Shown: piece after piece, positions 1 to 64,000 of the stretch
How positions within the stretch are numbered: the stretch's first letter is position 1
How the letters are laid out: the number at the start of each line of letters is the position of its first letter
Virus record (IMG/VR): IMGVR_UViG_3300034050_000143
DNA: 64,000 nucleotides
Source: an uncultured virus (IMG/VR IMGVR_UViG_3300034050_000143)
Taxonomy: Duplodnaviria; Heunggongvirae; Uroviricota; Caudoviricetes; Crassvirales
Strand: one strand, 5' to 3'
Translations under genes and position numbers: made by a program
The notes under the pieces: model-generated
What the model was told of the DNA's origin: nothing
Database searches by the model: none
Seen by the model: only the letters and a program-made list of their open reading frames with translations

Positions 1-63
1 CGTCAAACCAATCTGGTAGATTGATTTCTTTAATTTCTTTTTCCATAATTTTAATTTATTTTA

Positions 64-375
64 TTACCAAAAGTTAGGTATTGTGAAACCTTTACGTCTT
101 ATTACTGCTAATTCGTTTTTATTAAACGCTTCTGAGTTCTTGACTTCGTTTTTATAGTTTGTGTATAGCACTCGTTCGTTTATACCGTTGAATATGTGAA
201 ATTCGTTTTCACATGACAAACTTGGTACTATGTATATGCACCTACTCTCTATTACTTCTTTAGCAACTATGTTTTGTATTGTACTTTTAGGTATCTTTAA
301 CTCTTTAGAAGCTTGATCCAAACTATCATCTGGATTCTGCATAAAATACTTATTAACCAATTGAACTCTAGTCAT
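64..375 (-). CDS. Hypothetical protein, possible N-terminal HTH
   Basis: 103-aa ORF; SLDQASKELKIPKSTIQNIV resembles a helix-turn-helix. Confidence 0.5.
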   Translation of the reverse strand: MTRVQLVNKYFMQNPDDSLDQASKELKIPKSTIQNIVAKEVIESRCIYIVPSLSCENEFHIFNGINERVLYTNYKNEVKNSEAFNKNELAVIRRKGFTIPNFW

Positions 376-737
376 TATAATAGTAGTTTAATGTTTATTA
401 TTTTTCTGTATACTTTATTAACTCTTTCTGAATTAACGCCTCTAGAAGTATAGAATTTCATTATTCTATTTATACGCTGTAAAGGAGACTGTTTCTTTTT
501 AACTATGCTCATTATTTTTTCTGTGTTTTTGTTTACATTTATAACTACAATATAGATCTTTAGTAAAACCTGTGTTTATAATCTTATTACAGCAATGGCA
601 TAATGTCGCTCCGTTACCATTATTAAACTTATGTATTGGTTTCATTTTTGACTTATTTTAATTAAGTAATACCAAAAGTCAATTGCGTATTTTCTTAGTA
701 TTTCGTAACTTATTATTATTAATAAATATTCCATATC

Positions 738-959
738 TTATTCCTTTTTAAATTGTTCAAACCATTTTTTCATTGCTTTAGAAAAAGGTAAATCTCCATC
801 TCTTAATTGCCAACCATCAAGAAAAGCAGTTTTTAAATCTTCCTCACTATAGATTCTTTCAGCTTGCCATTTAGCACCTAACTCTATACCTCTTATCTTA
901 GCTCCACTTGGAGAAGGATAAATAGATTTAATAAATTCTTCAAGTGTTTCTTGTTTCAT
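738..959 (-). CDS. Hypothetical protein (KQETLEE...GAKWQ...YSEED module)
   Basis: 73-aa ORF, clearly paralogous to the C-terminus of 1130-1903. Confidence 0.7.
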   Translation of the reverse strand: MKQETLEEFIKSIYPSPSGAKIRGIELGAKWQAERIYSEEDLKTAFLDGWQLRDGDLPFSKAMKKWFEQFKKE

Positions 960-976
960 CTTATTTATCTTTTTAA

Positions 977-1126
977 TTATTCATTATATGGATGCCAATA
1001 TCTTTTACCTGTAATAAAATATCTAATAGTTCCTACTATTATTCCTAAAGCTAAAAAACCTAAAAAAGCACAAGCCATAGTTCCAAATATTGCAATAGTA
1101 GGAGATTGTTCAAAAATACTTTCCAT
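977..1126 (-). CDS. Small membrane protein (49 aa)
   Basis: Read by hand: MESIFEQSPTIAIFGTMACAFLGFLALGIIVGTIRYFITGKRYWHPYNE; one hydrophobic helix; fills the gap in the leftward operon. Confidence 0.6.
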   Translation of the reverse strand: MESIFEQSPTIAIFGTMACAFLGFLALGIIVGTIRYFITGKRYWHPYNE

Positions 1127-1129
1127 ATC

Positions 1130-1903
1130 TTATTTCTTTTTAAATTGTTCTATTAATTTATCTGCGAGGTCTTCCCATAACAAATTTGATTTATCCATTT
1201 TGATTTCTCTGTAATATAGCCTTGCAAATAATTTAAAATCTTCCTCACTATAACTTCTTTCTTGTTGCCATTTAGCACCATTCATAAAAGCATCAATTGG
1301 CACATCTTGTGTAAGTGGTTCGCCTTCGTACAATTCTTTATAATTGTAAATTGCAGCTTCTTCAAGTGTTTCTTGTTTAGGTTCCACTAACTTATTAGCA
1401 GTTTCTCTCACTTTTTGTTTTACTAATTCAGGTGTTTCAGATAATATTCTATCTTTAGTTGATTGTTTGAGTTCTTCTTTTGGAATGATGATTTTATAAT
1501 TAAAATCAATGTAAGTTGTTCCTGCAACTTCCCCTAAACTTACCTTTTCTTTTACAATCTCAACACTTTCACAACTTGGATTCTTAACAAACCATTCTAA
1601 GAACTCATCGTCAATAGCTTGTACACCATCTTTGATAAGGTCTTGGTCTGTTGTTAAAATGATTTTTTTATAATGATTGTAGTTCATAAACTTTTGAAAT
1701 TTAAAAACTTCATTACTATTATCTATACACCATTCATCTTTTTCAATTTCTTCTGAATTAGTGATGTAGATGTTTGCACTAACAGTATTTCCAAAAAATG
1801 TATAGCTTTTTGGTATCTCTACTAATAATAACCCTTTTCCATTTTTTACTAACCTACTTGGCTTGTCTATTGGCAATACGTGTATGTTTTTACTTACTTT
1901 CAT
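1130..1903 (-). CDS. Hypothetical mosaic protein (KNIHVL start, C-terminal KQETLEE module)
   Basis: Long ORF; ATG at 1903 overlaps the end of the upstream gene. Confidence 0.75.
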   Translation of the reverse strand: MKVSKNIHVLPIDKPSRLVKNGKGLLLVEIPKSYTFFGNTVSANIYITNSEEIEKDEWCIDNSNEVFKFQKFMNYNHYKKIILTTDQDLIKDGVQAIDDEFLEWFVKNPSCESVEIVKEKVSLGEVAGTTYIDFNYKIIIPKEELKQSTKDRILSETPELVKQKVRETANKLVEPKQETLEEAAIYNYKELYEGEPLTQDVPIDAFMNGAKWQQERSYSEEDFKLFARLYYREIKMDKSNLLWEDLADKLIEQFKKK

Positions 1904-2174
1904 TTTCTTTATATTTTTCAATGATTAATAAACAACTATCTCCTACTTTCCATTTTCCTTCATATTCAAAAGGAATTTGCACTTGTCTAGTTGTAGTAGC
2001 AGTTTGTACCCAAATCATAGGATAATCACTCATACACCCTCTACAATGTCTTTCTACCCCACCTTTAATAGCAGAAACTTTACCATCAATTATTTCTTGA
2101 CCAATATGTGTGTATTTAGGTTTTGTACAAGATATAAATAACAATGCTAATAGTAATACGTGTATGTTTTTCAT
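1890..2174 (-). CDS. Putative lipoprotein
   Basis: MKNIHVLLLALLFISC: hydrophobic signal followed by lipobox-like Cys. Confidence 0.6.
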   Translation of the reverse strand: MKNIHVLLLALLFISCTKPKYTHIGQEIIDGKVSAIKGGVERHCRGCMSDYPMIWVQTATTTRQVQIPFEYEGKWKVGDSCLLIIEKYKENESK

Positions 2175-2851
2175 AATTCTAATATATTTCCGTTACTACT
2201 TAGTTTACCAAATCTTCTATCAGTTACTACTGAACCATTACTGAATATAGTATCGTAAGCAGATAGTTTTAAAGTACCAGCATTTATAGTTTCATCGTTA
2301 TTATGGATATGACCAAATAACATTAACTTAGGTTTTATCCTTTCAAGTATATGTCTTTTAAGAGCTCTACAACCACAATTTTCTAATTTATGGTCTATAT
2401 TTTCAGAAACATCTAATATACCTTTAGGCGGCCCGTGCGTAACAATAATGTCGCAAGGTTCGTGTATAGCATTGCGCCAGAATCGATCTAGTTTATTGCG
2501 ATCTTTCATGAATGCCCATTGACCAAACTGGGGCGTATGGGGTGACCCAAATATTTTAATGCCGTCAATATCTATATAGTCATTCTCTAAGTAATGTATG
2601 TTGTACCCAGAAAAATCTATTTTTTTAACTAAACCTTTTTCAATAGAGGTATCATGATTACCTGCTACATAAATCTTATGCTCAATAGGTAATGATTTAT
2701 ACCAATGAATAAAATTCCTAACTTCAGGTTCGTTGTTATAAGGGTCACGAGGATTACTACAATCACCAGAATGTATAACTAAATCTATGTCTTTAGGTAT
2801 AGTTAGTAAGTCATGATACCCGTGAGTATCTGATATGTGCCATATTTTCAT
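2171..2851 (-). CDS. Calcineurin-like metallophosphoesterase
   Basis: Motifs DTH, GD, GNHD, THGPP, GHIH in canonical order. Confidence 0.92.
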   Translation of the reverse strand: MKIWHISDTHGYHDLLTIPKDIDLVIHSGDCSNPRDPYNNEPEVRNFIHWYKSLPIEHKIYVAGNHDTSIEKGLVKKIDFSGYNIHYLENDYIDIDGIKIFGSPHTPQFGQWAFMKDRNKLDRFWRNAIHEPCDIIVTHGPPKGILDVSENIDHKLENCGCRALKRHILERIKPKLMLFGHIHNNDETINAGTLKLSAYDTIFSNGSVVTDRRFGKLSSNGNILEL

Positions 2852-3026
2852 AGTTATTCTTTTATTATATGTTTTTCCATTTCCCAAAAGTAGTCACATT
2901 CAAATATAGATTCAAATGGAGGAGTAGCAAACCAAGATTGACGATAACTTGGAGTTGCTTTGTATCTCCAACAGTTATCTTTTAACTCACAGTTGTCGCC
3001 TGTGCACATAGATATATCTGGCATAA

Positions 3027-4257
3027 TTATTCTTCTTTAAATGTTTCTAAATATTTTTCTACATCTACAGATAAATAAGGTACACCTTTCTCATCTGCTT
3101 TAACCTCTCCTATTGGTAATAAACTTTCTATTTTATCTTTAGTAAAAGTATCTAATACTTCTTTCATAAATATTAACTTTGTCATAATACGTTGTCTTTT
3201 TCTATTAACTCTAATATATAACTCCAAATATCTCTGTCAAAAATATCTTTTTCTCGCATCTCAACTCTTTTATCTGCATCCATTTTCCAATAAGTATCAG
3301 GATTGTTAGCTACTTTAACTGCGCCTTGTAGTTTAGACCACACTTTTAAAAATGCTGCTTCTTTTATTTTATCTGTTGACATAGTTTTTTTATTAGTTTA
3401 AAAAGTTTATTATTATATTCTGGATTGTTTAACAACTGTTCTTCTTTAGCTTTTAATTGTTCTTCAACAATTTTTAAAGGCCAATGAATTTTTAAGTTAT
3501 GACCAGTAATAGAATTGCCAAAGTTAATGCATATATATTCTGGATGTCTATCATGAGCACCTTCTATTATACCTATTTTTCCTAGTGTTTTTTTGTAAAT
3601 AGTATCCCATACAATAAATTTGTCACCATGAAACTCTACAGAAGTAAATTCTTTACCAACTAGACCCATAACCATATTTGTTTTCAGGATTTTTTAAACA
3701 CTTTTTTAATAGTTTTTTAGTGTGTTTTAAATTCCAGATATAATTATCGTCTATTAACTCACTACCAAAGAAGAAACCGCAACGCGTTGGTAACAAGTGT
3801 GAGTTCTTTTCTGGATTTTTTAATACTTTTTTACATAAGTTGTAAAGTATTAGTATTTTTTCCAATGGAAAATCTACGTCTTGACATTCATCTACACCAT
3901 TTTGTAGGTTGTCAACCATCCAAGCGTGTATAGCATTCGCTTTACGCCAATAACCGAACTCTTTTTCTTCTCCGTTTCTGTATAAATACATGTCTAATCC
4001 CATAATTATTTTTTTTAAGTTATTACTTTTATAAATTTACCTTGTTGGTCGTATAAAACAGTTAAATCGTACTCTTTGTCTAAATCATCTAATAATTTAG
4101 CAACGTTCAAGTACATAGATCCCATGTTGAACTCATTAACTCCGTGTCTAAAACCTTTTGATACAGCATAGTCAAATACAAAGTTACCGTCTATTGTATT
4201 ACTGTTCCTCATTAATATATATCTATCTTTCATATAGTTAAGGTTAAAAAGACCCAC
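3027..4257 (-). CDS. Cluster of five short hypothetical phage genes (3027-3185, 3182-3382, 3364-3675, 3653-4003, 4015-4257)
   Basis: Tightly packed/overlapping co-directional ORFs; 3653-4003 has the common phage MGLDMY...WRKANAIHAW signature. Confidence 0.65.
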
Positions 4258-4276
4258 CTTTCACAGTGGGCCCTTT
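4247..4276 (-). terminator. Probable intrinsic terminator after the VWA gene
   Basis: CCCAC/GTGGG stem followed by a T run on the minus strand. Confidence 0.5.
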
Positions 4277-4290
4277 AAAAATTATTAAAA

Positions 4291-5700
4291 TTAAACTTTA
4301 TAACCTTCAGCTACAACTGTAACACCTTCTTCGCTGTAACTAGTAACTTTATCACTCCAAGATACTTCAACTTGCTTACCACCAGTTTTAACGCATAGGT
4401 TTTTAAGCTCTTCGCTGAATTCCATAAGAGATATGGCATTGACCTTGTAAGGTAGAGTATCGTAACCAACTCTGTCTTGACCATCGTTTATAACTAGTAT
4501 TTCAGGCTTTTCTACTGATAAATCTACGTTTAGATTACCTAAATGACCATTATCAATATTTTTCGCAATAGATGTAACCATAGCACCTATGTCTGTAGTA
4601 CCGCCATTAGGATTATTAGAAAACCATGTCCAGAAATTCATTACATCGTCTCTGTTTTTAAGATGATGGAATTTTAGTTTACTTGGATCGCACACAAAGT
4701 AACTGAAGAATACTTCGGCTTCCTCTCGCATAACATAACGCAACCTGTCTATGAGTATAGCATTCACCCATATCTGCTTTTGGTCTTCGTCCATACTACC
4801 AGAGAAATCAAGCAATATAATTATTTTTTGTTTTTGTTCTTTACGGTCAACAGGTACATTAACAGTTAAATCTTTAGTTAAGAACTTAGTACGAAAGTTT
4901 GGAAACATTTTTTGATACAACTCGATTTGACTAAACTGAGCGTAATCACGCATAATCTTTTTAGCATACTGATCAGAGTTTGAAACTATTTTTTCAGATG
5001 TTTCTTTTTCAACTTTGAACTCATCACCAAGACTGCCTACAATAGATATTTTATTAAGAATATCCATCTTTCTGTTTTTACTCAGTTCATTAAAGTTTAA
5101 CTGTTCGTTTAAGTCAGGATCAGCGTATACTGCTCTGTCAAAGCTTAATGTAGAATCGTAATCTATATCATCTTCTGTTTTTTGACTTGGATCAGCATAC
5201 TGTTTGTCATTACTAATTTTTCTGTATATAGCTATAGCCTGTTCCAATGGAGTATTACCTGGAATAAACTGCTCGAATATACTATCAAACAGCGTTTTCT
5301 TATTGTCGTAATCTTCTCTAGCGCCATCTGACATAGAATCGTAATCAGCGAACATTTCGCTTACATACTCACGATCATCAACCATTTTTAGATAACATAC
5401 TCTAGCCAACTCTTTGATTGTATCTTGTGACTTATCTAGCCACACATTAGCTTTAGTTTTAATATCTGATTTAGTAGGAGTTAAATAGGTTACAGGATCT
5501 TTAACGAAGAGTTTTGAATTATCTTCAATAATTTCACCACCACCCCAGGAGTAATTAGTCCATACACTCGGAGACCAAGTATATGAACTGTATTTACTCT
5601 GTTTTTTAACACCACTACCATAACCATAACCACTGTAATTGTCGTACTCAGAAACGTAATCGTCCTCGTCACCCCAATAGGAATTTTTAAATCTACTCAT
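4291..5700 (-). CDS. VWA (von Willebrand A) domain protein
   Basis: MIDAS motif LLDFSGS, GGTT and INDG; adjacent to a MoxR ATPase. Confidence 0.85.
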   Translation of the reverse strand: MSRFKNSYWGDEDDYVSEYDNYSGYGYGSGVKKQSKYSSYTWSPSVWTNYSWGGGEIIEDNSKLFVKDPVTYLTPTKSDIKTKANVWLDKSQDTIKELARVCYLKMVDDREYVSEMFADYDSMSDGAREDYDNKKTLFDSIFEQFIPGNTPLEQAIAIYRKISNDKQYADPSQKTEDDIDYDSTLSFDRAVYADPDLNEQLNFNELSKNRKMDILNKISIVGSLGDEFKVEKETSEKIVSNSDQYAKKIMRDYAQFSQIELYQKMFPNFRTKFLTKDLTVNVPVDRKEQKQKIIILLDFSGSMDEDQKQIWVNAILIDRLRYVMREEAEVFFSYFVCDPSKLKFHHLKNRDDVMNFWTWFSNNPNGGTTDIGAMVTSIAKNIDNGHLGNLNVDLSVEKPEILVINDGQDRVGYDTLPYKVNAISLMEFSEELKNLCVKTGGKQVEVSWSDKVTSYSEEGVTVVAEGYKV

Positions 5701-5718
5701 GTTAGTGTATTTAATAGG

Positions 5719-6753
5719 TTATTCCATGATTGACGTAACTGTCAACTTTTTGGATAATGAAGTATATAATTCTGTAGAATTTTTAACTAGAGAGGCGTGT
5801 ATAGCAGCTAAATCATCAGATACTGTTAATTTTTTAATATCTCTAATACTTGTTGCTAATGCCTCGATGTCATTTTTATAATCAGATATTTCAGAAGAAG
5901 ATATTAGATTATTTGATTTTAATCTACCAGCTACAATATCTAATTCAGATGATAACTTTCTGAACTTCAATGTGCTTTGATACTTTTTAAGAGTGTCGGC
6001 AATTAACGCAGGTTTTTTAGCAAACTCAGCGATAAAGTTTAACGAGTCAGGACCACACTCTTCGTATACTGTATAAGCAGTAACTGCAACACGAGGTGAT
6101 ATTGTAATACCACCACGGTGATACTCTTGAAGTAGATAAGGAATAATAGGATCTACATTACCTTCGCCAAACTTAGTTTCCAACAACTTGTTGTAACTTG
6201 CTTCAGTATAATTATCCCATAATACATTTAACTCTAATGGAAACCTTTCCATCAATGCTTTTAAAGATGCATTTTTAGAGAACTCTTCGCGAGTACGATT
6301 AGTACAACAGATAATAAATTTTGTCTTAATAGGAAATATCTGCGTACCATTTCTGAATACTTTAGAAGATAAAATATCTTTTAATTGCTCTAATATAAAA
6401 TCAGGAGCATCAAATAATTCTTCAAATACTACATACTCATGATTCATAAAAGAGTTATCAACTAAGTACTCGATTTTACCTGTTTTTTCAAACGTAGGTA
6501 TATCTAAACCACCAAACATTCTGTCTGTAGTCATACCTGTACCCATAGTAATTACATAAGGAGTAATACCTTTTTCAGCAAGATATGCCATTGTTAATTC
6601 TGATTTACCGTGTCCACCAGGACCATAGAGCACGATATTTTTACCTGTCTTCAACCCAATATCTAAGATACTAAGTGATTTGTCCATAAATACAAAGTCT
6701 TTAGATAGACCTTCTACTTCTACTACTGCTTTTTGTTTTTTAGCTGACGCCAT
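5719..6753 (-). CDS. MoxR/RavA-like AAA+ ATPase
   Basis: Walker A GPGGHGKS, Walker B VVFEE, sensor CCTN, ALMERF. Confidence 0.9.
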   Translation of the reverse strand: MASAKKQKAVVEVEGLSKDFVFMDKSLSILDIGLKTGKNIVLYGPGGHGKSELTMAYLAEKGITPYVITMGTGMTTDRMFGGLDIPTFEKTGKIEYLVDNSFMNHEYVVFEELFDAPDFILEQLKDILSSKVFRNGTQIFPIKTKFIICCTNRTREEFSKNASLKALMERFPLELNVLWDNYTEASYNKLLETKFGEGNVDPIIPYLLQEYHRGGITISPRVAVTAYTVYEECGPDSLNFIAEFAKKPALIADTLKKYQSTLKFRKLSSELDIVAGRLKSNNLISSSEISDYKNDIEALATSIRDIKKLTVSDDLAAIHASLVKNSTELYTSLSKKLTVTSIME

Positions 6754-6805
6754 GTTAAAATTTATTAAAGGGTTTTTATAAATAAGTTACCACTACAGTA
6801 ACTTT

Positions 6806-6873
6806 GCGATTAAGAGAGGATCGAACTCTCAACACCAACTAACAGCCAATGTGTCATCACCAGATCTAATCCG
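6806..6873 (-). pseudogene. Degenerate tRNA-like element (GUU anticodon-like loop)
   Basis: Perfect T arm GAGAG-TTCGATC-CTCTC, acceptor-like GATTAG/TTAATC, loop CT-GTT-AG; D arm absent and anticodon stem weak. Confidence 0.35.
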
Positions 6874-6905
6874 CCGGCTTACCAGGCCAACCACAACTAT
6901 TATAA

Positions 6906-7094
6906 CTATTTACGCCGCCATGACTTATGTACTGCCGCGCTTAACTCTTGACTTACGATTTGAATTGTATTACCTGTCTTATGTTCTATGATAGGTATAT
7001 AACTATAGGTTTTTACTTGAGAGCAATTAACACAAGATTTATAACCTAAGTTAACTCTTACCTCGTGTAACTCTTTTCCACATCTACAATACAT
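6906..7094 (-). CDS. Small zinc-finger protein
   Basis: CxC...CxxC; directly downstream of a promoter motif. Confidence 0.7.
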   Translation of the reverse strand: MYCRCGKELHEVRVNLGYKSCVNCSQVKTYSYIPIIEHKTGNTIQIVSQELSAAVHKSWRRK

Positions 7095-7112
7095 AGGCGT
7101 TATTATTTATTA

Positions 7113-7151
7113 TTCACAGATATTATCTGACTCGTTTAATATTAAGTCCGT
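7113..7151 (-). promoter_or_regulatory. Early promoter-like motif copy 1
   Basis: ACGGAnTT-N16-GATAATAT-N4-GAA, identical spacing in 7 copies. Confidence 0.8.
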
Positions 7152-7586
7152 ACGGTCATAAATATCATCTAACATGTGTAAACTAATAACTAGTTCTTGC
7201 TCGAACTTTGTTAGTGTATCAAAACCAAATTCACCGTATACTTCCATTGCTATTTGATCTAGTTTAGCCATTGCACTCATATAAACTTTTTTTAATTAAT
7301 ATTCTATTAGCACCCCTAACAACAGCGATTAAAATCGTGTACTATTAGTAGGGTCACGTAGTTTTACATTGCATTACAATAACCAATTAAGACAGAGCTT
7401 AAAGGTAATAACTACTTGCTGAGAACTCATTCGTATCTTGGTAAATGCAACACCTACCTATTTTTAACGTTGCTTGTTTCACCTTTCTCAAGGGGATAAT
7501 ACGTCTACCATTACTGATAGTATCTTTATGTAGATAAGACTATTTGCTTATTTTATACTACAAAGGTATTCAATGTTTAACCTTAG

Positions 7587-7713
7587 TAGTCAGGGCAGGA
7601 TTCGAACCTGCAATTGTGGATTTCCAAGAAAGGACTCGAACGGGTTTTTTTCATTCCACACCCGCGATAACTCTATCCTTAACTTTTTGCGTCTACCATT
7701 CCGCCACCTGACT
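7587..7713 (-). ncRNA. tRNA-like RNA with ~75-nt structured insert replacing the anticodon arm
   Basis: Acceptor AGTCAGG/CCTGACT, D arm GGCGGAATGGTAGACGC, T arm GCAGG-TTCGAAT-CCTGC. Confidence 0.7.
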
Positions 7714-7847
7714 CACCAGTAGCTATTAAGCTACCCTATCATAAGCCTTTTCCATTAAAGGATTACTATGCATGTAAACATTACCTATTTTAAGCATCCA
7801 ATCATGGAATCTTAATTGTCTGTCAAATCTGTCTTCGTTCGCCATGA

Positions 7848-9420
7848 TTAACTAATTTTTAATAAATTAATAAGTTCTCTCAACTGAGTGTGTATAGCAA
7901 CTAAACTTGATTGCGCTTCGTCAGTTTTGTCTTGTTCAAATGAATCGTCTACAACAGCGATTATACCTGATTTTTCAAGCATCTTTTTTTCTAGATCGCT
8001 CCAGAATTGTTTACCTTTAGCAGACTCTTCCCAGTCAAATGCTTCTGCTAATATAGCGTCTTCATCTACTACAAAAAGAGCAGCACCCATCGCTCCTCTT
8101 TGTTCTACTAATTCTGCGAAGAAATCATTTAAATGTTTCTTTGGTATTCTACTACATTTAGTAGCTTCTCTTACTTCTTTTGAATTCTTTGAAATTTCTT
8201 TTAGTTGTGCCATTTTAAATTACTTTAATTGTTAATGATGAAAATCCTTGCTCTGTTGGAACGCTTAAGTGGTTCCATAGTCTTGTATTACTAAACTTCT
8301 TACCTCTTGCGAAAGTAGATTTCTGACGAGTGGATGCTAATATCCATTCCTTACTATTTAAACCACTACATGGTTTCTCGTTTACGTTGGCAATCTTATG
8401 CTGGCGTATTTTATCTTTTCTGTACTGCTTACAATACTCGTGTGCTAATGTTGCTTCTGGTGACATATTATTTCCTTTTATTAAGTTGATTTATTTCTGA
8501 TGCTATTAACCATAGTGGTATTGCTATAATAATATTTGCAAGTACTTCCATAATCTTAATTATTTTCAATGGTTAAAATATTTAAATCTAATTTCGCTGT
8601 AGTCATATAATGACAGTTGTCATAGTCGTAGTTATCTTCTATGTAATTCTCTAGAAAATCTTCATGACTAAAGAATATATTATCTGAAATCTCTTCTATC
8701 GTTACCTTACCTCTTGAGTAATCTAATACTGTTATATACATAATCTAGCGTCTTATAGCCCAAGCGGCTGATTTACCTGCTTCTCGCAATTCATACTTAA
8801 ATCTAACTAGTATTAATCTAATAATACTTGAAAACCTTACTTTGTTTTTCATTTTATACTGTTTTTATAGATTGGATTTTCTCTTCTTACTTTTCTTTGA
8901 TCTGCTTTGAATCGCTTTAAAATAGCGTTGCACTCATCAAGCGTTGGATTATTAAATAAAAACCGCATGTAGCGTCTATTCATTACTCTTTCAATCGCTA
9001 TTTTAGGAACATCTACTTTTGATTTACTTGAACTCATCATATACTGTTTTAATTAATTGCTCTAACATCTCGTGTCTATCCCACTCATTACTCCAATTAC
9101 ACTCTATATAAATGTACTCAGACATTTCTCTGACCACCTGGTCTCTGCTTCCACCGCATTTGATGTAAGCAGAAAAACCATCGATGGTATCTTGGTTAAA
9201 GATATAACTCATATTACCAGCCTAGTACTAAGTCAGAAGATCTAATATAAGTAAGACCTTTGTGATTAAACCAAGAATATAAACCTTCTTGGTCATCTTC
9301 TGCATTGTAGATGAAGGCAAAACGCTTAGGTAAGCTGCCAATTTGAAATGCAGTGTATTTAACTTTGTTTAAGTAGATAGTTGTTTCTCTACGCTTGAAA
9401 CTTGGAAGTGATGTAATCAT
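7848..9420 (-). CDS. Cluster of short hypothetical early genes (7848-8213, 8215-8466, 8556-8741, 8849-9040, 9024-9212, 9214-9420)
   Basis: Co-directional packed ORFs downstream of promoter copy 2; no recognisable motifs. Confidence 0.6.
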
Positions 9421-9457
9421 GGTAAAATGGTATTAAAGGGTTAAATATTAAATTATT

Positions 9458-9496
9458 TTCAAGGATATTATCTGACTTAAATATTATTAAGTCCGT
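9458..9496 (-). promoter_or_regulatory. Early promoter-like motif copy 2
   Basis: Same 39-bp consensus. Confidence 0.8.
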
Positions 9497-9502
9497 ACGG
9501 TT

Positions 9503-9748
9503 TTAAACTTCGTAATCTATAAAAGTAGAAGTGTAATATTCTTCGTCATCTTCATACTCGTCATTATTCTCCGGGTATAACTCCATCAACTCATCGTAGA
9601 AAGGGTCATTAAAAGCATCGTAAGAATGAGTTAATATTATTAAGTTAACTGGTACTAATTCTCCATCTTCATCATTCCAGTAACCTGGTTCTATGGAGTA
9701 GTCTATAATTCCTGTAATCTTTGAAATCTTGCTAAGTAAATCTTGCAT
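9503..9748 (-). CDS. Small, very acidic protein (possible DNA mimic)
   Basis: 81 aa, Asp/Glu-rich (NDEYEDDEEYY), own promoter. Confidence 0.6.
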   Translation of the reverse strand: MQDLLSKISKITGIIDYSIEPGYWNDEDGELVPVNLIILTHSYDAFNDPFYDELMELYPENNDEYEDDEEYYTSTFIDYEV

Positions 9749-9850
9749 GGTTTAAGGTGTTAAATTGTTTATAAGAATAAAAAGTATTGGGAGTTTAAAA
9801 CTCTGTCTCTATCAGTCTCTCTGTCACTTCTAGCAGTATTAATTATTAAT

Positions 9851-9889
9851 TTCACGGATATTATCTGTAGTAAAATTAAAAAAGTCCGT
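9851..9889 (-). promoter_or_regulatory. Early promoter-like motif copy 3
   Basis: Same 39-bp consensus; GTGTATAGCA adjacent. Confidence 0.8.
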
Positions 9890-9957
9890 GCAGTGTATAG
9901 CACTTTAACTCGCAGTAAACAGAAATGGCACACCAAGCAACCAATTATTAAAAAGTG

Positions 9958-10003
9958 TGACATTAGGGTATTAATTAAGAAAGAGTAAGGGGCTATTGTC
10001 ACA
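9958..10003. repeat. 45/46-bp element copy A (TGACATTAGGGTA...AAGAAAGAGTAA..GGCTATTGTCACA)
   Basis: Direct repeat of 12481-12525 with imperfect terminal inverted arms. Confidence 0.85.
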
Positions 10004-10033
10004 GTTTTACAGTGTTAAAGGATAAAAAAATAT

Positions 10034-10061
10034 AAAAAAAAAGGCCACCCGAAGGTGACCT
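10034..10061 (-). terminator. Intrinsic terminator
   Basis: GGTCACC-TTCG-GGTGGCC hairpin then long T tract on minus strand. Confidence 0.85.
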
Positions 10062-10072
10062 ATTAATAATTA

Positions 10073-10378
10073 TTATACTAAACTTGGTAACGCTCTAACA
10101 AAAGCGGGTAGATTGTTAGTATTAGTATAACTTCCGTACTTTTCGAAGCATGGCATTAAGTCAAATTTCGCTTTTAAAGCGTTATATACTACATCATGGT
10201 TGTAAGTACATAACTCTGACTTGTTATTGGTAAAACTAATGATAGTATTACTACCAATTAATGACTTGCGAATAACGAAGCGTTTAGTCGTTATACTGTT
10301 TGTAGTAACTGTTGTTACTGTTGAAGTTGCAGGAGCGATTGTAGTGGCTACTACTGCAGTGGCTTTTGACTTTGACAT
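10073..10378 (-). CDS. Triplicated early protein, copy 1 (Thr/Ala-rich N-terminal extension)
   Basis: ITTKRFVIRKSLIG...KYGSYTNTNNLP shared with 11247-11480 and 11832-12062. Confidence 0.9.
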   Translation of the reverse strand: MSKSKATAVVATTIAPATSTVTTVTTNSITTKRFVIRKSLIGSNTIISFTNNKSELCTYNHDVVYNALKAKFDLMPCFEKYGSYTNTNNLPAFVRALPSLV

Positions 10379-10418
10379 GGTAAAATAATTTAAAAGGTTA
10401 TGAGGATTATTATTAATC

Positions 10419-10457
10419 TTCGAATATATTATCTGACCATATTAATTGTAAGTCCGT
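10419..10457 (-). promoter_or_regulatory. Early promoter-like motif copy 4
   Basis: Same 39-bp consensus. Confidence 0.8.
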
Positions 10458-10524
10458 GTGGTGTATAGCAGAAGTCACTCGTAATAAATACAATAGAATT
10501 ACTTGAAGTATGGACGAAAGTCGG

Positions 10525-10560
10525 CTCTGCCTGCCAATTCCACAATTAAGTAGAGTAAAA
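10525..10560. repeat. 36-bp intergenic repeat, copy A
   Basis: 31/36 identical to 11179-11214. Confidence 0.8.
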
Positions 10561-10596
10561 GGCCACCGTAGTGACCTTATTTAGTGGTTATTTTAG

Positions 10597-11060
10597 TTAA
10601 ATATCATAATACTTATCAATTATTGCTCCTAACCACTCCATAGTCTCATTAGATGCTCTAAAGTCTACTAAACTGTTGTCAGAATTAGATATTACTGCAT
10701 CAAAGGATACTGTTATTACTCTCACTAGGACATCATCTTCATAGATGAAGGTATTAGTACCATCAGTGAATTCTGTGTATTCTGTACCTGATTCTTTCAT
10801 TACTTTTTTAAGTAGTTTCATGTGTTTTTATTTAAAGGTTATTAATTAAATTCTTTGATAAAGTCAATCTCTTTTACATAGAATGTATGACTTACTCTTT
10901 GTTGGTCAACTACTTCAACTTGTTCTGAAAGATGGTTGTGGTATAACTCTTCAGGGTCAACATAGTACCAAGAGTTATTGATGGAAACCATAGTTGGAAA
11001 GTCATCATTAGGAATTGCTTTGTAAAGTTCTTTAGTGTTTTTTAATTTAACTTGTGTCAT
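10597..11060 (-). CDS. Two short acidic hypothetical genes (10597-10821, 10842-11060)
   Basis: ORFs between promoter copy 5 and a terminator hairpin at ~10557-10578. Confidence 0.65.
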
Positions 11061-11088
11061 GGTAATTAAGTATTAGATTATTATTAAA

Positions 11089-11127
11089 TTCATAGATATT
11101 ATCTCACTAAAAATCTTGTAAGTCCGT
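11089..11127 (-). promoter_or_regulatory. Early promoter-like motif copy 5
   Basis: Same 39-bp consensus. Confidence 0.8.
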
Positions 11128-11178
11128 GTAGTGTATAGCACTATTCACTATAATGAGATCGTTAGTGATTGAACACAC

Positions 11179-11214
11179 CTCTGCCTGTCCATTCCACCAA
11201 TAGGTAGAGTAAAA
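11179..11214. repeat. 36-bp intergenic repeat, copy B
   Basis: 31/36 identical to 10525-10560; abuts terminator hairpin CCCTC/GAGGG. Confidence 0.8.
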
Positions 11215-11246
11215 AACCCTCCTAAGAGGGCTTTAGTTAACTATTA

Positions 11247-11480
11247 TTATACTAACTCTTTAAGTGATCTAACAAATACTGGTAGATTATTAGTGTTAGT
11301 GTAACTACCATACTTATTAAAACATGGCATACTTTCAAACTTATCTTTGAGTTGATTATAGACTTTGTCATGGTCATAAGTCATTAACTCATTCTTGTTG
11401 TTAGTAAAACTAATTACTGTGTTAGTTCCAATTAGACTTCTTCTGATTACAAATCTTTTTGTAGTGATTGTGTTTGACAT
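11247..11480 (-). CDS. Triplicated early protein, copy 2
   Basis: 62/74 aa identical to copy 3 by hand alignment. Confidence 0.9.
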   Translation of the reverse strand: MSNTITTKRFVIRRSLIGTNTVISFTNNKNELMTYDHDKVYNQLKDKFESMPCFNKYGSYTNTNNLPVFVRSLKELV

Positions 11481-11518
11481 GGTAATATATATTAAGTTAA
11501 TGAAGATCATTATTAATC

Positions 11519-11557
11519 TTCAAATATATTATCTGACTATAAAACTTGTAAGTCCGT
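11519..11557 (-). promoter_or_regulatory. Early promoter-like motif copy 6
   Basis: Same 39-bp consensus. Confidence 0.8.
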
Positions 11558-11831
11558 GTATAGCAGATAGTTACTACAATGTAATACGAAAGTATGACGT
11601 AGGACGGAGTCTACTCTTCCGACTCTATTTCAAAGTCAGGCCTAAAAAGGATGCCTTTCGACATCCCTTATTTAATTATCGTATCAAAGATCTTACTACA
11701 AAGTACATTGCTATTGAACATCCGAAGATGACCTGTGGCTTTGCACAACTAAAGAAATACTTTACATGCTTCATGTTATATATATTAGATTAATAAATTA
11801 AGCAGTTTAACGACTTGCTTAGGTCGATGCA

Positions 11832-12062
11832 TTATACTAACTCAGGTAGCGCTCGTACAAACGCTGGTAGGTTATTAGTATTAGTATAAGAACCATATTT
11901 AGCAAAGCACGGCATAAGATCGAACTTAGCTTTTAACTGGTTATATACTTTGTCGTGGTCGTAAGTACATTCAACGTTCTTGTTGTTCGTGAAAGTGATT
12001 ACTGTGTTTGTTCCGATCAAAGACTTTCTGATAACGAAACGTTTTGTTGTGATTGTATTCAT
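11832..12062 (-). CDS. Triplicated early protein, copy 3
   Basis: Paralog of copies 1 and 2. Confidence 0.9.
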   Translation of the reverse strand: MNTITTKRFVIRKSLIGTNTVITFTNNKNVECTYDHDKVYNQLKAKFDLMPCFAKYGSYTNTNNLPAFVRALPELV

Positions 12063-12116
12063 AACTGTGGTTGAATTTATGGTTTAATATATAATTAATT
12101 TTATATATAATTTAAA

Positions 12117-12155
12117 TTCAAATATATTATCAAATAAAATAAATAGTAATTCCGT
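12117..12155 (-). promoter_or_regulatory. Early promoter-like motif copy 7
   Basis: Same 39-bp consensus. Confidence 0.75.
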
Positions 12156-12341
12156 GTGCTTGAATAAAGTTTAAAAAAATAGTAACTCCGTGTATAGCAA
12201 ATATAAATAGCTAAACCCTATTTTTAAACCATGCCAATCACATTCATTATAAACCCCTAAATCCTATAAAGTTGGGGAACCCGCCATTTAAAAACCAATT
12301 TGCCTTTTGAAAAAGAAAATAGAAAAAGGGGTAGTAACCCT

Positions 12342-12375
12342 ATAATTCCCTATATCTCATAATTCCCTATATCTC
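12342..12375. repeat. Tandem 17-bp repeat ATAATTCCCTATATCTC x2
   Basis: Exact tandem duplication in the strand-switch intergenic region. Confidence 0.9.
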
Positions 12376-12480
12376 ACAACAAAAAAAATTTTTTTTACAG
12401 TATTTTTTTACGATGCATTATATTATGGACAAAAGCGTTGATTATGTATATAATATGATACATTTTTATTTTCAATACTA

Positions 12481-12525
12481 TGACATTAGGGTACTAGAAA
12501 GAAAGAGTAATAGGCTATTGTCACA
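12481..12525. repeat. 45/46-bp element copy B
   Basis: Direct repeat of 9958-10003. Confidence 0.85.
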
Positions 12526-12537
12526 CTAAACAAATAT

Positions 12538-12565
12538 GTAAAAATCACTGTTTATTTGTGATAGT
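12538..12565 (+). promoter_or_regulatory. Middle/late promoter-like motif (GTAAA-N15-GTRATW)
   Basis: Same spacing at 22814, 26941, 37480, 43078 (+) and 62340 (-); sits just before tRNA-Met. Confidence 0.65.
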
Positions 12566-12575
12566 ATATCTATAA

Positions 12576-12646
12576 CGCGGTTTAGTGTAATTGGCAGCAT
12601 TCCGGGCTCATAACCCAGAGGCGAGGTTCGAGTCCTTGATCCGCAA
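12576..12646 (+). tRNA. tRNA-Met(CAT), initiator-type
   Basis: Cloverleaf; loop CT-CAT-AA; three G-C pairs closing the anticodon stem; C1:A72 mismatch; T loop TTCGAGT; no encoded CCA. Confidence 0.85.
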
Positions 12647-12660
12647 CTAAAAACAACATT

Positions 12661-12963
12661 ATGGCATTCCAATTAAGATCACAGTCACCTATAAAACAAT
12701 TCACTCCGCCTGGTAAAGGGAGGAAGACAGTTGAGGCCGGCATTAGCGCTGATAAAGAAACAATGACACTAAGCCCTTATTTAAACGCTAACTCTGGAAA
12801 ATTCAATGCCAATGCAAGTGCAAATATATCACCAGAAGGAAAAAGCTTTAATGCTGGGTTGAACTACAATAAAGGAGGACTATCTGCTGGGGTAGGAGTT
12901 GAAAAAATTCCTGGGTTAAAGCCAAATATGACAGCAAACATTAGTTACAGCAAAACATTTTAA
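12661..12963 (+). CDS. Small beta-rich protein, probable virion component
   Basis: MAFQLRSQS start shared with next gene; alternating beta-strand pattern, C-terminal Phe. Confidence 0.7.
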   Translation: MAFQLRSQSPIKQFTPPGKGRKTVEAGISADKETMTLSPYLNANSGKFNANASANISPEGKSFNAGLNYNKGGLSAGVGVEKIPGLKPNMTANISYSKTF

Positions 12964-12967
12964 TATC

Positions 12968-13621
12968 ATGGCATTCCAACTAAGATCTCAATCATCTACA
13001 AAGCAAAAAGAAGATCCTTACGTAGCTAGTAGACTTAAAGCTAAAGCAAAAGGTAGTAACCCAATGTCTTTTGAAGAATACGGAAATAGAAATCCTATAG
13101 TTAAGTCTATTGTACAGTTTGTGGATCCTACTGGATATACATCGCATGGTGATGTTAAGAAAGCTTGGAATGACGGCAAAACAAATTCTGATGATATACT
13201 AGAACCATTAGGAGCAATACCACTTATAGGTAAGATACCTAAAGTAATTAAAGCTATTAAAGGAATAAGCAATGTAACAAGAGCTGCTAAAATAGGATCA
13301 GATATAAATAGATTCACTTCAAAGGTAAATAAAACAGGTAAGTTTATTAATGCAGAGAAAGTAGCGGAATCACCTTTACAGAAACAAAAGTTATCTCCTT
13401 TAGCTGCCAAGAAAAAAGCTGCTAGAGATCTAGCCTATGCTAAGACTGATGATAGGAGAGCGAAGAAGGCGCATGCGCAAAGAAAGCATCGTTCGGATCC
13501 TAAGGGAGATGGTAAGGATTGGGATCATGAAGACCAACAGTGGGAGACTGCTAAGAGGAATAGGGGAAATGATGGCAATGGAACAAAGAGTGAGAGTGGT
13601 AAAAAATACAGTACAAAATAA
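12968..13621 (+). CDS. Basic two-part protein; C-terminal HNH-like (KDWDH...NR) segment
   Basis: 217-aa ORF; motif resemblance only. Confidence 0.6.
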   Translation: MAFQLRSQSSTKQKEDPYVASRLKAKAKGSNPMSFEEYGNRNPIVKSIVQFVDPTGYTSHGDVKKAWNDGKTNSDDILEPLGAIPLIGKIPKVIKAIKGISNVTRAAKIGSDINRFTSKVNKTGKFINAEKVAESPLQKQKLSPLAAKKKAARDLAYAKTDDRRAKKAHAQRKHRSDPKGDGKDWDHEDQQWETAKRNRGNDGNGTKSESGKKYSTK

Positions 13622-13639
13622 TTAATAAATAAAAACAAA

Positions 13640-14224
13640 ATGGCAATAATTCCAAGCGACGAGAAAGTGTTTATGGTCGATAAAAGAACAAATACAATAT
13701 ATGGTGGTAGTGCAGCTTTACAAGCTATGCAACAATGGTACACAATGCAAGACATAGCTGACACAATAGGTAATGTAACATTACATAAAGCAGCATCATC
13801 CACATATCAAACCGCCGCCGGTGTCTTGCAAAGCATTTCAGCGCCAATACCCAGTAGTATATTTACAAACGGTAATTTATTAAAATTAAATGCCGTTATA
13901 ACTACTACAGCGGCGAGCGTTGCCATTGCGACAATAGAATTTTATATAAATTCTGCGGCAACAACAGTTGGAGCAACTTTAATAGGTAGATACAATGGCC
14001 CTATTGGTAATCAATATATTCCAGTAGATAGATTCTTTTGGGTATCCGGCACAACTATCTATGGAAGGGATTTTACAGCTAGTGCGTCAACATCAACATC
14101 TAATTCAACTTTCGCAATCAATAGTGTTGCAATTCCAGCCACTGATTTTTACATAATTACACAGGTTACAACAACATCAACGGATAGAGCTTGCATATCA
14201 TCATTTCAAATAGAAAAATCATAA
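13640..14224 (+). CDS. Putative short fibre/decoration protein
   Basis: Thr/Ser/Ala-rich beta-type C-terminal domain in the virion module. Confidence 0.55.
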   Translation: MAIIPSDEKVFMVDKRTNTIYGGSAALQAMQQWYTMQDIADTIGNVTLHKAASSTYQTAAGVLQSISAPIPSSIFTNGNLLKLNAVITTTAASVAIATIEFYINSAATTVGATLIGRYNGPIGNQYIPVDRFFWVSGTTIYGRDFTASASTSTSNSTFAINSVAIPATDFYIITQVTTTSTDRACISSFQIEKS

Positions 14225-14229
14225 ATAAA

Positions 14230-14619
14230 ATGTACGGAAAAGGGATAGGCCCTCAAGGGTTAGGGACAAGCAAAAATAACGGATACACTATTGGGGAAGC
14301 GAGTGGAAGAGGATGTGGCTGCAATGGAGATTGCGGTTGTAGTCCATTAAAGAAAACAGCTGCTTGGACACGCAAAGAAGGGAAGTCTGCGACTGGCGGC
14401 CTCAATGCTAAAGGCGTTGCAAGTTATAGAAAAGAAAACCCGGGGAGTAAACTACAAACGGCAGTAACTAAAAAACCATCGGAATTAAAAGCTGGTAGTA
14501 AAGACGCTAACCGCAGAAAATCTTTCTGTGCTAGGATGTCTGGTATGCCAGGACCAATGAAAAAACCAAACGGAGAACCAACTAGAAAAAAACTTGCTTT
14601 AGACAAGTGGAACTGTTAA
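14230..14619 (+). CDS. Conserved small basic phage protein (DUF6321-like)
   Basis: AAWTRKEGK..GGLNAKG...RRKSFCARM...LAL.KWNC signature. Confidence 0.7.
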   Translation: MYGKGIGPQGLGTSKNNGYTIGEASGRGCGCNGDCGCSPLKKTAAWTRKEGKSATGGLNAKGVASYRKENPGSKLQTAVTKKPSELKAGSKDANRRKSFCARMSGMPGPMKKPNGEPTRKKLALDKWNC

Positions 14620-14629
14620 AAAATAAACT

Positions 14630-16411
14630 ATGCCAATAATATATTCATACCCATTAAATGTTGATATACTAGATACTGATATACTAGTTGGTACTTCTAC
14701 GGTTCTTGTTGGGCCTAAAAGAAAGAACCAGACTAAGAGTTTCAGCATGCTGGATATATACGGTTATATAGTGGACAAATTACCAGAACCTGAAATACCA
14801 ACATTACAACAAGTTACAGATATAGGTTCAACTACTACAAATAATATAACTGCTAATGGTTTTATTAAATCAGGCGGAACTTCAAGTCAATTCCTCAAAG
14901 CAGATGGAAGTGTAGATACTACTACTTATTTATCATCTATTCCAACATTACAACAAGTAGCAACCGCTGGAAATACTACTAATTTAGATATTAATATTAA
15001 TAGTTTAACAGTTGGTAAAGGTTCTGGGACCGGAATTAATAATACAGCAGTTGGAAATTTAGCTTTAAATTCTAATATAACGGGTAATAATAATACCGCA
15101 ACTGGAAAAGATGCTTTAAGTAATAATACATCAAGTAATAATACCGCTAATGGAGCAAATACATTAAGAGCGAATACTTCAGGAGATGGCAATACCGCTA
15201 TTGGGTATCAATCATTAATATTTAACACTACAGGTCGTCTTAATACAGGTTTAGGGATGCAGGCATTGGTTTTTAATACTACAGGTATTGAAAATGTTGC
15301 TGTTGGCTTTAATGCCATTCAATCTAATACTTCAGGTTCTTACAATACAGCTAGTGGAAATAGTTCTTTATTTAGTAATACAACAGGTAATAATAACACA
15401 GGTGTTGGGAATGGGGTACTTGGATACAATAGAGTAGGTTCAAATAACACAGCTTTAGGGGTTAACGCAGGCGGAAGAACTTCTCCTTCTGGCAGTAACA
15501 TAACATCAAATAATTCAGTGTTTTTAGGTTCCGAAACTAAAGCATTAGGTAATGACCAAACTAATCAAATAGTAATAGGTCACAATGCGATAGGTTTAGG
15601 TTCCAACAGTATTGTTTTGGGCAATAGTTTAACTATTGCAGCAGCTATATATGGAAATCTTTTACTAGGTTCAACATCTAATAACGGTGTAGATAAATTA
15701 CAGATTAATGGTTCGTTGGTCGCAACATCGATCAAAAAGTTAGACGGAACATCAAGTGAATTTTTAATGGCTGATGGTTCTGTTACTACAGCAGTAACCC
15801 CAACAATACCAACCTTACAACAAGTAACAGCCGCAGGAGCTACTACAGATAGAAGGATAACATTATCTTGTATTGAATCTTTTAAAGGAAGTGCTGGTTT
15901 AATTATAACGCCAGCAATTCCCATCCCGGGAGTTAGCATTAGGGGCGAAGGTCCATGTTTAATTGCTCACTCTACAGGTTCAAATGGAATATTAGTATCA
16001 ACTCAAAGCATATATGCTGCTGTAAAAGGAGAAAATGCTGATACAGGTGTTGCAGTACAAGGACATAATCTTGGTGACGGTATTGGTGTAGCAGTAAACG
16101 GATTAAGTAATTCAGGAACTGCTGGTTTATTTGAAATTGGTCTAGCTAATGGTAAAGGTGTGGTTATAAAGATGGCTGAAGGTCCTTATACTGGAGATAT
16201 GATGCAGTTTTATGTTGGTACGGTAATGAAAGCGTCAATAGACCATAATGGAAACTTTAAAATTCCATCTCTTTCATTAACAACTCTTAACACAGCCCCC
16301 GCTAACGCGTCAGCATCTGGTACTCTTGGTGAAATAAGATGGGATGCTAATTATATGTATGTATGTGTTGCTACAAATACTTGGAAAAGAAGTGCAATAA
16401 CAACTTGGTAA
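14630..16411 (+). CDS. Tail fibre / receptor-binding protein 1
   Basis: YadA-head-like N(T)AxG repeats, PTLQQVT and FLxADGS modules, C-terminal GEIRWDANYMYVC..TNTWKR domain. Confidence 0.8.
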   Translation: MPIIYSYPLNVDILDTDILVGTSTVLVGPKRKNQTKSFSMLDIYGYIVDKLPEPEIPTLQQVTDIGSTTTNNITANGFIKSGGTSSQFLKADGSVDTTTYLSSIPTLQQVATAGNTTNLDININSLTVGKGSGTGINNTAVGNLALNSNITGNNNTATGKDALSNNTSSNNTANGANTLRANTSGDGNTAIGYQSLIFNTTGRLNTGLGMQALVFNTTGIENVAVGFNAIQSNTSGSYNTASGNSSLFSNTTGNNNTGVGNGVLGYNRVGSNNTALGVNAGGRTSPSGSNITSNNSVFLGSETKALGNDQTNQIVIGHNAIGLGSNSIVLGNSLTIAAAIYGNLLLGSTSNNGVDKLQINGSLVATSIKKLDGTSSEFLMADGSVTTAVTPTIPTLQQVTAAGATTDRRITLSCIESFKGSAGLIITPAIPIPGVSIRGEGPCLIAHSTGSNGILVSTQSIYAAVKGENADTGVAVQGHNLGDGIGVAVNGLSNSGTAGLFEIGLANGKGVVIKMAEGPYTGDMMQFYVGTVMKASIDHNGNFKIPSLSLTTLNTAPANASASGTLGEIRWDANYMYVCVATNTWKRSAITTW

Positions 16412-16436
16412 TTATTTAATTACAAGCAAATAATCA

Positions 16437-16841
16437 ATGATAATAATGAATGATTTGAATAAATATATAGAAGCTCCCAATGAGCTTTTAGCTATGATGT
16501 ATAACCAAAATAATGTAAAACCTAATGATTTTTATGGGGACACTCTTTTTGTAGGTATGGGTAATTTATACTTTCAAACAAAAATATCTGTTGATAGTAT
16601 AACAATTATAGAAAAATATGCTGATGTGATTGAATTGCAAAAAAATAACATCTTACCAGAGTGGATAATTATTCAAGATGATGGATATATTTTTACAACT
16701 GACAAAAAGTTTGATGTTATTATGCTTGATATGTGGTATGAAATGATACCTGAAGAAGAATTAAATGAACAAATTAACAGATACAAAAAATTTTTAAAAA
16801 AAGACGGCAAAGTAATTTATTTGGAAACAATAAAAATATAA
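16437..16841 (+). CDS. Class I SAM-dependent methyltransferase-like (spermidine-synthase-like) protein
   Basis: LFVGMG (motif I), TIIEK (II), DG, KFDVIMLD (IV), LKKDG. Confidence 0.6.
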   Translation: MIIMNDLNKYIEAPNELLAMMYNQNNVKPNDFYGDTLFVGMGNLYFQTKISVDSITIIEKYADVIELQKNNILPEWIIIQDDGYIFTTDKKFDVIMLDMWYEMIPEEELNEQINRYKKFLKKDGKVIYLETIKI

Positions 16842-16848
16842 AAAACAA

Positions 16849-19512
16849 ATGGCAATAATATATAGTTATCCTTTAAATTTTAATATACTAGATACTGATA
16901 TAGTAGTAGGTACATCGACTAAATTAGTGGGCGGTAAAAAGAAAAACTTCACGAAAAGTTTTAGCATGTTAGATATATACGGTTATATAGCTAGCAACCT
17001 AGACATCCAAGCACCAAACCTACAAGAGGTAACAACTACAGGTAATATTACTACATTAGACATACAAGTAAATGGATTAACTATAGGTAGAGGTAATGGT
17101 AGTATAAGTGGTAATACTGCTATAGGTGACAATGCTTTGAAAAATAGTTTAACAGGGAATAGTAACACAGCTGGTGGCTTTTACTCTTTATTTAACAATA
17201 CTGATGGTAATGGTAATTCAGTTTGGGGATATAATGCGTCGTTCTATAATACGATAGGTAATGAAAATGTAAGTGTTGGAACACAGTCTTTGTTATTTAA
17301 TACGACAGGAAGTAACAATACTGCTATAGGATCTGAGTCGGGTAAGTTTTTAGCTAATAAAACATCGGACGCGACTATATTAAACAACAGTGTAATGTTA
17401 GGTTGCCTTACTTCTCCGTTAGGGGATAATCAATCTAACCAGATAGTTATTGGTTATAATGCTACGGGACTTGGGAGCAATACAACTACTATAGGTGATA
17501 CATCGATAACAACTACTAGATTAAGAGGAGCAGTTTTAGGTGGATCTTTTGTAAAAGACGGTGGAACTAATTTACAGTATTTAATGGCTGATGGTAGTGT
17601 TAGTGCAGGGGATAGTATAATACCTGATCTACAACAAGTAACAACAATTGGAGAGACTACTAATGTTGGTATAAAGGTAATAGGATTAGAAAAGTATATA
17701 TCAGTTACTAGTCAGGATAACGAAACAGGTGCCGTAACAATATCAACTGATGTAAACGGATTACCATATATACAACTAGGGTTGACAGCAAATGAAAACA
17801 CGGCAATATTCAGAGCTGATAATATAAATACTAATAGTGTTTATCAATTACCTAATCAATCAGGAGTGATGGCCTTAATTAGTGATATACCTACTCAAGG
17901 ATTAACTTCTGTAGGGTTAACAATGCCTTTAGCATTTAATGTAGCAAATAGCCCTTTAACTTCAAACGGCGCTCTTGCTGTAACAGCATTAGGGACTGCC
18001 TCCCAATATATTAGAGGAGATGGACAGTTAGCTGCGTTTCCTTCAACAGGAGGCGGAGGCTCGTCTGTTAATTATTATTTGAATGGTAGTATACCATCAA
18101 GTGTTGTTGGTTATCAGCAAATGGATAATGATGCGGTAATTGGAGTCGGTACTGATTTTAGTTTAACAGGTAATGGATTAATAGCACAGTTTTTAACAGA
18201 TATAGGTAATCCAAATAGACTTGAGATACCGGGTGGAGCGTGGAATTTTGAAATGTTTTTTTCAATGTCTTCCAACGGAGGAATCCCTAAGTTTTATGTT
18301 GAACTTTTAAAATATAATGGTGCTGTATTTACAAGTATTGCATCAAGTTCTTTAGTACCTGAAACAATAAATGGGGGAACAGCTATTGATTTATATTTAG
18401 CATCGTTAGCAGTACCTACAACACCGTTATTAGTTACGGATAGGTTAGCTATAAGAGTTTATATAGTTAATAATTCAGATGGTAGAACAGCTACATTACA
18501 TACTGAGGATAGTCATTTATGTGAAATCATTACTACATTTTCAGGAGGGGTTACTTCATTAAATGGACTTACTGCAAATACTCAATATTTAGCTGTAGGT
18601 ACAAGCGGAACAAACTTTAATATCAGCAGTGTAAGTGAAACACATACATTTAATTTACCTAGTGCAAGTGTAACAGCAAGAGGACTCGTTACTATAAATG
18701 ACCAATCATTTTCAGGGTTAAAAAACTTTACTGACAATATCATAGTAAATACAATTAGAATATGGAGGGGCGATAATAATACCGCTACTAATATAGGAAT
18801 TGGTTTAGATACGTTAATTGACAACAGTGGAAATCAAAATACAGTACTCGGGTATCAAGCAGTATCTTCTTTGCTATCAGCTAGTAGTTTTACTACAGCT
18901 GTTGGGTATCAATCTTTAAAAAATGTTTTAGGAAATAACAATACTGCCATTGGAAATTTATCAGGATTACTTCTTACAGGTGGTTCTCAAAACACTTTTA
19001 TTGGTTCACAAGCAGGAGGGGTTGTTGGACAATTAGTCAATGCTGCTAATAGCGTAGCTATAGGATATCAGGCAATTACAACTAAAAATAATCAAGTTGT
19101 TTTAGGTAATTCGCTAGTAACTGAAACTGTGTTAAACGGATTAGTACTTGCTCCATTAACTACAAACACACTAATAGATGCGAATTTAAGTGGTAAATCA
19201 CTTGTTACTAAAGAATATGTAAACAATAGACTTGTAGTTGAAAGAACGACAGGATATACATTAACTAATGCCGATAGTGGAGGAATAATTATATTTAAAA
19301 CAGCAGCAGCGCAAACACTAAATATTCCGTTAGGCCTTGCCGATGGGTTTGAATGCACATTTGTAACATTAGCGGGTATTACTTTAACAGTTCCTAGCGT
19401 AGTAGGTATTACATTAAATAATGCGGTAGGCACAACAATGGCAGGTGGTCTAAGTTTTACATTGAAGAGAATGTTAACTACAGATACATTTATAGTAACA
19501 GGAAATCTATAA
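16849..19512 (+). CDS. Tail fibre / receptor-binding protein 2
   Basis: Same N-terminal ~48 aa as fibre 1; two blocks of NTAxG repeats; VTSLNGLT linker. Confidence 0.8.
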   Translation: MAIIYSYPLNFNILDTDIVVGTSTKLVGGKKKNFTKSFSMLDIYGYIASNLDIQAPNLQEVTTTGNITTLDIQVNGLTIGRGNGSISGNTAIGDNALKNSLTGNSNTAGGFYSLFNNTDGNGNSVWGYNASFYNTIGNENVSVGTQSLLFNTTGSNNTAIGSESGKFLANKTSDATILNNSVMLGCLTSPLGDNQSNQIVIGYNATGLGSNTTTIGDTSITTTRLRGAVLGGSFVKDGGTNLQYLMADGSVSAGDSIIPDLQQVTTIGETTNVGIKVIGLEKYISVTSQDNETGAVTISTDVNGLPYIQLGLTANENTAIFRADNINTNSVYQLPNQSGVMALISDIPTQGLTSVGLTMPLAFNVANSPLTSNGALAVTALGTASQYIRGDGQLAAFPSTGGGGSSVNYYLNGSIPSSVVGYQQMDNDAVIGVGTDFSLTGNGLIAQFLTDIGNPNRLEIPGGAWNFEMFFSMSSNGGIPKFYVELLKYNGAVFTSIASSSLVPETINGGTAIDLYLASLAVPTTPLLVTDRLAIRVYIVNNSDGRTATLHTEDSHLCEIITTFSGGVTSLNGLTANTQYLAVGTSGTNFNISSVSETHTFNLPSASVTARGLVTINDQSFSGLKNFTDNIIVNTIRIWRGDNNTATNIGIGLDTLIDNSGNQNTVLGYQAVSSLLSASSFTTAVGYQSLKNVLGNNNTAIGNLSGLLLTGGSQNTFIGSQAGGVVGQLVNAANSVAIGYQAITTKNNQVVLGNSLVTETVLNGLVLAPLTTNTLIDANLSGKSLVTKEYVNNRLVVERTTGYTLTNADSGGIIIFKTAAAQTLNIPLGLADGFECTFVTLAGITLTVPSVVGITLNNAVGTTMAGGLSFTLKRMLTTDTFIVTGNL

Positions 19513-19514
19513 TT

Positions 19515-20678
19515 ATGAACAGAACAACGTGGCAAATTTATGGGTTAAAAAAAAGTGGAACGTTTACATCAACTTGGAATACTGCTAATGTTTCAACCGG
19601 GTCAAGTACTAATACTCAAATTAAGCTTCCATTAGAATCTACAGGAACATATAATTTTATAGTTGATTGGGGAGATGGGACTACCGATAATATTACAGTT
19701 TGGAATCAAGCTCAAGTTACTCATACTTATAGCGCAATAGGCACTTATACAGTAAAGATTGAAGGATTAATATTAGGATGGAGATTTAGTCAAGCCAATA
19801 CTGATGCATTAAAAATACTAACAGTTACAAAATGGGGTTCTTTACATTTTGGTAATAATGGAGGAACTTTTCAAGGATGTCAAAATGTAACTATGAGTGG
19901 TATTACAGATATACCTAACTTAACAGGGATAACAACATTAGCTAATAGTTTTTCTTTTTGTAATTCTATAAGTACAATAGGAAGGCTTAATGAATGGGAT
20001 ATATCTAATATCACTAGTCTTAGTTTTATGTTTGCTACTCAAGGTTCTAGTTGGACTGGTGTAGGTGTATTCAATCAAAATATTGGAGCTTGGGACGTAT
20101 CAAGTGTTACAAATTTTAGTGGAATGTTTAGGTTTTGTGCTTTGTTTAATAATGGCAATAGTCCTGACATACAAAATTGGGATATGTCAAGTGCAATTAA
20201 TTTAGCTGCTATGTTTAGTAGATGTCAAGGATTTAATCAACCTATAGCAAATTGGGAAAGAACAACTCCTACAGTGTCTACTCTTGTCAATGTTACTACT
20301 ATGGCTAATATGTTTGATTCAGGAAGACAAGCTTGGGCATTTAATCAGCCAATAGGAAATTGGAATGTAAGTAATGTCACTAATATGACGGCTATGTTTA
20401 GTAGAAGTGTATTTGCTCAAGATATTAGCGATTGGGATGTTAGAAAAGTTACTACTATGACAAGTTTTGGAATAAGACTTTCAGGTTCTGGTGGTATATT
20501 TATTCCTTTTACATCAGCTCAATTAGACGCAATGTATAATAAATGGAGTTTATTATCACCATTAAAAATAGGAGTAAATTTAAACTTCACTCAAGTAAGC
20601 ACGGTTGCAGGAGCAGCGGGCAAAGCTATTTTAACAAGTGCTCCTAATAATTGGGTAATTACCGAAGGAACAGGATAA
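19515..20678 (+). CDS. PKD-like + DUF285/BspA-type repeat surface protein
   Basis: VDWGDG...HTY PKD motif; repeated FNQxIxxWDVSxVTxMxxMF. Confidence 0.85.
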   Translation: MNRTTWQIYGLKKSGTFTSTWNTANVSTGSSTNTQIKLPLESTGTYNFIVDWGDGTTDNITVWNQAQVTHTYSAIGTYTVKIEGLILGWRFSQANTDALKILTVTKWGSLHFGNNGGTFQGCQNVTMSGITDIPNLTGITTLANSFSFCNSISTIGRLNEWDISNITSLSFMFATQGSSWTGVGVFNQNIGAWDVSSVTNFSGMFRFCALFNNGNSPDIQNWDMSSAINLAAMFSRCQGFNQPIANWERTTPTVSTLVNVTTMANMFDSGRQAWAFNQPIGNWNVSNVTNMTAMFSRSVFAQDISDWDVRKVTTMTSFGIRLSGSGGIFIPFTSAQLDAMYNKWSLLSPLKIGVNLNFTQVSTVAGAAGKAILTSAPNNWVITEGTG

Positions 20679-20728
20679 TATTTATAATAAAACGGAATTA
20701 AGAATAAAATATATGAAAAATTAACAGA

Positions 20729-20902
20729 ATGAAACAGTATTTTTTAGATTTAAAATTATCATTACTTACAGGAACTTATTTTGTTATATCCTTTACGGAT
20801 GTAGATGCTGCAATGAAAATACTTGCTTTTATAGCCGCAACTGGTTACACATTAAGAAGATGGTATTTATTAGAAAAAAAAAATAAAGACGAGATTAATT
20901 AA
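20729..20902 (+). CDS. Putative holin (57 aa)
   Basis: Read by hand; two hydrophobic segments and a basic tail, upstream of the endolysin. Confidence 0.5.
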   Translation: MKQYFLDLKLSLLTGTYFVISFTDVDAAMKILAFIAATGYTLRRWYLLEKKNKDEIN

Positions 20903-20912
20903 ACAAAAACAA

Positions 20913-21530
20913 ATGATTATATTAAACTGGATTAAAAAAAATTTCTTTAACACTATTATACTAATACTAATAGCAGTTATTCTTTTACAGAAATGTAATA
21001 AAGATAACATCCCTACTGAGCAACCTTCTGTTAAGACAGATACAGTGTGGGTAGTTAAACAGAACACTGTGATTACTAAACCTACATTAGTTAAAACTAT
21101 TCCAGGAGTGTCAGATACTAGCTATGTGCCAGACCCAAATCACGCTAAGCTTGTATTACAATATACTAAGTTAGCGGAAGAATACCTAGCTCTTAATATA
21201 TATAAAGACACAATTAAATTGGATAGTATAGGGCATGTGTATATTAACGATACTGTAAGCAAAAACAATATTACTTATAGAAAAGTTGCTTGGGATTTAA
21301 AATATCCAACTATAACTAAAACAATCACCCTTCCGCCTCTTAGAACTAATCAAGTCTATTATGGAGGGGGTTTACAAGGAGGGCAAGGCCAACTTATTAA
21401 TCAATTTAACGTAGGAGTTCTTCTTAAAACAAAATCAGATCAAATATATAATGTATATACAGGTCTTGACGCAAATGGTCAAGCACAAGTAGGATTACAA
21501 GCTTATTGGAAAATAAAATTAAGGAAATAA
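20913..21530 (+). CDS. Membrane-anchored lysis-cassette protein (spanin-like)
   Basis: N-terminal TM then Cys; beta-rich C-terminus; next to endolysin. Confidence 0.5.
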   Translation: MIILNWIKKNFFNTIILILIAVILLQKCNKDNIPTEQPSVKTDTVWVVKQNTVITKPTLVKTIPGVSDTSYVPDPNHAKLVLQYTKLAEEYLALNIYKDTIKLDSIGHVYINDTVSKNNITYRKVAWDLKYPTITKTITLPPLRTNQVYYGGGLQGGQGQLINQFNVGVLLKTKSDQIYNVYTGLDANGQAQVGLQAYWKIKLRK

Positions 21531-21535
21531 TTATT

Positions 21536-21952
21536 ATGGTAACATCAGTACAAGCTTTAAAAAAATATGGTGACCCGGTTAAAGAATTAGGAATGACTCT
21601 TTGGGACGTGCCAACAGAATTAGAAATAGGTGTAATTCCTAAAAGACTTTATTGTAATAGAGATATGATAAAGCCTTTATCAGAAGCTTTTAAAAATCTT
21701 ATCGACAGAGAATTTGTTAAAGAACTTAAAACTTTTGATGGTTGTTTTAACATAAGGGCCAAAAGAGGATCATCTTCTCCTTCATTACATTCATGGGGAA
21801 TAGCTATTGATGTTAATGCTGCTTGGAATGGTTTACATAAAACTCCACAACTATCTGCAGGATTTGTAAAATGTTTTACAGATGTTGGATTTGATTGGGG
21901 AGGAATTTGGACAAGAAAAGATGGAATGCACTTCCAACTTAAATCTATTTAA
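21536..21952 (+). CDS. Endolysin, M15-family zinc peptidase
   Basis: R...SLHSWGIAID...WGG.W...DGMHFQ motif set. Confidence 0.88.
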   Translation: MVTSVQALKKYGDPVKELGMTLWDVPTELEIGVIPKRLYCNRDMIKPLSEAFKNLIDREFVKELKTFDGCFNIRAKRGSSSPSLHSWGIAIDVNAAWNGLHKTPQLSAGFVKCFTDVGFDWGGIWTRKDGMHFQLKSI

Positions 21953-21953
21953 C

Positions 21954-22778
21954 ATGAAACTAAAAATTTTAATACTTAGTTGTTTTTTATTCAGTATAAT
22001 TTCATACTCTCAAACTTATGTTCATTCTGTAAAGTTAAGTAGAGTTCTTGCTACTACAGCAGCTGCAAGTCCTTCTCTTTATAAACAAAATATTTTTGAA
22101 CTTAAAGAATTTGCAAATAATACAGCTGCACTTGATGGCGGTTTAAAAGTGGGAATGTTTTATTCCTTACCTATTGCTGACGATGTATCTTTGATAGCAG
22201 TGGTGAAACCTAGACAAGTGTTAACTAAAGGAAGCGTTACAAATGTAACAAGTTATATGGGTAAAGAAAAATGAGTTTCATAAAAGACATATTACAAGAA
22301 TACGATAAAACTAAAAAACAGCACGTTTATTCTTTAAGAAGAGTATGTATCATTGTTGCTTTTCCTTTTGTTTTAGCATTAGGAGCGTATATTGTTTTAT
22401 CAGATAGACTTTTAGATTTAAAAACCGTAAATATTTATGCAATACAAGTATTTAATACTGTATTTATATTTGTAGCTTATGGGTTAGGATTAAATTTAGC
22501 TTCTTATGTTAAAAATAAAGAACCAGAACAATATAATAATTAATATTATGAACCTACCATTGATACCTCAAGATAAAGCAAACCATTTTATCTATGGTTT
22601 TGTTATTTATTTTATATCAAACTTATTTTTTAATTCAATTATTTCTTTAAGTATTGTTTACTTATTTGCTTTAGCAAAAGAATGCTACGATGAGTACTCT
22701 TACGGCGGATTTGATGTAAAAGATATAATTGCAACAATGATTCCGGCTGCACTTTTATTTTTAAAAAATTTAATATAA
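21954..22778 (+). CDS. Three small secreted/membrane proteins (21954-22274, 22271-22543 holin-like, 22548-22778)
   Basis: Signal peptide or 2-3 TM helices each; DKxxHF...KExxD pattern in the last. Confidence 0.6.
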
Positions 22779-22813
22779 TGAGCAAGGAACCGTTTAATTT
22801 AATTTTAAGTATT

Positions 22814-22841
22814 GTAAAATAACAGTAAACTATGTAATATA
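22814..22841 (+). promoter_or_regulatory. Middle/late promoter-like motif
   Basis: GTAAA-N15-GTAATA upstream of groEL. Confidence 0.65.
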
Positions 22842-22871
22842 TAAACTATACAAATCAAATCAAATAAAATT

Positions 22872-24416
22872 ATGTCAGACGCTATAGTCAAGAATTTAAG
22901 TTTCGGAAAAGAAGCTAGTGATAAAGTATTTGCTGGAATAGAGAAATTATCTAGGGCAGTTAGTTCTACCTTAGGAGCAAGTGGTAAGTGTGTTCTTTTA
23001 GAAGATTCTTCTGGAAGACCAGTAATTACAAAAGATGGGGTTTCTGTCGCTGATTCTATTATTTTATTAGATCCAGTAGAAAACATGGGAGCAACACTTT
23101 TAAAAGAAGCAGCTAGGAAGACTGTTAGAGAAGCCGGAGACGGAACTACTACAGCAACTGTTTTAGCACATGCTATTTTAAAAAACGCTTATGCCATAGA
23201 AAATCCAAATGCTAGAAAGATAAAAGAAGGAATAAATAAAGCCGCTGATAAAGTTATAGAATATCTTGAAAAACACTCTATAGTTGTAGAAGGAGATATG
23301 TTAGATCAAATAGCAACTATATCTACAAATAATGACGCTGAATTAGGTAAGATAGTAGGAGATGCTTTTAGGTCTGTAGGTAATACTGGAATTGTTATGA
23401 TGGAAACATCTTCAGATCCAGAATGTAGTTTAGAAATAGTAGAAGGAGTACAATGTAACATGGGTTTAACTAACTCTCACTTTGTAACAAATCAAAAAAA
23501 TAAAACAGCAGAACTAGATAATCCTTTGGTATTATTAGTAGAATCTCCAATACAATCTATTAGACAAATTCAATCTGTATTAGAGTATATTATAAAAAAC
23601 AATAAATCATTGCTTATAATAGCAAACATGGAACAGGTAGTTCTAACTACATTAGCAATGAATAAGTCTAAAGGTAATTTAAAAGTAAACGTAATTAATG
23701 CACCTACTTTTGGAATAAACAGAAAAGAGACCTTTGATGATCTAGCGTTATTAACTAACGCAGTATTAATAAACGAAGACTTAGGCGATGATTTAGACTT
23801 AATACAACCAGAAATGTTAGGTACATGTATTAAGAGTATAACGAATCACGAAGAAACTATTCTTCACGTTGGAGATAGTTCTGAAGAGGTATTAGATATA
23901 ATTAAAGATATTAAAAAGTCTTTATTAGAAAATAATACAAGTCCACAAGTTATAAAATTAGAAAAAAGACTAGCACGTTTAACTGCTAAAATAGCCGTAG
24001 TTAAAGTTGGTGCTAATTCGGAAATAGAGTTAAAAGAAAAAGCAGATAGAATAGAAGACGCTATTTGTGCAACAAAAGCAGCTATTAAAGAAGGTATTGT
24101 TGCGGGTGGTGGAATTGCTTTGTTGAATGCATCTTATAACATAGATACTTTTTCAATTGGAGAAGAAATATTATTAGATTCTATCAGAGCACCTTTTAAA
24201 ACTATACTAGACAACGCTGGAATTGAAGACGCTCCTATAGAGATAATATCAAAAGTTGGGTATGGTCTCAATGTTATAACTGGAGAAACAGTTGACATGA
24301 TTAAAGCAGGTATAATCGATCCTTTACTAGTTACAAAAAGTGCTTTAAGAAACGCCGTTTCTGTAGCGACTACAATATTATCAACTGACTGTGTAATTAA
24401 TAATTTAAGAGCATAA
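22872..24416 (+). CDS. groEL: Phage chaperonin GroEL
   Basis: ITKDGVSVA, AGDGTTTATVLA, GIVAGGG, GIIDP; no GGM tail. Confidence 0.97.
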   Translation: MSDAIVKNLSFGKEASDKVFAGIEKLSRAVSSTLGASGKCVLLEDSSGRPVITKDGVSVADSIILLDPVENMGATLLKEAARKTVREAGDGTTTATVLAHAILKNAYAIENPNARKIKEGINKAADKVIEYLEKHSIVVEGDMLDQIATISTNNDAELGKIVGDAFRSVGNTGIVMMETSSDPECSLEIVEGVQCNMGLTNSHFVTNQKNKTAELDNPLVLLVESPIQSIRQIQSVLEYIIKNNKSLLIIANMEQVVLTTLAMNKSKGNLKVNVINAPTFGINRKETFDDLALLTNAVLINEDLGDDLDLIQPEMLGTCIKSITNHEETILHVGDSSEEVLDIIKDIKKSLLENNTSPQVIKLEKRLARLTAKIAVVKVGANSEIELKEKADRIEDAICATKAAIKEGIVAGGGIALLNASYNIDTFSIGEEILLDSIRAPFKTILDNAGIEDAPIEIISKVGYGLNVITGETVDMIKAGIIDPLLVTKSALRNAVSVATTILSTDCVINNLRA

Positions 24417-24676
24417 TGAAAGCGATAGGTGTAAATTTAATTATACAGAAAGTAAAAGAAGGTACCACTAAAACTAAAGGTGGATTAATGCTTGCCGAAA
24501 GTCAAAGAGAAGATATTAGATATATAGAAGCACAAGTAATGTCAGTAGGAGAAAACGTAGTTGGTATCAAAGAAAGAGATGTGATATTCTATGATAGACA
24601 CGCTGGGCATAAAATAGAACTTGGCAAAGAAACATATCATATTATAAAAATCCAAGACGTAGTAGTTGTTCTATAA
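24416..24676 (+). CDS. groES: Co-chaperonin GroES
   Basis: KTKGGLML mobile loop, VMSVG, D.I.Y..HAG; overlaps the groEL stop. Confidence 0.9.
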   Translation: MKAIGVNLIIQKVKEGTTKTKGGLMLAESQREDIRYIEAQVMSVGENVVGIKERDVIFYDRHAGHKIELGKETYHIIKIQDVVVVL

Positions 24677-25137
24677 TGAGATTAGAACCTACAGATATAA
24701 AGGAAATTGGATTACTAAAACATTATAGAATAATAAGAAGATGGGCGTGTAGAAACAATGGTTTGACAGACGCTGACTTAGAACTTCTTATTTATTTTGA
24801 TTGCATGGATTTCTTTACAAAACAAGATTTTAAAATAGGTACATACGCATATAGTTGGAACAATAGACGCTGGAACGATTTGTTGAAACAAGGTTGGATA
24901 ACGATTTGGAGAGAAAGAAATCATACAACACAAAAGTATAATATATATAAAGTTTCATTTAAGTGCAAACAACTAATAAGTAAAATGTACCGAATAATGC
25001 TTGGCAAAGAAGATATACCAACTAGTAATAGAAATTCTATAATGAGTGGTAGTACGTATATGGATACTGTTATGATAACGGCTATAGAAAATACTAATAG
25101 AGATAAAACAAGAAATAACAATAATATCAATAACTAA
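24676..25137 (+). CDS. Hypothetical, winged-helix-like protein
   Basis: GLTDADLELLIY...LLKQGWI...YKVSFK MarR-like pattern. Confidence 0.55.
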   Translation: MRLEPTDIKEIGLLKHYRIIRRWACRNNGLTDADLELLIYFDCMDFFTKQDFKIGTYAYSWNNRRWNDLLKQGWITIWRERNHTTQKYNIYKVSFKCKQLISKMYRIMLGKEDIPTSNRNSIMSGSTYMDTVMITAIENTNRDKTRNNNNINN

Positions 25138-25142
25138 CAAAT

Positions 25143-27895
25143 ATGGATTATAATCAAATAAGTCCAACTGCTCTTAGTAATCAAAACACCATAAGTAGTG
25201 TTTTTGGTCAAACAGTACCAGGTACTTTCAATAGAAACATGAACTTAGCAGAATCTCAGATTACTGTAGATCCATTAACTGGTAGAACTATAGATCCAAC
25301 GGCTAATCAAAGTCCTTACGCTCCAGTTCCACCTCCAACAGGAGTACAACAACCTATAACACCAACTTACGATTTAAACTCTCAATAATTATGAATGTAA
25401 ATATAAAAAAACACCCAATGGATTCTCATGACAAATTAGCAGCCGATTCAGGTGTTGGAGCTAACGCGTTATGGAATGGACCTTTCAATACAGACTCTTT
25501 ACCAAAAGGAAGAGGATCTAGCAGTGGAAAATATGGTATTATCTTTAATAACGATAAACCAACTTGTTTAGCAGGTCCAATAACATCAAGAGCTAAATCT
25601 AGATTTTAAGTTATGTCTTTAGGTTTAGTAAAGAAAAATAGCAGTTCTCCTTTTCAATTACAAAGAAGTATTGTTGATCAAGGTGGAGAAAGTGGAGCTT
25701 ACGGCGTAAAAGGTGGAGCTTATGAGTCTGGTGGTTTTAATCCAGATACGGTATATGATGGTACAAGTGCTGCTAGCGCTATAATTGGTATGGGAAAAAC
25801 AGTAGGTGCTTCATTAGCTTCTAGAACTTCAGGAGATATTAATAAATCTAATATTAAAAGAAAATCTAAACTAGAAGAAAGAAAGAAAAATCTAGAGAAA
25901 AATACAGAAAAGAACAGTAAAAAAATAAAAAGAGTAGAAGGTAGAATAACTAAGAAAACTAATTCTATTAAAGAATACGAAGAAAGAACAAAACCTAGTC
26001 TAGAAGCAGATATACTCGATATAACTAAAAAATAATAATAAACAATAATAAACAACTAAAACAAAAAAAACAAAATGGTAAAATTTATCTCAATTCCAGT
26101 TACAGGATTAGGAACAACTCTTATACCTACAGACGGTTTAATTACGCAATATCTTAGTGCTACTAGTGTTAAATTAGCAGCTGGCGGAAGATTACTAGCT
26201 CTAACAACAGTAGGAGCAACAACTGCATTTACTGATGCTATCAATAATGCTGCTTTAACGCTTAACGGACCAGTCTTAGCTTCTGTGGATTTACCTAGCG
26301 GACAGACTTGCACAGCTATTGTGATATCGTAACAATTAATTTAAAATCCCCTATAGAGTAATTTATAGGTGAATTTAATAAACTTAAAAATTATGAAAAC
26401 TCCATTAAGTCAAAAAACAGTTAAAAAAGAAAAAGACGTTTCTTACAAAAGTGATATGATAGGTTTACCTAGTAAAGTTGTTAAACAACAAAAGACAACG
26501 ATGAAAGAAGCTAGTAGTGGACCAAGATATGAAATAAAGAAAAATGGATCAGGTGTTTCATCTAAAAAACCTACCCCACTTAATATGAAAAAAGAATACG
26601 GAAAAACAAAATCTCCTGCTAAAATGAAAAAATGTTAATATGGCATTTGTAATGAATGGAGCGCCATATATTACAAACAACACTCCAATATACAGCGTTG
26701 ATATGGACGATAATGTTTTGGGTATGGCTCAAAATAATGGTTCTATTCTTATAAACAAAAATGTTTCACCTTTAGAATTAGAGAAAAGTAAAACTATAGA
26801 GCATGAAATGGTTCACATCGATCAAATGAAAAGAGGCGACTTGGACTATACAGATACTTCAGTAACTTGGAAAGGTAAGAAATATCCAAGATCTTCTATG
26901 AAAGAAGGGTCTAAAAAACTACCCTGGGAAGTAGAAGCTTATAAAAAGCAATAAATACGTGTAATAATAATACTAAAGAAATAAACAAAATGGCTTATAA
27001 ACAAAACGCGGGTAGAGGTAACTCCCCAAAAACAGGAAATGGAATTCCTTCTGCTTTAATGCAAGTTAAACCAAGTTTCAAAGGTTCTACCGATAAAACA
27101 GAATCTGCAGGAGGTAATGCTCCAGGAATGACAGCTAACACTGACTTATTAAAAGTAGCAAAATACTACGGTGGTAAAGCAATTGATAAAATCAAACAAG
27201 GTGGTCAATACTTAGCTGATGTTGCAGAAGGTAAAAAAGGTTCGTCTAGTTATAGTGGTGGAGCTGAATCAATGAGACAAAAAAACATAGCTAAGAAAAA
27301 AGCTAAATAAATAAATTATGGGACAGTACGGAAATCAACCAGATTTTGGAACAAGAGCAAAAAATATAACTCCATCTGGCGATCCATCTAATGGAACTAC
27401 TAATATAGCCCCAGCAGCTTTATATATAGGCGTTGGTGGTACATTAATATGCAGAGTTGTTGGAGGTAACGCTAATATATTAAATCCAAATGAAGAACAA
27501 ACCGGATGGACAACTTTTATTAATATCCCAAGTGGCACTTTTTTTCCAGTTATAGTTTCTGCAGTTTATGGAGGCGATGGTGATAATAGTACAACTTGCA
27601 CGGACATAGTAGCACTTTACTAATGGGGTGGGGAATAGGTATTGGAATAGGATGGGGGGGATATAATGCACCAGCCTTGCCTCCTGGTGTAAATGAAATA
27701 TTTTTATATGGTTGCCTTAACCTTATACCAATTGCAACTGTATATAGTCTTGAAAATGAGTTGGTAATTGGGGGTCTATATTATAACGATCCTAATTTTA
27801 ATGAAGCATTCAATGGATTTGGCGGGGCCGGGGAGGGCGCCGACCAATATGAATTTGTTGTTGGTGAAATGACTCCAAATTTTCAGGTTTGCTAA
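25143..27895 (+). CDS. Run of small putative virion proteins (25143-25388, 25391-25609, 25613-26035, 26075-26332, 26393-26638, 26990-27310, 27318-27623, 27623-27895)
   Basis: Packed plus-strand ORFs, many basic/low-complexity. Confidence 0.65.
26640..26954 (+). CDS. Small zincin metallopeptidase
   Basis: HEMVH plus PWEVEAY third-ligand motif. Confidence 0.75.
   Translation: MAFVMNGAPYITNNTPIYSVDMDDNVLGMAQNNGSILINKNVSPLELEKSKTIEHEMVHIDQMKRGDLDYTDTSVTWKGKKYPRSSMKEGSKKLPWEVEAYKKQ
26941..26968 (+). promoter_or_regulatory. Middle/late promoter-like motif
   Basis: ATAAA-N15-GTAATA. Confidence 0.5.
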
Positions 27896-27935
27896 TAAAT
27901 AATAAAATAATTATAACAATCAAATTAAATAAAAA

Positions 27936-28434
27936 ATGGAAGAAACAAAAAAGATTACAACAGAACAATTAGAAACAATTGTTAAAGGGCAAAAAGAATT
28001 AAATACCTTATTGGTAAATATTGGTATTTTGGAATCACAAAAACATGGATTGCTACATCAAATTGCAGAAGTAAACAAATTCAACGAAGAGTTTAAATCT
28101 GGATTACAAGAAGAGTATGGTGCAATTAATATTAATTTAGAAGACGGTTCTTATACAATTGTAGAAGATGAAAAAGAAACTGAGGCTAAACTTAATGTAG
28201 TGTAAAATGGATTCAGTTATAAGAAAAATAAGTATTGGTACGGACTATAAGAACGAAGCAATGCACTATTCCATTGGGCAACAAGTATACGGCGGTCATG
28301 AAATTGCTTATATCAAGTTAGATCAAACAGATTCTTCTTATAACATATATATTAAAAAAGAAGATGAGATTATGCCTTGGAAAAAGTTTAATGCTAACAT
28401 GGCAATCTCCGTAGAATACGATTTGGAATACTAA
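27936..28434 (+). CDS. Two hypothetical proteins (27936-28205 coiled-coil; 28207-28434)
   Basis: Packed ORFs upstream of the packaging genes. Confidence 0.7.
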
Positions 28435-29042
28435 TGAAAAGTGTATTTAATTTTATCGTGAAACCGGTAGGTGAAAGATACGATAATAAAATTAAGGTAG
28501 AAGGCAAAGAGCTAATACTGAATACTAAAATAGAAAGTTTTAAGTCTGTGAATAATTTAGCGGAGGTAATATCTACCCCGCTAGCTTATTCAAGTGATAT
28601 AAAAGTAGGTGATATTATTGTTATACATCATAATGTTTTTAGAAGATTCTATGATATTAGAGGTAATCAAAAAAATAGTAGAGCATACTTTATGGACAAT
28701 ATGTACTTCTGTGATATAGATCAAATTTATTTATACAAATCAGAAGGCAAATGGAAAACTCTAGGTGATAGATGTTTTATAAAACCATTAAAGAATATTG
28801 ACCCTTTAAAGCTTGATAAAGAGCAACGCCTTATTGGTATATTAAAATACGGAAACAACTCCCTAAAAGAGCTTAAAATAAACGAGGGAGACCTTGTAGG
28901 TTATACTCCTTATGGTGAGTTTGATTTTATCATAGATGGGGAACGACTTTATTGTATGAAATCTAATGATATTGTAATTAAATATGAATATAAAGGAAAC
29001 GAAGCAGAATATAATCCTAGCTGGGCACAAGGCAGTTCTTGA
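28434..29042 (+). CDS. Tandem GroES-like domain protein
   Basis: Two GroES-like halves (IKVGDIIV; LGDRCFIKP...INEGDLV...IDGERLYCMKSNDI). Confidence 0.6.
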   Translation: MKSVFNFIVKPVGERYDNKIKVEGKELILNTKIESFKSVNNLAEVISTPLAYSSDIKVGDIIVIHHNVFRRFYDIRGNQKNSRAYFMDNMYFCDIDQIYLYKSEGKWKTLGDRCFIKPLKNIDPLKLDKEQRLIGILKYGNNSLKELKINEGDLVGYTPYGEFDFIIDGERLYCMKSNDIVIKYEYKGNEAEYNPSWAQGSS

Positions 29043-29259
29043 ATTAATTAAAGTTGCTGAAGAGGCGATCTTAAATAATGGAGACGATGATTTAAGCGCA
29101 GATAAATTAAAAAATGCTGCTGCTACAAAAAAATTAGCAATCTTCGATGCTTTTGAAATACTAACACGTATCGAAGAAGAAGAAAAGTTATTAGTTGAAG
29201 GAGATAAAGAAGCTGAAGTAAAAGTATTTAAAGGTTTTGCAGAAGGGAGATCTAAATAA
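28984..29259 (+). CDS. Hypothetical, possible terminase small subunit
   Basis: Helical 91-aa ORF abutting TerL. Confidence 0.45.
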   Translation: MNIKETKQNIILAGHKAVLELIKVAEEAILNNGDDDLSADKLKNAAATKKLAIFDAFEILTRIEEEEKLLVEGDKEAEVKVFKGFAEGRSK

Positions 29260-31481
29260 TGTACGAGCAAACTTTATATAAAATAATACCAGACTATATA
29301 AAGTCAAGTGTTATTAAGCAGGACAATCGTTTAAAAAAATGGAAGTATGGGTATAATAAAGACCATGATGTGGTTGTTATTAGTAAAACTGGAAAGATTG
29401 GTGAAATTATTGAAATCCAAAATTTAAAAATAGCTTTACCATTATCTGAAAACCCTTATTCCAGGTCTTCTAAAAAAGAAGAACAATATTGGGAACAAAT
29501 GAGTTACCCAAAAGAAATAAGTAAAATAAAAAGCACGTTTGATTGGAACAAGCAACCTGATGTATTTAAAGACAGATGGTATGATTATATTGATAACGAG
29601 TTTAAGTATAGAGAGGAAGGTTTATTCTTTTACAACAACGGTAAACCCACTTATATAACAGGTACGCACTATATGTACTTGCAATGGAGTAAAATAGATA
29701 TTGGTGCTCCAGATTACAGAGAATCAAATAGATTATTTTTTATATTCTGGGAAGCTTGTAAAGCAGATCTTAGATGTTACGGAATATGTTATTTAAAGAA
29801 TAGACGTTCTGGATTCTCATTTATGTCATCTTCTGAATTAGTTAACTTGGCCACCATATCAAGTGACTCTAGATTTGGTATATTATCAAAATCGGGAGCA
29901 GATGCTAAAAAAATGTTTACCGACAAAGTTGTTCCAATATCAATAAATTATCCTTTCTTTTTTAAACCTATTCAAGATGGTATGGATAGACCTAAAACAG
30001 AATTAGCTTATAGAGTACCTGCTTCTAAACTTACAAGAAAGAAACTTGATACTAATGATAAAGCTGAAGAGATGGACGGGCTTGATACTACTATTGACTG
30101 GAAAAATACAGGTGATAACAGCTATGATGGTGAAAAATTAAAACTGTTAGTTCATGATGAAAGTGGTAAATGGGAAAGACCTGATAATATATTAAACAAC
30201 TGGCGAGTTACTAAAACAACTCTTAGATTAGGTAGTAGGATTATTGGTAAGTGTATGATGGGTTCAACTTCAAATGCTTTAGATAAAGGAGGGGAGAATT
30301 TTAAAACACTTTATTATAATTCAGATGTTACAAAAAGAAACCGCAATGGACAGACTAGCTCAGGACTATATAGTTTGTTCATACCTATGGAATGGTCGTA
30401 CGAAGGATTCATTGACACTTATGGCTTACCTGTATTCGACACTCCAGAAAAACCAGTCAACGGAGTTGATGGTGGAGAAATAGTATATGGTGTTATTGAA
30501 CATTGGCAAAATGAAGTTGATGGTTTAAAATCTGATCAAGATGGTCTTAACGAATACTACAGACAGTTTCCAAGAACAGAACAACACGCGTTTAGAGACG
30601 AAGCAAAACAATCTTTGTTTAATCTTACTAAGATATATGAGCAAATAGATTATAATGAGGATTTAAGAAATACAAGCATTATAACTAAAGGAAGTTTTCA
30701 ATGGGAAAATGGTATACCAGATACTAGGGTTATTTTTTACCCAAACAGAGACGGTAGATTTTTAATATCATGGATACCACCTCAACATTTACAAAATAAC
30801 GTAGTTATTAAAAATGGTAGTAAATATCCAGGTAATGAGCATTTAGGAGCTTTTGGATGTGACCCTTATGACATATCAGGAACTGTAGATGGTAAAGGAT
30901 CTAATGGAGCATTGAGTGGATTAACTAAATTCTCAATGGACGAAGCACCTGCTAATAGTTTCTTTTTAGAATACATTGCTAGACCTCAGACTGCTGAGAT
31001 ATTTTTTGAAGAAGTTTTAATGGCATGTGTATTCTACGGTATGCCAATACTAGCAGAAAATAACAAACCTAGATTACTTTTTCATTTTAAAAGAAGAGGT
31101 TACAGAGGTTACTCAATGAATCGACCAGATAAAATATATGCTAAATTATCTATAACAGAAAAAGATATTGGTGGAATACCAAACTCTAGTGAGGATATTA
31201 AACAAGCTCACGCCGCTGCTATTGAATCATATATAGAAGACCATGTTGGTTTTACAGAAAATGGATTTGGTTCAATGTACTTTAATAAAACATTAAACGA
31301 CTGGGCAAGATTTAATATAAATGATAGAACAAAACATGATGCTTCTATTAGTTCTGGATTAGCGATAATGGCTTGCAATAAGAATAGATATACTCCAAAC
31401 AACCCTATAATTAGACAGGTGCATAATTTAGGAATTAAAAAATATGACAATACAGGTTCTTCATCAAAAATATACAAATGA
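29259..31481 (+). CDS. terL: Terminase large subunit
   Basis: Walker A-like KNRRSGFS, Walker B LVHDE, GST coupling motif, nuclease GCDP and C-terminal HD. Confidence 0.92.
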   Translation: MYEQTLYKIIPDYIKSSVIKQDNRLKKWKYGYNKDHDVVVISKTGKIGEIIEIQNLKIALPLSENPYSRSSKKEEQYWEQMSYPKEISKIKSTFDWNKQPDVFKDRWYDYIDNEFKYREEGLFFYNNGKPTYITGTHYMYLQWSKIDIGAPDYRESNRLFFIFWEACKADLRCYGICYLKNRRSGFSFMSSSELVNLATISSDSRFGILSKSGADAKKMFTDKVVPISINYPFFFKPIQDGMDRPKTELAYRVPASKLTRKKLDTNDKAEEMDGLDTTIDWKNTGDNSYDGEKLKLLVHDESGKWERPDNILNNWRVTKTTLRLGSRIIGKCMMGSTSNALDKGGENFKTLYYNSDVTKRNRNGQTSSGLYSLFIPMEWSYEGFIDTYGLPVFDTPEKPVNGVDGGEIVYGVIEHWQNEVDGLKSDQDGLNEYYRQFPRTEQHAFRDEAKQSLFNLTKIYEQIDYNEDLRNTSIITKGSFQWENGIPDTRVIFYPNRDGRFLISWIPPQHLQNNVVIKNGSKYPGNEHLGAFGCDPYDISGTVDGKGSNGALSGLTKFSMDEAPANSFFLEYIARPQTAEIFFEEVLMACVFYGMPILAENNKPRLLFHFKRRGYRGYSMNRPDKIYAKLSITEKDIGGIPNSSEDIKQAHAAAIESYIEDHVGFTENGFGSMYFNKTLNDWARFNINDRTKHDASISSGLAIMACNKNRYTPNNPIIRQVHNLGIKKYDNTGSSSKIYK

Positions 31482-33883
31482 ATATATACACAAATACAAA
31501 TAGCGCATTTCCTAGTCAAGTCGTACCTGATGCGGTTAAAGCTTCCGAAGAATATGGATTGCAAGTATCACGTGCTATAGAACAAGAATGGTTTGACCAA
31601 GGTAGAACCACGGGTAATAGATACTTAACTAATTGGAATAATTTTCATCAATTAAGATTATATGCTAGAGGAGAACAGTCTGTTCAAAAGTATAAAGATG
31701 AATTAGCTACAAATGGTGATATTTCATATTTAAACTTAGATTGGAAACCAGTACCTATTATATCTAAATTTGTTGACATCGTAGTTAATGGTATGTCTCA
31801 GAAAGGTTATGATATAAAAGCGTATGCTCAAGATCCAGAATCTTTAAAAGCAAAAACAGAATATGCTCAATCTATATTAAGAGATATGCATTCTCAAGAT
31901 TTAATTGAAAAAGCTAAAGAATTAATAGGTGAAGACTTTTCTAGTTCTACACTTAAAAAAGATGAACTTCCTGAGACTAAAGAAGAGTTAGAATTGCACA
32001 TGCAATTAAATTATAAGCAATCTATTGAGATAGCAGAAGAAGAAGCTATTAATAACGTACTAGCACAAAACAAGTGGGACTTAACTAAGCGTAGATTAAA
32101 TTACGATTTAACAGTATTAGGTATTGCATGTACTAAAACAAACTTTAACGTTAGTGAAGGTATTAAATTAGAATATGTTGATCCAGCTTATTTAGTTTAC
32201 TCTTATACTGAAGATCCAAACTTTGAAGATATATACTATGTTGGAGAAGTTAAAGCAGTTACAATACCAGAATTAAAAATGCAATTTCCTAGTCTATCAG
32301 AAGAGGAATTAAAGCGAATTCAGGAAATGCCAGGTAATAGACAATATATAACTGGTTGGGGTAATTATGATGAAAACACTGTTCAAGTATTATATTTCGA
32401 GTATAAGACTTATATGAATCAAGTTTTTAAAATAAAGTATGGAGAAAACGGAATGGAAAAAGTCATTGAAAAAACAGACGATTTCAATCCACCTCAAAAC
32501 GATAAATTTGATAGAGTATCTAGAACTATAGAAGTACTATATACTGGAGCTAAAATCCTAGGTACTAATACAATGTTAGAATGGAGATTATCTGAAAACA
32601 TGTCTAGACCATTTGCAAATATGACAAAAGTTGAAATGAACTATGTTATCACTGCTCCTAGAATGTATAAAGGTAGAATAGATTCATTAGTAAACAAGGT
32701 AACAGGTTTTGCTGATATGATTCAGTTAACACATCTTAAATTACAACAAGTAATGTCTAAGATGGTTCCTGATGGAGTATTTGTTGATGTAGATGGTCTT
32801 GCTGAAGTTGACTTAGGTAATGGTACAAACTATAATGCTGCTGAAGCATTAAATATGTATTTCCAAACTGGTAGTATAGTTGGTAGATCTTTAACACAAG
32901 AAGGTAACGGAAATCCAGGTAAAGTACCAATTCAAGAATTAAGTAGTTCATCAGGTCAAGCTAAGATAGCTTCGCTTATACAAACTTATCAATATTATTT
33001 ACAACTTATAAGAGATGTTACTGGACTTAATGAAGCTCGTGACGGAAGTATGGTTGATAAAGATACATTAGTAGGACTTCAAAAGATGGCCGCTAATGCG
33101 TCAAATACTGCTACTAAACATATTTTACAGTCTAGTTTATTTCTGACCCTTAGAGCGTGTGAAAATGTTTCGTTAAGAATTGCAGATTGTTTAGATTATC
33201 CATTGTTAGCAAAAACATTAGAAGAAAGTATAACTTCATATAATGTATCTACTTTAAAAGAAATGAAATATCTAAACTTGTATGAGTTTGGTATTTACTT
33301 AGAACTAGAGCCAGATGAAGAAGATAAAGCTTTATTAGAACAAAATATACAAGTAGCATTACAGAGTGGAGGTATAGACCTTGACGATGCTATTGATATT
33401 CGTCAGATTAGAAATTTAAAACTAGCTAATCAAACTTTAAAATTCAGAAAAAAGAAAAAACAAAAAGCCGCTCAGGAAGCTCAGATGGCTAATATACAAG
33501 CGCAAGCTCAAGCGAATCAACAGACTGCAGAAAAAGCAGCTTTATTTGAAGTTCAAAAACAACAAGCATTAACTCAGGAAACTGTTAATGTAGAACAAGC
33601 TAAATCTCAATTTGAGATACAAAGAATGCAAGCCGAAGCTCAAATAAAGAAACAACTAATGGAAGCGCAGTTTCAATATGATATGCAACTAGCACAGATT
33701 AAAATGCAAACCATTGATAAAAACTTACAAACAGCCGAAGATAGAAAAGATGCTAGAACAAAAATACAAGCAACTCAACAATCAGAGTTAATAGATCAAC
33801 GTAAAAACAATTCTTTACCAAAAGATTTTGAAGGTCAAGATTTAGGTTTTTCAGATGAATCAATTCAATCGTTCGGAATGTAA
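31478..33883 (+). CDS. Portal protein
   Basis: 801 aa, follows TerL; PIISKFVDIVVN, RDVTGLNEARDG, C-terminal Q/A-rich barrel coil. Confidence 0.88.
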   Translation: MNIYTNTNSAFPSQVVPDAVKASEEYGLQVSRAIEQEWFDQGRTTGNRYLTNWNNFHQLRLYARGEQSVQKYKDELATNGDISYLNLDWKPVPIISKFVDIVVNGMSQKGYDIKAYAQDPESLKAKTEYAQSILRDMHSQDLIEKAKELIGEDFSSSTLKKDELPETKEELELHMQLNYKQSIEIAEEEAINNVLAQNKWDLTKRRLNYDLTVLGIACTKTNFNVSEGIKLEYVDPAYLVYSYTEDPNFEDIYYVGEVKAVTIPELKMQFPSLSEEELKRIQEMPGNRQYITGWGNYDENTVQVLYFEYKTYMNQVFKIKYGENGMEKVIEKTDDFNPPQNDKFDRVSRTIEVLYTGAKILGTNTMLEWRLSENMSRPFANMTKVEMNYVITAPRMYKGRIDSLVNKVTGFADMIQLTHLKLQQVMSKMVPDGVFVDVDGLAEVDLGNGTNYNAAEALNMYFQTGSIVGRSLTQEGNGNPGKVPIQELSSSSGQAKIASLIQTYQYYLQLIRDVTGLNEARDGSMVDKDTLVGLQKMAANASNTATKHILQSSLFLTLRACENVSLRIADCLDYPLLAKTLEESITSYNVSTLKEMKYLNLYEFGIYLELEPDEEDKALLEQNIQVALQSGGIDLDDAIDIRQIRNLKLANQTLKFRKKKKQKAAQEAQMANIQAQAQANQQTAEKAALFEVQKQQALTQETVNVEQAKSQFEIQRMQAEAQIKKQLMEAQFQYDMQLAQIKMQTIDKNLQTAEDRKDARTKIQATQQSELIDQRKNNSLPKDFEGQDLGFSDESIQSFGM

Positions 33884-33915
33884 AACAATTATAACCAATT
33901 TTATATTATTATATC

Positions 33916-35094
33916 ATGTCAGAAATTATTAAACAAGAAGGAGACTTCAAAATGCAGAAACCAAGAAAACCTAGAAATTTATCTAAAGAAGATAACATAA
34001 CAAAGGTTGATTTGTCTAAACCTTTAGTAGATCAAGAGGTAATAAAAGTAATTATTCCTAATACAGAAAAAGATGCCGTTCAAGAATCAAGCACAAAGGA
34101 AAGCGTGTTACGCACAGAACAATCCACAGTGGAATTGCAAGAAGTGGGACAAAGAGACGAAAGGTCCGTTGAAGATGTTATTCAAGAAATCGAAATTACA
34201 GAAGTAGACGTTAAAGAGGTTGAAAAAGAAATTGCACATCACGTACAAGAACAAATAAACACTGGTAAACCATTACCAGAAAACATCGAAAAGCTAGTTA
34301 CTTTTATGGAAGAAACTGGTGGAACTATAGATGATTATGCTAGATTAAATACAGATTATTCTTCTGTAGACAACGAAGTGTTATTAAAAGAATATTATAA
34401 AAAATCAAGACCGCATTTAGATTCTGAAGAAATTGAATTTCTAATGGAAGATGAATTTAGTTATGATGAAGATATTGATGAAGAGCGAGACATCAGAAAG
34501 AAAAAACTCGCTTACAAAGAAGAGGTTGCTAAAGCAAAAAGATTCTTAGAAGATCTTAAATTAAAATATTACGATGAAATCAAGTTGAGGTCAAACGTAT
34601 CTAAAGATCAACAAGAAGCTTTTGAATTTTTCAACCGATATAAGAAGACAGAAGAGCAGAATGCTGAAAGACATGCTAGATTTAAAAGTAATACTAAAGG
34701 TTTATTCAACGGTGAATTCAAAGGTTTTGAATATAATGTCGGAGAAAAACGATTCAGGTATGGAATACAAAATCAAGAGCAGGTCGCAGAGAAACAATCA
34801 GACATCAATAATTTCTTAGGGAAGTTCCTAGATAAAGAAGGTAATATTATTGATACAAATGGTTATCACAAAGCACTCTACACCGCAACGAACTCAGACA
34901 AAATCGCGCAACACTTTTATGAACAAGGTAAAGCAGATGCTGTTAAAGAAGTTATAGCTAATTCTAAAAACCCGGGTTCAACACAACCAAGACAAGCTCC
35001 TGGTGACGTATTTATAAACGGGTTAAAAGTTAAAGCTATTAGTGGTTTTGATTCTTCTAAATTAAGAATACAAACAAAAAAATTTAACAATTAA
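33916..35094 (+). CDS. Capsid scaffolding protein (putative)
   Basis: Acidic coiled-coil between portal and capsid; HFYEQGKADA. Confidence 0.7.
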   Translation: MSEIIKQEGDFKMQKPRKPRNLSKEDNITKVDLSKPLVDQEVIKVIIPNTEKDAVQESSTKESVLRTEQSTVELQEVGQRDERSVEDVIQEIEITEVDVKEVEKEIAHHVQEQINTGKPLPENIEKLVTFMEETGGTIDDYARLNTDYSSVDNEVLLKEYYKKSRPHLDSEEIEFLMEDEFSYDEDIDEERDIRKKKLAYKEEVAKAKRFLEDLKLKYYDEIKLRSNVSKDQQEAFEFFNRYKKTEEQNAERHARFKSNTKGLFNGEFKGFEYNVGEKRFRYGIQNQEQVAEKQSDINNFLGKFLDKEGNIIDTNGYHKALYTATNSDKIAQHFYEQGKADAVKEVIANSKNPGSTQPRQAPGDVFINGLKVKAISGFDSSKLRIQTKKFNN

Positions 35095-35105
35095 AATTAA
35101 CGATT

Positions 35106-36572
35106 ATGTCAAATGTGACTCCACAATTCGGTTCAATTAAACCGTCTCAAAAACAACAAGCGTTAGAAACAAATTACTTAAACTTCACAAACGGAAGTGG
35201 TAATGATTTCGCGCAACAATATTTACCAGAAGTATACGAAGCTGAAGTAGAGCGTTATGGAAACAGAACTCTTTCTGGATTCTTACGTATGGTTGGTGCT
35301 GAAATGCCAATGTCTTCTGATCAAGTAGTATGGTCTGAACAAAACAGATTACACATTGCTTACAAAGATGTAACTTGTGCTTCTGCAACAACTTTAACTT
35401 TTGTTACTGGTGGTACTGGTGCTAACTTCGTAAACAACGTAATTTCTGTAGGTCAAACTTTAGTAGTGGCAAGTCCTTCTACTGGAAAAGAACTTAAAGT
35501 TTATGTTACAGCTTCTACTGCTGATGCCGCTACTGGAACAGGTGGTTCTACTAACCCTGCTGTTATCACTGTTAAACCTTATACTCAATTAGATTTGACT
35601 ACTGGTGCTGGTAACGTAGTAAACTTTGCTTCTGCAACAGATCTTAAAATCTTTGTATACGGTTCTGAATTCAAAAAAGGAACTACTGATGCAACTATCA
35701 ACTCTGTAACTCCATCTTTTACTCAATACAGTAATTCACCTATTATCATCAAAGAAAAATATCAAATCTCAGGATCTGATACTGCTCAGATTGGTTGGGT
35801 TGAAGTTGCCACTGAAGAAGGAACAAGCGGATACTTATGGTATTTAAAAGCTGAATCTGAAACTCGTCTACGTTTTGAAGATTACTTGGAAATGTCTGTT
35901 ATTGAAGGTGAATTAGTTTCTGGTGGATCTACTTTAACTTCTGCTAACGGATTGAAAGGAACTCAAGGTCTTTTCTCTGCTGTTAAAGAAAGAGGAAATG
36001 TTGTAAATAACTTTACTGCTGCTGCAGGTTTAAGTGATTTTGATTCAATCTTGAAAAACTTAGATACTCAAGGAGCAATTGAAGAAAACATGTTCTTCTT
36101 GAACAGAGCTACTTCTCTTGACTTTGATGATATGTTGGCTTCTTTATCTTCTGGCGCTGCTGGAGGTGTTGCTTACGGATTGTTTGAAAACTCTGAGCAA
36201 ATGGCTTTGAACTTAGGTTTCTCTGGATTCCGTAGAGGATCTTACGATTTCTATAAGACTGACTGGAAATACTTGAATGACGCTTCTACTCGTGGAGGTA
36301 TGGCTAACACATCTATCGATGGTATCCTTATCCCTGCTGGAACATCTACAGTATATGACCAACAATTAGGTACTAACATCCGTAGACCATTCTTACACGT
36401 GCGTTATAGAGCTAGTCAAGCTGATGACAGAAGAATGAAAAACTGGATCACTGGATCTGTTGGAGGTGCTTACACTTCTGATCTTGATGCAATGCAAGTA
36501 CACTTCTTGTCTGAAAGATGTCTAGTTACTCAAGCTGCTAACAACTTCGTGTTGTTTACTGCTTCAGTATAA
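35106..36572 (+). CDS. Major capsid protein
   Basis: 488 aa, strongly biased codon use, GTQGLF motif, followed by terminator. Confidence 0.85.
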   Translation: MSNVTPQFGSIKPSQKQQALETNYLNFTNGSGNDFAQQYLPEVYEAEVERYGNRTLSGFLRMVGAEMPMSSDQVVWSEQNRLHIAYKDVTCASATTLTFVTGGTGANFVNNVISVGQTLVVASPSTGKELKVYVTASTADAATGTGGSTNPAVITVKPYTQLDLTTGAGNVVNFASATDLKIFVYGSEFKKGTTDATINSVTPSFTQYSNSPIIIKEKYQISGSDTAQIGWVEVATEEGTSGYLWYLKAESETRLRFEDYLEMSVIEGELVSGGSTLTSANGLKGTQGLFSAVKERGNVVNNFTAAAGLSDFDSILKNLDTQGAIEENMFFLNRATSLDFDDMLASLSSGAAGGVAYGLFENSEQMALNLGFSGFRRGSYDFYKTDWKYLNDASTRGGMANTSIDGILIPAGTSTVYDQQLGTNIRRPFLHVRYRASQADDRRMKNWITGSVGGAYTSDLDAMQVHFLSERCLVTQAANNFVLFTASV

Positions 36573-36578
36573 AAACCT

Positions 36579-36624
36579 GGTGATATTACCCTCGTTGAAT
36601 TTACGGGGGTAATTATTACCTTTT
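36579..36624 (+). terminator. Terminator after major capsid gene
   Basis: GGTGAT-ATTACCCTCGT...ACGGGGGTAAT-TATTACC hairpin plus T run. Confidence 0.8.
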
Positions 36625-36653
36625 AAAAAAAATTTATTAAATTATATTATATT

Positions 36654-37496
36654 ATGCCAATAGCAAAAAAAGAAATTGAAAAAGTTATTGTAACAGAATC
36701 TACAGAAGTAGAAGTTACAACCCAGAAACAAGTTGCCAAAGAAACAAAACCTAGTGCACCTGTGTGGGAAATAAAAGATAGAACATACGTTATATCTGAT
36801 AGTCATGCTCCATTAACTTACACGTTACAAGGTAAGCATACACTTAGATACCCATTATTGTGGTTTGATAAGGTAAAAGGAGAGCAAGAAGAAATAAGAT
36901 ATGCAACTAATCAAAATTCGCCTTTAGTTAAAGACCAAAAAGGTCAAGCAACATTAGGTCACATTATATTTGAAAATGGTATTTTGAATGTTCCAAAAGA
37001 AAAACAAAATTTACAAAAATTATTATCACTTTATCACCCAGGTTTAAATGTTAAATATACTGAGTTTGATCCAACAGCAGAAGCTGAAGACGATTTAGAT
37101 TATTTAGAATTAGAAGTTGAAGCGATGAATGCTGCTTTTAGTATGGATATTGATGAAGCAGAAGCTATAGTACGTGTCGAAGTTGGTTCTAGAGTAAATA
37201 AAATGAGTTCTAAGGAGATTAAAAGAGATTTGCTACTATTCGCTAGAAGAAATCCTTCTTTGTTCTTAGAATTAGCTAATGATGATAATGTACAATTAAG
37301 AAACTTAGCAATTAGAGCTACAGAATCTAATATTATAAAACTATCTCACGATCAACGTACATTTATGTGGGGAGAGAATGATAGAAAATTAATGACAGTG
37401 CCGTTTGATGAAAATCCATACTCAGCAATGGCGGCTTTCTTTAAGACAGATGAAGGCGTACAAGTCTTTAAGTCTATAGAGAAAAAACTTAAATAA
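36654..37496 (+). CDS. Conserved virion-module protein
   Basis: 280-aa ORF after the capsid gene. Confidence 0.7.
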   Translation: MPIAKKEIEKVIVTESTEVEVTTQKQVAKETKPSAPVWEIKDRTYVISDSHAPLTYTLQGKHTLRYPLLWFDKVKGEQEEIRYATNQNSPLVKDQKGQATLGHIIFENGILNVPKEKQNLQKLLSLYHPGLNVKYTEFDPTAEAEDDLDYLELEVEAMNAAFSMDIDEAEAIVRVEVGSRVNKMSSKEIKRDLLLFARRNPSLFLELANDDNVQLRNLAIRATESNIIKLSHDQRTFMWGENDRKLMTVPFDENPYSAMAAFFKTDEGVQVFKSIEKKLK

Positions 37497-37507
37497 CATG
37501 TAATATT
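37480..37507 (+). promoter_or_regulatory. Middle/late promoter-like motif
   Basis: AGAAA-N15-GTAATA, followed by a long hairpin at 37514-37551. Confidence 0.5.
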
Positions 37508-37573
37508 AATATCTAGGCGGTTATTGTAATTAAAACTGCAATAACTGCCTAAATATTATAATAAATATAACAA

Positions 37574-38353
37574 ATGGCAGTAAACGTAGACACAGTTTAT
37601 AAAACAGTTTTATCTATAATAAACAAAGAGCAGCGTGGTTACATGACTCCTCAAGAGTTTAATAGAACAGCGGCACAAGTGCAGTTAGAAATATTTGAAC
37701 AATATTTTGATGATTTAAATCAACAATTAAGAGTCAGTCAAAGTGACTACGAATATTCTGACAGAGTTGTTGAGATTGATCAGAAGATGTCTATATTTAA
37801 AACAACAGGACTTTGTACTTACGTATCTAATGTGGCTGGCAGTTATTTTACTCTGCCAACAACTGACATATACGGTGTTACAAGTTCACTTTATAGACTT
37901 GGTACATTAGCATATAAAAATGTATACGGCCAACAAATAGGACCATTAGAAGAGTTACAAAAATACGAATTTTATTACATACAAAATTCTAGACTTACAG
38001 CATCAACTACAATTAACCCTACATTCTTTAGAGAATCTAATAGAGTTGTTGTTGCTCCAAGTTCTATAACTGGCAATACTTCTATAATTGCTAACTATAT
38101 TAGAAAACCACTAGATCCTATATGGGGTTTTACAATTGGTACACGAGGTCAATACATATATAACCCAAGTCCTTATAATCCACTTTCAGTACCTGTACCA
38201 ACTGGTTCTAGAAACTTTGAACTACACGAGTCTGAACAGACAAGATTAATTATAAAAATATTAGTATACGCAGGTATAATAATAAAAGATCCTCAAATCG
38301 TACAAGCCGCAGCTCAACAAGCACAATCAGAAGAAGTAAACTCAAAAAGCTAA
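37574..38353 (+). CDS. Tail ring/adaptor protein
   Basis: NKEQRGYMTPQEFN...YIRKP pattern of crAss-like ring proteins. Confidence 0.7.
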   Translation: MAVNVDTVYKTVLSIINKEQRGYMTPQEFNRTAAQVQLEIFEQYFDDLNQQLRVSQSDYEYSDRVVEIDQKMSIFKTTGLCTYVSNVAGSYFTLPTTDIYGVTSSLYRLGTLAYKNVYGQQIGPLEELQKYEFYYIQNSRLTASTTINPTFFRESNRVVVAPSSITGNTSIIANYIRKPLDPIWGFTIGTRGQYIYNPSPYNPLSVPVPTGSRNFELHESEQTRLIIKILVYAGIIIKDPQIVQAAAQQAQSEEVNSKS

Positions 38354-38360
38354 ATAGAAC

Positions 38361-39593
38361 ATGCCAACACCTAACAATGGTTTAATAACCGAAACTAATA
38401 GACAGTACTACGAAGGAGCACAAGGTTTTATAGCCGACGGAGTTACGACTAGTTTTTTAACAACATTTGATACTAATTTAGTTTTTAGAAGTTATAACCC
38501 GGCAGACGAAGTATATGTTTTAAACAACTTTAAATTATATACTAGTCCAAATGGTTATCCTGGAACGTTTACTGAATACGTAAGCAATTATTCGGTTATT
38601 GGTAATACAATAACTACAGCAGCGACTTTAGCTGATGGTATTTATGTTGTTGTCCAGTTAAAGTCTTTAAGTGGCGGTAATTATGGGGACGTCGATGATG
38701 CTGATAGTTACGCTTATGGTAATACAGTAGAAGAAAATTATGGATCGTATGCTTATATATCTTTAAATGACTTGATTGATAATTTCATGATTGCTTATGT
38801 AGGTAATGGAAAATTAATTAGTTCTGCAAAAAAGACAGACATTATATTCCATGCTAAACGAGGTATGCAAGAATTTAGTTATGATACATTAAGGAGTATT
38901 AAGTCTCAAGAACTAACAGTACCTTATAATTTAAGTGTCGTAATACCTCAAGACTATGTAAACTACGTTAAAATTTCTCGAATAGATCATCATGGTGTAA
39001 AACATCCATTGTATCCAACAAATAATCTTACTGTAAGTACTTATGAAAATCCAGTACAAGACACGGAAGGAGTTCCAACGCAGGACAATTTTAATACCAA
39101 TATTGAGGGTACATCGATTACTGAAGAAAGATGGAAAAGAAATAATTCCGGTCAGTTATCCTTTGATTCTGGAAATTTTGTAGGCGATTGGTATAATGGC
39201 GATATGTGGGTGCAAAGTGCTGCTTATGGCAGAAGATACGGTATGGACCCACAATACGCTAATATGAATGGTTATTTCACAATGAATGACAGAGAGGGTA
39301 AAATATCTTTTAGCAGTAACTTAATAGATAGACTAATAGTATTAGAATATATTTCAGATGGGTTAGCTTATGATTTAGATACAAAAGTGCCTAAGTTAGC
39401 AGAAGAAGCTATGTATGCTCATATTTTGCATGCGGTAATATCAACTAGAGCAAACCAACCTGAGTATTTAGTACAAAGATTAAAACAAGAAAGATTTGCT
39501 AAATTAAGAAATGCCAAAATAAGATTGTCTAATATAAAACTTGAAGAAATATCTCAAGTTTTAAGAGGTCAATCAAAATGGATTAAACACTAA
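38361..39593 (+). CDS. Tail ring/adaptor protein 2
   Basis: PQDYVNYVK...LEYISDG pattern. Confidence 0.7.
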   Translation: MPTPNNGLITETNRQYYEGAQGFIADGVTTSFLTTFDTNLVFRSYNPADEVYVLNNFKLYTSPNGYPGTFTEYVSNYSVIGNTITTAATLADGIYVVVQLKSLSGGNYGDVDDADSYAYGNTVEENYGSYAYISLNDLIDNFMIAYVGNGKLISSAKKTDIIFHAKRGMQEFSYDTLRSIKSQELTVPYNLSVVIPQDYVNYVKISRIDHHGVKHPLYPTNNLTVSTYENPVQDTEGVPTQDNFNTNIEGTSITEERWKRNNSGQLSFDSGNFVGDWYNGDMWVQSAAYGRRYGMDPQYANMNGYFTMNDREGKISFSSNLIDRLIVLEYISDGLAYDLDTKVPKLAEEAMYAHILHAVISTRANQPEYLVQRLKQERFAKLRNAKIRLSNIKLEEISQVLRGQSKWIKH

Positions 39594-39597
39594 TTAT

Positions 39598-42500
39598 ATG
39601 GCAGAAATTAAAAATAATTTTCTAAGTTCAAAAATGAACCAGGACATTGATGATAGATTAATGCCTAACAATGAATACCGATCTGCTATAAATTTACAGA
39701 TAAACAGGTCAGAAGGTTCAGACGTTGGTACATTACAAAATGTACTAGGTAATAAATTAACGGTAGACTTTAATGCATTAGCTGGTATAGTTGATCCAAC
39801 TCCTAAATTAGAATCTATAGGTGTATTAACTGATGATTCAAATAATAATATATACGTATTCTTAACTAATTATAATGGAACAATATATAGTACAACAGCA
39901 AAGAATTATGTATATGTGTATAATGAATTACAAAATACAACTCAATTACTAATTAGTGGTTCGTTTTTAAACTTTTCTACTCAATTTCCAATATATGGTA
40001 TAAATTTAATAGAGAACTTATTGTTCTGGACTGATAATAGAAACCAACCAAGAAGAATAAATGTACAAAAAGCATCTACTAATGCCAATTATTATACAAA
40101 TGAAGAGCAAATATCAGTTGCTAGACTAAGTCCTTTATATACCCCAGAACTTTTTAAATATTCTGACTTTAATATACCACTTTTAACTTCTGGTGCAGTC
40201 GGTGTTGTCTCTGGAACTGGACCTTATACCGCAACAATTACTCCATCGCCTGTCTTTGCGTCAAGTTTATTAACTGTTGGCATGACTGTTTATGCGACTC
40301 CAGGTACATCTTCTTTTACTAGCGGTGTGGTTACAAGTATAACTACATCTGGTAGTAATGTAGCGTCATTCGTTGTGTCTTCTATAGTAATTTTCACTAC
40401 TGGTAATGTATCTTCATTAGATTTAAAACAATATGAGACTTCTATGTATGATGTTGTCAGCGAATTTTTACCTGACGGAACTACTGACAACCCTTATTTA
40501 ATAGATCCATACGCTGGAGATCCAGCTTACTTAGAAAGTAGGTATGTTAGATTTAGTTATAGATATAAATTTGAAGATGGTGAATATTCTATAATGGCTC
40601 CATTTACGCAAATAGCTTATATACCTAAACAAGATGGTTACTTTTTATACGATACAGATCCTGTTGTAAACGATGAAGAGAGTACTTATCGAAGTACTAT
40701 AGTTAGTTTTATGCAAAATAAAGTTAATAATATACTTTTGCAAATAGCAATGCCTTATTTACCAATTCCAATAATTACACCTCCATCAACTGTACAACAA
40801 TTTATTCCGTGTCCTGCTAATGAATTAAATTCCATATACAAGATAGTAGAGATAGAGATACTTTATAAAGAAGCAGACAGTATTGTGGTTAGTGTAGTTG
40901 ACTCTATACCTACAATACCTGATGCTAGTAAAGGTGTATTATATTTTTGGAATACAGACGATGTTGTTTATAATTATAATTATCAATCTAAAAAGCCATT
41001 TAAAACTTTACCAGAACGAGATGTTATAAGGGTAAATGATATAACTCCTGTTAAAGCGTTGAGTCAAGAGGTTGCTGGAAATAGAGTTATATATGGTAAT
41101 TATCAAGATAAGTTTTCATATCCAAAATACTTAGATTATAATGTAGGTGTTAGTACTAAATTTGACTTTGGATTTTTACAAAATCAAGGAACTAGTATTG
41201 TAGAATATCCAAATCATTCAGTTAAACAAAATAGAAATTACCAGGTAGGAATTATACTAGGTGATAAATTCGGTAGAGAATCAGGTGTTATATTATCAGA
41301 TTTAATTAATATTGCTGATTCTGGTTTATTTGGAGCATCTTCTTTATACGCTCCATATATAGGTATTGGAGACATTTTACCATCGACATGGCCAGGTAAC
41401 TCGTTAAAAATACTGTTTAATAATACAATATCTCCTACTGGTCCTGACTTAGTATCAAATTGGCCTGGTTTATATAATGGAGATAAAAATAGTGCTTCTT
41501 ATAATCCAACTGGTTGGTATTCATATAAGATAGTAGTTAAACAGACTGAACAAGATTATTACAATGTTTATTTACCTGGAGTAATGGCTGCTTATCCTGG
41601 AACAGCACCTGCTCCTGGTCCAACTACAGAATTAGGTAAAACATCGCATACAGTATTGATTAATGATAATATAAATAAAGTGCCTAGGGATTTATCTGAG
41701 GTAGGACCTGCTCAAAAGCAATTTAGAAGTAGTATTATTTTATATCCAAGAGTTAATAATAATACAGAACTTTATAATAACGAACAATACTATCCTGATA
41801 ATACATACGCTTTCGCTAGTACAATAGCTACAAATAATTCTTTATTTTTTCCTAACGGAGTCTATCCAGTGTCACCAGATCCTGGGTTTGCAGAATTTTA
41901 TCAAATTGATTCTGATCCATTGATAGCTAGAATTTCAACTGTAGCTGAGTTAGGAGTAATAGCAACTTCAAGCGTGATAAATTTAGCAGTTTATGAAACA
42001 AGACCTATAGAATCAAAACTTGATATATATTGGGAAACATCTACAACTGGACTAATAAGCGATTTGAATACCGCGATACAATTAGGATCTGACGAAAGTA
42101 TAGCTAGTTTATCAGGTTGGACTTTTGAATTACTTGAATCTTCTTCACCTGAAACTATGGTTTCTGGAGATGGATTTGTTTTTAGAGATGTTTTAGGAGT
42201 GGAGATAACGCCTGATAATGTTGAAATAGTTTCAGTATTTACTCTTACAGGTGTTAACGTAACTAGTAAATTTACTATAGATGATACTGATAGTCCAATA
42301 TATAAGATAAAAACTGCACCTGGAGCTTATTTTTACTATGGGTTTAATGCTGTTAATGCTGAATCGTATGAATTTAACATCATAGCTAGTATTGGTTCAC
42401 CAGTAGTATCTGAAAATTTTATACGTACTGGTAATCTAACAAACGTATCTCCTACAATAGATGAAGATCCTGCAATACCAAATCCAATAATTAAAACTAC

Positions 42501-43068
42501 TGGTGAAATAAACGTGTATCAATTTAACGGTGTAAATGGTTCTAATCCTGCTGGTGGCAATAGTACTGCAGATTTAACTTGGAGTGTTACTGGCAATCCA
42601 ATATTTACAATAACAAGTGGCGGGTTATTACGAAACCTTAGTGGTTCTGCATCAGGAACATATAACTTAACAGTAACATTGACAGATGCAGGAGGAGCTA
42701 CTGATTCTATTAATATAGTTGTTCAATATCCATTAATACAATCATTCATAATTGACGGTGATACTGAAATATGTGTAGTTTCTCCTGGAGGATATGTAGA
42801 GACATTTGGTACTATTGAAGTATCAGGAAATGGGTGGTTTGCTAGAGTATATGCAGATGCTAATTACGATACCGAGCAAGGATACGTTGAATTAGAACTT
42901 ACTCCAGTACCGTCTGGAACTACAATATTAGTATATGAAAGTTATGATTTTGGATTATTAACAGGTAATTCTCCTGTATCTATTCCATCTGGTTCTTATT
43001 CATATAGATTAGGTGTTCAAATGATAAATGGAGGTGGTTGTGGTAGATTTGAAGCTTATGATGAATAA
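39598..43068 (+). CDS. Tail nozzle/muzzle (stabilisation) protein, N-terminal part with C-terminal Ig-like appendages
   Basis: KMNQDIDDRL.P..EYR.A.N, LFWTDNRNQPRRIN, FSYRYKF.DGEYS. Confidence 0.75.
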   Translation: MAEIKNNFLSSKMNQDIDDRLMPNNEYRSAINLQINRSEGSDVGTLQNVLGNKLTVDFNALAGIVDPTPKLESIGVLTDDSNNNIYVFLTNYNGTIYSTTAKNYVYVYNELQNTTQLLISGSFLNFSTQFPIYGINLIENLLFWTDNRNQPRRINVQKASTNANYYTNEEQISVARLSPLYTPELFKYSDFNIPLLTSGAVGVVSGTGPYTATITPSPVFASSLLTVGMTVYATPGTSSFTSGVVTSITTSGSNVASFVVSSIVIFTTGNVSSLDLKQYETSMYDVVSEFLPDGTTDNPYLIDPYAGDPAYLESRYVRFSYRYKFEDGEYSIMAPFTQIAYIPKQDGYFLYDTDPVVNDEESTYRSTIVSFMQNKVNNILLQIAMPYLPIPIITPPSTVQQFIPCPANELNSIYKIVEIEILYKEADSIVVSVVDSIPTIPDASKGVLYFWNTDDVVYNYNYQSKKPFKTLPERDVIRVNDITPVKALSQEVAGNRVIYGNYQDKFSYPKYLDYNVGVSTKFDFGFLQNQGTSIVEYPNHSVKQNRNYQVGIILGDKFGRESGVILSDLINIADSGLFGASSLYAPYIGIGDILPSTWPGNSLKILFNNTISPTGPDLVSNWPGLYNGDKNSASYNPTGWYSYKIVVKQTEQDYYNVYLPGVMAAYPGTAPAPGPTTELGKTSHTVLINDNINKVPRDLSEVGPAQKQFRSSIILYPRVNNNTELYNNEQYYPDNTYAFASTIATNNSLFFPNGVYPVSPDPGFAEFYQIDSDPLIARISTVAELGVIATSSVINLAVYETRPIESKLDIYWETSTTGLISDLNTAIQLGSDESIASLSGWTFELLESSSPETMVSGDGFVFRDVLGVEITPDNVEIVSVFTLTGVNVTSKFTIDDTDSPIYKIKTAPGAYFYYGFNAVNAESYEFNIIASIGSPVVSENFIRTGNLTNVSPTIDEDPAIPNPIIKTTGEINVYQFNGVNGSNPAGGNSTADLTWSVTGNPIFTITSGGLLRNLSGSASGTYNLTVTLTDAGGATDSINIVVQYPLIQSFIIDGDTEICVVSPGGYVETFGTIEVSGNGWFARVYADANYDTEQGYVELELTPVPSGTTILVYESYDFGLLTGNSPVSIPSGSYSYRLGVQMINGGGCGRFEAYDE

Positions 43069-43077
43069 TATAAAATA

Positions 43078-43105
43078 GTAAATGAATTAATAAATAAGTG
43101 ATAAT
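43078..43105 (+). promoter_or_regulatory. Middle/late promoter-like motif
   Basis: GTAAA-N15-GTGATA in the 43-bp gap before 43112. Confidence 0.65.
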
Positions 43106-43111
43106 AAATAC

Positions 43112-44575
43112 ATGGCAACAGTAATAGAAATAAAGTATTTTAATACATTTTTACTTAAAAAAGTGTTTGCTGAAGCGAATACTCCTATATGGGGAGGTTC
43201 TTTTGGTATACCGACTACTATTAACGGTGATAATACCGGTTGGCCTATAGCAGAGGTTTCTCCTGAACCAGCTAAAGAATGGGTTATTGAAGAAGCTAGG
43301 ATACGAGGTGGATATAACAACTTATCTGTTGACTTAGGAGTAAAAGCGTATATAGTTGACACAACAAATACTGCGTCTATTAGATCTAACTCATTAATAT
43401 ATTCAGGTATATTTAATTCTAGAACTGGAATTAACAACACTAATCAATTCTCATCTGGCGAAGAAATAACAAAAAGTTTAGATCCAGCAAATGGTTCTAT
43501 TCAAAAATTATATGCTGAAGACACTAACTTAATAGTGTTTCAAGAAAACAAAGTAAGTAGAGCTTTAATTGATAAAGACGCTATATATTCAGCAGAAGGA
43601 GCAGGTACTTTAACATCGTCAAATGTTGTTATTGGACAGACTCAATCTTATGCTGGTAACTATGGCATAAGCAAGGACCCTGGTAGTTTTGCTGTTTACG
43701 GTTATCGAAAATACTTTACAGATAGATATAGAAATGCTGTGTTAAGATTATCGCAAGACGGTATAACTGAAATATCACAGTATGGTATGACAGATTACTT
43801 TAGAGATGAGTTTGCTAGTATAAACAATGCGGTATATGGACCTGGAAAAGTAATTGGTGGTTGGGACACTCATAATAAACAATACACAATATCTACTCAA
43901 ACATCTAGTACAAATCCAGTACAAAAATACAATACGTTAGGATTTAATGAAGATGCAAATGGTTTTACAAGTTTTTATACTTTTAAACCTTCTCAAGTTT
44001 TAAGTTTAAAAGGTAAATTTTATTCTTTAAACGGTGGTAAACTTTGGTCTCACTATGACGAAACAATTAATACTAGATGCAAGTTTTATGGAGTGCAATA
44101 TAACGCTTCTATAAGATTTATTTTTAATGAAGCAGCAAGTAATGTAAAAATATTTAAAACTGTTTCTTACGAAGGTTCTAATGGTTGGCAAGTAGATTCT
44201 TTCGTATCAGATTTTACTGGTGCAGATTATTTAAGTCCTAATTATATCCAGACACAAGATACAACAGGTGTTTTAGCAACTCCTTCTGTGTTTAGTTATG
44301 TTGAAGGATCTTATGACGATTATGGTAATTCATATCCAAGTACTTTATATCCACCTATAAATAGAGCAGGATTTGACAGAAAAGAAAATAAATATATGGC
44401 TGCTTTAATTAACAAAAGCGAACCAACTCAAGGAGAAGTATCTTTTGGTAATGAAATATCAGGAATAAAAGGTTACTTTGCAGTAGTTGACATGTCAATA
44501 GATAATGTTACACAACCAGGAGGTGTTAAAGAATTATTTTCAGCATCGACAAATTACGATTTCTCAGTATATTAA
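43112..44575 (+). CDS. Tail nozzle/muzzle protein, C-terminal part
   Basis: GSIQKL, YGISKDP.SF, RLSQDGITEIS.YGM, KENKY patterns. Confidence 0.75.
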   Translation: MATVIEIKYFNTFLLKKVFAEANTPIWGGSFGIPTTINGDNTGWPIAEVSPEPAKEWVIEEARIRGGYNNLSVDLGVKAYIVDTTNTASIRSNSLIYSGIFNSRTGINNTNQFSSGEEITKSLDPANGSIQKLYAEDTNLIVFQENKVSRALIDKDAIYSAEGAGTLTSSNVVIGQTQSYAGNYGISKDPGSFAVYGYRKYFTDRYRNAVLRLSQDGITEISQYGMTDYFRDEFASINNAVYGPGKVIGGWDTHNKQYTISTQTSSTNPVQKYNTLGFNEDANGFTSFYTFKPSQVLSLKGKFYSLNGGKLWSHYDETINTRCKFYGVQYNASIRFIFNEAASNVKIFKTVSYEGSNGWQVDSFVSDFTGADYLSPNYIQTQDTTGVLATPSVFSYVEGSYDDYGNSYPSTLYPPINRAGFDRKENKYMAALINKSEPTQGEVSFGNEISGIKGYFAVVDMSIDNVTQPGGVKELFSASTNYDFSVY

Positions 44576-44590
44576 ATTAAATAAAATCAA

Positions 44591-44998
44591 ATGGAATTAG
44601 AAGCAAGATCATTACAAGAATCAGATTGGGAAACGATGCAAGTATGGTGGAAAGCATGGGGTTGGCCTGAAGTAACAAAAGACCTAATGCCGTTAGATGG
44701 CTTAGGAGGACTTATTATTGAAAAAGATGGTAAAGCTATAGCTTCTGGATTTCTGTACCTTACAAATGCTAAGGTCGCATGGACAGAGTGGATTGTATCT
44801 GACCCTGATTATAGGGAAGAAGATAGAGTAGATGCTTTAAAACTTTTAGTAAAAAGTTTAGAAAACGTAGCTATATTAGCTGGATATAGTATAATATTAA
44901 GTGTAGGTAGAAACAAAGGATTATTAAACATACATAAAGAATTAGGATATACAGTAGATGATAATCCTTCTTATGAAATTTCAAAAAAAATAAAGTAA
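44591..44998 (+). CDS. GNAT-fold protein (T7 gp13-like position)
   Basis: IVSDPDYR and LGY motifs; between nozzle and ejection genes. Confidence 0.6.
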   Translation: MELEARSLQESDWETMQVWWKAWGWPEVTKDLMPLDGLGGLIIEKDGKAIASGFLYLTNAKVAWTEWIVSDPDYREEDRVDALKLLVKSLENVAILAGYSIILSVGRNKGLLNIHKELGYTVDDNPSYEISKKIK

Positions 44999-44999
44999 T

Positions 45000-45719
45000 A
45001 TGGCAGTAATATCAGCAATAGTTGGAGGAGCTTTAGCAGTAGGAGGATCTTTAGTACAAGCTAATCAAGCTAAACAAGCGGCAAAAGGATATAAAAATGA
45101 AGCTGATAGAAAAGCAGCTGAAATAGCTATTATAGAAAAAAATAGACAAGCTATACCTAATCCTTATGCTGGTATTAAAGATTTAAGTGGAATCGCTAAA
45201 GATCTAAGCGGAATGGTTAGTAATCCATACGCTAATTTAGGTGTCGCTACTCAAGCAGCAGAAATGCAAGCAGAAGAAGCAGATATATCTTTAGCTAATA
45301 CTTTAGATACATTAAGAGCCACTGGAGCAAGTGCTGGTGGAGCAACTGCTTTAGCTCAAGCGGCTTTACAAAGTAAGAAAGGTGTATCTGCTAGTATAGA
45401 ACAGCAAGAAGCTGCTAATGAAAAAATGAAAGCACAAGGCGAATCTGACATGCAGAAAATGAAAATGTCAGAAGCTCAAAGAGTTCAAGGTGTTCAATTT
45501 AGTGAAGGTCAGAGATTACAACAAGCAGAAACAGAAGGTATTAAGTTCCAGTACGGAGAGCAAGAATCTAGGGATATATCTAAATTAAATAGGTTATCTG
45601 GACAACAGGCTCAAGCGCAAGCAAATCAAGCGGCCGCTAAACAAGCTCAAGGAGCGGCTATTGCATCTGGTATAAGTGCTGTTGGAAATATAGCTGGTGG
45701 GTTTGCATCTGCTGGTTAG
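45000..45719 (+). CDS. Internal virion/ejection protein
   Basis: Gly/Ala hydrophobic ends, Q/A coiled coil. Confidence 0.7.
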   Translation: MAVISAIVGGALAVGGSLVQANQAKQAAKGYKNEADRKAAEIAIIEKNRQAIPNPYAGIKDLSGIAKDLSGMVSNPYANLGVATQAAEMQAEEADISLANTLDTLRATGASAGGATALAQAALQSKKGVSASIEQQEAANEKMKAQGESDMQKMKMSEAQRVQGVQFSEGQRLQQAETEGIKFQYGEQESRDISKLNRLSGQQAQAQANQAAAKQAQGAAIASGISAVGNIAGGFASAG

Positions 45720-45749
45720 TATTTTATAAACAATTAAAAAAAAACATCA

Positions 45750-47552
45750 ATGGGGTATTACGAAAATCCACCTATAATTCAACCAGGAAGAGGTAGCGAA
45801 ATGATTTCTTCAGCTATAGTAGATGCTTCTACTTCTATGTCTAGAGCTTTAATAGAAAAAGGTGAAAGAAAACGTCAAGAAGAAAAAGAGTATAAGTTAA
45901 CACTTCAAAAACTTCAAGATAGAAAAAATGAGACTGATCTTTATTATAACGAAAAGTTATCTGAATGGGCTGTAAAGCAAACACACACTGATGACGTTGC
46001 TGATAAACAGATTTATTCTATAATGCAAGATTCTATAAAAAGTGCTGCTGATAGTAGAATATTATTGTTAAATGAAAACGATCCTAATAAAAGACAAGAA
46101 TATTTAAAAAATATTAGAAATGCTAACTCTCTTTTAGAAGGTTCTTCTACTTTTGCTAAGTCATTAGCTGGTCAAGTTGCTACTTGGAAGTTAGATACTA
46201 AAGGTAGTAAAGTTGGTGTAGTAGGTGGTCATTTTGTTAATGGTAAAGACGAAGATGAAATAATGAATAACACTGCTGGTCTTGAAATACTTGGTAATAT
46301 GAAACAAAGATACATAGATCCAAAAATAGATATACAAAAAGATGAAGATGGAGATGGTTTAATATTAACTGTAACAGGTAAACATAAAGATAATAATAAA
46401 GATATTAATTTTAAGATATATTCTAAAAACTTTAATAAATCAGAAACTGAAACTGAAGACGGATTATTAGTACCTGTTGAAAGTTTAGATACTTTTAACA
46501 CTCAAGCTAAAGAGACTATAGTTGATAAAAAAGGAAATATATATGATGGTTTTTTATTAAAAGACTACGAAACTTTTGATCTTGATAGTAAAGGTACATC
46601 TGGAGGTAATGGAAGAGATATTTATCAAATAACAGGTGGAAGAAGATTACAAGTAACTGCTGCTAAAAACGAAATACGTAAGAAAGCAGAGGTTACAGCA
46701 ACAGGTATGATTGGTGCCGATAGTGTTACTAGACTTAAAGCGATGTTAAATTACACATTAGAGAAAGGTCCATTATTCTATAATGAAAAATTTGTAGTAG
46801 ATGAAAAAGGACAGCCTAGAAGTACTGAGTCTCAAAAACAAATGCTTACAGAAATGCTTACTGAGAAATCATTCCAAAACATGGTTAATAATTTCGAAAA
46901 AACCACGACTAAAGAAGGTGTTATATATTGGGATCCTACTGCTGACGTTAAATTAAAAGACAAACCTAGTAACGCTGATCTTAGAGGAACAACAAATAAA
47001 AGTGGTGGTGGTGAAGACACTGGTAAAGACTATAGATCTGATTATTATGACAATTTAATTAAAGGTCCTAAGAAGAAACAAGGTGAAAGTCAAGCATATT
47101 ACGATTATAGGTCTAGAAAATACTATGCTGAAAATCTAAACAGATTAGCTGGAGGTACAAGTAAATTTATTACTGGTGACGATCTATATAAAAAATGGTT
47201 ACAAGGAGCGTCTAGCATTAAAGGAAGTGATAAAACAATAAAAGAAGAGTATGAATCTGGCAAATTAAAAGGAAATGATCCTAAACAAGCTTTCTATTCT
47301 GAATATCCTAAATCTGATTTATATTACGAAGAATCAGCTAATGATTATAGACCATTAACTAATTACAATATAAACAAAGCTGAGAGTAGAACTAGATTAG
47401 CATTAGACCTTACCGCTGGAGAAGGAGAAATTAAAAAATTACAAGGAAAAGTTGGAGAAGCTAGTTTATCAGATTGGATGACCGCTAATCCTAAGAAGCA
47501 AGGTGAATCAGATATGCAATACGTTGCTAGATACAAAAAATATAAAATATAA
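45750..47552 (+). CDS. Internal virion/ejection protein (putative)
   Basis: 600 aa, charged, positional inference. Confidence 0.6.
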   Translation: MGYYENPPIIQPGRGSEMISSAIVDASTSMSRALIEKGERKRQEEKEYKLTLQKLQDRKNETDLYYNEKLSEWAVKQTHTDDVADKQIYSIMQDSIKSAADSRILLLNENDPNKRQEYLKNIRNANSLLEGSSTFAKSLAGQVATWKLDTKGSKVGVVGGHFVNGKDEDEIMNNTAGLEILGNMKQRYIDPKIDIQKDEDGDGLILTVTGKHKDNNKDINFKIYSKNFNKSETETEDGLLVPVESLDTFNTQAKETIVDKKGNIYDGFLLKDYETFDLDSKGTSGGNGRDIYQITGGRRLQVTAAKNEIRKKAEVTATGMIGADSVTRLKAMLNYTLEKGPLFYNEKFVVDEKGQPRSTESQKQMLTEMLTEKSFQNMVNNFEKTTTKEGVIYWDPTADVKLKDKPSNADLRGTTNKSGGGEDTGKDYRSDYYDNLIKGPKKKQGESQAYYDYRSRKYYAENLNRLAGGTSKFITGDDLYKKWLQGASSIKGSDKTIKEEYESGKLKGNDPKQAFYSEYPKSDLYYEESANDYRPLTNYNINKAESRTRLALDLTAGEGEIKKLQGKVGEASLSDWMTANPKKQGESDMQYVARYKKYKI

Positions 47553-47555
47553 AAA

Positions 47556-50500
47556 ATGGAAGACTTATATACTTTACCAGACGGATCAACAGTTGATATA
47601 TCAAAATACTCTCAGTTACAGAGAATGCAGTTTTTATTAGACAATGAAGGAGCAAAAAAGTCAAAAGGCGGTGCAAAGAGTGCAGTTGTAACGCCAAGAA
47701 AAAACAAAGCACTGACAAAAGATACGGATTCAAAATCGGTAAGTGGTACTTCAGCGCCTCAAAAATTTAGATTACCTACTATTGAAGAACTTCAGAAAAA
47801 AGGCGAAGCACCGCCACCATCTGAATCTGCAAGTCCTAGTATAGTAGATGTAAGTAGATTATATAACATGGTTGGTAATACTGGTAATCAAGTAAACCAA
47901 CAAAATTTTAAAACTGCTACTACTAAAGGTAGGAAAGAACAAAAAGTTGAAGGTTATTTTACAGCTGGATCAGGCGCTATCGATGACTTAGTAGAAAGCA
48001 TCGACAATCCTGGTAACACAAAAAACAAAAGAAGAGATTTAAAATATAGTATAGACACTATTAAGAATAAAATACAATTAACTGATTCTAATTTATTGAA
48101 TCCGTATTTATACTATTCTTCTAATAAGAAGGGCATTGATGATAGTTTTGTAGATAAAAACTATAGTTCTAAAGAGTTACAAGATATAGGTGTTAATCCA
48201 GATGATTTCGATGGTTACTTAAATAAAAAAGGATATAAAGAAGACTTCCTAAAAAAAGAAGCACAAGGTTTATACGAAGGTACTGGTAACGCTGCATTTT
48301 CAAGATATAATATAGGTTTAGCCAAAGAACTTGCTAAAAAGAAAATGCTTAATATGTATATGGAAGATATGCAAGGAAGGGATTTTACTAAACAAGATCT
48401 TGATCAAGACTTAGAAATAGCTTTTGGTATGCGAGACAAGAAAGAAATAGTACGAAATGAAATATTCAATACTAATGGTATATCAAAATACGTAGAAAAA
48501 AACTTCCCTATAGTAACTCAAAAGTTAAAAGATAGAGATATTGAAAATAAAAGAATATACGAAGAGTCTAAAAAAGGAGGAACTGATTTCTTTTCTTGGG
48601 ACACACTTGGTAAAATGGGTAAATCTGGGTGGAACGCAGTATCTGATAGAACTAAGCAGATTAGTGCTACGGTTTATGACACTTTAGGAATGGATACTAC
48701 CGCTGAAGGTATTAGAGCTTTAGACGAAGAAAATAAATTTATAAGACCAGATGACAGAGGTATTGCCTATGCTTCTGGTAAATCTGTTTCATATAAAGGA
48801 ACAAACTATTTAGTTGATTCTAAAGGAGAAATATATGACACGGATGCAAAGATAAGGGTTACTGATTTATTTGATGAATCTGAGTATAAAAACATAGTAG
48901 AAACATCTAAGTACGCTCCATCTGATTTCGTATTCAGTACTCAAGGCGCTGCAGTACAAACTTCAGGCGTAATGGCTGATATGCTAATACAGGCAGCTGT
49001 TACTCGTGGAATTGGACAATTTGGCGCTATGGCAAGTGGAGCTAGACTAGCTTTAAATGGAGCTAGACAAACTAGTAGGTTCACATCTATATTAAATGAT
49101 AGTTCTCAATTATTAAAAAGAATACCACTTGATAGAGCTACTGGTTATTCTATGATAGCACAAGGTGCTTTAGGATATTCTCAAGGTTACGAGGATACAT
49201 TAAAAGCAGCTAGAGATGCTGGGATAAATGATGAAGAAGCTTTTAAACTTGCTTCTACCAGCGCTCAAAGAATGGCTATTCTATATAGTACAACTGGTGC
49301 AATCAACCCGCAAACTAAATTAGTAGAAAATGTATTTGGTTCTAAAAATGTAATTAAAAAAGCTATAGATCAATACTTGAAAACAGGTGAAAAAGGATTT
49401 GTAGCTTATATAGATGATATAATTAAAAGTACACCTAGAAACTTAGTTGAGTTCGCTGAAGAAGGTGGTAAAGAAGTTATTCAAGAGAATATACAACAGG
49501 CAGGTGAATTAGGAGTTAACAGACTTACTAATCAAGAAGCTGGTAAGAAGATAGTTAATGATGTAATGACAGGAGATGATTTCATGAATACATCGATACT
49601 TTCTTTTATATCTTCTGGTTTGATTTCTAAAGCTAAAATACCTAGTTTTAGTTCTAATGATAATAATGTAGATAATTTAACTTCATTAAATACTTTAGCT
49701 AAAAATAAAAAAGAGTTTGTAAAAATAGTAGATGGATTAGTAGATCAAAAAGTGTTCACATTAGATCAAGTAAAAGCTTTGAAAGACGATGTGGATATTT
49801 ATGATAATAATGTAAATAAAATACCTAAATCAATATCTCCAGAAATAGCAATGCCTGTTATGAGGGAGTTAGATAAGGTTACTAAACTTCAAAATGAAAA
49901 AGAATCTGTAGACAAAGCCTTTCACCCTAAGTTAGATGAAAAGATAAATCAAATTAGACAGAATATATTAGATATAGAGTATTCAAATGATTTAAAAATA
50001 AAAAACAAACAGATATTAAACGCTATAAATAAAGGTGTAGCTAAAGGTATTTCTACTAAAAGTTTTTCTACTACTGAAGAAGTTAATAATTACTTAATTA
50101 ATGAAGTAGGTATACCTGAAAAAGATGTCTCTATGTACAGTTCTCAAGGTGGATTTGCTTTAAGTTCTGCTGCATTAAAAAAATATTCTAAAGATCCAGA
50201 TTCTATTCCAGAAAATACTCAATTAATAGTCATTAATGAATCTAAGAGTAGAGACGCAGGTGTAATACAACACGAATTTTTACACGGAGTACTTCAGAAT
50301 ACTTTAAAAGAAAATCCTGAAGCACAAAAACTAATAGGTAATGCTTTGGCTAAAGAATTGTTGAAAATAAATGATAACTTAAAGAAAAAAGGATTAGACG
50401 AAAGTGCTTTACCCGTAGAGTATGCAAAAAGATTAGGTGCATATATGGAAAGAAACACTAACGACAAAGCTGAAGCGATTGCAAGGTATGAAATAAATAT

Positions 50501-53500
50501 GCGTGAAGCTAGAAACAACCCATCTAAGATGGCAGAAATAAAAGCGAAGCATAATGATTATATGAGTGGATTAGATGGTGTTTTCTGGGAAGAAGCAATA
50601 GTTCTATATTCCGATGCTTTGAGACGTGGTTATGTAACTTATAATGAAAATACATTTACAAAACTTGGAGATACAATAAGAAGAGTTTTACAATACCTAG
50701 GTATAAAAGATGTAAAATTTAATTCTGGTAAAGATGTTTATAATTTCTTAAAAGATTATAATAATAGCATTGAAACTGGAAATTGGGGTAAGGCATTGAC
50801 TAAAATGAGTAATAAAGGCGCTAGTATAGGTATAAAAAGCGATAAAGATGTTACAAAATCAAAACCATCAGCACCACAAAAGAAATTCTCTTTAAGTGAA
50901 AAAAAATCTGCAGATGAAATTAAAAAAGACGTAAATAAAAACTACAATAAAGATACTTTTACACAAAAAATAAATAGTGAAAGAGATCCTTCTTTATATG
51001 ACATATTAAAAGAATATGAGTTTATAGTTAAAGGTAAAGCTAAATCACTGGGTTACGCAAACACACCTGACTATAGTGAGTTAGATATGATAATGGAAAC
51101 TCAAATGGCTTTAATTCCTCATATTCGTAACTTTAATAAAGAATTTTTACAAAAAAGAGAAGAATATAAGCAAGAATTAATAAGTAAAGGTCTTGATCCT
51201 GACAGTAAAGAGTTTAAAGACAAAGTACAGACACAAGATGAAAAAGGTTATCAAGGTAAAAAAGGCATCGTAAAAGAAAATGACGACTTAAATGCTTGGA
51301 TAAATTCTCAGTTAGGTAATAAAATGAAGGTTGCACTTAATACAGGTAACGTAACTACTCAAAAATTTACAGAAGATGTAGAAGGTGAAATGTTTAAAGA
51401 ATCTAATATATCTGACGGTTTTGGTGGTGATGAAGGTTATTTAATGGACGAAGGTGAAACTGTCTTTGAAGCACAACAAGACTTTGAACAAGAGCAAAAT
51501 GCTTTAGCAGTTTTATTAAGTGATCCTGTATTTAGATTTACAGATGATAAAGGTAATTATATAGACATTGAAACAATACCTTTTGGCGCACTATATGTAA
51601 CAGAAGCTACAGATCCTTCTGTTCCTGCTAATAAGAAATTAAAAACAGAAACTAATCTAGCAAAAATAAAAGAACTTAAAAAAGAGATAAGTGATTTAAG
51701 ACGTGGTTTAGAACTAGAATCTAAAAAAGATATAACACCTGAAGAAAAACAAGAACTTAAAAACTTAAAGTCTTTTGATTCTTTTGATCTATCTACTGGT
51801 AATGTAATAAAAACATTTAAAGCTTTATCTACACAAGACACACCTGCTAAAATCGTTATAGATGATGTTGCTCGTGAAATATTATATTCTCCAAACATTG
51901 AGACTTTAGAGTTCCGTAATTTTAAAGAGAAGTTATCTGATTTGTCTAAGACAATGATGAAAAGAATGACTTTTGAAACAGGTGAAGGACTTGAATCTTT
52001 AATGTATAATGAATGGAAGTTATTATACGATGTTATTAATCACCCTATTGATGCTGTTACTGGGGAATCTAGTTATGCATCTAAGAAATTGCCTCCTAGA
52101 TTAAAAGAATTTGATGATAAAGGTAATCTTAAGAAAATAGGTAATATAACTAGAGTTAAGTTCTTACAATCATTTTACGGAATAGAAGATGCTACTAGAA
52201 TAATAAATAAGTTTGGTGGAAGTAATGCTGAATCAGAGATTTTACAGTTTGAAGATCCTGAAATGAATGATAAAACAGGTAATAAACTATGGCCAACCGC
52301 TTATTTTGATAGAAGAACAGCACTAAGAGAGTTATTTGGTGACGTAATGGTACTTCAAGAAGCTAGAAGACTAATACGTAACGAGGAATTTTTATCTAAA
52401 GTAGCTGAAAGAAATGTTAACTTATATAACAGTCTTAAAGATGATATTATTAGAGCAGAAGTTCTAAATAATATGGCTAAAGGTAAAAGTGATATAGTTA
52501 AATTTAGTTTAGCAGAAGAATCAAATGGTAAAATATCTGAATTTTTACAAGGATTAAACATAGGACAACAATGGGTTGTTGCTAGAGACATAGATAGAGC
52601 TATCTTAAATAGTAGATTATTAGTAGGAACACAACAAGACGTAGTAACTTTTAAAGTTCCTAGTAGATCTAAAATGTCTGATAAATCAACTGCTTATTTT
52701 ATAATAAGTAAAGTTGCAGAAGGTTACAATAACTTTGAGTTCATGGTTGATAAGAATTCCAAAGGTCCTTTAACTAAACAGGTGTTAAATGCTGTTGATA
52801 TTAAAAACAAAGATATATCTAAAACAAAACAAAATGCAATAGTTAAGTTTAGTCTAGAAGAAACAATGAATGATATAATAGAAGAAAATACTGGAGTAAA
52901 ATCTTCTGAAAAATTCTCTCCTGAAACTGCTAAAAACATAGGTAAAAACATAGGTAAAAATGAATTCTATCTACCACCACAAGATGAGGATTTCTTAGGT
53001 TTAATATATACACTTGCTTCTGGTAAAGGCGCGATGGGAGAGGCTCAGTTAGATTTCTTTAAAGATAATTTATTAAAACCTTATAGTACTGCGATGCTTA
53101 ATTTAATGAAAGCAAGACAGACTATGTATAAAGACTGGAAAGACTTAATAAAGAACAAACATAAAGGTATAACTAAGTTGTTGAAAGAAGATTCTGGATA
53201 TGAAGGTTATACTATAGATCAAGCTGTTAGGGTTTATCTTTGGAAAAATGCTAAATACGATATACCTGGATTAGATTCAAAAGACATGTTTAATTTGGTT
53301 CAATTAGTTAGAACTAATAAAAAACTAAGAGATTTTGCTACAGACGTTTCGTTATTATCTAAACAAGCTAATGGATATATAGAACCAGATAAGAATTGGG
53401 GTTTTGGTAGTGTTGTTGGAGATATAAACACTGTAATATCTAAGTCTAATAGAAAAAAATACTTAGAACAATGGCAGAACAATGTAGATAAGATATTCTC

Positions 53501-54887
53501 TAAAGATAACATGAGTAAGATAGAAGCTGTTTATGGCAGACAATATGCTAGTGCTTTAAGGAATATGTTAGATAGAATGGAAAGTGGTACTAACAGACAG
53601 AAAGGTTCTAATGATGAATTTTTAAACTGGTTAAATGGTGCTACAGCTGATGTAATGTGGTGGAACGTTCGTTCTGCTGCTCTACAAACATTAGGAGCTA
53701 TAAACTATATAAATACTAGTGATAACAATATATTAAAAGCTAGTAAGGCATTTTTAAATATGCCTCAGTTTATAGAAGACTTCATGACTATATGGAGATC
53801 AGATTATTCTAAAGATAGAAGATCTGGACTTATGAATGACGTTGCTGAAGCTGAATTTGCTCAAATGATGAACGATCCAAGAAATAAAAGTCTTGGAGAT
53901 AAGTTAAAAGCGGCTAACTATTATCTACTTAAAAACGGATTCAATGCTACTAGATTTATGGATAGTTTCGCTATTGCATTAGGTGGTGCTAGTTTCTATA
54001 GAAATAGATTAGATACATATAAAAAACAAGGTCTATCAGATGAAGAAGCTGAAACTAAAACAATGAGTGACTTCTATGATGTATCAGAACAGTCGCAACA
54101 ATCAGCAGATGTTTCTAAAATATCTAAAAATCAAGCAAGTACTAGAGGTAGATTGCTATTAGCCTTCTTAAATACTCCTTTTCAATATTCAAGACTTATA
54201 AAGAAATCAGTAATTGATTTAGTTAAAGGAAGAGGAAGTGTTGTAAACAATGTTTCAAAGATAGTATATTATGGTGTAGTTCAAAACGTTATGTTTAACA
54301 TGCTTCAAAATGCTTTATTCACTAAGATATTTGGTGATGATGACGAAGAAGAACTTACTACTGCAGAAATGAGAACTATAAACGGTGCTTTAGATACAAT
54401 ATTAAGAGGTGCTGGTTTAACAGGAGTATTAATGTCTGTAGCTAAAAATGCTATAGTTAAATGGTATGAAAAAAGTGGTGATCCAAAAGGTTACGGTGAT
54501 GTATTGTTAGAACTAGCAAACGTTGCTCCTGCTATAGGAACTAAACTTAGATCAGTAGCTAAAGCATATAAAGCATTTGAATATAATAAAGACGAAATAA
54601 TGTATAAAGGATTTAGTCTTGATAATGAATATGCTATTGAAGCTCTTACTTCTTTAACTACGGCTAGATATAATATACCTTTAGATAGAATATATCAAAA
54701 ATCACAGAATATTATGGCTGCTTTAGATTCAGAAACAGAGAACTGGCAGAGAGTATTCTTATTGATGGGTTATAGCGCATGGAATTTAGGCATGGAAGAT
54801 AAAGATGAAAAACCAGAGACTAACGCTAGAAGTTTAAAAAAATCTAATCTAACAAGAGGAGGTTTGAAAAAACAAGGTTTAAGATAA
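47556..54887 (+). CDS. Giant internal virion polyprotein (2443 aa) with zincin motif and sigma-2-like segment
   Basis: HEFLH...WEEA at aa 906; KFSL x3; helical/hydrophobic C-terminal ejection-type region. Confidence 0.8.
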   Translation: MEDLYTLPDGSTVDISKYSQLQRMQFLLDNEGAKKSKGGAKSAVVTPRKNKALTKDTDSKSVSGTSAPQKFRLPTIEELQKKGEAPPPSESASPSIVDVSRLYNMVGNTGNQVNQQNFKTATTKGRKEQKVEGYFTAGSGAIDDLVESIDNPGNTKNKRRDLKYSIDTIKNKIQLTDSNLLNPYLYYSSNKKGIDDSFVDKNYSSKELQDIGVNPDDFDGYLNKKGYKEDFLKKEAQGLYEGTGNAAFSRYNIGLAKELAKKKMLNMYMEDMQGRDFTKQDLDQDLEIAFGMRDKKEIVRNEIFNTNGISKYVEKNFPIVTQKLKDRDIENKRIYEESKKGGTDFFSWDTLGKMGKSGWNAVSDRTKQISATVYDTLGMDTTAEGIRALDEENKFIRPDDRGIAYASGKSVSYKGTNYLVDSKGEIYDTDAKIRVTDLFDESEYKNIVETSKYAPSDFVFSTQGAAVQTSGVMADMLIQAAVTRGIGQFGAMASGARLALNGARQTSRFTSILNDSSQLLKRIPLDRATGYSMIAQGALGYSQGYEDTLKAARDAGINDEEAFKLASTSAQRMAILYSTTGAINPQTKLVENVFGSKNVIKKAIDQYLKTGEKGFVAYIDDIIKSTPRNLVEFAEEGGKEVIQENIQQAGELGVNRLTNQEAGKKIVNDVMTGDDFMNTSILSFISSGLISKAKIPSFSSNDNNVDNLTSLNTLAKNKKEFVKIVDGLVDQKVFTLDQVKALKDDVDIYDNNVNKIPKSISPEIAMPVMRELDKVTKLQNEKESVDKAFHPKLDEKINQIRQNILDIEYSNDLKIKNKQILNAINKGVAKGISTKSFSTTEEVNNYLINEVGIPEKDVSMYSSQGGFALSSAALKKYSKDPDSIPENTQLIVINESKSRDAGVIQHEFLHGVLQNTLKENPEAQKLIGNALAKELLKINDNLKKKGLDESALPVEYAKRLGAYMERNTNDKAEAIARYEINMREARNNPSKMAEIKAKHNDYMSGLDGVFWEEAIVLYSDALRRGYVTYNENTFTKLGDTIRRVLQYLGIKDVKFNSGKDVYNFLKDYNNSIETGNWGKALTKMSNKGASIGIKSDKDVTKSKPSAPQKKFSLSEKKSADEIKKDVNKNYNKDTFTQKINSERDPSLYDILKEYEFIVKGKAKSLGYANTPDYSELDMIMETQMALIPHIRNFNKEFLQKREEYKQELISKGLDPDSKEFKDKVQTQDEKGYQGKKGIVKENDDLNAWINSQLGNKMKVALNTGNVTTQKFTEDVEGEMFKESNISDGFGGDEGYLMDEGETVFEAQQDFEQEQNALAVLLSDPVFRFTDDKGNYIDIETIPFGALYVTEATDPSVPANKKLKTETNLAKIKELKKEISDLRRGLELESKKDITPEEKQELKNLKSFDSFDLSTGNVIKTFKALSTQDTPAKIVIDDVAREILYSPNIETLEFRNFKEKLSDLSKTMMKRMTFETGEGLESLMYNEWKLLYDVINHPIDAVTGESSYASKKLPPRLKEFDDKGNLKKIGNITRVKFLQSFYGIEDATRIINKFGGSNAESEILQFEDPEMNDKTGNKLWPTAYFDRRTALRELFGDVMVLQEARRLIRNEEFLSKVAERNVNLYNSLKDDIIRAEVLNNMAKGKSDIVKFSLAEESNGKISEFLQGLNIGQQWVVARDIDRAILNSRLLVGTQQDVVTFKVPSRSKMSDKSTAYFIISKVAEGYNNFEFMVDKNSKGPLTKQVLNAVDIKNKDISKTKQNAIVKFSLEETMNDIIEENTGVKSSEKFSPETAKNIGKNIGKNEFYLPPQDEDFLGLIYTLASGKGAMGEAQLDFFKDNLLKPYSTAMLNLMKARQTMYKDWKDLIKNKHKGITKLLKEDSGYEGYTIDQAVRVYLWKNAKYDIPGLDSKDMFNLVQLVRTNKKLRDFATDVSLLSKQANGYIEPDKNWGFGSVVGDINTVISKSNRKKYLEQWQNNVDKIFSKDNMSKIEAVYGRQYASALRNMLDRMESGTNRQKGSNDEFLNWLNGATADVMWWNVRSAALQTLGAINYINTSDNNILKASKAFLNMPQFIEDFMTIWRSDYSKDRRSGLMNDVAEAEFAQMMNDPRNKSLGDKLKAANYYLLKNGFNATRFMDSFAIALGGASFYRNRLDTYKKQGLSDEEAETKTMSDFYDVSEQSQQSADVSKISKNQASTRGRLLLAFLNTPFQYSRLIKKSVIDLVKGRGSVVNNVSKIVYYGVVQNVMFNMLQNALFTKIFGDDDEEELTTAEMRTINGALDTILRGAGLTGVLMSVAKNAIVKWYEKSGDPKGYGDVLLELANVAPAIGTKLRSVAKAYKAFEYNKDEIMYKGFSLDNEYAIEALTSLTTARYNIPLDRIYQKSQNIMAALDSETENWQRVFLLMGYSAWNLGMEDKDEKPETNARSLKKSNLTRGGLKKQGLR

Positions 54888-54930
54888 TAGAAACAATATA
54901 AGATGAGCAACATACTCAAAGTTTCTATAT

Positions 54931-54969
54931 AAGAAAAGGGGATCACAATTAAGTGTATCCCCTTTCTTT
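54931..54969. terminator. Bidirectional terminator between convergent blocks
   Basis: AAGAAAAGGGGATCAC-AATTAA-GTGTATCCCCTTTCTT hairpin. Confidence 0.85.
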
Positions 54970-54994
54970 ATTTAGTGTGTATAGCACTTATAAG

Positions 54995-55425
54995 TTATTC
55001 CGTTAATGGTTCAATATCAATAGGTGCGCTTTCTGGTTTTAATCTTTCAGTCATTAGTTTGATAGCATCGTCATAACTAGGCATTAGTTTTAAAGTTTGT
55101 AACGTTCCAGCGGCTAATGTTGTTAAATGCTGTTGTTCGTCCATTACTTGCTGTAGAACTCTAACTAAAGCTTCTACTTTATTTTTCATTTCAATTAAAC
55201 TTTGTTCTTTCATTTTTCTAATTCTTTAATAAGCTTTTTAATCAATTTAAACTCTCCGTGAGTAATTCCTATTGTTCTATCTGTATAATTACAAACGTTT
55301 ATATCAAATCCTTCTCCATTATTCCATTCGGTTATTTCTACATAACCATGTTCTTTAGCTAAAAAATCATAATCTTTTAACGAAGAGAATATTGTTTTTC
55401 TATCGTATCTTTCTATTTCTTTCAT
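54995..55425 (-). CDS. Two short hypothetical genes (54995-55213, 55210-55425)
   Basis: Overlapping ORFs at the end of the leftward operon. Confidence 0.65.
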
Positions 55426-55557
55426 TTGTCTATAGTAAATATAATATTTATGAATGGTAAATATAACACATGTGTATTGAATGTTTGTTCTTCATAGGTT
55501 CTAATTCCAAGCAGAATACCTGGATATGTGCCAATTGCTAATTCCCAACCTTTTTCA

Positions 55558-56016
55558 TCATTGTTTAACGTCATCTTGTCTTTGTTTTAATATTAATCTA
55601 ACGGTCTCATCACAGTCTTTCTGCGATTGAGGTTTGTATAGTATTCTAGTGTCATTATTATTTGTCATCCAATCTTTAAACATTTTCCAGCGTAAAGGAA
55701 AAGAATCATTCGCTTTACCTTTTGTTTCTATTATAAAATCCCACCCAGTAAAATCTGGAGTATACTTTATATTGAGAACTTTTTTATTACCTCTATTCAC
55801 GAAATCACCTTTACCATTTGATTGCCGTTCATAACAGTTATTACTAAACTGAAAAGCATGTAATAATTCAAAGTTCTCGCCTTCGTATCTAAAATCTATA
55901 TTAGCATCTTTTAAAGCTTTATACATATACTTTTCCAAACCAGAAGCGAAGGTAATACCATTATATATTACCTTCTTTGAAACAACTGGTCCTTTTTTCC
56001 TACTTATCCTCTTCAT
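55558..56016 (-). CDS. T7 endonuclease I-like Holliday junction resolvase
   Basis: FASGLE...YE...YTPDF...IIETKG. Confidence 0.85.
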   Translation of the reverse strand: MKRISRKKGPVVSKKVIYNGITFASGLEKYMYKALKDANIDFRYEGENFELLHAFQFSNNCYERQSNGKGDFVNRGNKKVLNIKYTPDFTGWDFIIETKGKANDSFPLRWKMFKDWMTNNNDTRILYKPQSQKDCDETVRLILKQRQDDVKQ

Positions 56017-56387
56017 TAGTTACGATGACCATACTTTTCTTTTTTAGCGTCTACTAATTCGTAATTAACTTTAATATCACCGATAGAACTACTACATAAA
56101 TTTTCTAAATAACCAAAATCTAAAACTTCAGAATCGTCAAACTCTTTTATTAATGCTTCTTCTGTTAAATCTTGTATTTCTTCTCTACATGCTTGTATAT
56201 AAAGAATTGCATCCATTAACTCTTCTTGTACATCGTTTAAGTACTTAGCAAGACCTTTCATCTTTGTTGTACGTTCTTCATGTAATGTAGTTCCGTATTT
56301 AGCAAAACCAATATCTGATCTTGATACAAACTTTTGCACTACTCTTTCTACTACAGGATCTCTAAAATCTATTGATACTTTATTCAT
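56016..56387 (-). CDS. MazG-like/all-alpha nucleotide pyrophosphatase-related protein
   Basis: G.AKYG.TL...QEELMDAILY. Confidence 0.55.
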   Translation of the reverse strand: MNKVSIDFRDPVVERVVQKFVSRSDIGFAKYGTTLHEERTTKMKGLAKYLNDVQEELMDAILYIQACREEIQDLTEEALIKEFDDSEVLDFGYLENLCSSSIGDIKVNYELVDAKKEKYGHRN

Positions 56388-57229
56388 TATAATGTTGTTA
56401 TTAAAGGTTTATTTTCTTTTACAAAAGTACCATTTACCATCTGACCATGTCTTGATTTAATTACGTCATAAGCTGATACAATACAGTCTTCAACTTTTAA
56501 TCCCTCTAAGGCAGCTAGATTTGTCAATACAACCATCATATCGCCTATCGCATCAATAAATTCATCTTTATCATTCTTAAGAATAGATCTACTTAATTCA
56601 CCAGCTTCTTCCATTAGTTTTACAAACTGAGTTTTAGTATCACCATTTCTGTATATGCCACGCTCATCAGCCCATTGTCTAATCAAGTCATATACATTAG
56701 GAACTTCAACTTCAACTTCTTCAGGTTGATTTTTATGTTCCATTGCTGGACTTTTCTTACCTAATGATTTACAATACTCATCCATTGCTTTATTATAAAT
56801 AAATGAACGAGCTGGATTGTACATAGATGTTTTAGCGTTTTTAACTATCCAATCGCATAGGTCAGGCGTTAAAAGATATTTACCAAAAGAATTATCTAAT
56901 TGAATACCTAAACTATCCATTAAATTACCCTTTAACTTGTTTAGCGGATAAGGAAATGTAGTTGTTTGTTCTGTTACGTTTAATACCATTCGATTTAATT
57001 TTTTGTTTAATTTATTAGTTATTAATTCTTTGTAAGATTGCCTATCTACTTTATAGCCAAATTTGTTTTGAAGTTCTATCTCTTTATTAGAGATGTAATC
57101 TATACATTCACTTGAATCTAGAACTTCATATTCTTTATAACCATAACCTTGTTGTCTAGTTAATCTTTCCTTAAGATTACATGTAACTCCTATTTTTTTA
57201 CCAAATATATGATATAGATAGTATTTCAT
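56387..57229 (-). CDS. Fusion: GIY-YIG-like N-terminus + MazG-like NTP pyrophosphohydrolase
   Basis: YYLYHI...KIGVT.NL.ER; WADERG...KLMEEAGEL...DAIGD. Confidence 0.8.
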   Translation of the reverse strand: MKYYLYHIFGKKIGVTCNLKERLTRQQGYGYKEYEVLDSSECIDYISNKEIELQNKFGYKVDRQSYKELITNKLNKKLNRMVLNVTEQTTTFPYPLNKLKGNLMDSLGIQLDNSFGKYLLTPDLCDWIVKNAKTSMYNPARSFIYNKAMDEYCKSLGKKSPAMEHKNQPEEVEVEVPNVYDLIRQWADERGIYRNGDTKTQFVKLMEEAGELSRSILKNDKDEFIDAIGDMMVVLTNLAALEGLKVEDCIVSAYDVIKSRHGQMVNGTFVKENKPLITTL

Positions 57230-57390
57230 AATTTATTCTTTTACAATTACTTCTAAGTTAAAAGACTCTAAATCTACAATTAAACCAACAGGTTCTAAAC
57301 CGTTTTCTATTAATTTATTAAAAAACTCTTTTAAATTGTTTCTTATAAAGTAACCACCTCTAGCATTATAATCACCGTCTTTCCAAAATT

Positions 57391-57585
57391 CTATTGTTTT
57401 TTTATCTTCCATAATTGTTTAATATTTTCTACTTCTTGTTTAACTTCATACCAGTATTTTGCTCCTGTTTCTTTTATTAATTGATTAACTGCTACCAAAG
57501 CGCATTGTTGTGCTTTTTCTTCATCCGCTATTATATCTCTATAGAATTTAAAGAATAAATGAAACGCTTGTTCTTTTGGTCTCAT
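57391..57585 (-). CDS. Hypothetical protein
   Basis: 64-aa ORF, AQQCALVAV...YWYEVKQE. Confidence 0.65.
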   Translation of the reverse strand: MRPKEQAFHLFFKFYRDIIADEEKAQQCALVAVNQLIKETGAKYWYEVKQEVENIKQLWKIKKQ

Positions 57586-58220
57586 AATTTGTCGTTGTAT
57601 AAATGTAAATTATGAGCAAAATGATAATATGTACCAATCTCTATTTGTAATATATGAGCAATATCAGCTTGTAAGTTTGAAAAACAGAATTGATCGTTAC
57701 AGAAACCATACCAAATATCATTAGAACGCATTAGAACGGCCATATTTAATTTACCGTCTAATATTGTAAACTGAATAGCATACGTACAAGGAGTGTCATT
57801 AGAATACGTATCTATCTCTTTGCCATCATATATTGATATAGTTGCTTTTCTAGTGTTTGGATTGTCTTGAAGTAGTTTTATAACTTTACCTATTTGGTCG
57901 TTTCGTTTCCACTGCCAACCATAATTAGATCTAACGTTTCCATTCTCGTCCATCATGTTTTTCCATATTGGAGCAAACTTTGATATTTCTTCTGCATTAG
58001 GATCACCAGATAAATACCACATCCATTCTCTCATAGCATAGACTGGATTCCATTTCCTACTAAGATCTCTAATAGAATTGTCTGTTGGATTTTCTATGTA
58101 GAAACCTACGTTAAACAAAGCTTTAGTGTCGTCAAAATCAACTCCTTCTAAGATTATTTTGTCTAATAAATATCTGTAGGCTTCATCTGCATTTTTAAAA
58201 CTATTTTTCATACTTGTCAT
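57582..58220 (-). CDS. Thymidylate-synthase-fold enzyme, probably dCMP (hydroxy)methylase
   Basis: SNYGW, DTPC, MRSNDIWYGFCND, HNLHLY. Confidence 0.8.
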   Translation of the reverse strand: MTSMKNSFKNADEAYRYLLDKIILEGVDFDDTKALFNVGFYIENPTDNSIRDLSRKWNPVYAMREWMWYLSGDPNAEEISKFAPIWKNMMDENGNVRSNYGWQWKRNDQIGKVIKLLQDNPNTRKATISIYDGKEIDTYSNDTPCTYAIQFTILDGKLNMAVLMRSNDIWYGFCNDQFCFSNLQADIAHILQIEIGTYYHFAHNLHLYNDKL

Positions 58221-58446
58221 AATAATATGTGTAATACTTGAATATTTGTTTCCATATTTCGTTTTTTTTGTATGTAACTGGACTTATACTTATCTTTTTA
58301 TTCATATCGATACATATAAACCATTCTATTAAAGATTTAGCTTGTGGTGATATATAAATGCCATTATTGACACACCAAACATGTGCTTTTCTTTCTTTAT
58401 CAGAAGGAAGATAATCTCCCATGTCTACACCTTTTTTAACCGCCAC
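58201..58446 (-). CDS. Hypothetical protein
   Basis: 81-aa ORF between primase and TS-fold gene. Confidence 0.65.
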   Translation of the reverse strand: MAVKKGVDMGDYLPSDKERKAHVWCVNNGIYISPQAKSLIEWFICIDMNKKISISPVTYKKNEIWKQIFKYYTYYYDKYEK

Positions 58447-60159
58447 TTAGTCCCAAGGCATTTTATCATCACTAGTGTCTAATGGTTCATGAGGTATAAA
58501 ACAACCAGAACGTGGTTCCCATTTAAAATGCGCTTCTGCTCCGTTCTCACCGAGGTTTTGAAACTTTACTTTAAGTACTTTACATTTAACTGTTTTATCT
58601 TCATAATTCCTATGAACTAATAAACCATGATACGAAGCATCATACCATTCACCACCACCTTTTATATTATACATAGTAGGTTCTTCTATTTTACCTTCTC
58701 TATCTTTATACATTTTAGTTGGGTGAGCAACTACGATAACTAATACATCATACTTTTTAGCAAAGACTTCTATCTGTTGTAGATATTCTAACGTATAAAC
58801 ATTTACATCTCCAGAAGCATCTGTTGCTCTAACCTTATTAAATGGATCTATAACAAGACATTTAATACCTTTACGTTTAACCAACTCAGCACCTTTTCTA
58901 AGAACAGACTCTAACGTATAACGTTCCATGTCTATAAAGAAATAACTACTATTAACATGCGTTGCTATTTGATTCCACTTTTCTCCGTGTATATCTTCTG
59001 CTGAAGGCATATCGCCCCAGGTTTTACGCATTAGTTTATGAGCATGTAAATAAGTAGGTTGATTCTCTGGTGAAGCAAATGCTGTTTTCCAACCATACTT
59101 ACCATTGTAACCTACAACCATTTGGTCAACAAAATCAGACTTACCACTGCTAGGTATACCAGTAACGGTAATAAACTGACCCGTATAAGTAGAAAATATG
59201 CTATCAAAGTTATCGAGTCCGACTTGAAACCCAGGTTTGAAACCATTTCTAACAAAATCCGTGACTTCATCTTCAATGTCACGGAATGTAGTAACATTTT
59301 CCAGCGGAACAGGTTTAGATCTTGATATTCTTTGTGATAATGCTTCTTTTCCATATTTAATTAAGTATTCGTTTGCGTCTTTACAATCATCGAAAGTTGC
59401 AATATAACAAGTTTCTGATCCTAGTCGTCTAACTAGTTCTGTCTGTAAGGCTTGCCCAGCAGCGTCTGAATCAACTGCAATAATGATTTTTGATTTGTCT
59501 TCAAAGTAATCAATACAATTATCTAAGTACTCGAGATTGTTTGTGCCTAAGGTTGCACCATTAGGAACAGATATTGCATTAGTAATCCCTGCTTCGTGTA
59601 ATGCTAATACGTCCATTTCGCCTTCAACAATAACACAATATTCAAAACCTACAATGCTGTTAATATTATAGAATACTTTTTCAGCTCCTTTGAATAATTT
59701 AAAGTGTTTATGCCCGTCTCTGTATTTTACATTGATAAGTTGATCGCCAATAAAATAATTAAAGTGTATAGCATTTTCTGTTTTACCAGTTTGAGGCATA
59801 AACTCTGGCCCTTCTGTAACTTGTAAATCTGTTAATGTTTGTTTTGATATTCCACGATCCGCAAACCAGTCAGCCACTTTTGAACTAGGTGGTAATACCG
59901 TAATTGCTGTTGGCCTTGTATATACTTTTTCACTTGCACCTTTACGTTGATAGGTATGTAATTGAAAAGTCTTGTTGCAGTTATGGCAAGTACCTATGCC
60001 CCGCTCCCAATCATAAGATGCACACTTTGCTTTTTCATTCTTAGGTTTTCTATCAGAAGAACACATAGGACAAACACCTTGCGTTTTACCTTCTTCTAGA
60101 CCATATTGATTGAAAGTATCAATCAAGAATCCATTGATCTCTGTATTATTTACTTGCAT
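58447..60159 (-). CDS. Primase-helicase (T7 gp4/Twinkle-like)
   Basis: CPMC..CHNC zinc finger, TOPRIM VEGEMD/DSD..G/KDANE, Walker A GIPSSGKS, VAHP. Confidence 0.95.
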   Translation of the reverse strand: MQVNNTEINGFLIDTFNQYGLEEGKTQGVCPMCSSDRKPKNEKAKCASYDWERGIGTCHNCNKTFQLHTYQRKGASEKVYTRPTAITVLPPSSKVADWFADRGISKQTLTDLQVTEGPEFMPQTGKTENAIHFNYFIGDQLINVKYRDGHKHFKLFKGAEKVFYNINSIVGFEYCVIVEGEMDVLALHEAGITNAISVPNGATLGTNNLEYLDNCIDYFEDKSKIIIAVDSDAAGQALQTELVRRLGSETCYIATFDDCKDANEYLIKYGKEALSQRISRSKPVPLENVTTFRDIEDEVTDFVRNGFKPGFQVGLDNFDSIFSTYTGQFITVTGIPSSGKSDFVDQMVVGYNGKYGWKTAFASPENQPTYLHAHKLMRKTWGDMPSAEDIHGEKWNQIATHVNSSYFFIDMERYTLESVLRKGAELVKRKGIKCLVIDPFNKVRATDASGDVNVYTLEYLQQIEVFAKKYDVLVIVVAHPTKMYKDREGKIEEPTMYNIKGGGEWYDASYHGLLVHRNYEDKTVKCKVLKVKFQNLGENGAEAHFKWEPRSGCFIPHEPLDTSDDKMPWD

Positions 60160-60191
60160 TTATTAGATTTAATTGTTACTAATTATAGATA

Positions 60192-60215
60192 GAAAAACCC
60201 CAGTAAATGGGGTTT
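60192..60215 (-). terminator. Intrinsic terminator
   Basis: AAACCCCA/TGGGGTTT stem with T run on minus strand. Confidence 0.65.
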
Positions 60216-60390
60216 AACTAACTACAGTGTGTTATAGGGCAGTTGGACTCGAAAGTTTACAACCACACTATATAAAAGGCGATTCTTATTTGTAACCCCT
60301 GCAGCGGTGTCGCCTAACGCCACTAACTATAAGGCTGTCTAGATTTCATTCTGTACCAGCGACTGTCTAAATTACATCCTGCCTTATATT

Positions 60391-60711
60391 CTAGAACGGT
60401 AAATCGTCAAACACTTCTTTAGGTGCTGCTTTCTTAGGTGCTGCACTTTGTTGTTGACCGTCTTTAGGAGCTACATTTACATTTTCTCCATTAGTCCATA
60501 AGACTTTTACATTACCTAAGTAAACTTTAGGAGATTTAGCATCTCTTTCGTCTTTACTTTGCCCAACAGTAATTGGACCTTGGTTTCCAAACTTATCAAA
60601 ATCATCATTAAGTACTATTGTAATAGGTAAATACTTACCTTTAGCACCACTGATGATCTTGTCTTTTGGAATTTCGTTTAAATTAATACTTGCATTGATA
60701 ATTGAAGCCAT
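60391..60711 (-). CDS. ssb: Single-stranded DNA-binding protein (putative)
   Basis: C-terminal DDLPF tail; located next to recombination genes. Confidence 0.75.
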   Translation of the reverse strand: MASIINASINLNEIPKDKIISGAKGKYLPITIVLNDDFDKFGNQGPITVGQSKDERDAKSPKVYLGNVKVLWTNGENVNVAPKDGQQQSAAPKKAAPKEVFDDLPF

Positions 60712-60859
60712 ATTAGAATATATTGAATTGGTTAAAAAATTGTTTTAATCTTTCGTAAACACTGAGTTGTTGTTTTACTTTCTTGTAAGTCTTTAAATCA
60801 TTTGATTCTTCAGGTTTAATAGGAATGATTACTTTTTTTGGTCTATTCATAGTTAAAAA

Positions 60860-61591
60860 TTAAAGTGTTAAATTTATAAAATAGTTTTCAGGAACAAAGT
60901 CTGGATCGTTGTAAAATAGATTATAAGCTTCAACAGCTTTCTCAACTTTTTCCTTACCTGTTTCTAAGAATTTATCAGAACAATCATATATACCTATTTG
61001 ATTTGTTACTTTATCTATAGCCATAAAAACCATATCGTAACCAAATAACTGTTTATATATATAAGCTTGACTATCGTAGTTATACTTTTTAGCAGAGTAT
61101 CTAAAATCTGCAAGATTAGATGTAGTTTTTAAATCTACAATTAGTTTTTCTGAATGATTAAGTATATCTGCTTTACCTTTCCACATTACACCTGCTATTT
61201 CAGCAATACCAGGAACTTCATAATCATTGTTATCTGCTCTTATTAATCCTCTACATACTTCATTAGATAATACCTTATCTATCATCAACTCTAACTGATC
61301 TACTTCATGATTTAATAAACACATTTCTCCACCAGATAACTCTTTATATATATTTGTATTTCTAGTCGATGCTTGAATTACTTTATATTTTTTAAGTTTA
61401 TCAGGTTCTAGTATAGCTGTATGGAAATAACCACCGATTAAGAAATTTATATTTTGTGGATTAGGATCTTTTAAAGCTAATGGATTTGTTAGTAAAGTAC
61501 CAACATTTGAATTGCTAAGAAACTGCTTCCCAAAATCACCATAATAATCTTCATCATTTTTAAGTCTTTCTAATATTAATTCTTTTTTCAT
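60860..61591 (-). CDS. RecE/ExoVIII-like PD-(D/E)XK exonuclease
   Basis: LSNS, G..FH..ILEP, KGKAD, VDLKTT, Y..QAY.Y. Confidence 0.88.
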   Translation of the reverse strand: MKKELILERLKNDEDYYGDFGKQFLSNSNVGTLLTNPLALKDPNPQNINFLIGGYFHTAILEPDKLKKYKVIQASTRNTNIYKELSGGEMCLLNHEVDQLELMIDKVLSNEVCRGLIRADNNDYEVPGIAEIAGVMWKGKADILNHSEKLIVDLKTTSNLADFRYSAKKYNYDSQAYIYKQLFGYDMVFMAIDKVTNQIGIYDCSDKFLETGKEKVEKAVEAYNLFYNDPDFVPENYFINLTL

Positions 61592-61592
61592 A

Positions 61593-62147
61593 TTATAGTT
61601 TAGATAAAATTGTTATTTGCTCTTTACTTAAATCGTATTTGCCTTTAATAGTTTCCAAAGAACCACCTGTCTCTACAAACGTCTTAGCTTTTTCAAGACC
61701 AGCAGCATCTAATTTCGCTTTAACAGGTTCAGTTTTACCATGTGTATTTGAAGCATCTGCATCAGCAGTGTCATCAATAAGTAATAAATTACCAAGAGCA
61801 TATTTTTTACCATAACTAGAAGCAGAACCAAATGCCTGTGGCGTCTGCATACCTTTTTGAACTAAGTCTACACCAACAATAGCTTTAACTTCTATTGAAT
61901 TTTCACTAAAAGCATCGTGTATAGCAGCTTTGCTAATAATAACTGGTAAATCGTGAGAATAAATATAATCCTCATTTATTGTAAAATACACACCATATTT
62001 TTCGTTAAAAGGTTTTAAGCCTTCTAATATATCCTCAGCGGATCTAAAATTGTATTTACCAAACGAATTGTATCTACTTTTATTTGACTTAAACTCAATT
62101 TGAATTCTAGACAACTTGATAGACAAAGGCAACTTTTGATTTTCCAT
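61593..62147 (-). CDS. erf: ERF-family ssDNA annealing protein
   Basis: NSFGKYNFRSAEDI...Q.FGSASSYGKKYAL...DDTAD.D. Confidence 0.9.
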   Translation of the reverse strand: MENQKLPLSIKLSRIQIEFKSNKSRYNSFGKYNFRSAEDILEGLKPFNEKYGVYFTINEDYIYSHDLPVIISKAAIHDAFSENSIEVKAIVGVDLVQKGMQTPQAFGSASSYGKKYALGNLLLIDDTADADASNTHGKTEPVKAKLDAAGLEKAKTFVETGGSLETIKGKYDLSKEQITILSKL

Positions 62148-62312
62148 ATATTTAATTTAATTAATTTAAAAATTCTCTAATAAAATGTACAACCATACCC
62201 ACCATTAATACTGCAACACCAATCATTATTATTCCAATAAAAATGGGTGCTATAGTATGCATAACAAAATCTTCCATATAATTTAATTTAATTGTTTAAC
62301 TTTTATATCTAT

Positions 62313-62340
62313 ATAATTACGTATTTTTCAATCTTTTTAC
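62313..62340 (-). promoter_or_regulatory. Middle/late promoter-like motif
   Basis: GTAAA-N15-GTAATT directly after the sigma gene, upstream of erf operon. Confidence 0.6.
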
Positions 62341-62347
62341 ATTTAAC

Positions 62348-63130
62348 TTACATAAAGTCAAGCACTTGCGATGATTCTACATTCACTACTAATTTACTTA
62401 TTGCTAATTTTTTTAACTCAGAAATTCTAACATAAGCACTAGCACCTTTAAAGTCTAATATATCTGCTATTGATATAGCTGAATGTCTATCACAGTCTAA
62501 ACCATAACTTAATCTTAATACTTCTGATTCATTATGAGTTAAATGTTTTTTAAATATACTTAACAAATAAGAATTTAATAAATCTATATTATACTCTTTA
62601 GATTTATCTTCGAAAATAGCACCGGCATAACTAGTTTCTCCATCAAAGAAATTGTCATCAGAACTATCAAAATCCTCATCTAAACTTTTAAATATACTAT
62701 TAAAGAACATTTCAACCATTTTTTCGTTGTCTGGATTCTTACGTATCTCATTTAATTTATGTTCAGGAATACGTATTGCTCCTCTATTAATGTCTATTGC
62801 GCGTCTAATTGAACCCTTTATTCGTTTTGACAGAAACGATTTCAATGTATTTTCTTGATTGTCAGATTCATTTATTCTGTCCCAATCTATGTTGTCTATA
62901 GCTAGAATTAAGGCTATGCTACCTTCTTGTAACATGTCTGTTATATCCATTATTCCTGAAGCTTGGTCTGCGGTTGAAAACTTTCTAGCTATATTTTCAA
63001 CTAAAGGCATAAACACAATAATTAATTCTTTTTTACTGTATTCATCATAAGATTTATTTTCTATGTTAGATAAACATTCTTTTAAATCTTGTTTGTACCT
63101 AAGATAATTATCTATATTATACTTTTTCAT
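62348..63130 (-). CDS. Sigma70-family RNA polymerase sigma factor
   Basis: Region 2 LVENIARKF...DMLQEG.IAL..AID...IRRAI...IRIP; region 4 LT..E.EVLRL.YGL...IADIL. Confidence 0.9.
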   Translation of the reverse strand: MKKYNIDNYLRYKQDLKECLSNIENKSYDEYSKKELIIVFMPLVENIARKFSTADQASGIMDITDMLQEGSIALILAIDNIDWDRINESDNQENTLKSFLSKRIKGSIRRAIDINRGAIRIPEHKLNEIRKNPDNEKMVEMFFNSIFKSLDEDFDSSDDNFFDGETSYAGAIFEDKSKEYNIDLLNSYLLSIFKKHLTHNESEVLRLSYGLDCDRHSAISIADILDFKGASAYVRISELKKLAISKLVVNVESSQVLDFM

Positions 63131-63604
63131 TTGATTTTTCTTTATCTATTTTATCCATGAAATCTTTTATATCTCCAATAGTATATATTCCTTGTGCTGA
63201 ATTATCTAATGGAAATACTCTAGTTTCATCTGGTAATCTAGATGCTAAAGGATTTAACCATCGTCCGTAATGTGACCTAAACCATATCCTTTCAAAGAAA
63301 GAATGATCTATATAATCTAATAACTCTCCTTCTTCATCGCATATCTTATCGATGTCTATCATACGCTGAGGTATTCCAAATGTTGTACTCATAGTCCTTT
63401 TTCTTTTTTATATATTAATAGTAATTTTTCTATTGATAATTTACCCATATCTTCAGTTGTTAAACTATCTAAATATTCTCCAAATCCAATAACAAATTCA
63501 TTAATAATTTTTAAAACTTTACCTGTGTGGTTATATTCTAATGGACAATCATTATAGCAATCCCAATACTGAGTATGTGGTCTAACTTGTTCTTCTAATG
63601 TCAT
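63117..63604 (-). CDS. Two short hypothetical genes (63117-63392, 63389-63604)
   Basis: Overlapping ORFs. Confidence 0.6.
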
Positions 63605-63999
63605 AATGTTTGATTTAAAAGTTCTTTTTCTTTTTTAAGTTCGTTACTCATGTTTCTGTAAACTGTTCTCGCAGAACAACCAAGATGTTTCGCTAGTTTC
63701 TCAACAGTGATTTTTTCACCATCATCATGAGTGTATAGCATAGCATCGTAAATCTCAGACTCTGATAATTTTTTACGACCAATAATACTTCCTACAATTT
63801 GTAGTTTCTGTTCTGCTGTTAACATGCAGAATTCTTTAAATATTATCTTACGTAACTTGTTTTTAGGCGGAGTTTCAAGATCTTGCATACTAACTTCATA
63901 TATCATAGTTTTCAATAGTTGATCAGATATTGTAAATGTAATAAAGTTATTTGACTTATCACATATAAATTTACATATATTTTCTAATTCATCTTGATT
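63601..63999 (-). CDS. HTH DNA-binding protein, 5'-truncated by window edge
   Basis: ITVEKLAKHLGCSARTVYR; frame stays open to the window end. Confidence 0.75.
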   Translation of the reverse strand, partial: NQDELENICKFICDKSNNFITFTISDQLLKTMIYEVSMQDLETPPKNKLRKIIFKEFCMLTAEQKLQIVGSIIGRKKLSESEIYDAMLYTHDDGEKITVEKLAKHLGCSARTVYRNMSNELKKEKELLNQTL

Positions 64000-64000
64000 T

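What the first reader, a model, noticed from the sequence alone, without database searches (positions are those of the whole stretch)
161..63740. Fourteen exact, single-orientation copies of GTGTATAGCA confined to the leftward-transcribed arms
Seen on + at 161, 2462, 3926, 5797, 7890, 9893, 10461, 11131, 11556, 12190, 54977, 59764, 61917 and 63731 (plus a 1-mismatch copy at 4753). I found none, in either orientation, in the 42-kb structural block. Eight lie inside unrelated genes in two different reading frames (AIH six times, LYT twice), so this is a nucleic-acid-level signal. Spacing is mostly ~1.5-2.3 kb and tightens to ~0.5 kb toward the strand switch, where copies abut the early promoters. 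A rough chance expectation at ~30% GC is well under one copy per window. Inference: a polar site such as a Chi-like nuclease-protection site, a ratchet for DNA entry, a primase/helicase loading site, or an antitermination box (UGCUAUACAC in mRNA).
Basis: partly seen in the sequence, partly recalled or inferred. Interest (0 to 1): 0.85.

Follow-up and report, generated by a model that had tools for sequence, protein, structure and literature searches.

The report
Strand-locked 10-mer sites in phage early arm
A phage of Flavobacteria-type hosts carries fourteen identical, evenly spaced, one-directional copies of a ten-base word in its early genes, most likely the target sites of a tiny nuclease-like phage protein, much like the unexplained strand-specific nicks of phages T5 and tf.

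Summary
There are 14 exact GTGTATAGCA on + (sense TGCTATACAC on the leftward-gene strand), against 0.17 expected, and none in the 42-kb late block. A codon-shuffle null gives 0.35 against 9 coding copies, and all six Ala-Ile-His tripeptides of the arm are spelled by the motif. Many uncultivated relatives carry the word, at changing positions, always sense inside genes and more evenly spaced than chance. It has no conserved flanks and no fixed place relative to gene starts. It is at chance level in 201 genomes of a candidate host family, so the Chi reading fails. Upstream of early promoters, relatives carry it in either orientation, often as direct pairs about 12 bp apart. Among the window's ORFs, only 12968-13621 is present in all five motif-bearing whole genomes and none of seven motif-free ones; its relatives are basic 78-96-aa proteins with invariant D-x-D-H and R-G-N. 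My best reading is that this protein reads the word and probably nicks one strand, as in T5, tf and phiKMV-like phages. Nicking and binding are untested.

The parts
161..170 (-). motif copy (sense TGCTATACAC), in ORF 64-375, Leu-Tyr-Thr frame
2462..2471 (-). motif copy in phosphoesterase-like ORF 2171-2887, Ala-Ile-His frame
3926..3935 (-). motif copy in ORF 3653-4003, Ala-Ile-His frame
4753..4762 (-). one-mismatch variant TGCTATACTC in the VWA-like ORF 4291-5700; the same variant word occurs in relatives L001, L002, L003 and L005
5797..5806 (-). motif copy in MoxR-type ATPase ORF 5719-6753, Ala-Ile-His frame
7890..7899 (-). motif copy in ORF 7848-8213, Ala-Ile-His frame
9893..9902 (-). motif copy 4 nt upstream of the promoter-like element 9888-9858
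10461..10470 (-). motif copy 4 nt upstream of the promoter-like element 10456-10426
11131..11140 (-). motif copy 4 nt upstream of the promoter-like element 11126-11096
11556..11565 (-). motif copy whose last base overlaps the promoter-like element 11556-11526
12190..12199 (-). first motif copy of the arm, upstream of the first promoter-like element 12154-12124
54977..54986 (-). last motif copy, 8 nt after the stop of the last arm gene (54995-55213) and 14 nt before the hairpin that separates the convergent blocks
59764..59773 (-). motif copy in the primase-helicase gene 58447-60159, Ala-Ile-His frame; relatives carry it here or about 145 nt further upstream
61917..61926 (-). motif copy in the Erf-like gene 61593-62147, Ala-Ile-His frame
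63731..63740 (-). motif copy in the HTH gene 63601-63915, Leu-Tyr-Thr frame
12968..13621 (+). candidate reader gene: 217-aa long form of a small basic protein family (phrog_6437). The conserved part is about residues 134-217 (13367-13621), with D-x-D-H and N-R-G-N.
7120..12154 (-). span holding seven bipartite promoter-like elements CGGANTT-N16-GATAATAT (7150-7120, 9495-9465, 9888-9858, 10456-10426, 11126-11096, 11556-11526, 12154-12124)
   Evidence: 7 found, 0 expected
54931..54976 (.). A-run, GC-rich imperfect hairpin and T-run between the convergent leftward arm and the late block; coordinates are my own count from the printed sequence
   Evidence: read from the sequence
62348..63130 (-). 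sigma-70-family factor gene (rival reader); present in motif-bearing and motif-free relatives alike

Best explanation
TGCTATACAC (family consensus TGCTATACRY, usually followed by a purine) is a self-contained DNA recognition site. I propose that it is read by a small, basic, accessory phage protein encoded at the start of the late block. In the window this is 12968-13621; relatives encode 78-96-aa forms. The conserved core of that protein is predicted as a helical hairpin followed by strand-strand-helix, with invariant D-x-D-H and R-G-N, which resembles a minimal HNH (beta-beta-alpha-metal) nuclease. The most likely action is strand-specific nicking of progeny or virion DNA at these sites. That would make it a localized single-strand-interruption system of the kind described for T5, phiKMV-like phages and Pseudomonas phage tf. 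Shown here: the sites exist, are selected at the DNA level, are co-oriented with transcription wherever they lie in genes, are evenly spaced, and co-occur with that gene. Further inference: the cut or the asymmetric complex must lie on the non-template strand of DNA that is transcribed straight after entry. This would explain why orientation is fixed inside genes but free in the untranscribed spacers upstream of early promoters. It would also explain why a block transcribed the other way carries no sites on that strand.
For: (1) DNA-level selection. There are 14 copies against 0.17 expected. Nine coding copies compare with 0.35 under synonymous shuffling, and 6 of 6 Ala-Ile-His tripeptides of the arm are spelled T-GCT-ATA-CAC, with none in the late proteins.
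(2) Self-contained word. In 105 non-redundant instances out of 247, no flank column exceeds 0.25 bits; the next base is a purine in 80 of 105.
(3) Independence from genes. The quintiles of position within ORFs hold 14, 16, 15, 18 and 6 copies. Of the 105 instances, 69 lie in sense ORFs and 36 lie outside any sense ORF; only 1 of those 36 lies inside a long antisense ORF.
(4) Conservation with turnover. The 80 primase-anchored loci hold 147 sense and 29 antisense exact copies, and the primase gene carries the word at either about 250 or about 395 nt from its start.
(5) Even spacing. The coefficient of variation of gaps is 0.14 in the window's left arm (P = 0.0008); the combined P over 7 arm segments is 6e-6, and those genomes are related.
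(6) Accessory, clade-specific system. 24 of 80 relatives, 5 of 5 fetched motif-free genomes and 5 of 5 named relatives have no copy, although they keep the sigma, primase, Erf and HTH genes.
(7) Gene link. Among the window's ORFs, 12968-13621 is the only one with a match in all five motif-bearing whole genomes and none in the seven motif-free ones. In 75 loci sampled through an unrelated early protein, 23 have motif and gene and 38 have neither. Three have the motif without the gene, and all three are cut off upstream. Eleven have the gene with fewer than 2 copies. Of those 11, six carry a subfamily with a 9-residue insertion before D-Y-D-H. So 0 of 6 insertion forms have 2 or more copies, against 23 of 28 other forms. 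38 of 66 loci with tandem pairs hold the gene within 6 kb.
(8) Nuclease-like core. D58, D60, H61, R73, G74 and N75 are invariant in 42 sequences, and one subfamily has D-I/L-H-H instead. The AlphaFold2 model has strand 57-60, strand 65-68 and helix 69-73, with pLDDT about 76 there. The nearest named Atlas clusters include HNH and HNH_3, at scores of 0.87, which is only a lead.
(9) Precedent. Phage tf has 14 nicks at a 9-bp asymmetric word found only in one strand, in a genome of two convergent transcription units, mostly in the left unit. The T5 nicking genes map to the late region. The function is unknown (passages of PMC3517423).
Against: No physical evidence of nicks or of binding exists for this phage. 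The only sequencing run I could lay was a metatranscriptome kept as short contigs, and it says nothing on DNA ends.

The protein has no Pfam hit at E up to 1 and no PDB sequence hit. Foldseek found nothing, and the best VIA-align Z was 3.1; a small HNH nicking enzyme appears only at Z 2.5, among noise. A profile comparison with a relative's annotated HNH endonuclease gave probability 0.1. The protein has no cysteines for the zinc sites of many HNH enzymes.

The gene family (4613 hits) is wider than the motif. Some phages have the gene and no copies in the DNA held. The gene lies next to the early region, so co-inheritance could be plain linkage, and the sampled genomes are related.

In many relatives the copies upstream of early promoters are antisense, and 55 of 93 such spacers hold direct pairs about 12 bp apart. 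That looks more like cooperative binding of a regulator than like nick sites, and it would put cuts on both strands, unlike tf. Nothing in a nick model by itself predicts even spacing or a total absence from the late block.
Confidence: 0.38

Rival explanations
1. The word is a non-catalytic binding site for a regulator of the early/middle arm, either the same small protein or another one. At early promoters it would act as an upstream operator. Inside the arm the asymmetric complexes would act as polar roadblocks, insulators or looping anchors that shut off or organise leftward transcription.
For: In the window the copies lie 4 nt or less from the promoter-like box, and the first one lies 35 nt away. 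In relatives the same spacers hold the word in either orientation. Of 100 distinct direct pairs, 54 have a 2-nt spacer, giving a 12-bp period. 55 of 93 antisense spacers are tandem, against 1 of 52 sense spacers. The first copy lies upstream of the first promoter and the last lies after the last gene, so the copies bracket the arm. Even spacing would suit repeated anchors.
Against: The distance from the pair to the promoter box varies by 0 to about 9 nt in the listing (my reading), so there is no fixed geometry with RNA polymerase. Motif-free relatives have the same promoter type without the word, so it is not needed for promoter activity. An invariant D-x-D-H and R-G-N core looks more like an active site than a DNA-binding surface. 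A polar roadblock by a roughly 90-aa protein is conjecture.
Confidence: 0.25
2. The word is a single-element promoter, resembling an extended -10 (TGnTATAca), read by host RNA polymerase carrying the phage sigma factor (62348-63130). It would re-initiate middle transcription every 1-2 kb.
For: The phage encodes a genuine sigma-70-family protein. phmmer matches RpoD, SigA and FliA across regions 2 to 4, with a best E of 5.4e-6, and phrog_351 scores 4.8e-18. There is a precedent: the phiEco32 gp36 sigma reads a single 9-bp element tAATGTAtA, with starts 6-8 bp downstream (passages of PMC8948821). All genic copies are co-oriented with the genes. In the closest GenBank relative MW202828, a different arm-confined word lies 18-35 nt before an ATG in 9 of 14 copies.
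Against: The sigma gene is equally conserved in motif-free relatives: 55-59% identity, against 55-69% in motif-bearing ones. Copies are spread uniformly along ORFs and show only a modest excess 50-200 nt upstream of the next start. The last copy faces only a terminator-like hairpin. Many promoter-proximal copies in relatives point away from any gene of the arm. A sigma with region 4 would be expected to use a second box, and none is conserved.
Confidence: 0.1
3. The word is a co-transcriptional signal read on the non-template strand or in the RNA (UGCUAUACAC). It would be an ops-, nut- or put-like element that reloads an antitermination or pausing factor along the roughly 21-kb arm.
For: Orientation is strictly sense inside transcribed DNA, position is independent of gene borders, and spacing is even.
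Against: The first copy lies upstream of the first recognisable promoter. In relatives, 93 of 145 motif-bearing promoter-proximal spacers carry the word antisense, where it would not be read. None of the 60 window ORFs scanned in PHROGs, nor the 12 scanned in Pfam, matched a family described as NusG-, RfaH- or N-like; ORFs under 60 aa were mostly not scanned.
Confidence: 0.07
4. The word is a replication signal: a preferred start site for the T7-gp4-like primase-helicase, or an iteron-like site of an initiator. It would set Okazaki-size intervals.
For: Intervals of 1-2 kb resemble Okazaki fragment lengths (established knowledge). The word sits on one strand only, and a primase-helicase is encoded in the arm. 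Relatives have tandem, iteron-like pairs near the strand switch. The + strand word begins GTGT, which recalls one of the T7 primase sites (recalled, not tested).
Against: Any fork crossing the 42-kb late block would need the same signal on one of its strands, and there is none. The primase is conserved at 77-81% identity in motif-free relatives. Known primase sites are 3-5 nt long (established knowledge).
Confidence: 0.06
5. The word is a Chi-like site that tames a host RecBCD or AddAB nuclease.
For: It is short, asymmetric, in a single orientation and over-represented in the phage.
Against: The word occurs 0-9 times per genome in 201 genomes of the family of a Flavobacteriaceae MAG, no more than a control word, and 1-7 times in 5 Flavobacteriales MAGs. 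It is restricted to one third of the phage genome. It is tied to an accessory phage gene and not to a host. The true host is unknown, so the host sample may miss it.
Confidence: 0.02

Closest known systems
Localized single-strand interruptions (nick sites) of Pseudomonas phage tf, phiKMV-like phages and T5
   Same: The site is a short, asymmetric, near-invariant word repeated about 14 times on one strand, placed regardless of gene borders and denser in the early half of a genome with convergent transcription units. The nicking functions of T5 map to late genes. Close relatives differ in site number. The function is unexplained. All of this is from passages of PMC3517423.
   Different: Nicks have not been shown here. 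In the window every site lies in the leftward arm, whereas tf also has a few sites in the other transcription unit. Relatives also carry antisense tandem pairs upstream of promoters. Spacing here is significantly even. The passages I read name no nickase protein for tf, while here a candidate gene family emerges.
Single-element promoters of phage sigma factors (phiEco32 gp36 tAATGTAtA; T4 gp55 late promoter, recalled)
   Same: The element is 8-10 bp long, has no second box, is repeated in one orientation, and the phage encodes its own sigma factor.
   Different: The copies are not positioned relative to gene starts. The sigma gene is shared with motif-free relatives. Copies occur upstream of other promoters in either orientation.
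Chi sites and other polar chromosome words (KOPS, recalled)
   Same: The word is short, oriented and over-represented.
   Different: The word is not enriched in candidate host genomes. It is confined to one arm of the phage.
HNH / beta-beta-alpha-metal nucleases (for the candidate reader protein)
   Same: The protein has an invariant D-x-D-H (or D-x-H-H in one subfamily), followed 11-14 residues later by N-R-G-N. The predicted topology is strand-strand-helix. The protein is small, basic and phage-borne.
   Different: It has no Pfam, PDB-sequence or significant fold match. It has no cysteine zinc sites and only about 35 residues of core. Activity is untested.
Dispersed operators of global regulators (KorB OB sites of plasmid RK2; iterons), recalled
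   Same: A dozen or so copies of one word are spread over tens of kb, some next to promoters and some far from any. Relatives have tandem copies at about helical-turn spacing.
   Different: Those sites are palindromic or clustered and lack orientation locking inside genes. No ParB-like or Rep-like gene was seen among the ORFs scanned.

Membership tests
Localized nick (sci) sites of T5 / phiKMV / tf type | A short asymmetric consensus present on one DNA strand only | tested here: met
   The window has 14 of 14 copies on one strand. Relatives depart from this: there are 147 sense and 29 antisense copies in 80 loci, with antisense copies mainly in promoter spacers and in the convergent block.
Localized nick (sci) sites of T5 / phiKMV / tf type | Physical nicks (3'-OH / 5'-P, ligase-repairable) at the sites in virion DNA | not testable with these tools
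   No virion DNA or raw DNA reads were available. The one run laid was RNA contigs.
Localized nick (sci) sites of T5 / phiKMV / tf type | A phage-encoded nicking function, expressed late | tested here: inconclusive
   A late-block gene co-occurs with the motif and has an HNH-like core. No family or fold match supports this.
Chi sites | Strong over-representation in the host chromosome | tested here: not met
   There are 0-9 copies per genome in 201 genomes of one Flavobacteriaceae-type family, like the control word. The true host is unknown.
Chi sites | Recognition by RecBCD or AddAB with attenuation of degradation | not testable with these tools
   This needs biochemistry or genetics.
Sigma-dependent single-element phage promoters | Placement upstream of genes, with RNA starts 6-9 bp downstream | tested here: inconclusive
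   Position within ORFs is uniform (quintiles 14, 16, 15, 18, 6), with a modest excess 50-200 nt before starts. RNA 5' ends were not obtainable.
Sigma-dependent single-element phage promoters | The motif co-varies with its sigma factor | tested here: not met
   The sigma gene is present at similar identity in 5 motif-bearing and 5 motif-free genomes. The separation score is 0.06, against 0.01-0.11 for the other genes.
RfaH/ops-type or N/nut-type antitermination | The element lies in the transcribed leader or body in sense orientation only | tested here: not met
   The first copy is upstream of the first promoter-like element. 93 of 145 motif-bearing promoter-proximal spacers in relatives carry the word antisense.
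RfaH/ops-type or N/nut-type antitermination | A cognate NusG-paralogue or N-like factor is encoded | tested here: inconclusive
   None of the 60 ORFs scanned in PHROGs or the 12 scanned in Pfam matched such a family. Many small ORFs were not scanned.
HNH (beta-beta-alpha-metal) nucleases, for protein 12968-13621 | A catalytic His preceded by Asp or His at the end of strand 1, with a downstream Asn in the helix | tested here: met
   D58, D60, H61, R73, G74 and N75 are invariant, and N72 is at least 90% conserved, in 42 sequences. One subfamily has D-I/L-H-H. That these positions are catalytic is inferred.
HNH (beta-beta-alpha-metal) nucleases, for protein 12968-13621 | The beta-beta-alpha fold | tested here: inconclusive
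   The model shows strand 57-60, strand 65-68 and helix 69-73, with mean pLDDT 69.8. Foldseek gave 0 hits, and the best VIA-align Z was 3.1, with an HNH nickase at Z 2.5.
HNH (beta-beta-alpha-metal) nucleases, for protein 12968-13621 | A match to a curated HNH profile | tested here: not met
   No HNH family matched at E up to 1 in Pfam for 6 members. PHROGs gives only phrog_6437, of unknown function. Atlas neighbours named HNH and HNH_3 score 0.87, which is a lead only.

The most novel reading that the evidence does not exclude
A transcription-aware marking system. A roughly 90-residue minimal HNH-like protein, made late and possibly carried into the cell with the DNA, would place evenly spaced, strand-specific nicks or asymmetric complexes only on the non-template strand of the arm that is expressed first after entry. 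Paired sites of free orientation would sit in the untranscribed spacers before early promoters. The sites would then organise early expression, or prime recombination-dependent replication, of incoming DNA. The system would also give the long-unexplained localized nicks of T5, tf and phiKMV-like phages a candidate enzyme family with thousands of members and a testable rule for site orientation.
Probability: 0.25. Interest if true: 0.85.

Novelty: new variant of a known kind. Interest (0 to 1): 0.66.

Why it matters
Site-specific nicks in phage DNA have been known since T5, yet the passages I read still call their function unclear (PMC3517423). This case offers comparative leverage that isolates did not. 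It is a large family of uncultivated phages in which an oriented 10-mer appears and disappears together with one tiny gene. The word is strong enough to dictate amino acids in unrelated proteins, is spaced more evenly than chance, and follows a simple orientation rule: fixed in genes, free in spacers. If it is not, the motif is still one of the cleaner examples of a DNA-level signal overriding coding sequence in a phage.

Tried and rejected
RNA evidence. The only run found was one metatranscriptome kept as contigs, with a word share of 0.08. Laying it gave short contigs of relatives and no starts or ends.

Other words that looked like alternative motifs were artefacts. ACGTAAAGG is a conserved primase peptide. 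GGCAACGTCGGG in G212 is a tail-fibre protein repeat.

Its recognition helix is the same in motif-bearing and motif-free relatives.

Sigma, primase, Erf, exonuclease, MazG and the resolvase. None separates the motif groups; separation scores are 0.01-0.07, and 0.11 for the thymidylate-synthase-like gene, which exists in two types.

The giant 2443-aa protein as a virion RNA polymerase. It has no Pfam or PHROG hit and only chance-level PDB sequence hits (E = 0.24). Its single D-x-D-x-D match (residue 281) shows no polymerase-like context, and it carries an HExxH motif instead.

The idea that antisense pairs replace intrinsic terminators. Terminator-like hairpins occur upstream of 21 of 52 sense spacers and 24 of 93 antisense spacers, a weak difference. 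The simple scan found 5 in the window's early region and 1 in that of G004.

Resemblance of CTATACAC(A) to a DnaA box (recalled). I rejected it because the ninth base is not conserved, the TG prefix is invariant, and a host factor would not explain the link to an accessory phage gene.

Named relatives. MW202828, elemoA, phi38:1, phi18:3 and Gundel_1 have no copy, so published work on them cannot inform this motif. tblastn of the small protein against 50,697 phage records found nothing. A profile comparison with a relative's annotated HNH gene gave nothing.

Full report
**What the window is.** The window is most of the genome of a podovirus-type phage with about 30-34% G+C. A rightward late block (about 12.6-54.9 kb) encodes terminase, portal, virion proteins, GroEL/GroES and a 2443-aa protein. 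A leftward arm is split by the window ends (1-12.2 kb and 55-64 kb). The arm encodes small early genes, a primase-helicase, an Erf-like annealing protein, an exonuclease, a sigma-70-family factor, HTH proteins, a MazG-like protein, a thymidylate-synthase-like protein and a resolvase. Terminase and portal place it with Flavobacterium elemo phages and Cellulophaga, Tenacibaculum and Maribacter phages at 27-45% identity. One Caudoviricetes record, MW202828, is closest at 50-65%. IMG/VR holds hundreds of uncultivated relatives: 371 primase matches, of which 80 were kept. In whole relatives the leftward arm is one continuous block.

**The observation.** All 14 exact copies sit at the stated coordinates on +, with none on -, against 0.17 expected. 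The copy at 4753 is the only extra match at one mismatch. On the strand of the leftward genes the word reads TGCTATACAC.
- Six copies lie in the frame x-Ala-Ile-His.
- Two lie in the frame Leu-Tyr-Thr, plus a third in a doubtful ORF.
- Five lie in spacers of the early region.
- One lies 8 nt after the last stop codon of the arm, just before the hairpin that separates the convergent blocks.

Synonymous-codon shuffling of the arm genes gives a mean of 0.35 copies (largest 3 in 500) against 9 observed. All six Ala-Ile-His tripeptides of the arm proteins are spelled T-GCT-ATA-CAC, and the twice-larger late proteome has no such tripeptide. The word is therefore imposed on the proteins and does not follow from them.

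**Conservation.**
- In 80 primase-anchored loci there are 147 sense and 29 antisense exact copies. 34 loci have at least two exact copies, and 24 have no TGCTATACRY at all.
- The variants are TGCTATACAC (147), -CAT (56), -CGT (18) and -CGC (9).
- Five whole genomes show 7/1, 12/1, 5/10, 10/2 and 2/7 copies on their two strands, with the majority strand being the sense strand of the early/middle arm.
- Positions turn over. The primase gene carries the word about 395 nt from its start in some relatives and about 250 nt in others.
- In 105 non-redundant instances no flanking column carries more than 0.25 bits; the next base is a purine in 80 of 105.
- 69 instances lie in sense ORFs (35 in the Ala-Ile-His frame, 27 in the Leu-Tyr-Thr frame, 7 in the Cys-Tyr-Thr frame). 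They are spread uniformly along the ORFs (quintiles 14, 16, 15, 18, 6). Only 1 of the 36 others lies inside a long antisense ORF.
- Internal copies are more evenly spaced than random. The coefficient of variation is 0.14 in the window's left arm (P = 0.0008). Five consecutive gaps of 1022-1173 bp occur in G004. The combined P is 6e-6 over seven arm segments, which are not fully independent.

**Context near the strand switch.** The window has seven bipartite promoter-like elements CGGANTT-N16-GATAATAT, all leftward, against 0 expected. Five are preceded by the word, and each early unit ends in a hairpin with a T-run by eye. Relatives have the same promoter type, but the word upstream of it can be inverted. 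Of 100 distinct pairs, 54 have a 2-nt spacer (a 12-bp period), and most are followed by a GC-rich hairpin that begins in the ACAC end. Over all sources, 52 promoter spacers carry the word in sense (1 tandem) and 93 carry it in antisense (55 tandem). So orientation is fixed inside genes and free in spacers.

**Tests of named mechanisms.**
- *Chi.* In 201 genomes of the family of a Flavobacteriaceae MAG the word occurs 0-9 times per genome, like a control word. Five Flavobacteriales MAGs have 1-7 copies. The reading is not supported, with the caveat that the host is unknown.
- *Promoter for the phage sigma.* The sigma is genuine, and single-element sigma promoters exist in phiEco32 (passages of PMC8948821). 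However, the sigma gene is equally conserved in motif-free relatives, the copies ignore gene starts, and the last copy faces only a hairpin.
- *RNA or non-template-strand signal.* This does not fit the copies upstream of promoters or the antisense copies.
- *Primase or replication signal.* The late block has no copy on either strand, and the primase is shared with motif-free relatives.
- *HTH protein at 63601.* Its recognition helix is identical in both groups.

**Which gene goes with the word.** I compared the window's ORFs with five motif-bearing whole genomes (G002-G006), five motif-free ones (G212-G216; 0 copies) and two named relatives. Only ORF 12968-13621 is present in all of the first group and in none of the others. 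G005 and G006 are farther from the window than the motif-free genomes in terminase, portal and GroEL, so this is not simple overall kinship.

The homologues are 78-96-aa basic proteins. The window has a 217-aa form whose last 85 or so residues are the conserved part.

In 75 loci sampled through an unrelated early-protein family:

| | gene present | gene absent |
|---|---|---|
| 2 or more motif copies | 23 | 3 (all three cut off upstream of the early gene) |
| fewer than 2 copies | 11 | 38 |

Six of the 11 loci with the gene but few copies carry a subfamily with a 9-residue insertion before D-Y-D-H. So 0 of 6 insertion forms have two or more copies, against 23 of 28 other forms. 38 of 66 tandem-pair loci hold the gene within 6 kb.

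The family is phrog_6437 (unknown function) and has 4613 hits; every source name among the 120 hits listed is 'hypothetical protein'. It has no Pfam or PDB sequence match. D58, D60, H61, R73, G74 and N75 are invariant, and one subfamily has D-I/L-H-H. The AlphaFold2 model (42 sequences, mean pLDDT 69.8) gives two helices, then strand 57-60, strand 65-68 and helix 69-73. This is the order of elements of a beta-beta-alpha-metal (HNH) core. That comparison is recalled. Fold searches gave nothing significant, and the Atlas neighbours named HNH and HNH_3 score only 0.87.

**Reading.** The closest described phenomenon is the localized nicking of Pseudomonas phage tf. That phage has 14 nicks at a 9-bp asymmetric word found only in the top strand of a genome with two convergent transcription units, most of them in the left unit. 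phiKMV-like phages and T5 have similar nicks. The T5 nicking genes map to the late region, nicks are repaired early and reappear late, and the function is unknown (passages of PMC3517423).

I therefore propose that the word is the site of the small late-block protein, and that this protein probably nicks one strand. Breaks in the template strand block RNA polymerases, while breaks in the non-template strand are tolerated (established knowledge, not tested here). If the cut lies on the non-template strand, this explains why orientation is locked in DNA that must be transcribed from the incoming genome, why it is free in untranscribed spacers, and why the oppositely transcribed block lacks sites on that strand.

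The model does not by itself explain the even spacing, the complete absence from the late block, or the 12-bp tandem pairs. Those features favour the main rival, in which the same sites are non-catalytic binding sites that regulate or organise the early arm. I put 0.38 on the nick-site reading, 0.25 on the regulator reading, and less on the others.

**A parallel case.** The closest GenBank relative, MW202828, lacks both the word and the small gene. It has 14 copies of a 16-bp palindrome, GTGTCGTTAACGACAC, confined to its early/middle arm. Nine lie 18-35 nt before an ATG and five lie in coding-looking sequence. It has no cluster of the GATAATAT promoter type. Arm-confined words with about 14 copies may therefore be a recurrent feature of this phage group, with exchangeable readers.

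**Limits.** All relatives are metagenomic, related to each other and often fragmentary. The association tests are not phylogenetically corrected. Gene calls are simple ORF calls. No experiment or raw DNA read bears on nicking or binding. I saw only passages of the two papers cited, and no supplements.

Noticed in passing
window 7120-12154, - strand: Seven bipartite promoter-like elements CGGANTT-N16-GATAATAT (0 expected) each precede a small early gene. The GATAATATA box recurs across the whole phage family, including motif-free relatives. It is not the textbook Bacteroidota promoter (recalled), so which polymerase form reads it is open.
   Followed up: partly
It occurs in motif-bearing and motif-free phages alike.
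   Followed up: partly
MW202828.1 (L081 / W01), 43747-55156: The closest GenBank relative has 14 copies of the perfect 16-bp palindrome GTGTCGTTAACGACAC, confined to its early/middle arm. Nine lie 18-35 nt before start codons. It has no TGCTATACRY and no homologue of the small protein.
   Followed up: partly
window about 9950-10000 and 12478-12525: Two copies of a roughly 48-nt element, with the same strand sense, have inverted ends (TGTGACAATAG ... CTAATGTCACA). One lies before the late block and one lies inside the early region. Similar elements were seen in G002 and G005.
   Followed up: no
window about 11600-11640, - strand; also G004, G005 and L250: A conserved non-coding stretch (GAGTCGGAAGAGTAGACTCCGTCCTAC) lies in an early spacer. 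It has no Rfam match and could be a small RNA or a protein site.
   Followed up: no
window 12576-12647 (+) and 7587-7713 (-): Both ARAGORN and Rfam call a tRNA-Met just before the first late gene. Only Rfam calls a second, 127-nt tRNA-like match in a 560-bp ORF-free gap, 177 nt downstream of the motif copy at 7890.
   Followed up: no
window 47556-54887, +: A 2443-aa protein at the end of the virion block has no family, PHROG or significant PDB match. It carries an HExxH motif near residue 906. The counterpart in MW202828 is annotated over 741-12320 (about 3860 aa).
   Followed up: partly
window 12661-12963 and 12968-13621, +: The first two late-block ORFs share the same nine N-terminal residues (MAFQLRSQS), and several homologues of the small protein in relatives share them too. 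This may be a common targeting or processing signal.
   Followed up: no
window 22872-24416 and 28434-29042, +: The phage encodes GroEL-like and GroES-like chaperonins inside the late block. The GroEL is only about 40% identical to bacterial GroELs.
   Followed up: no
loci L001, L002, L012, L013, L016, L017, L021, L022 and L032, about 19-21 kb: Many relatives have one copy of the word in the convergent giant-protein gene, in that gene's own sense orientation. The window has none there.
   Followed up: no
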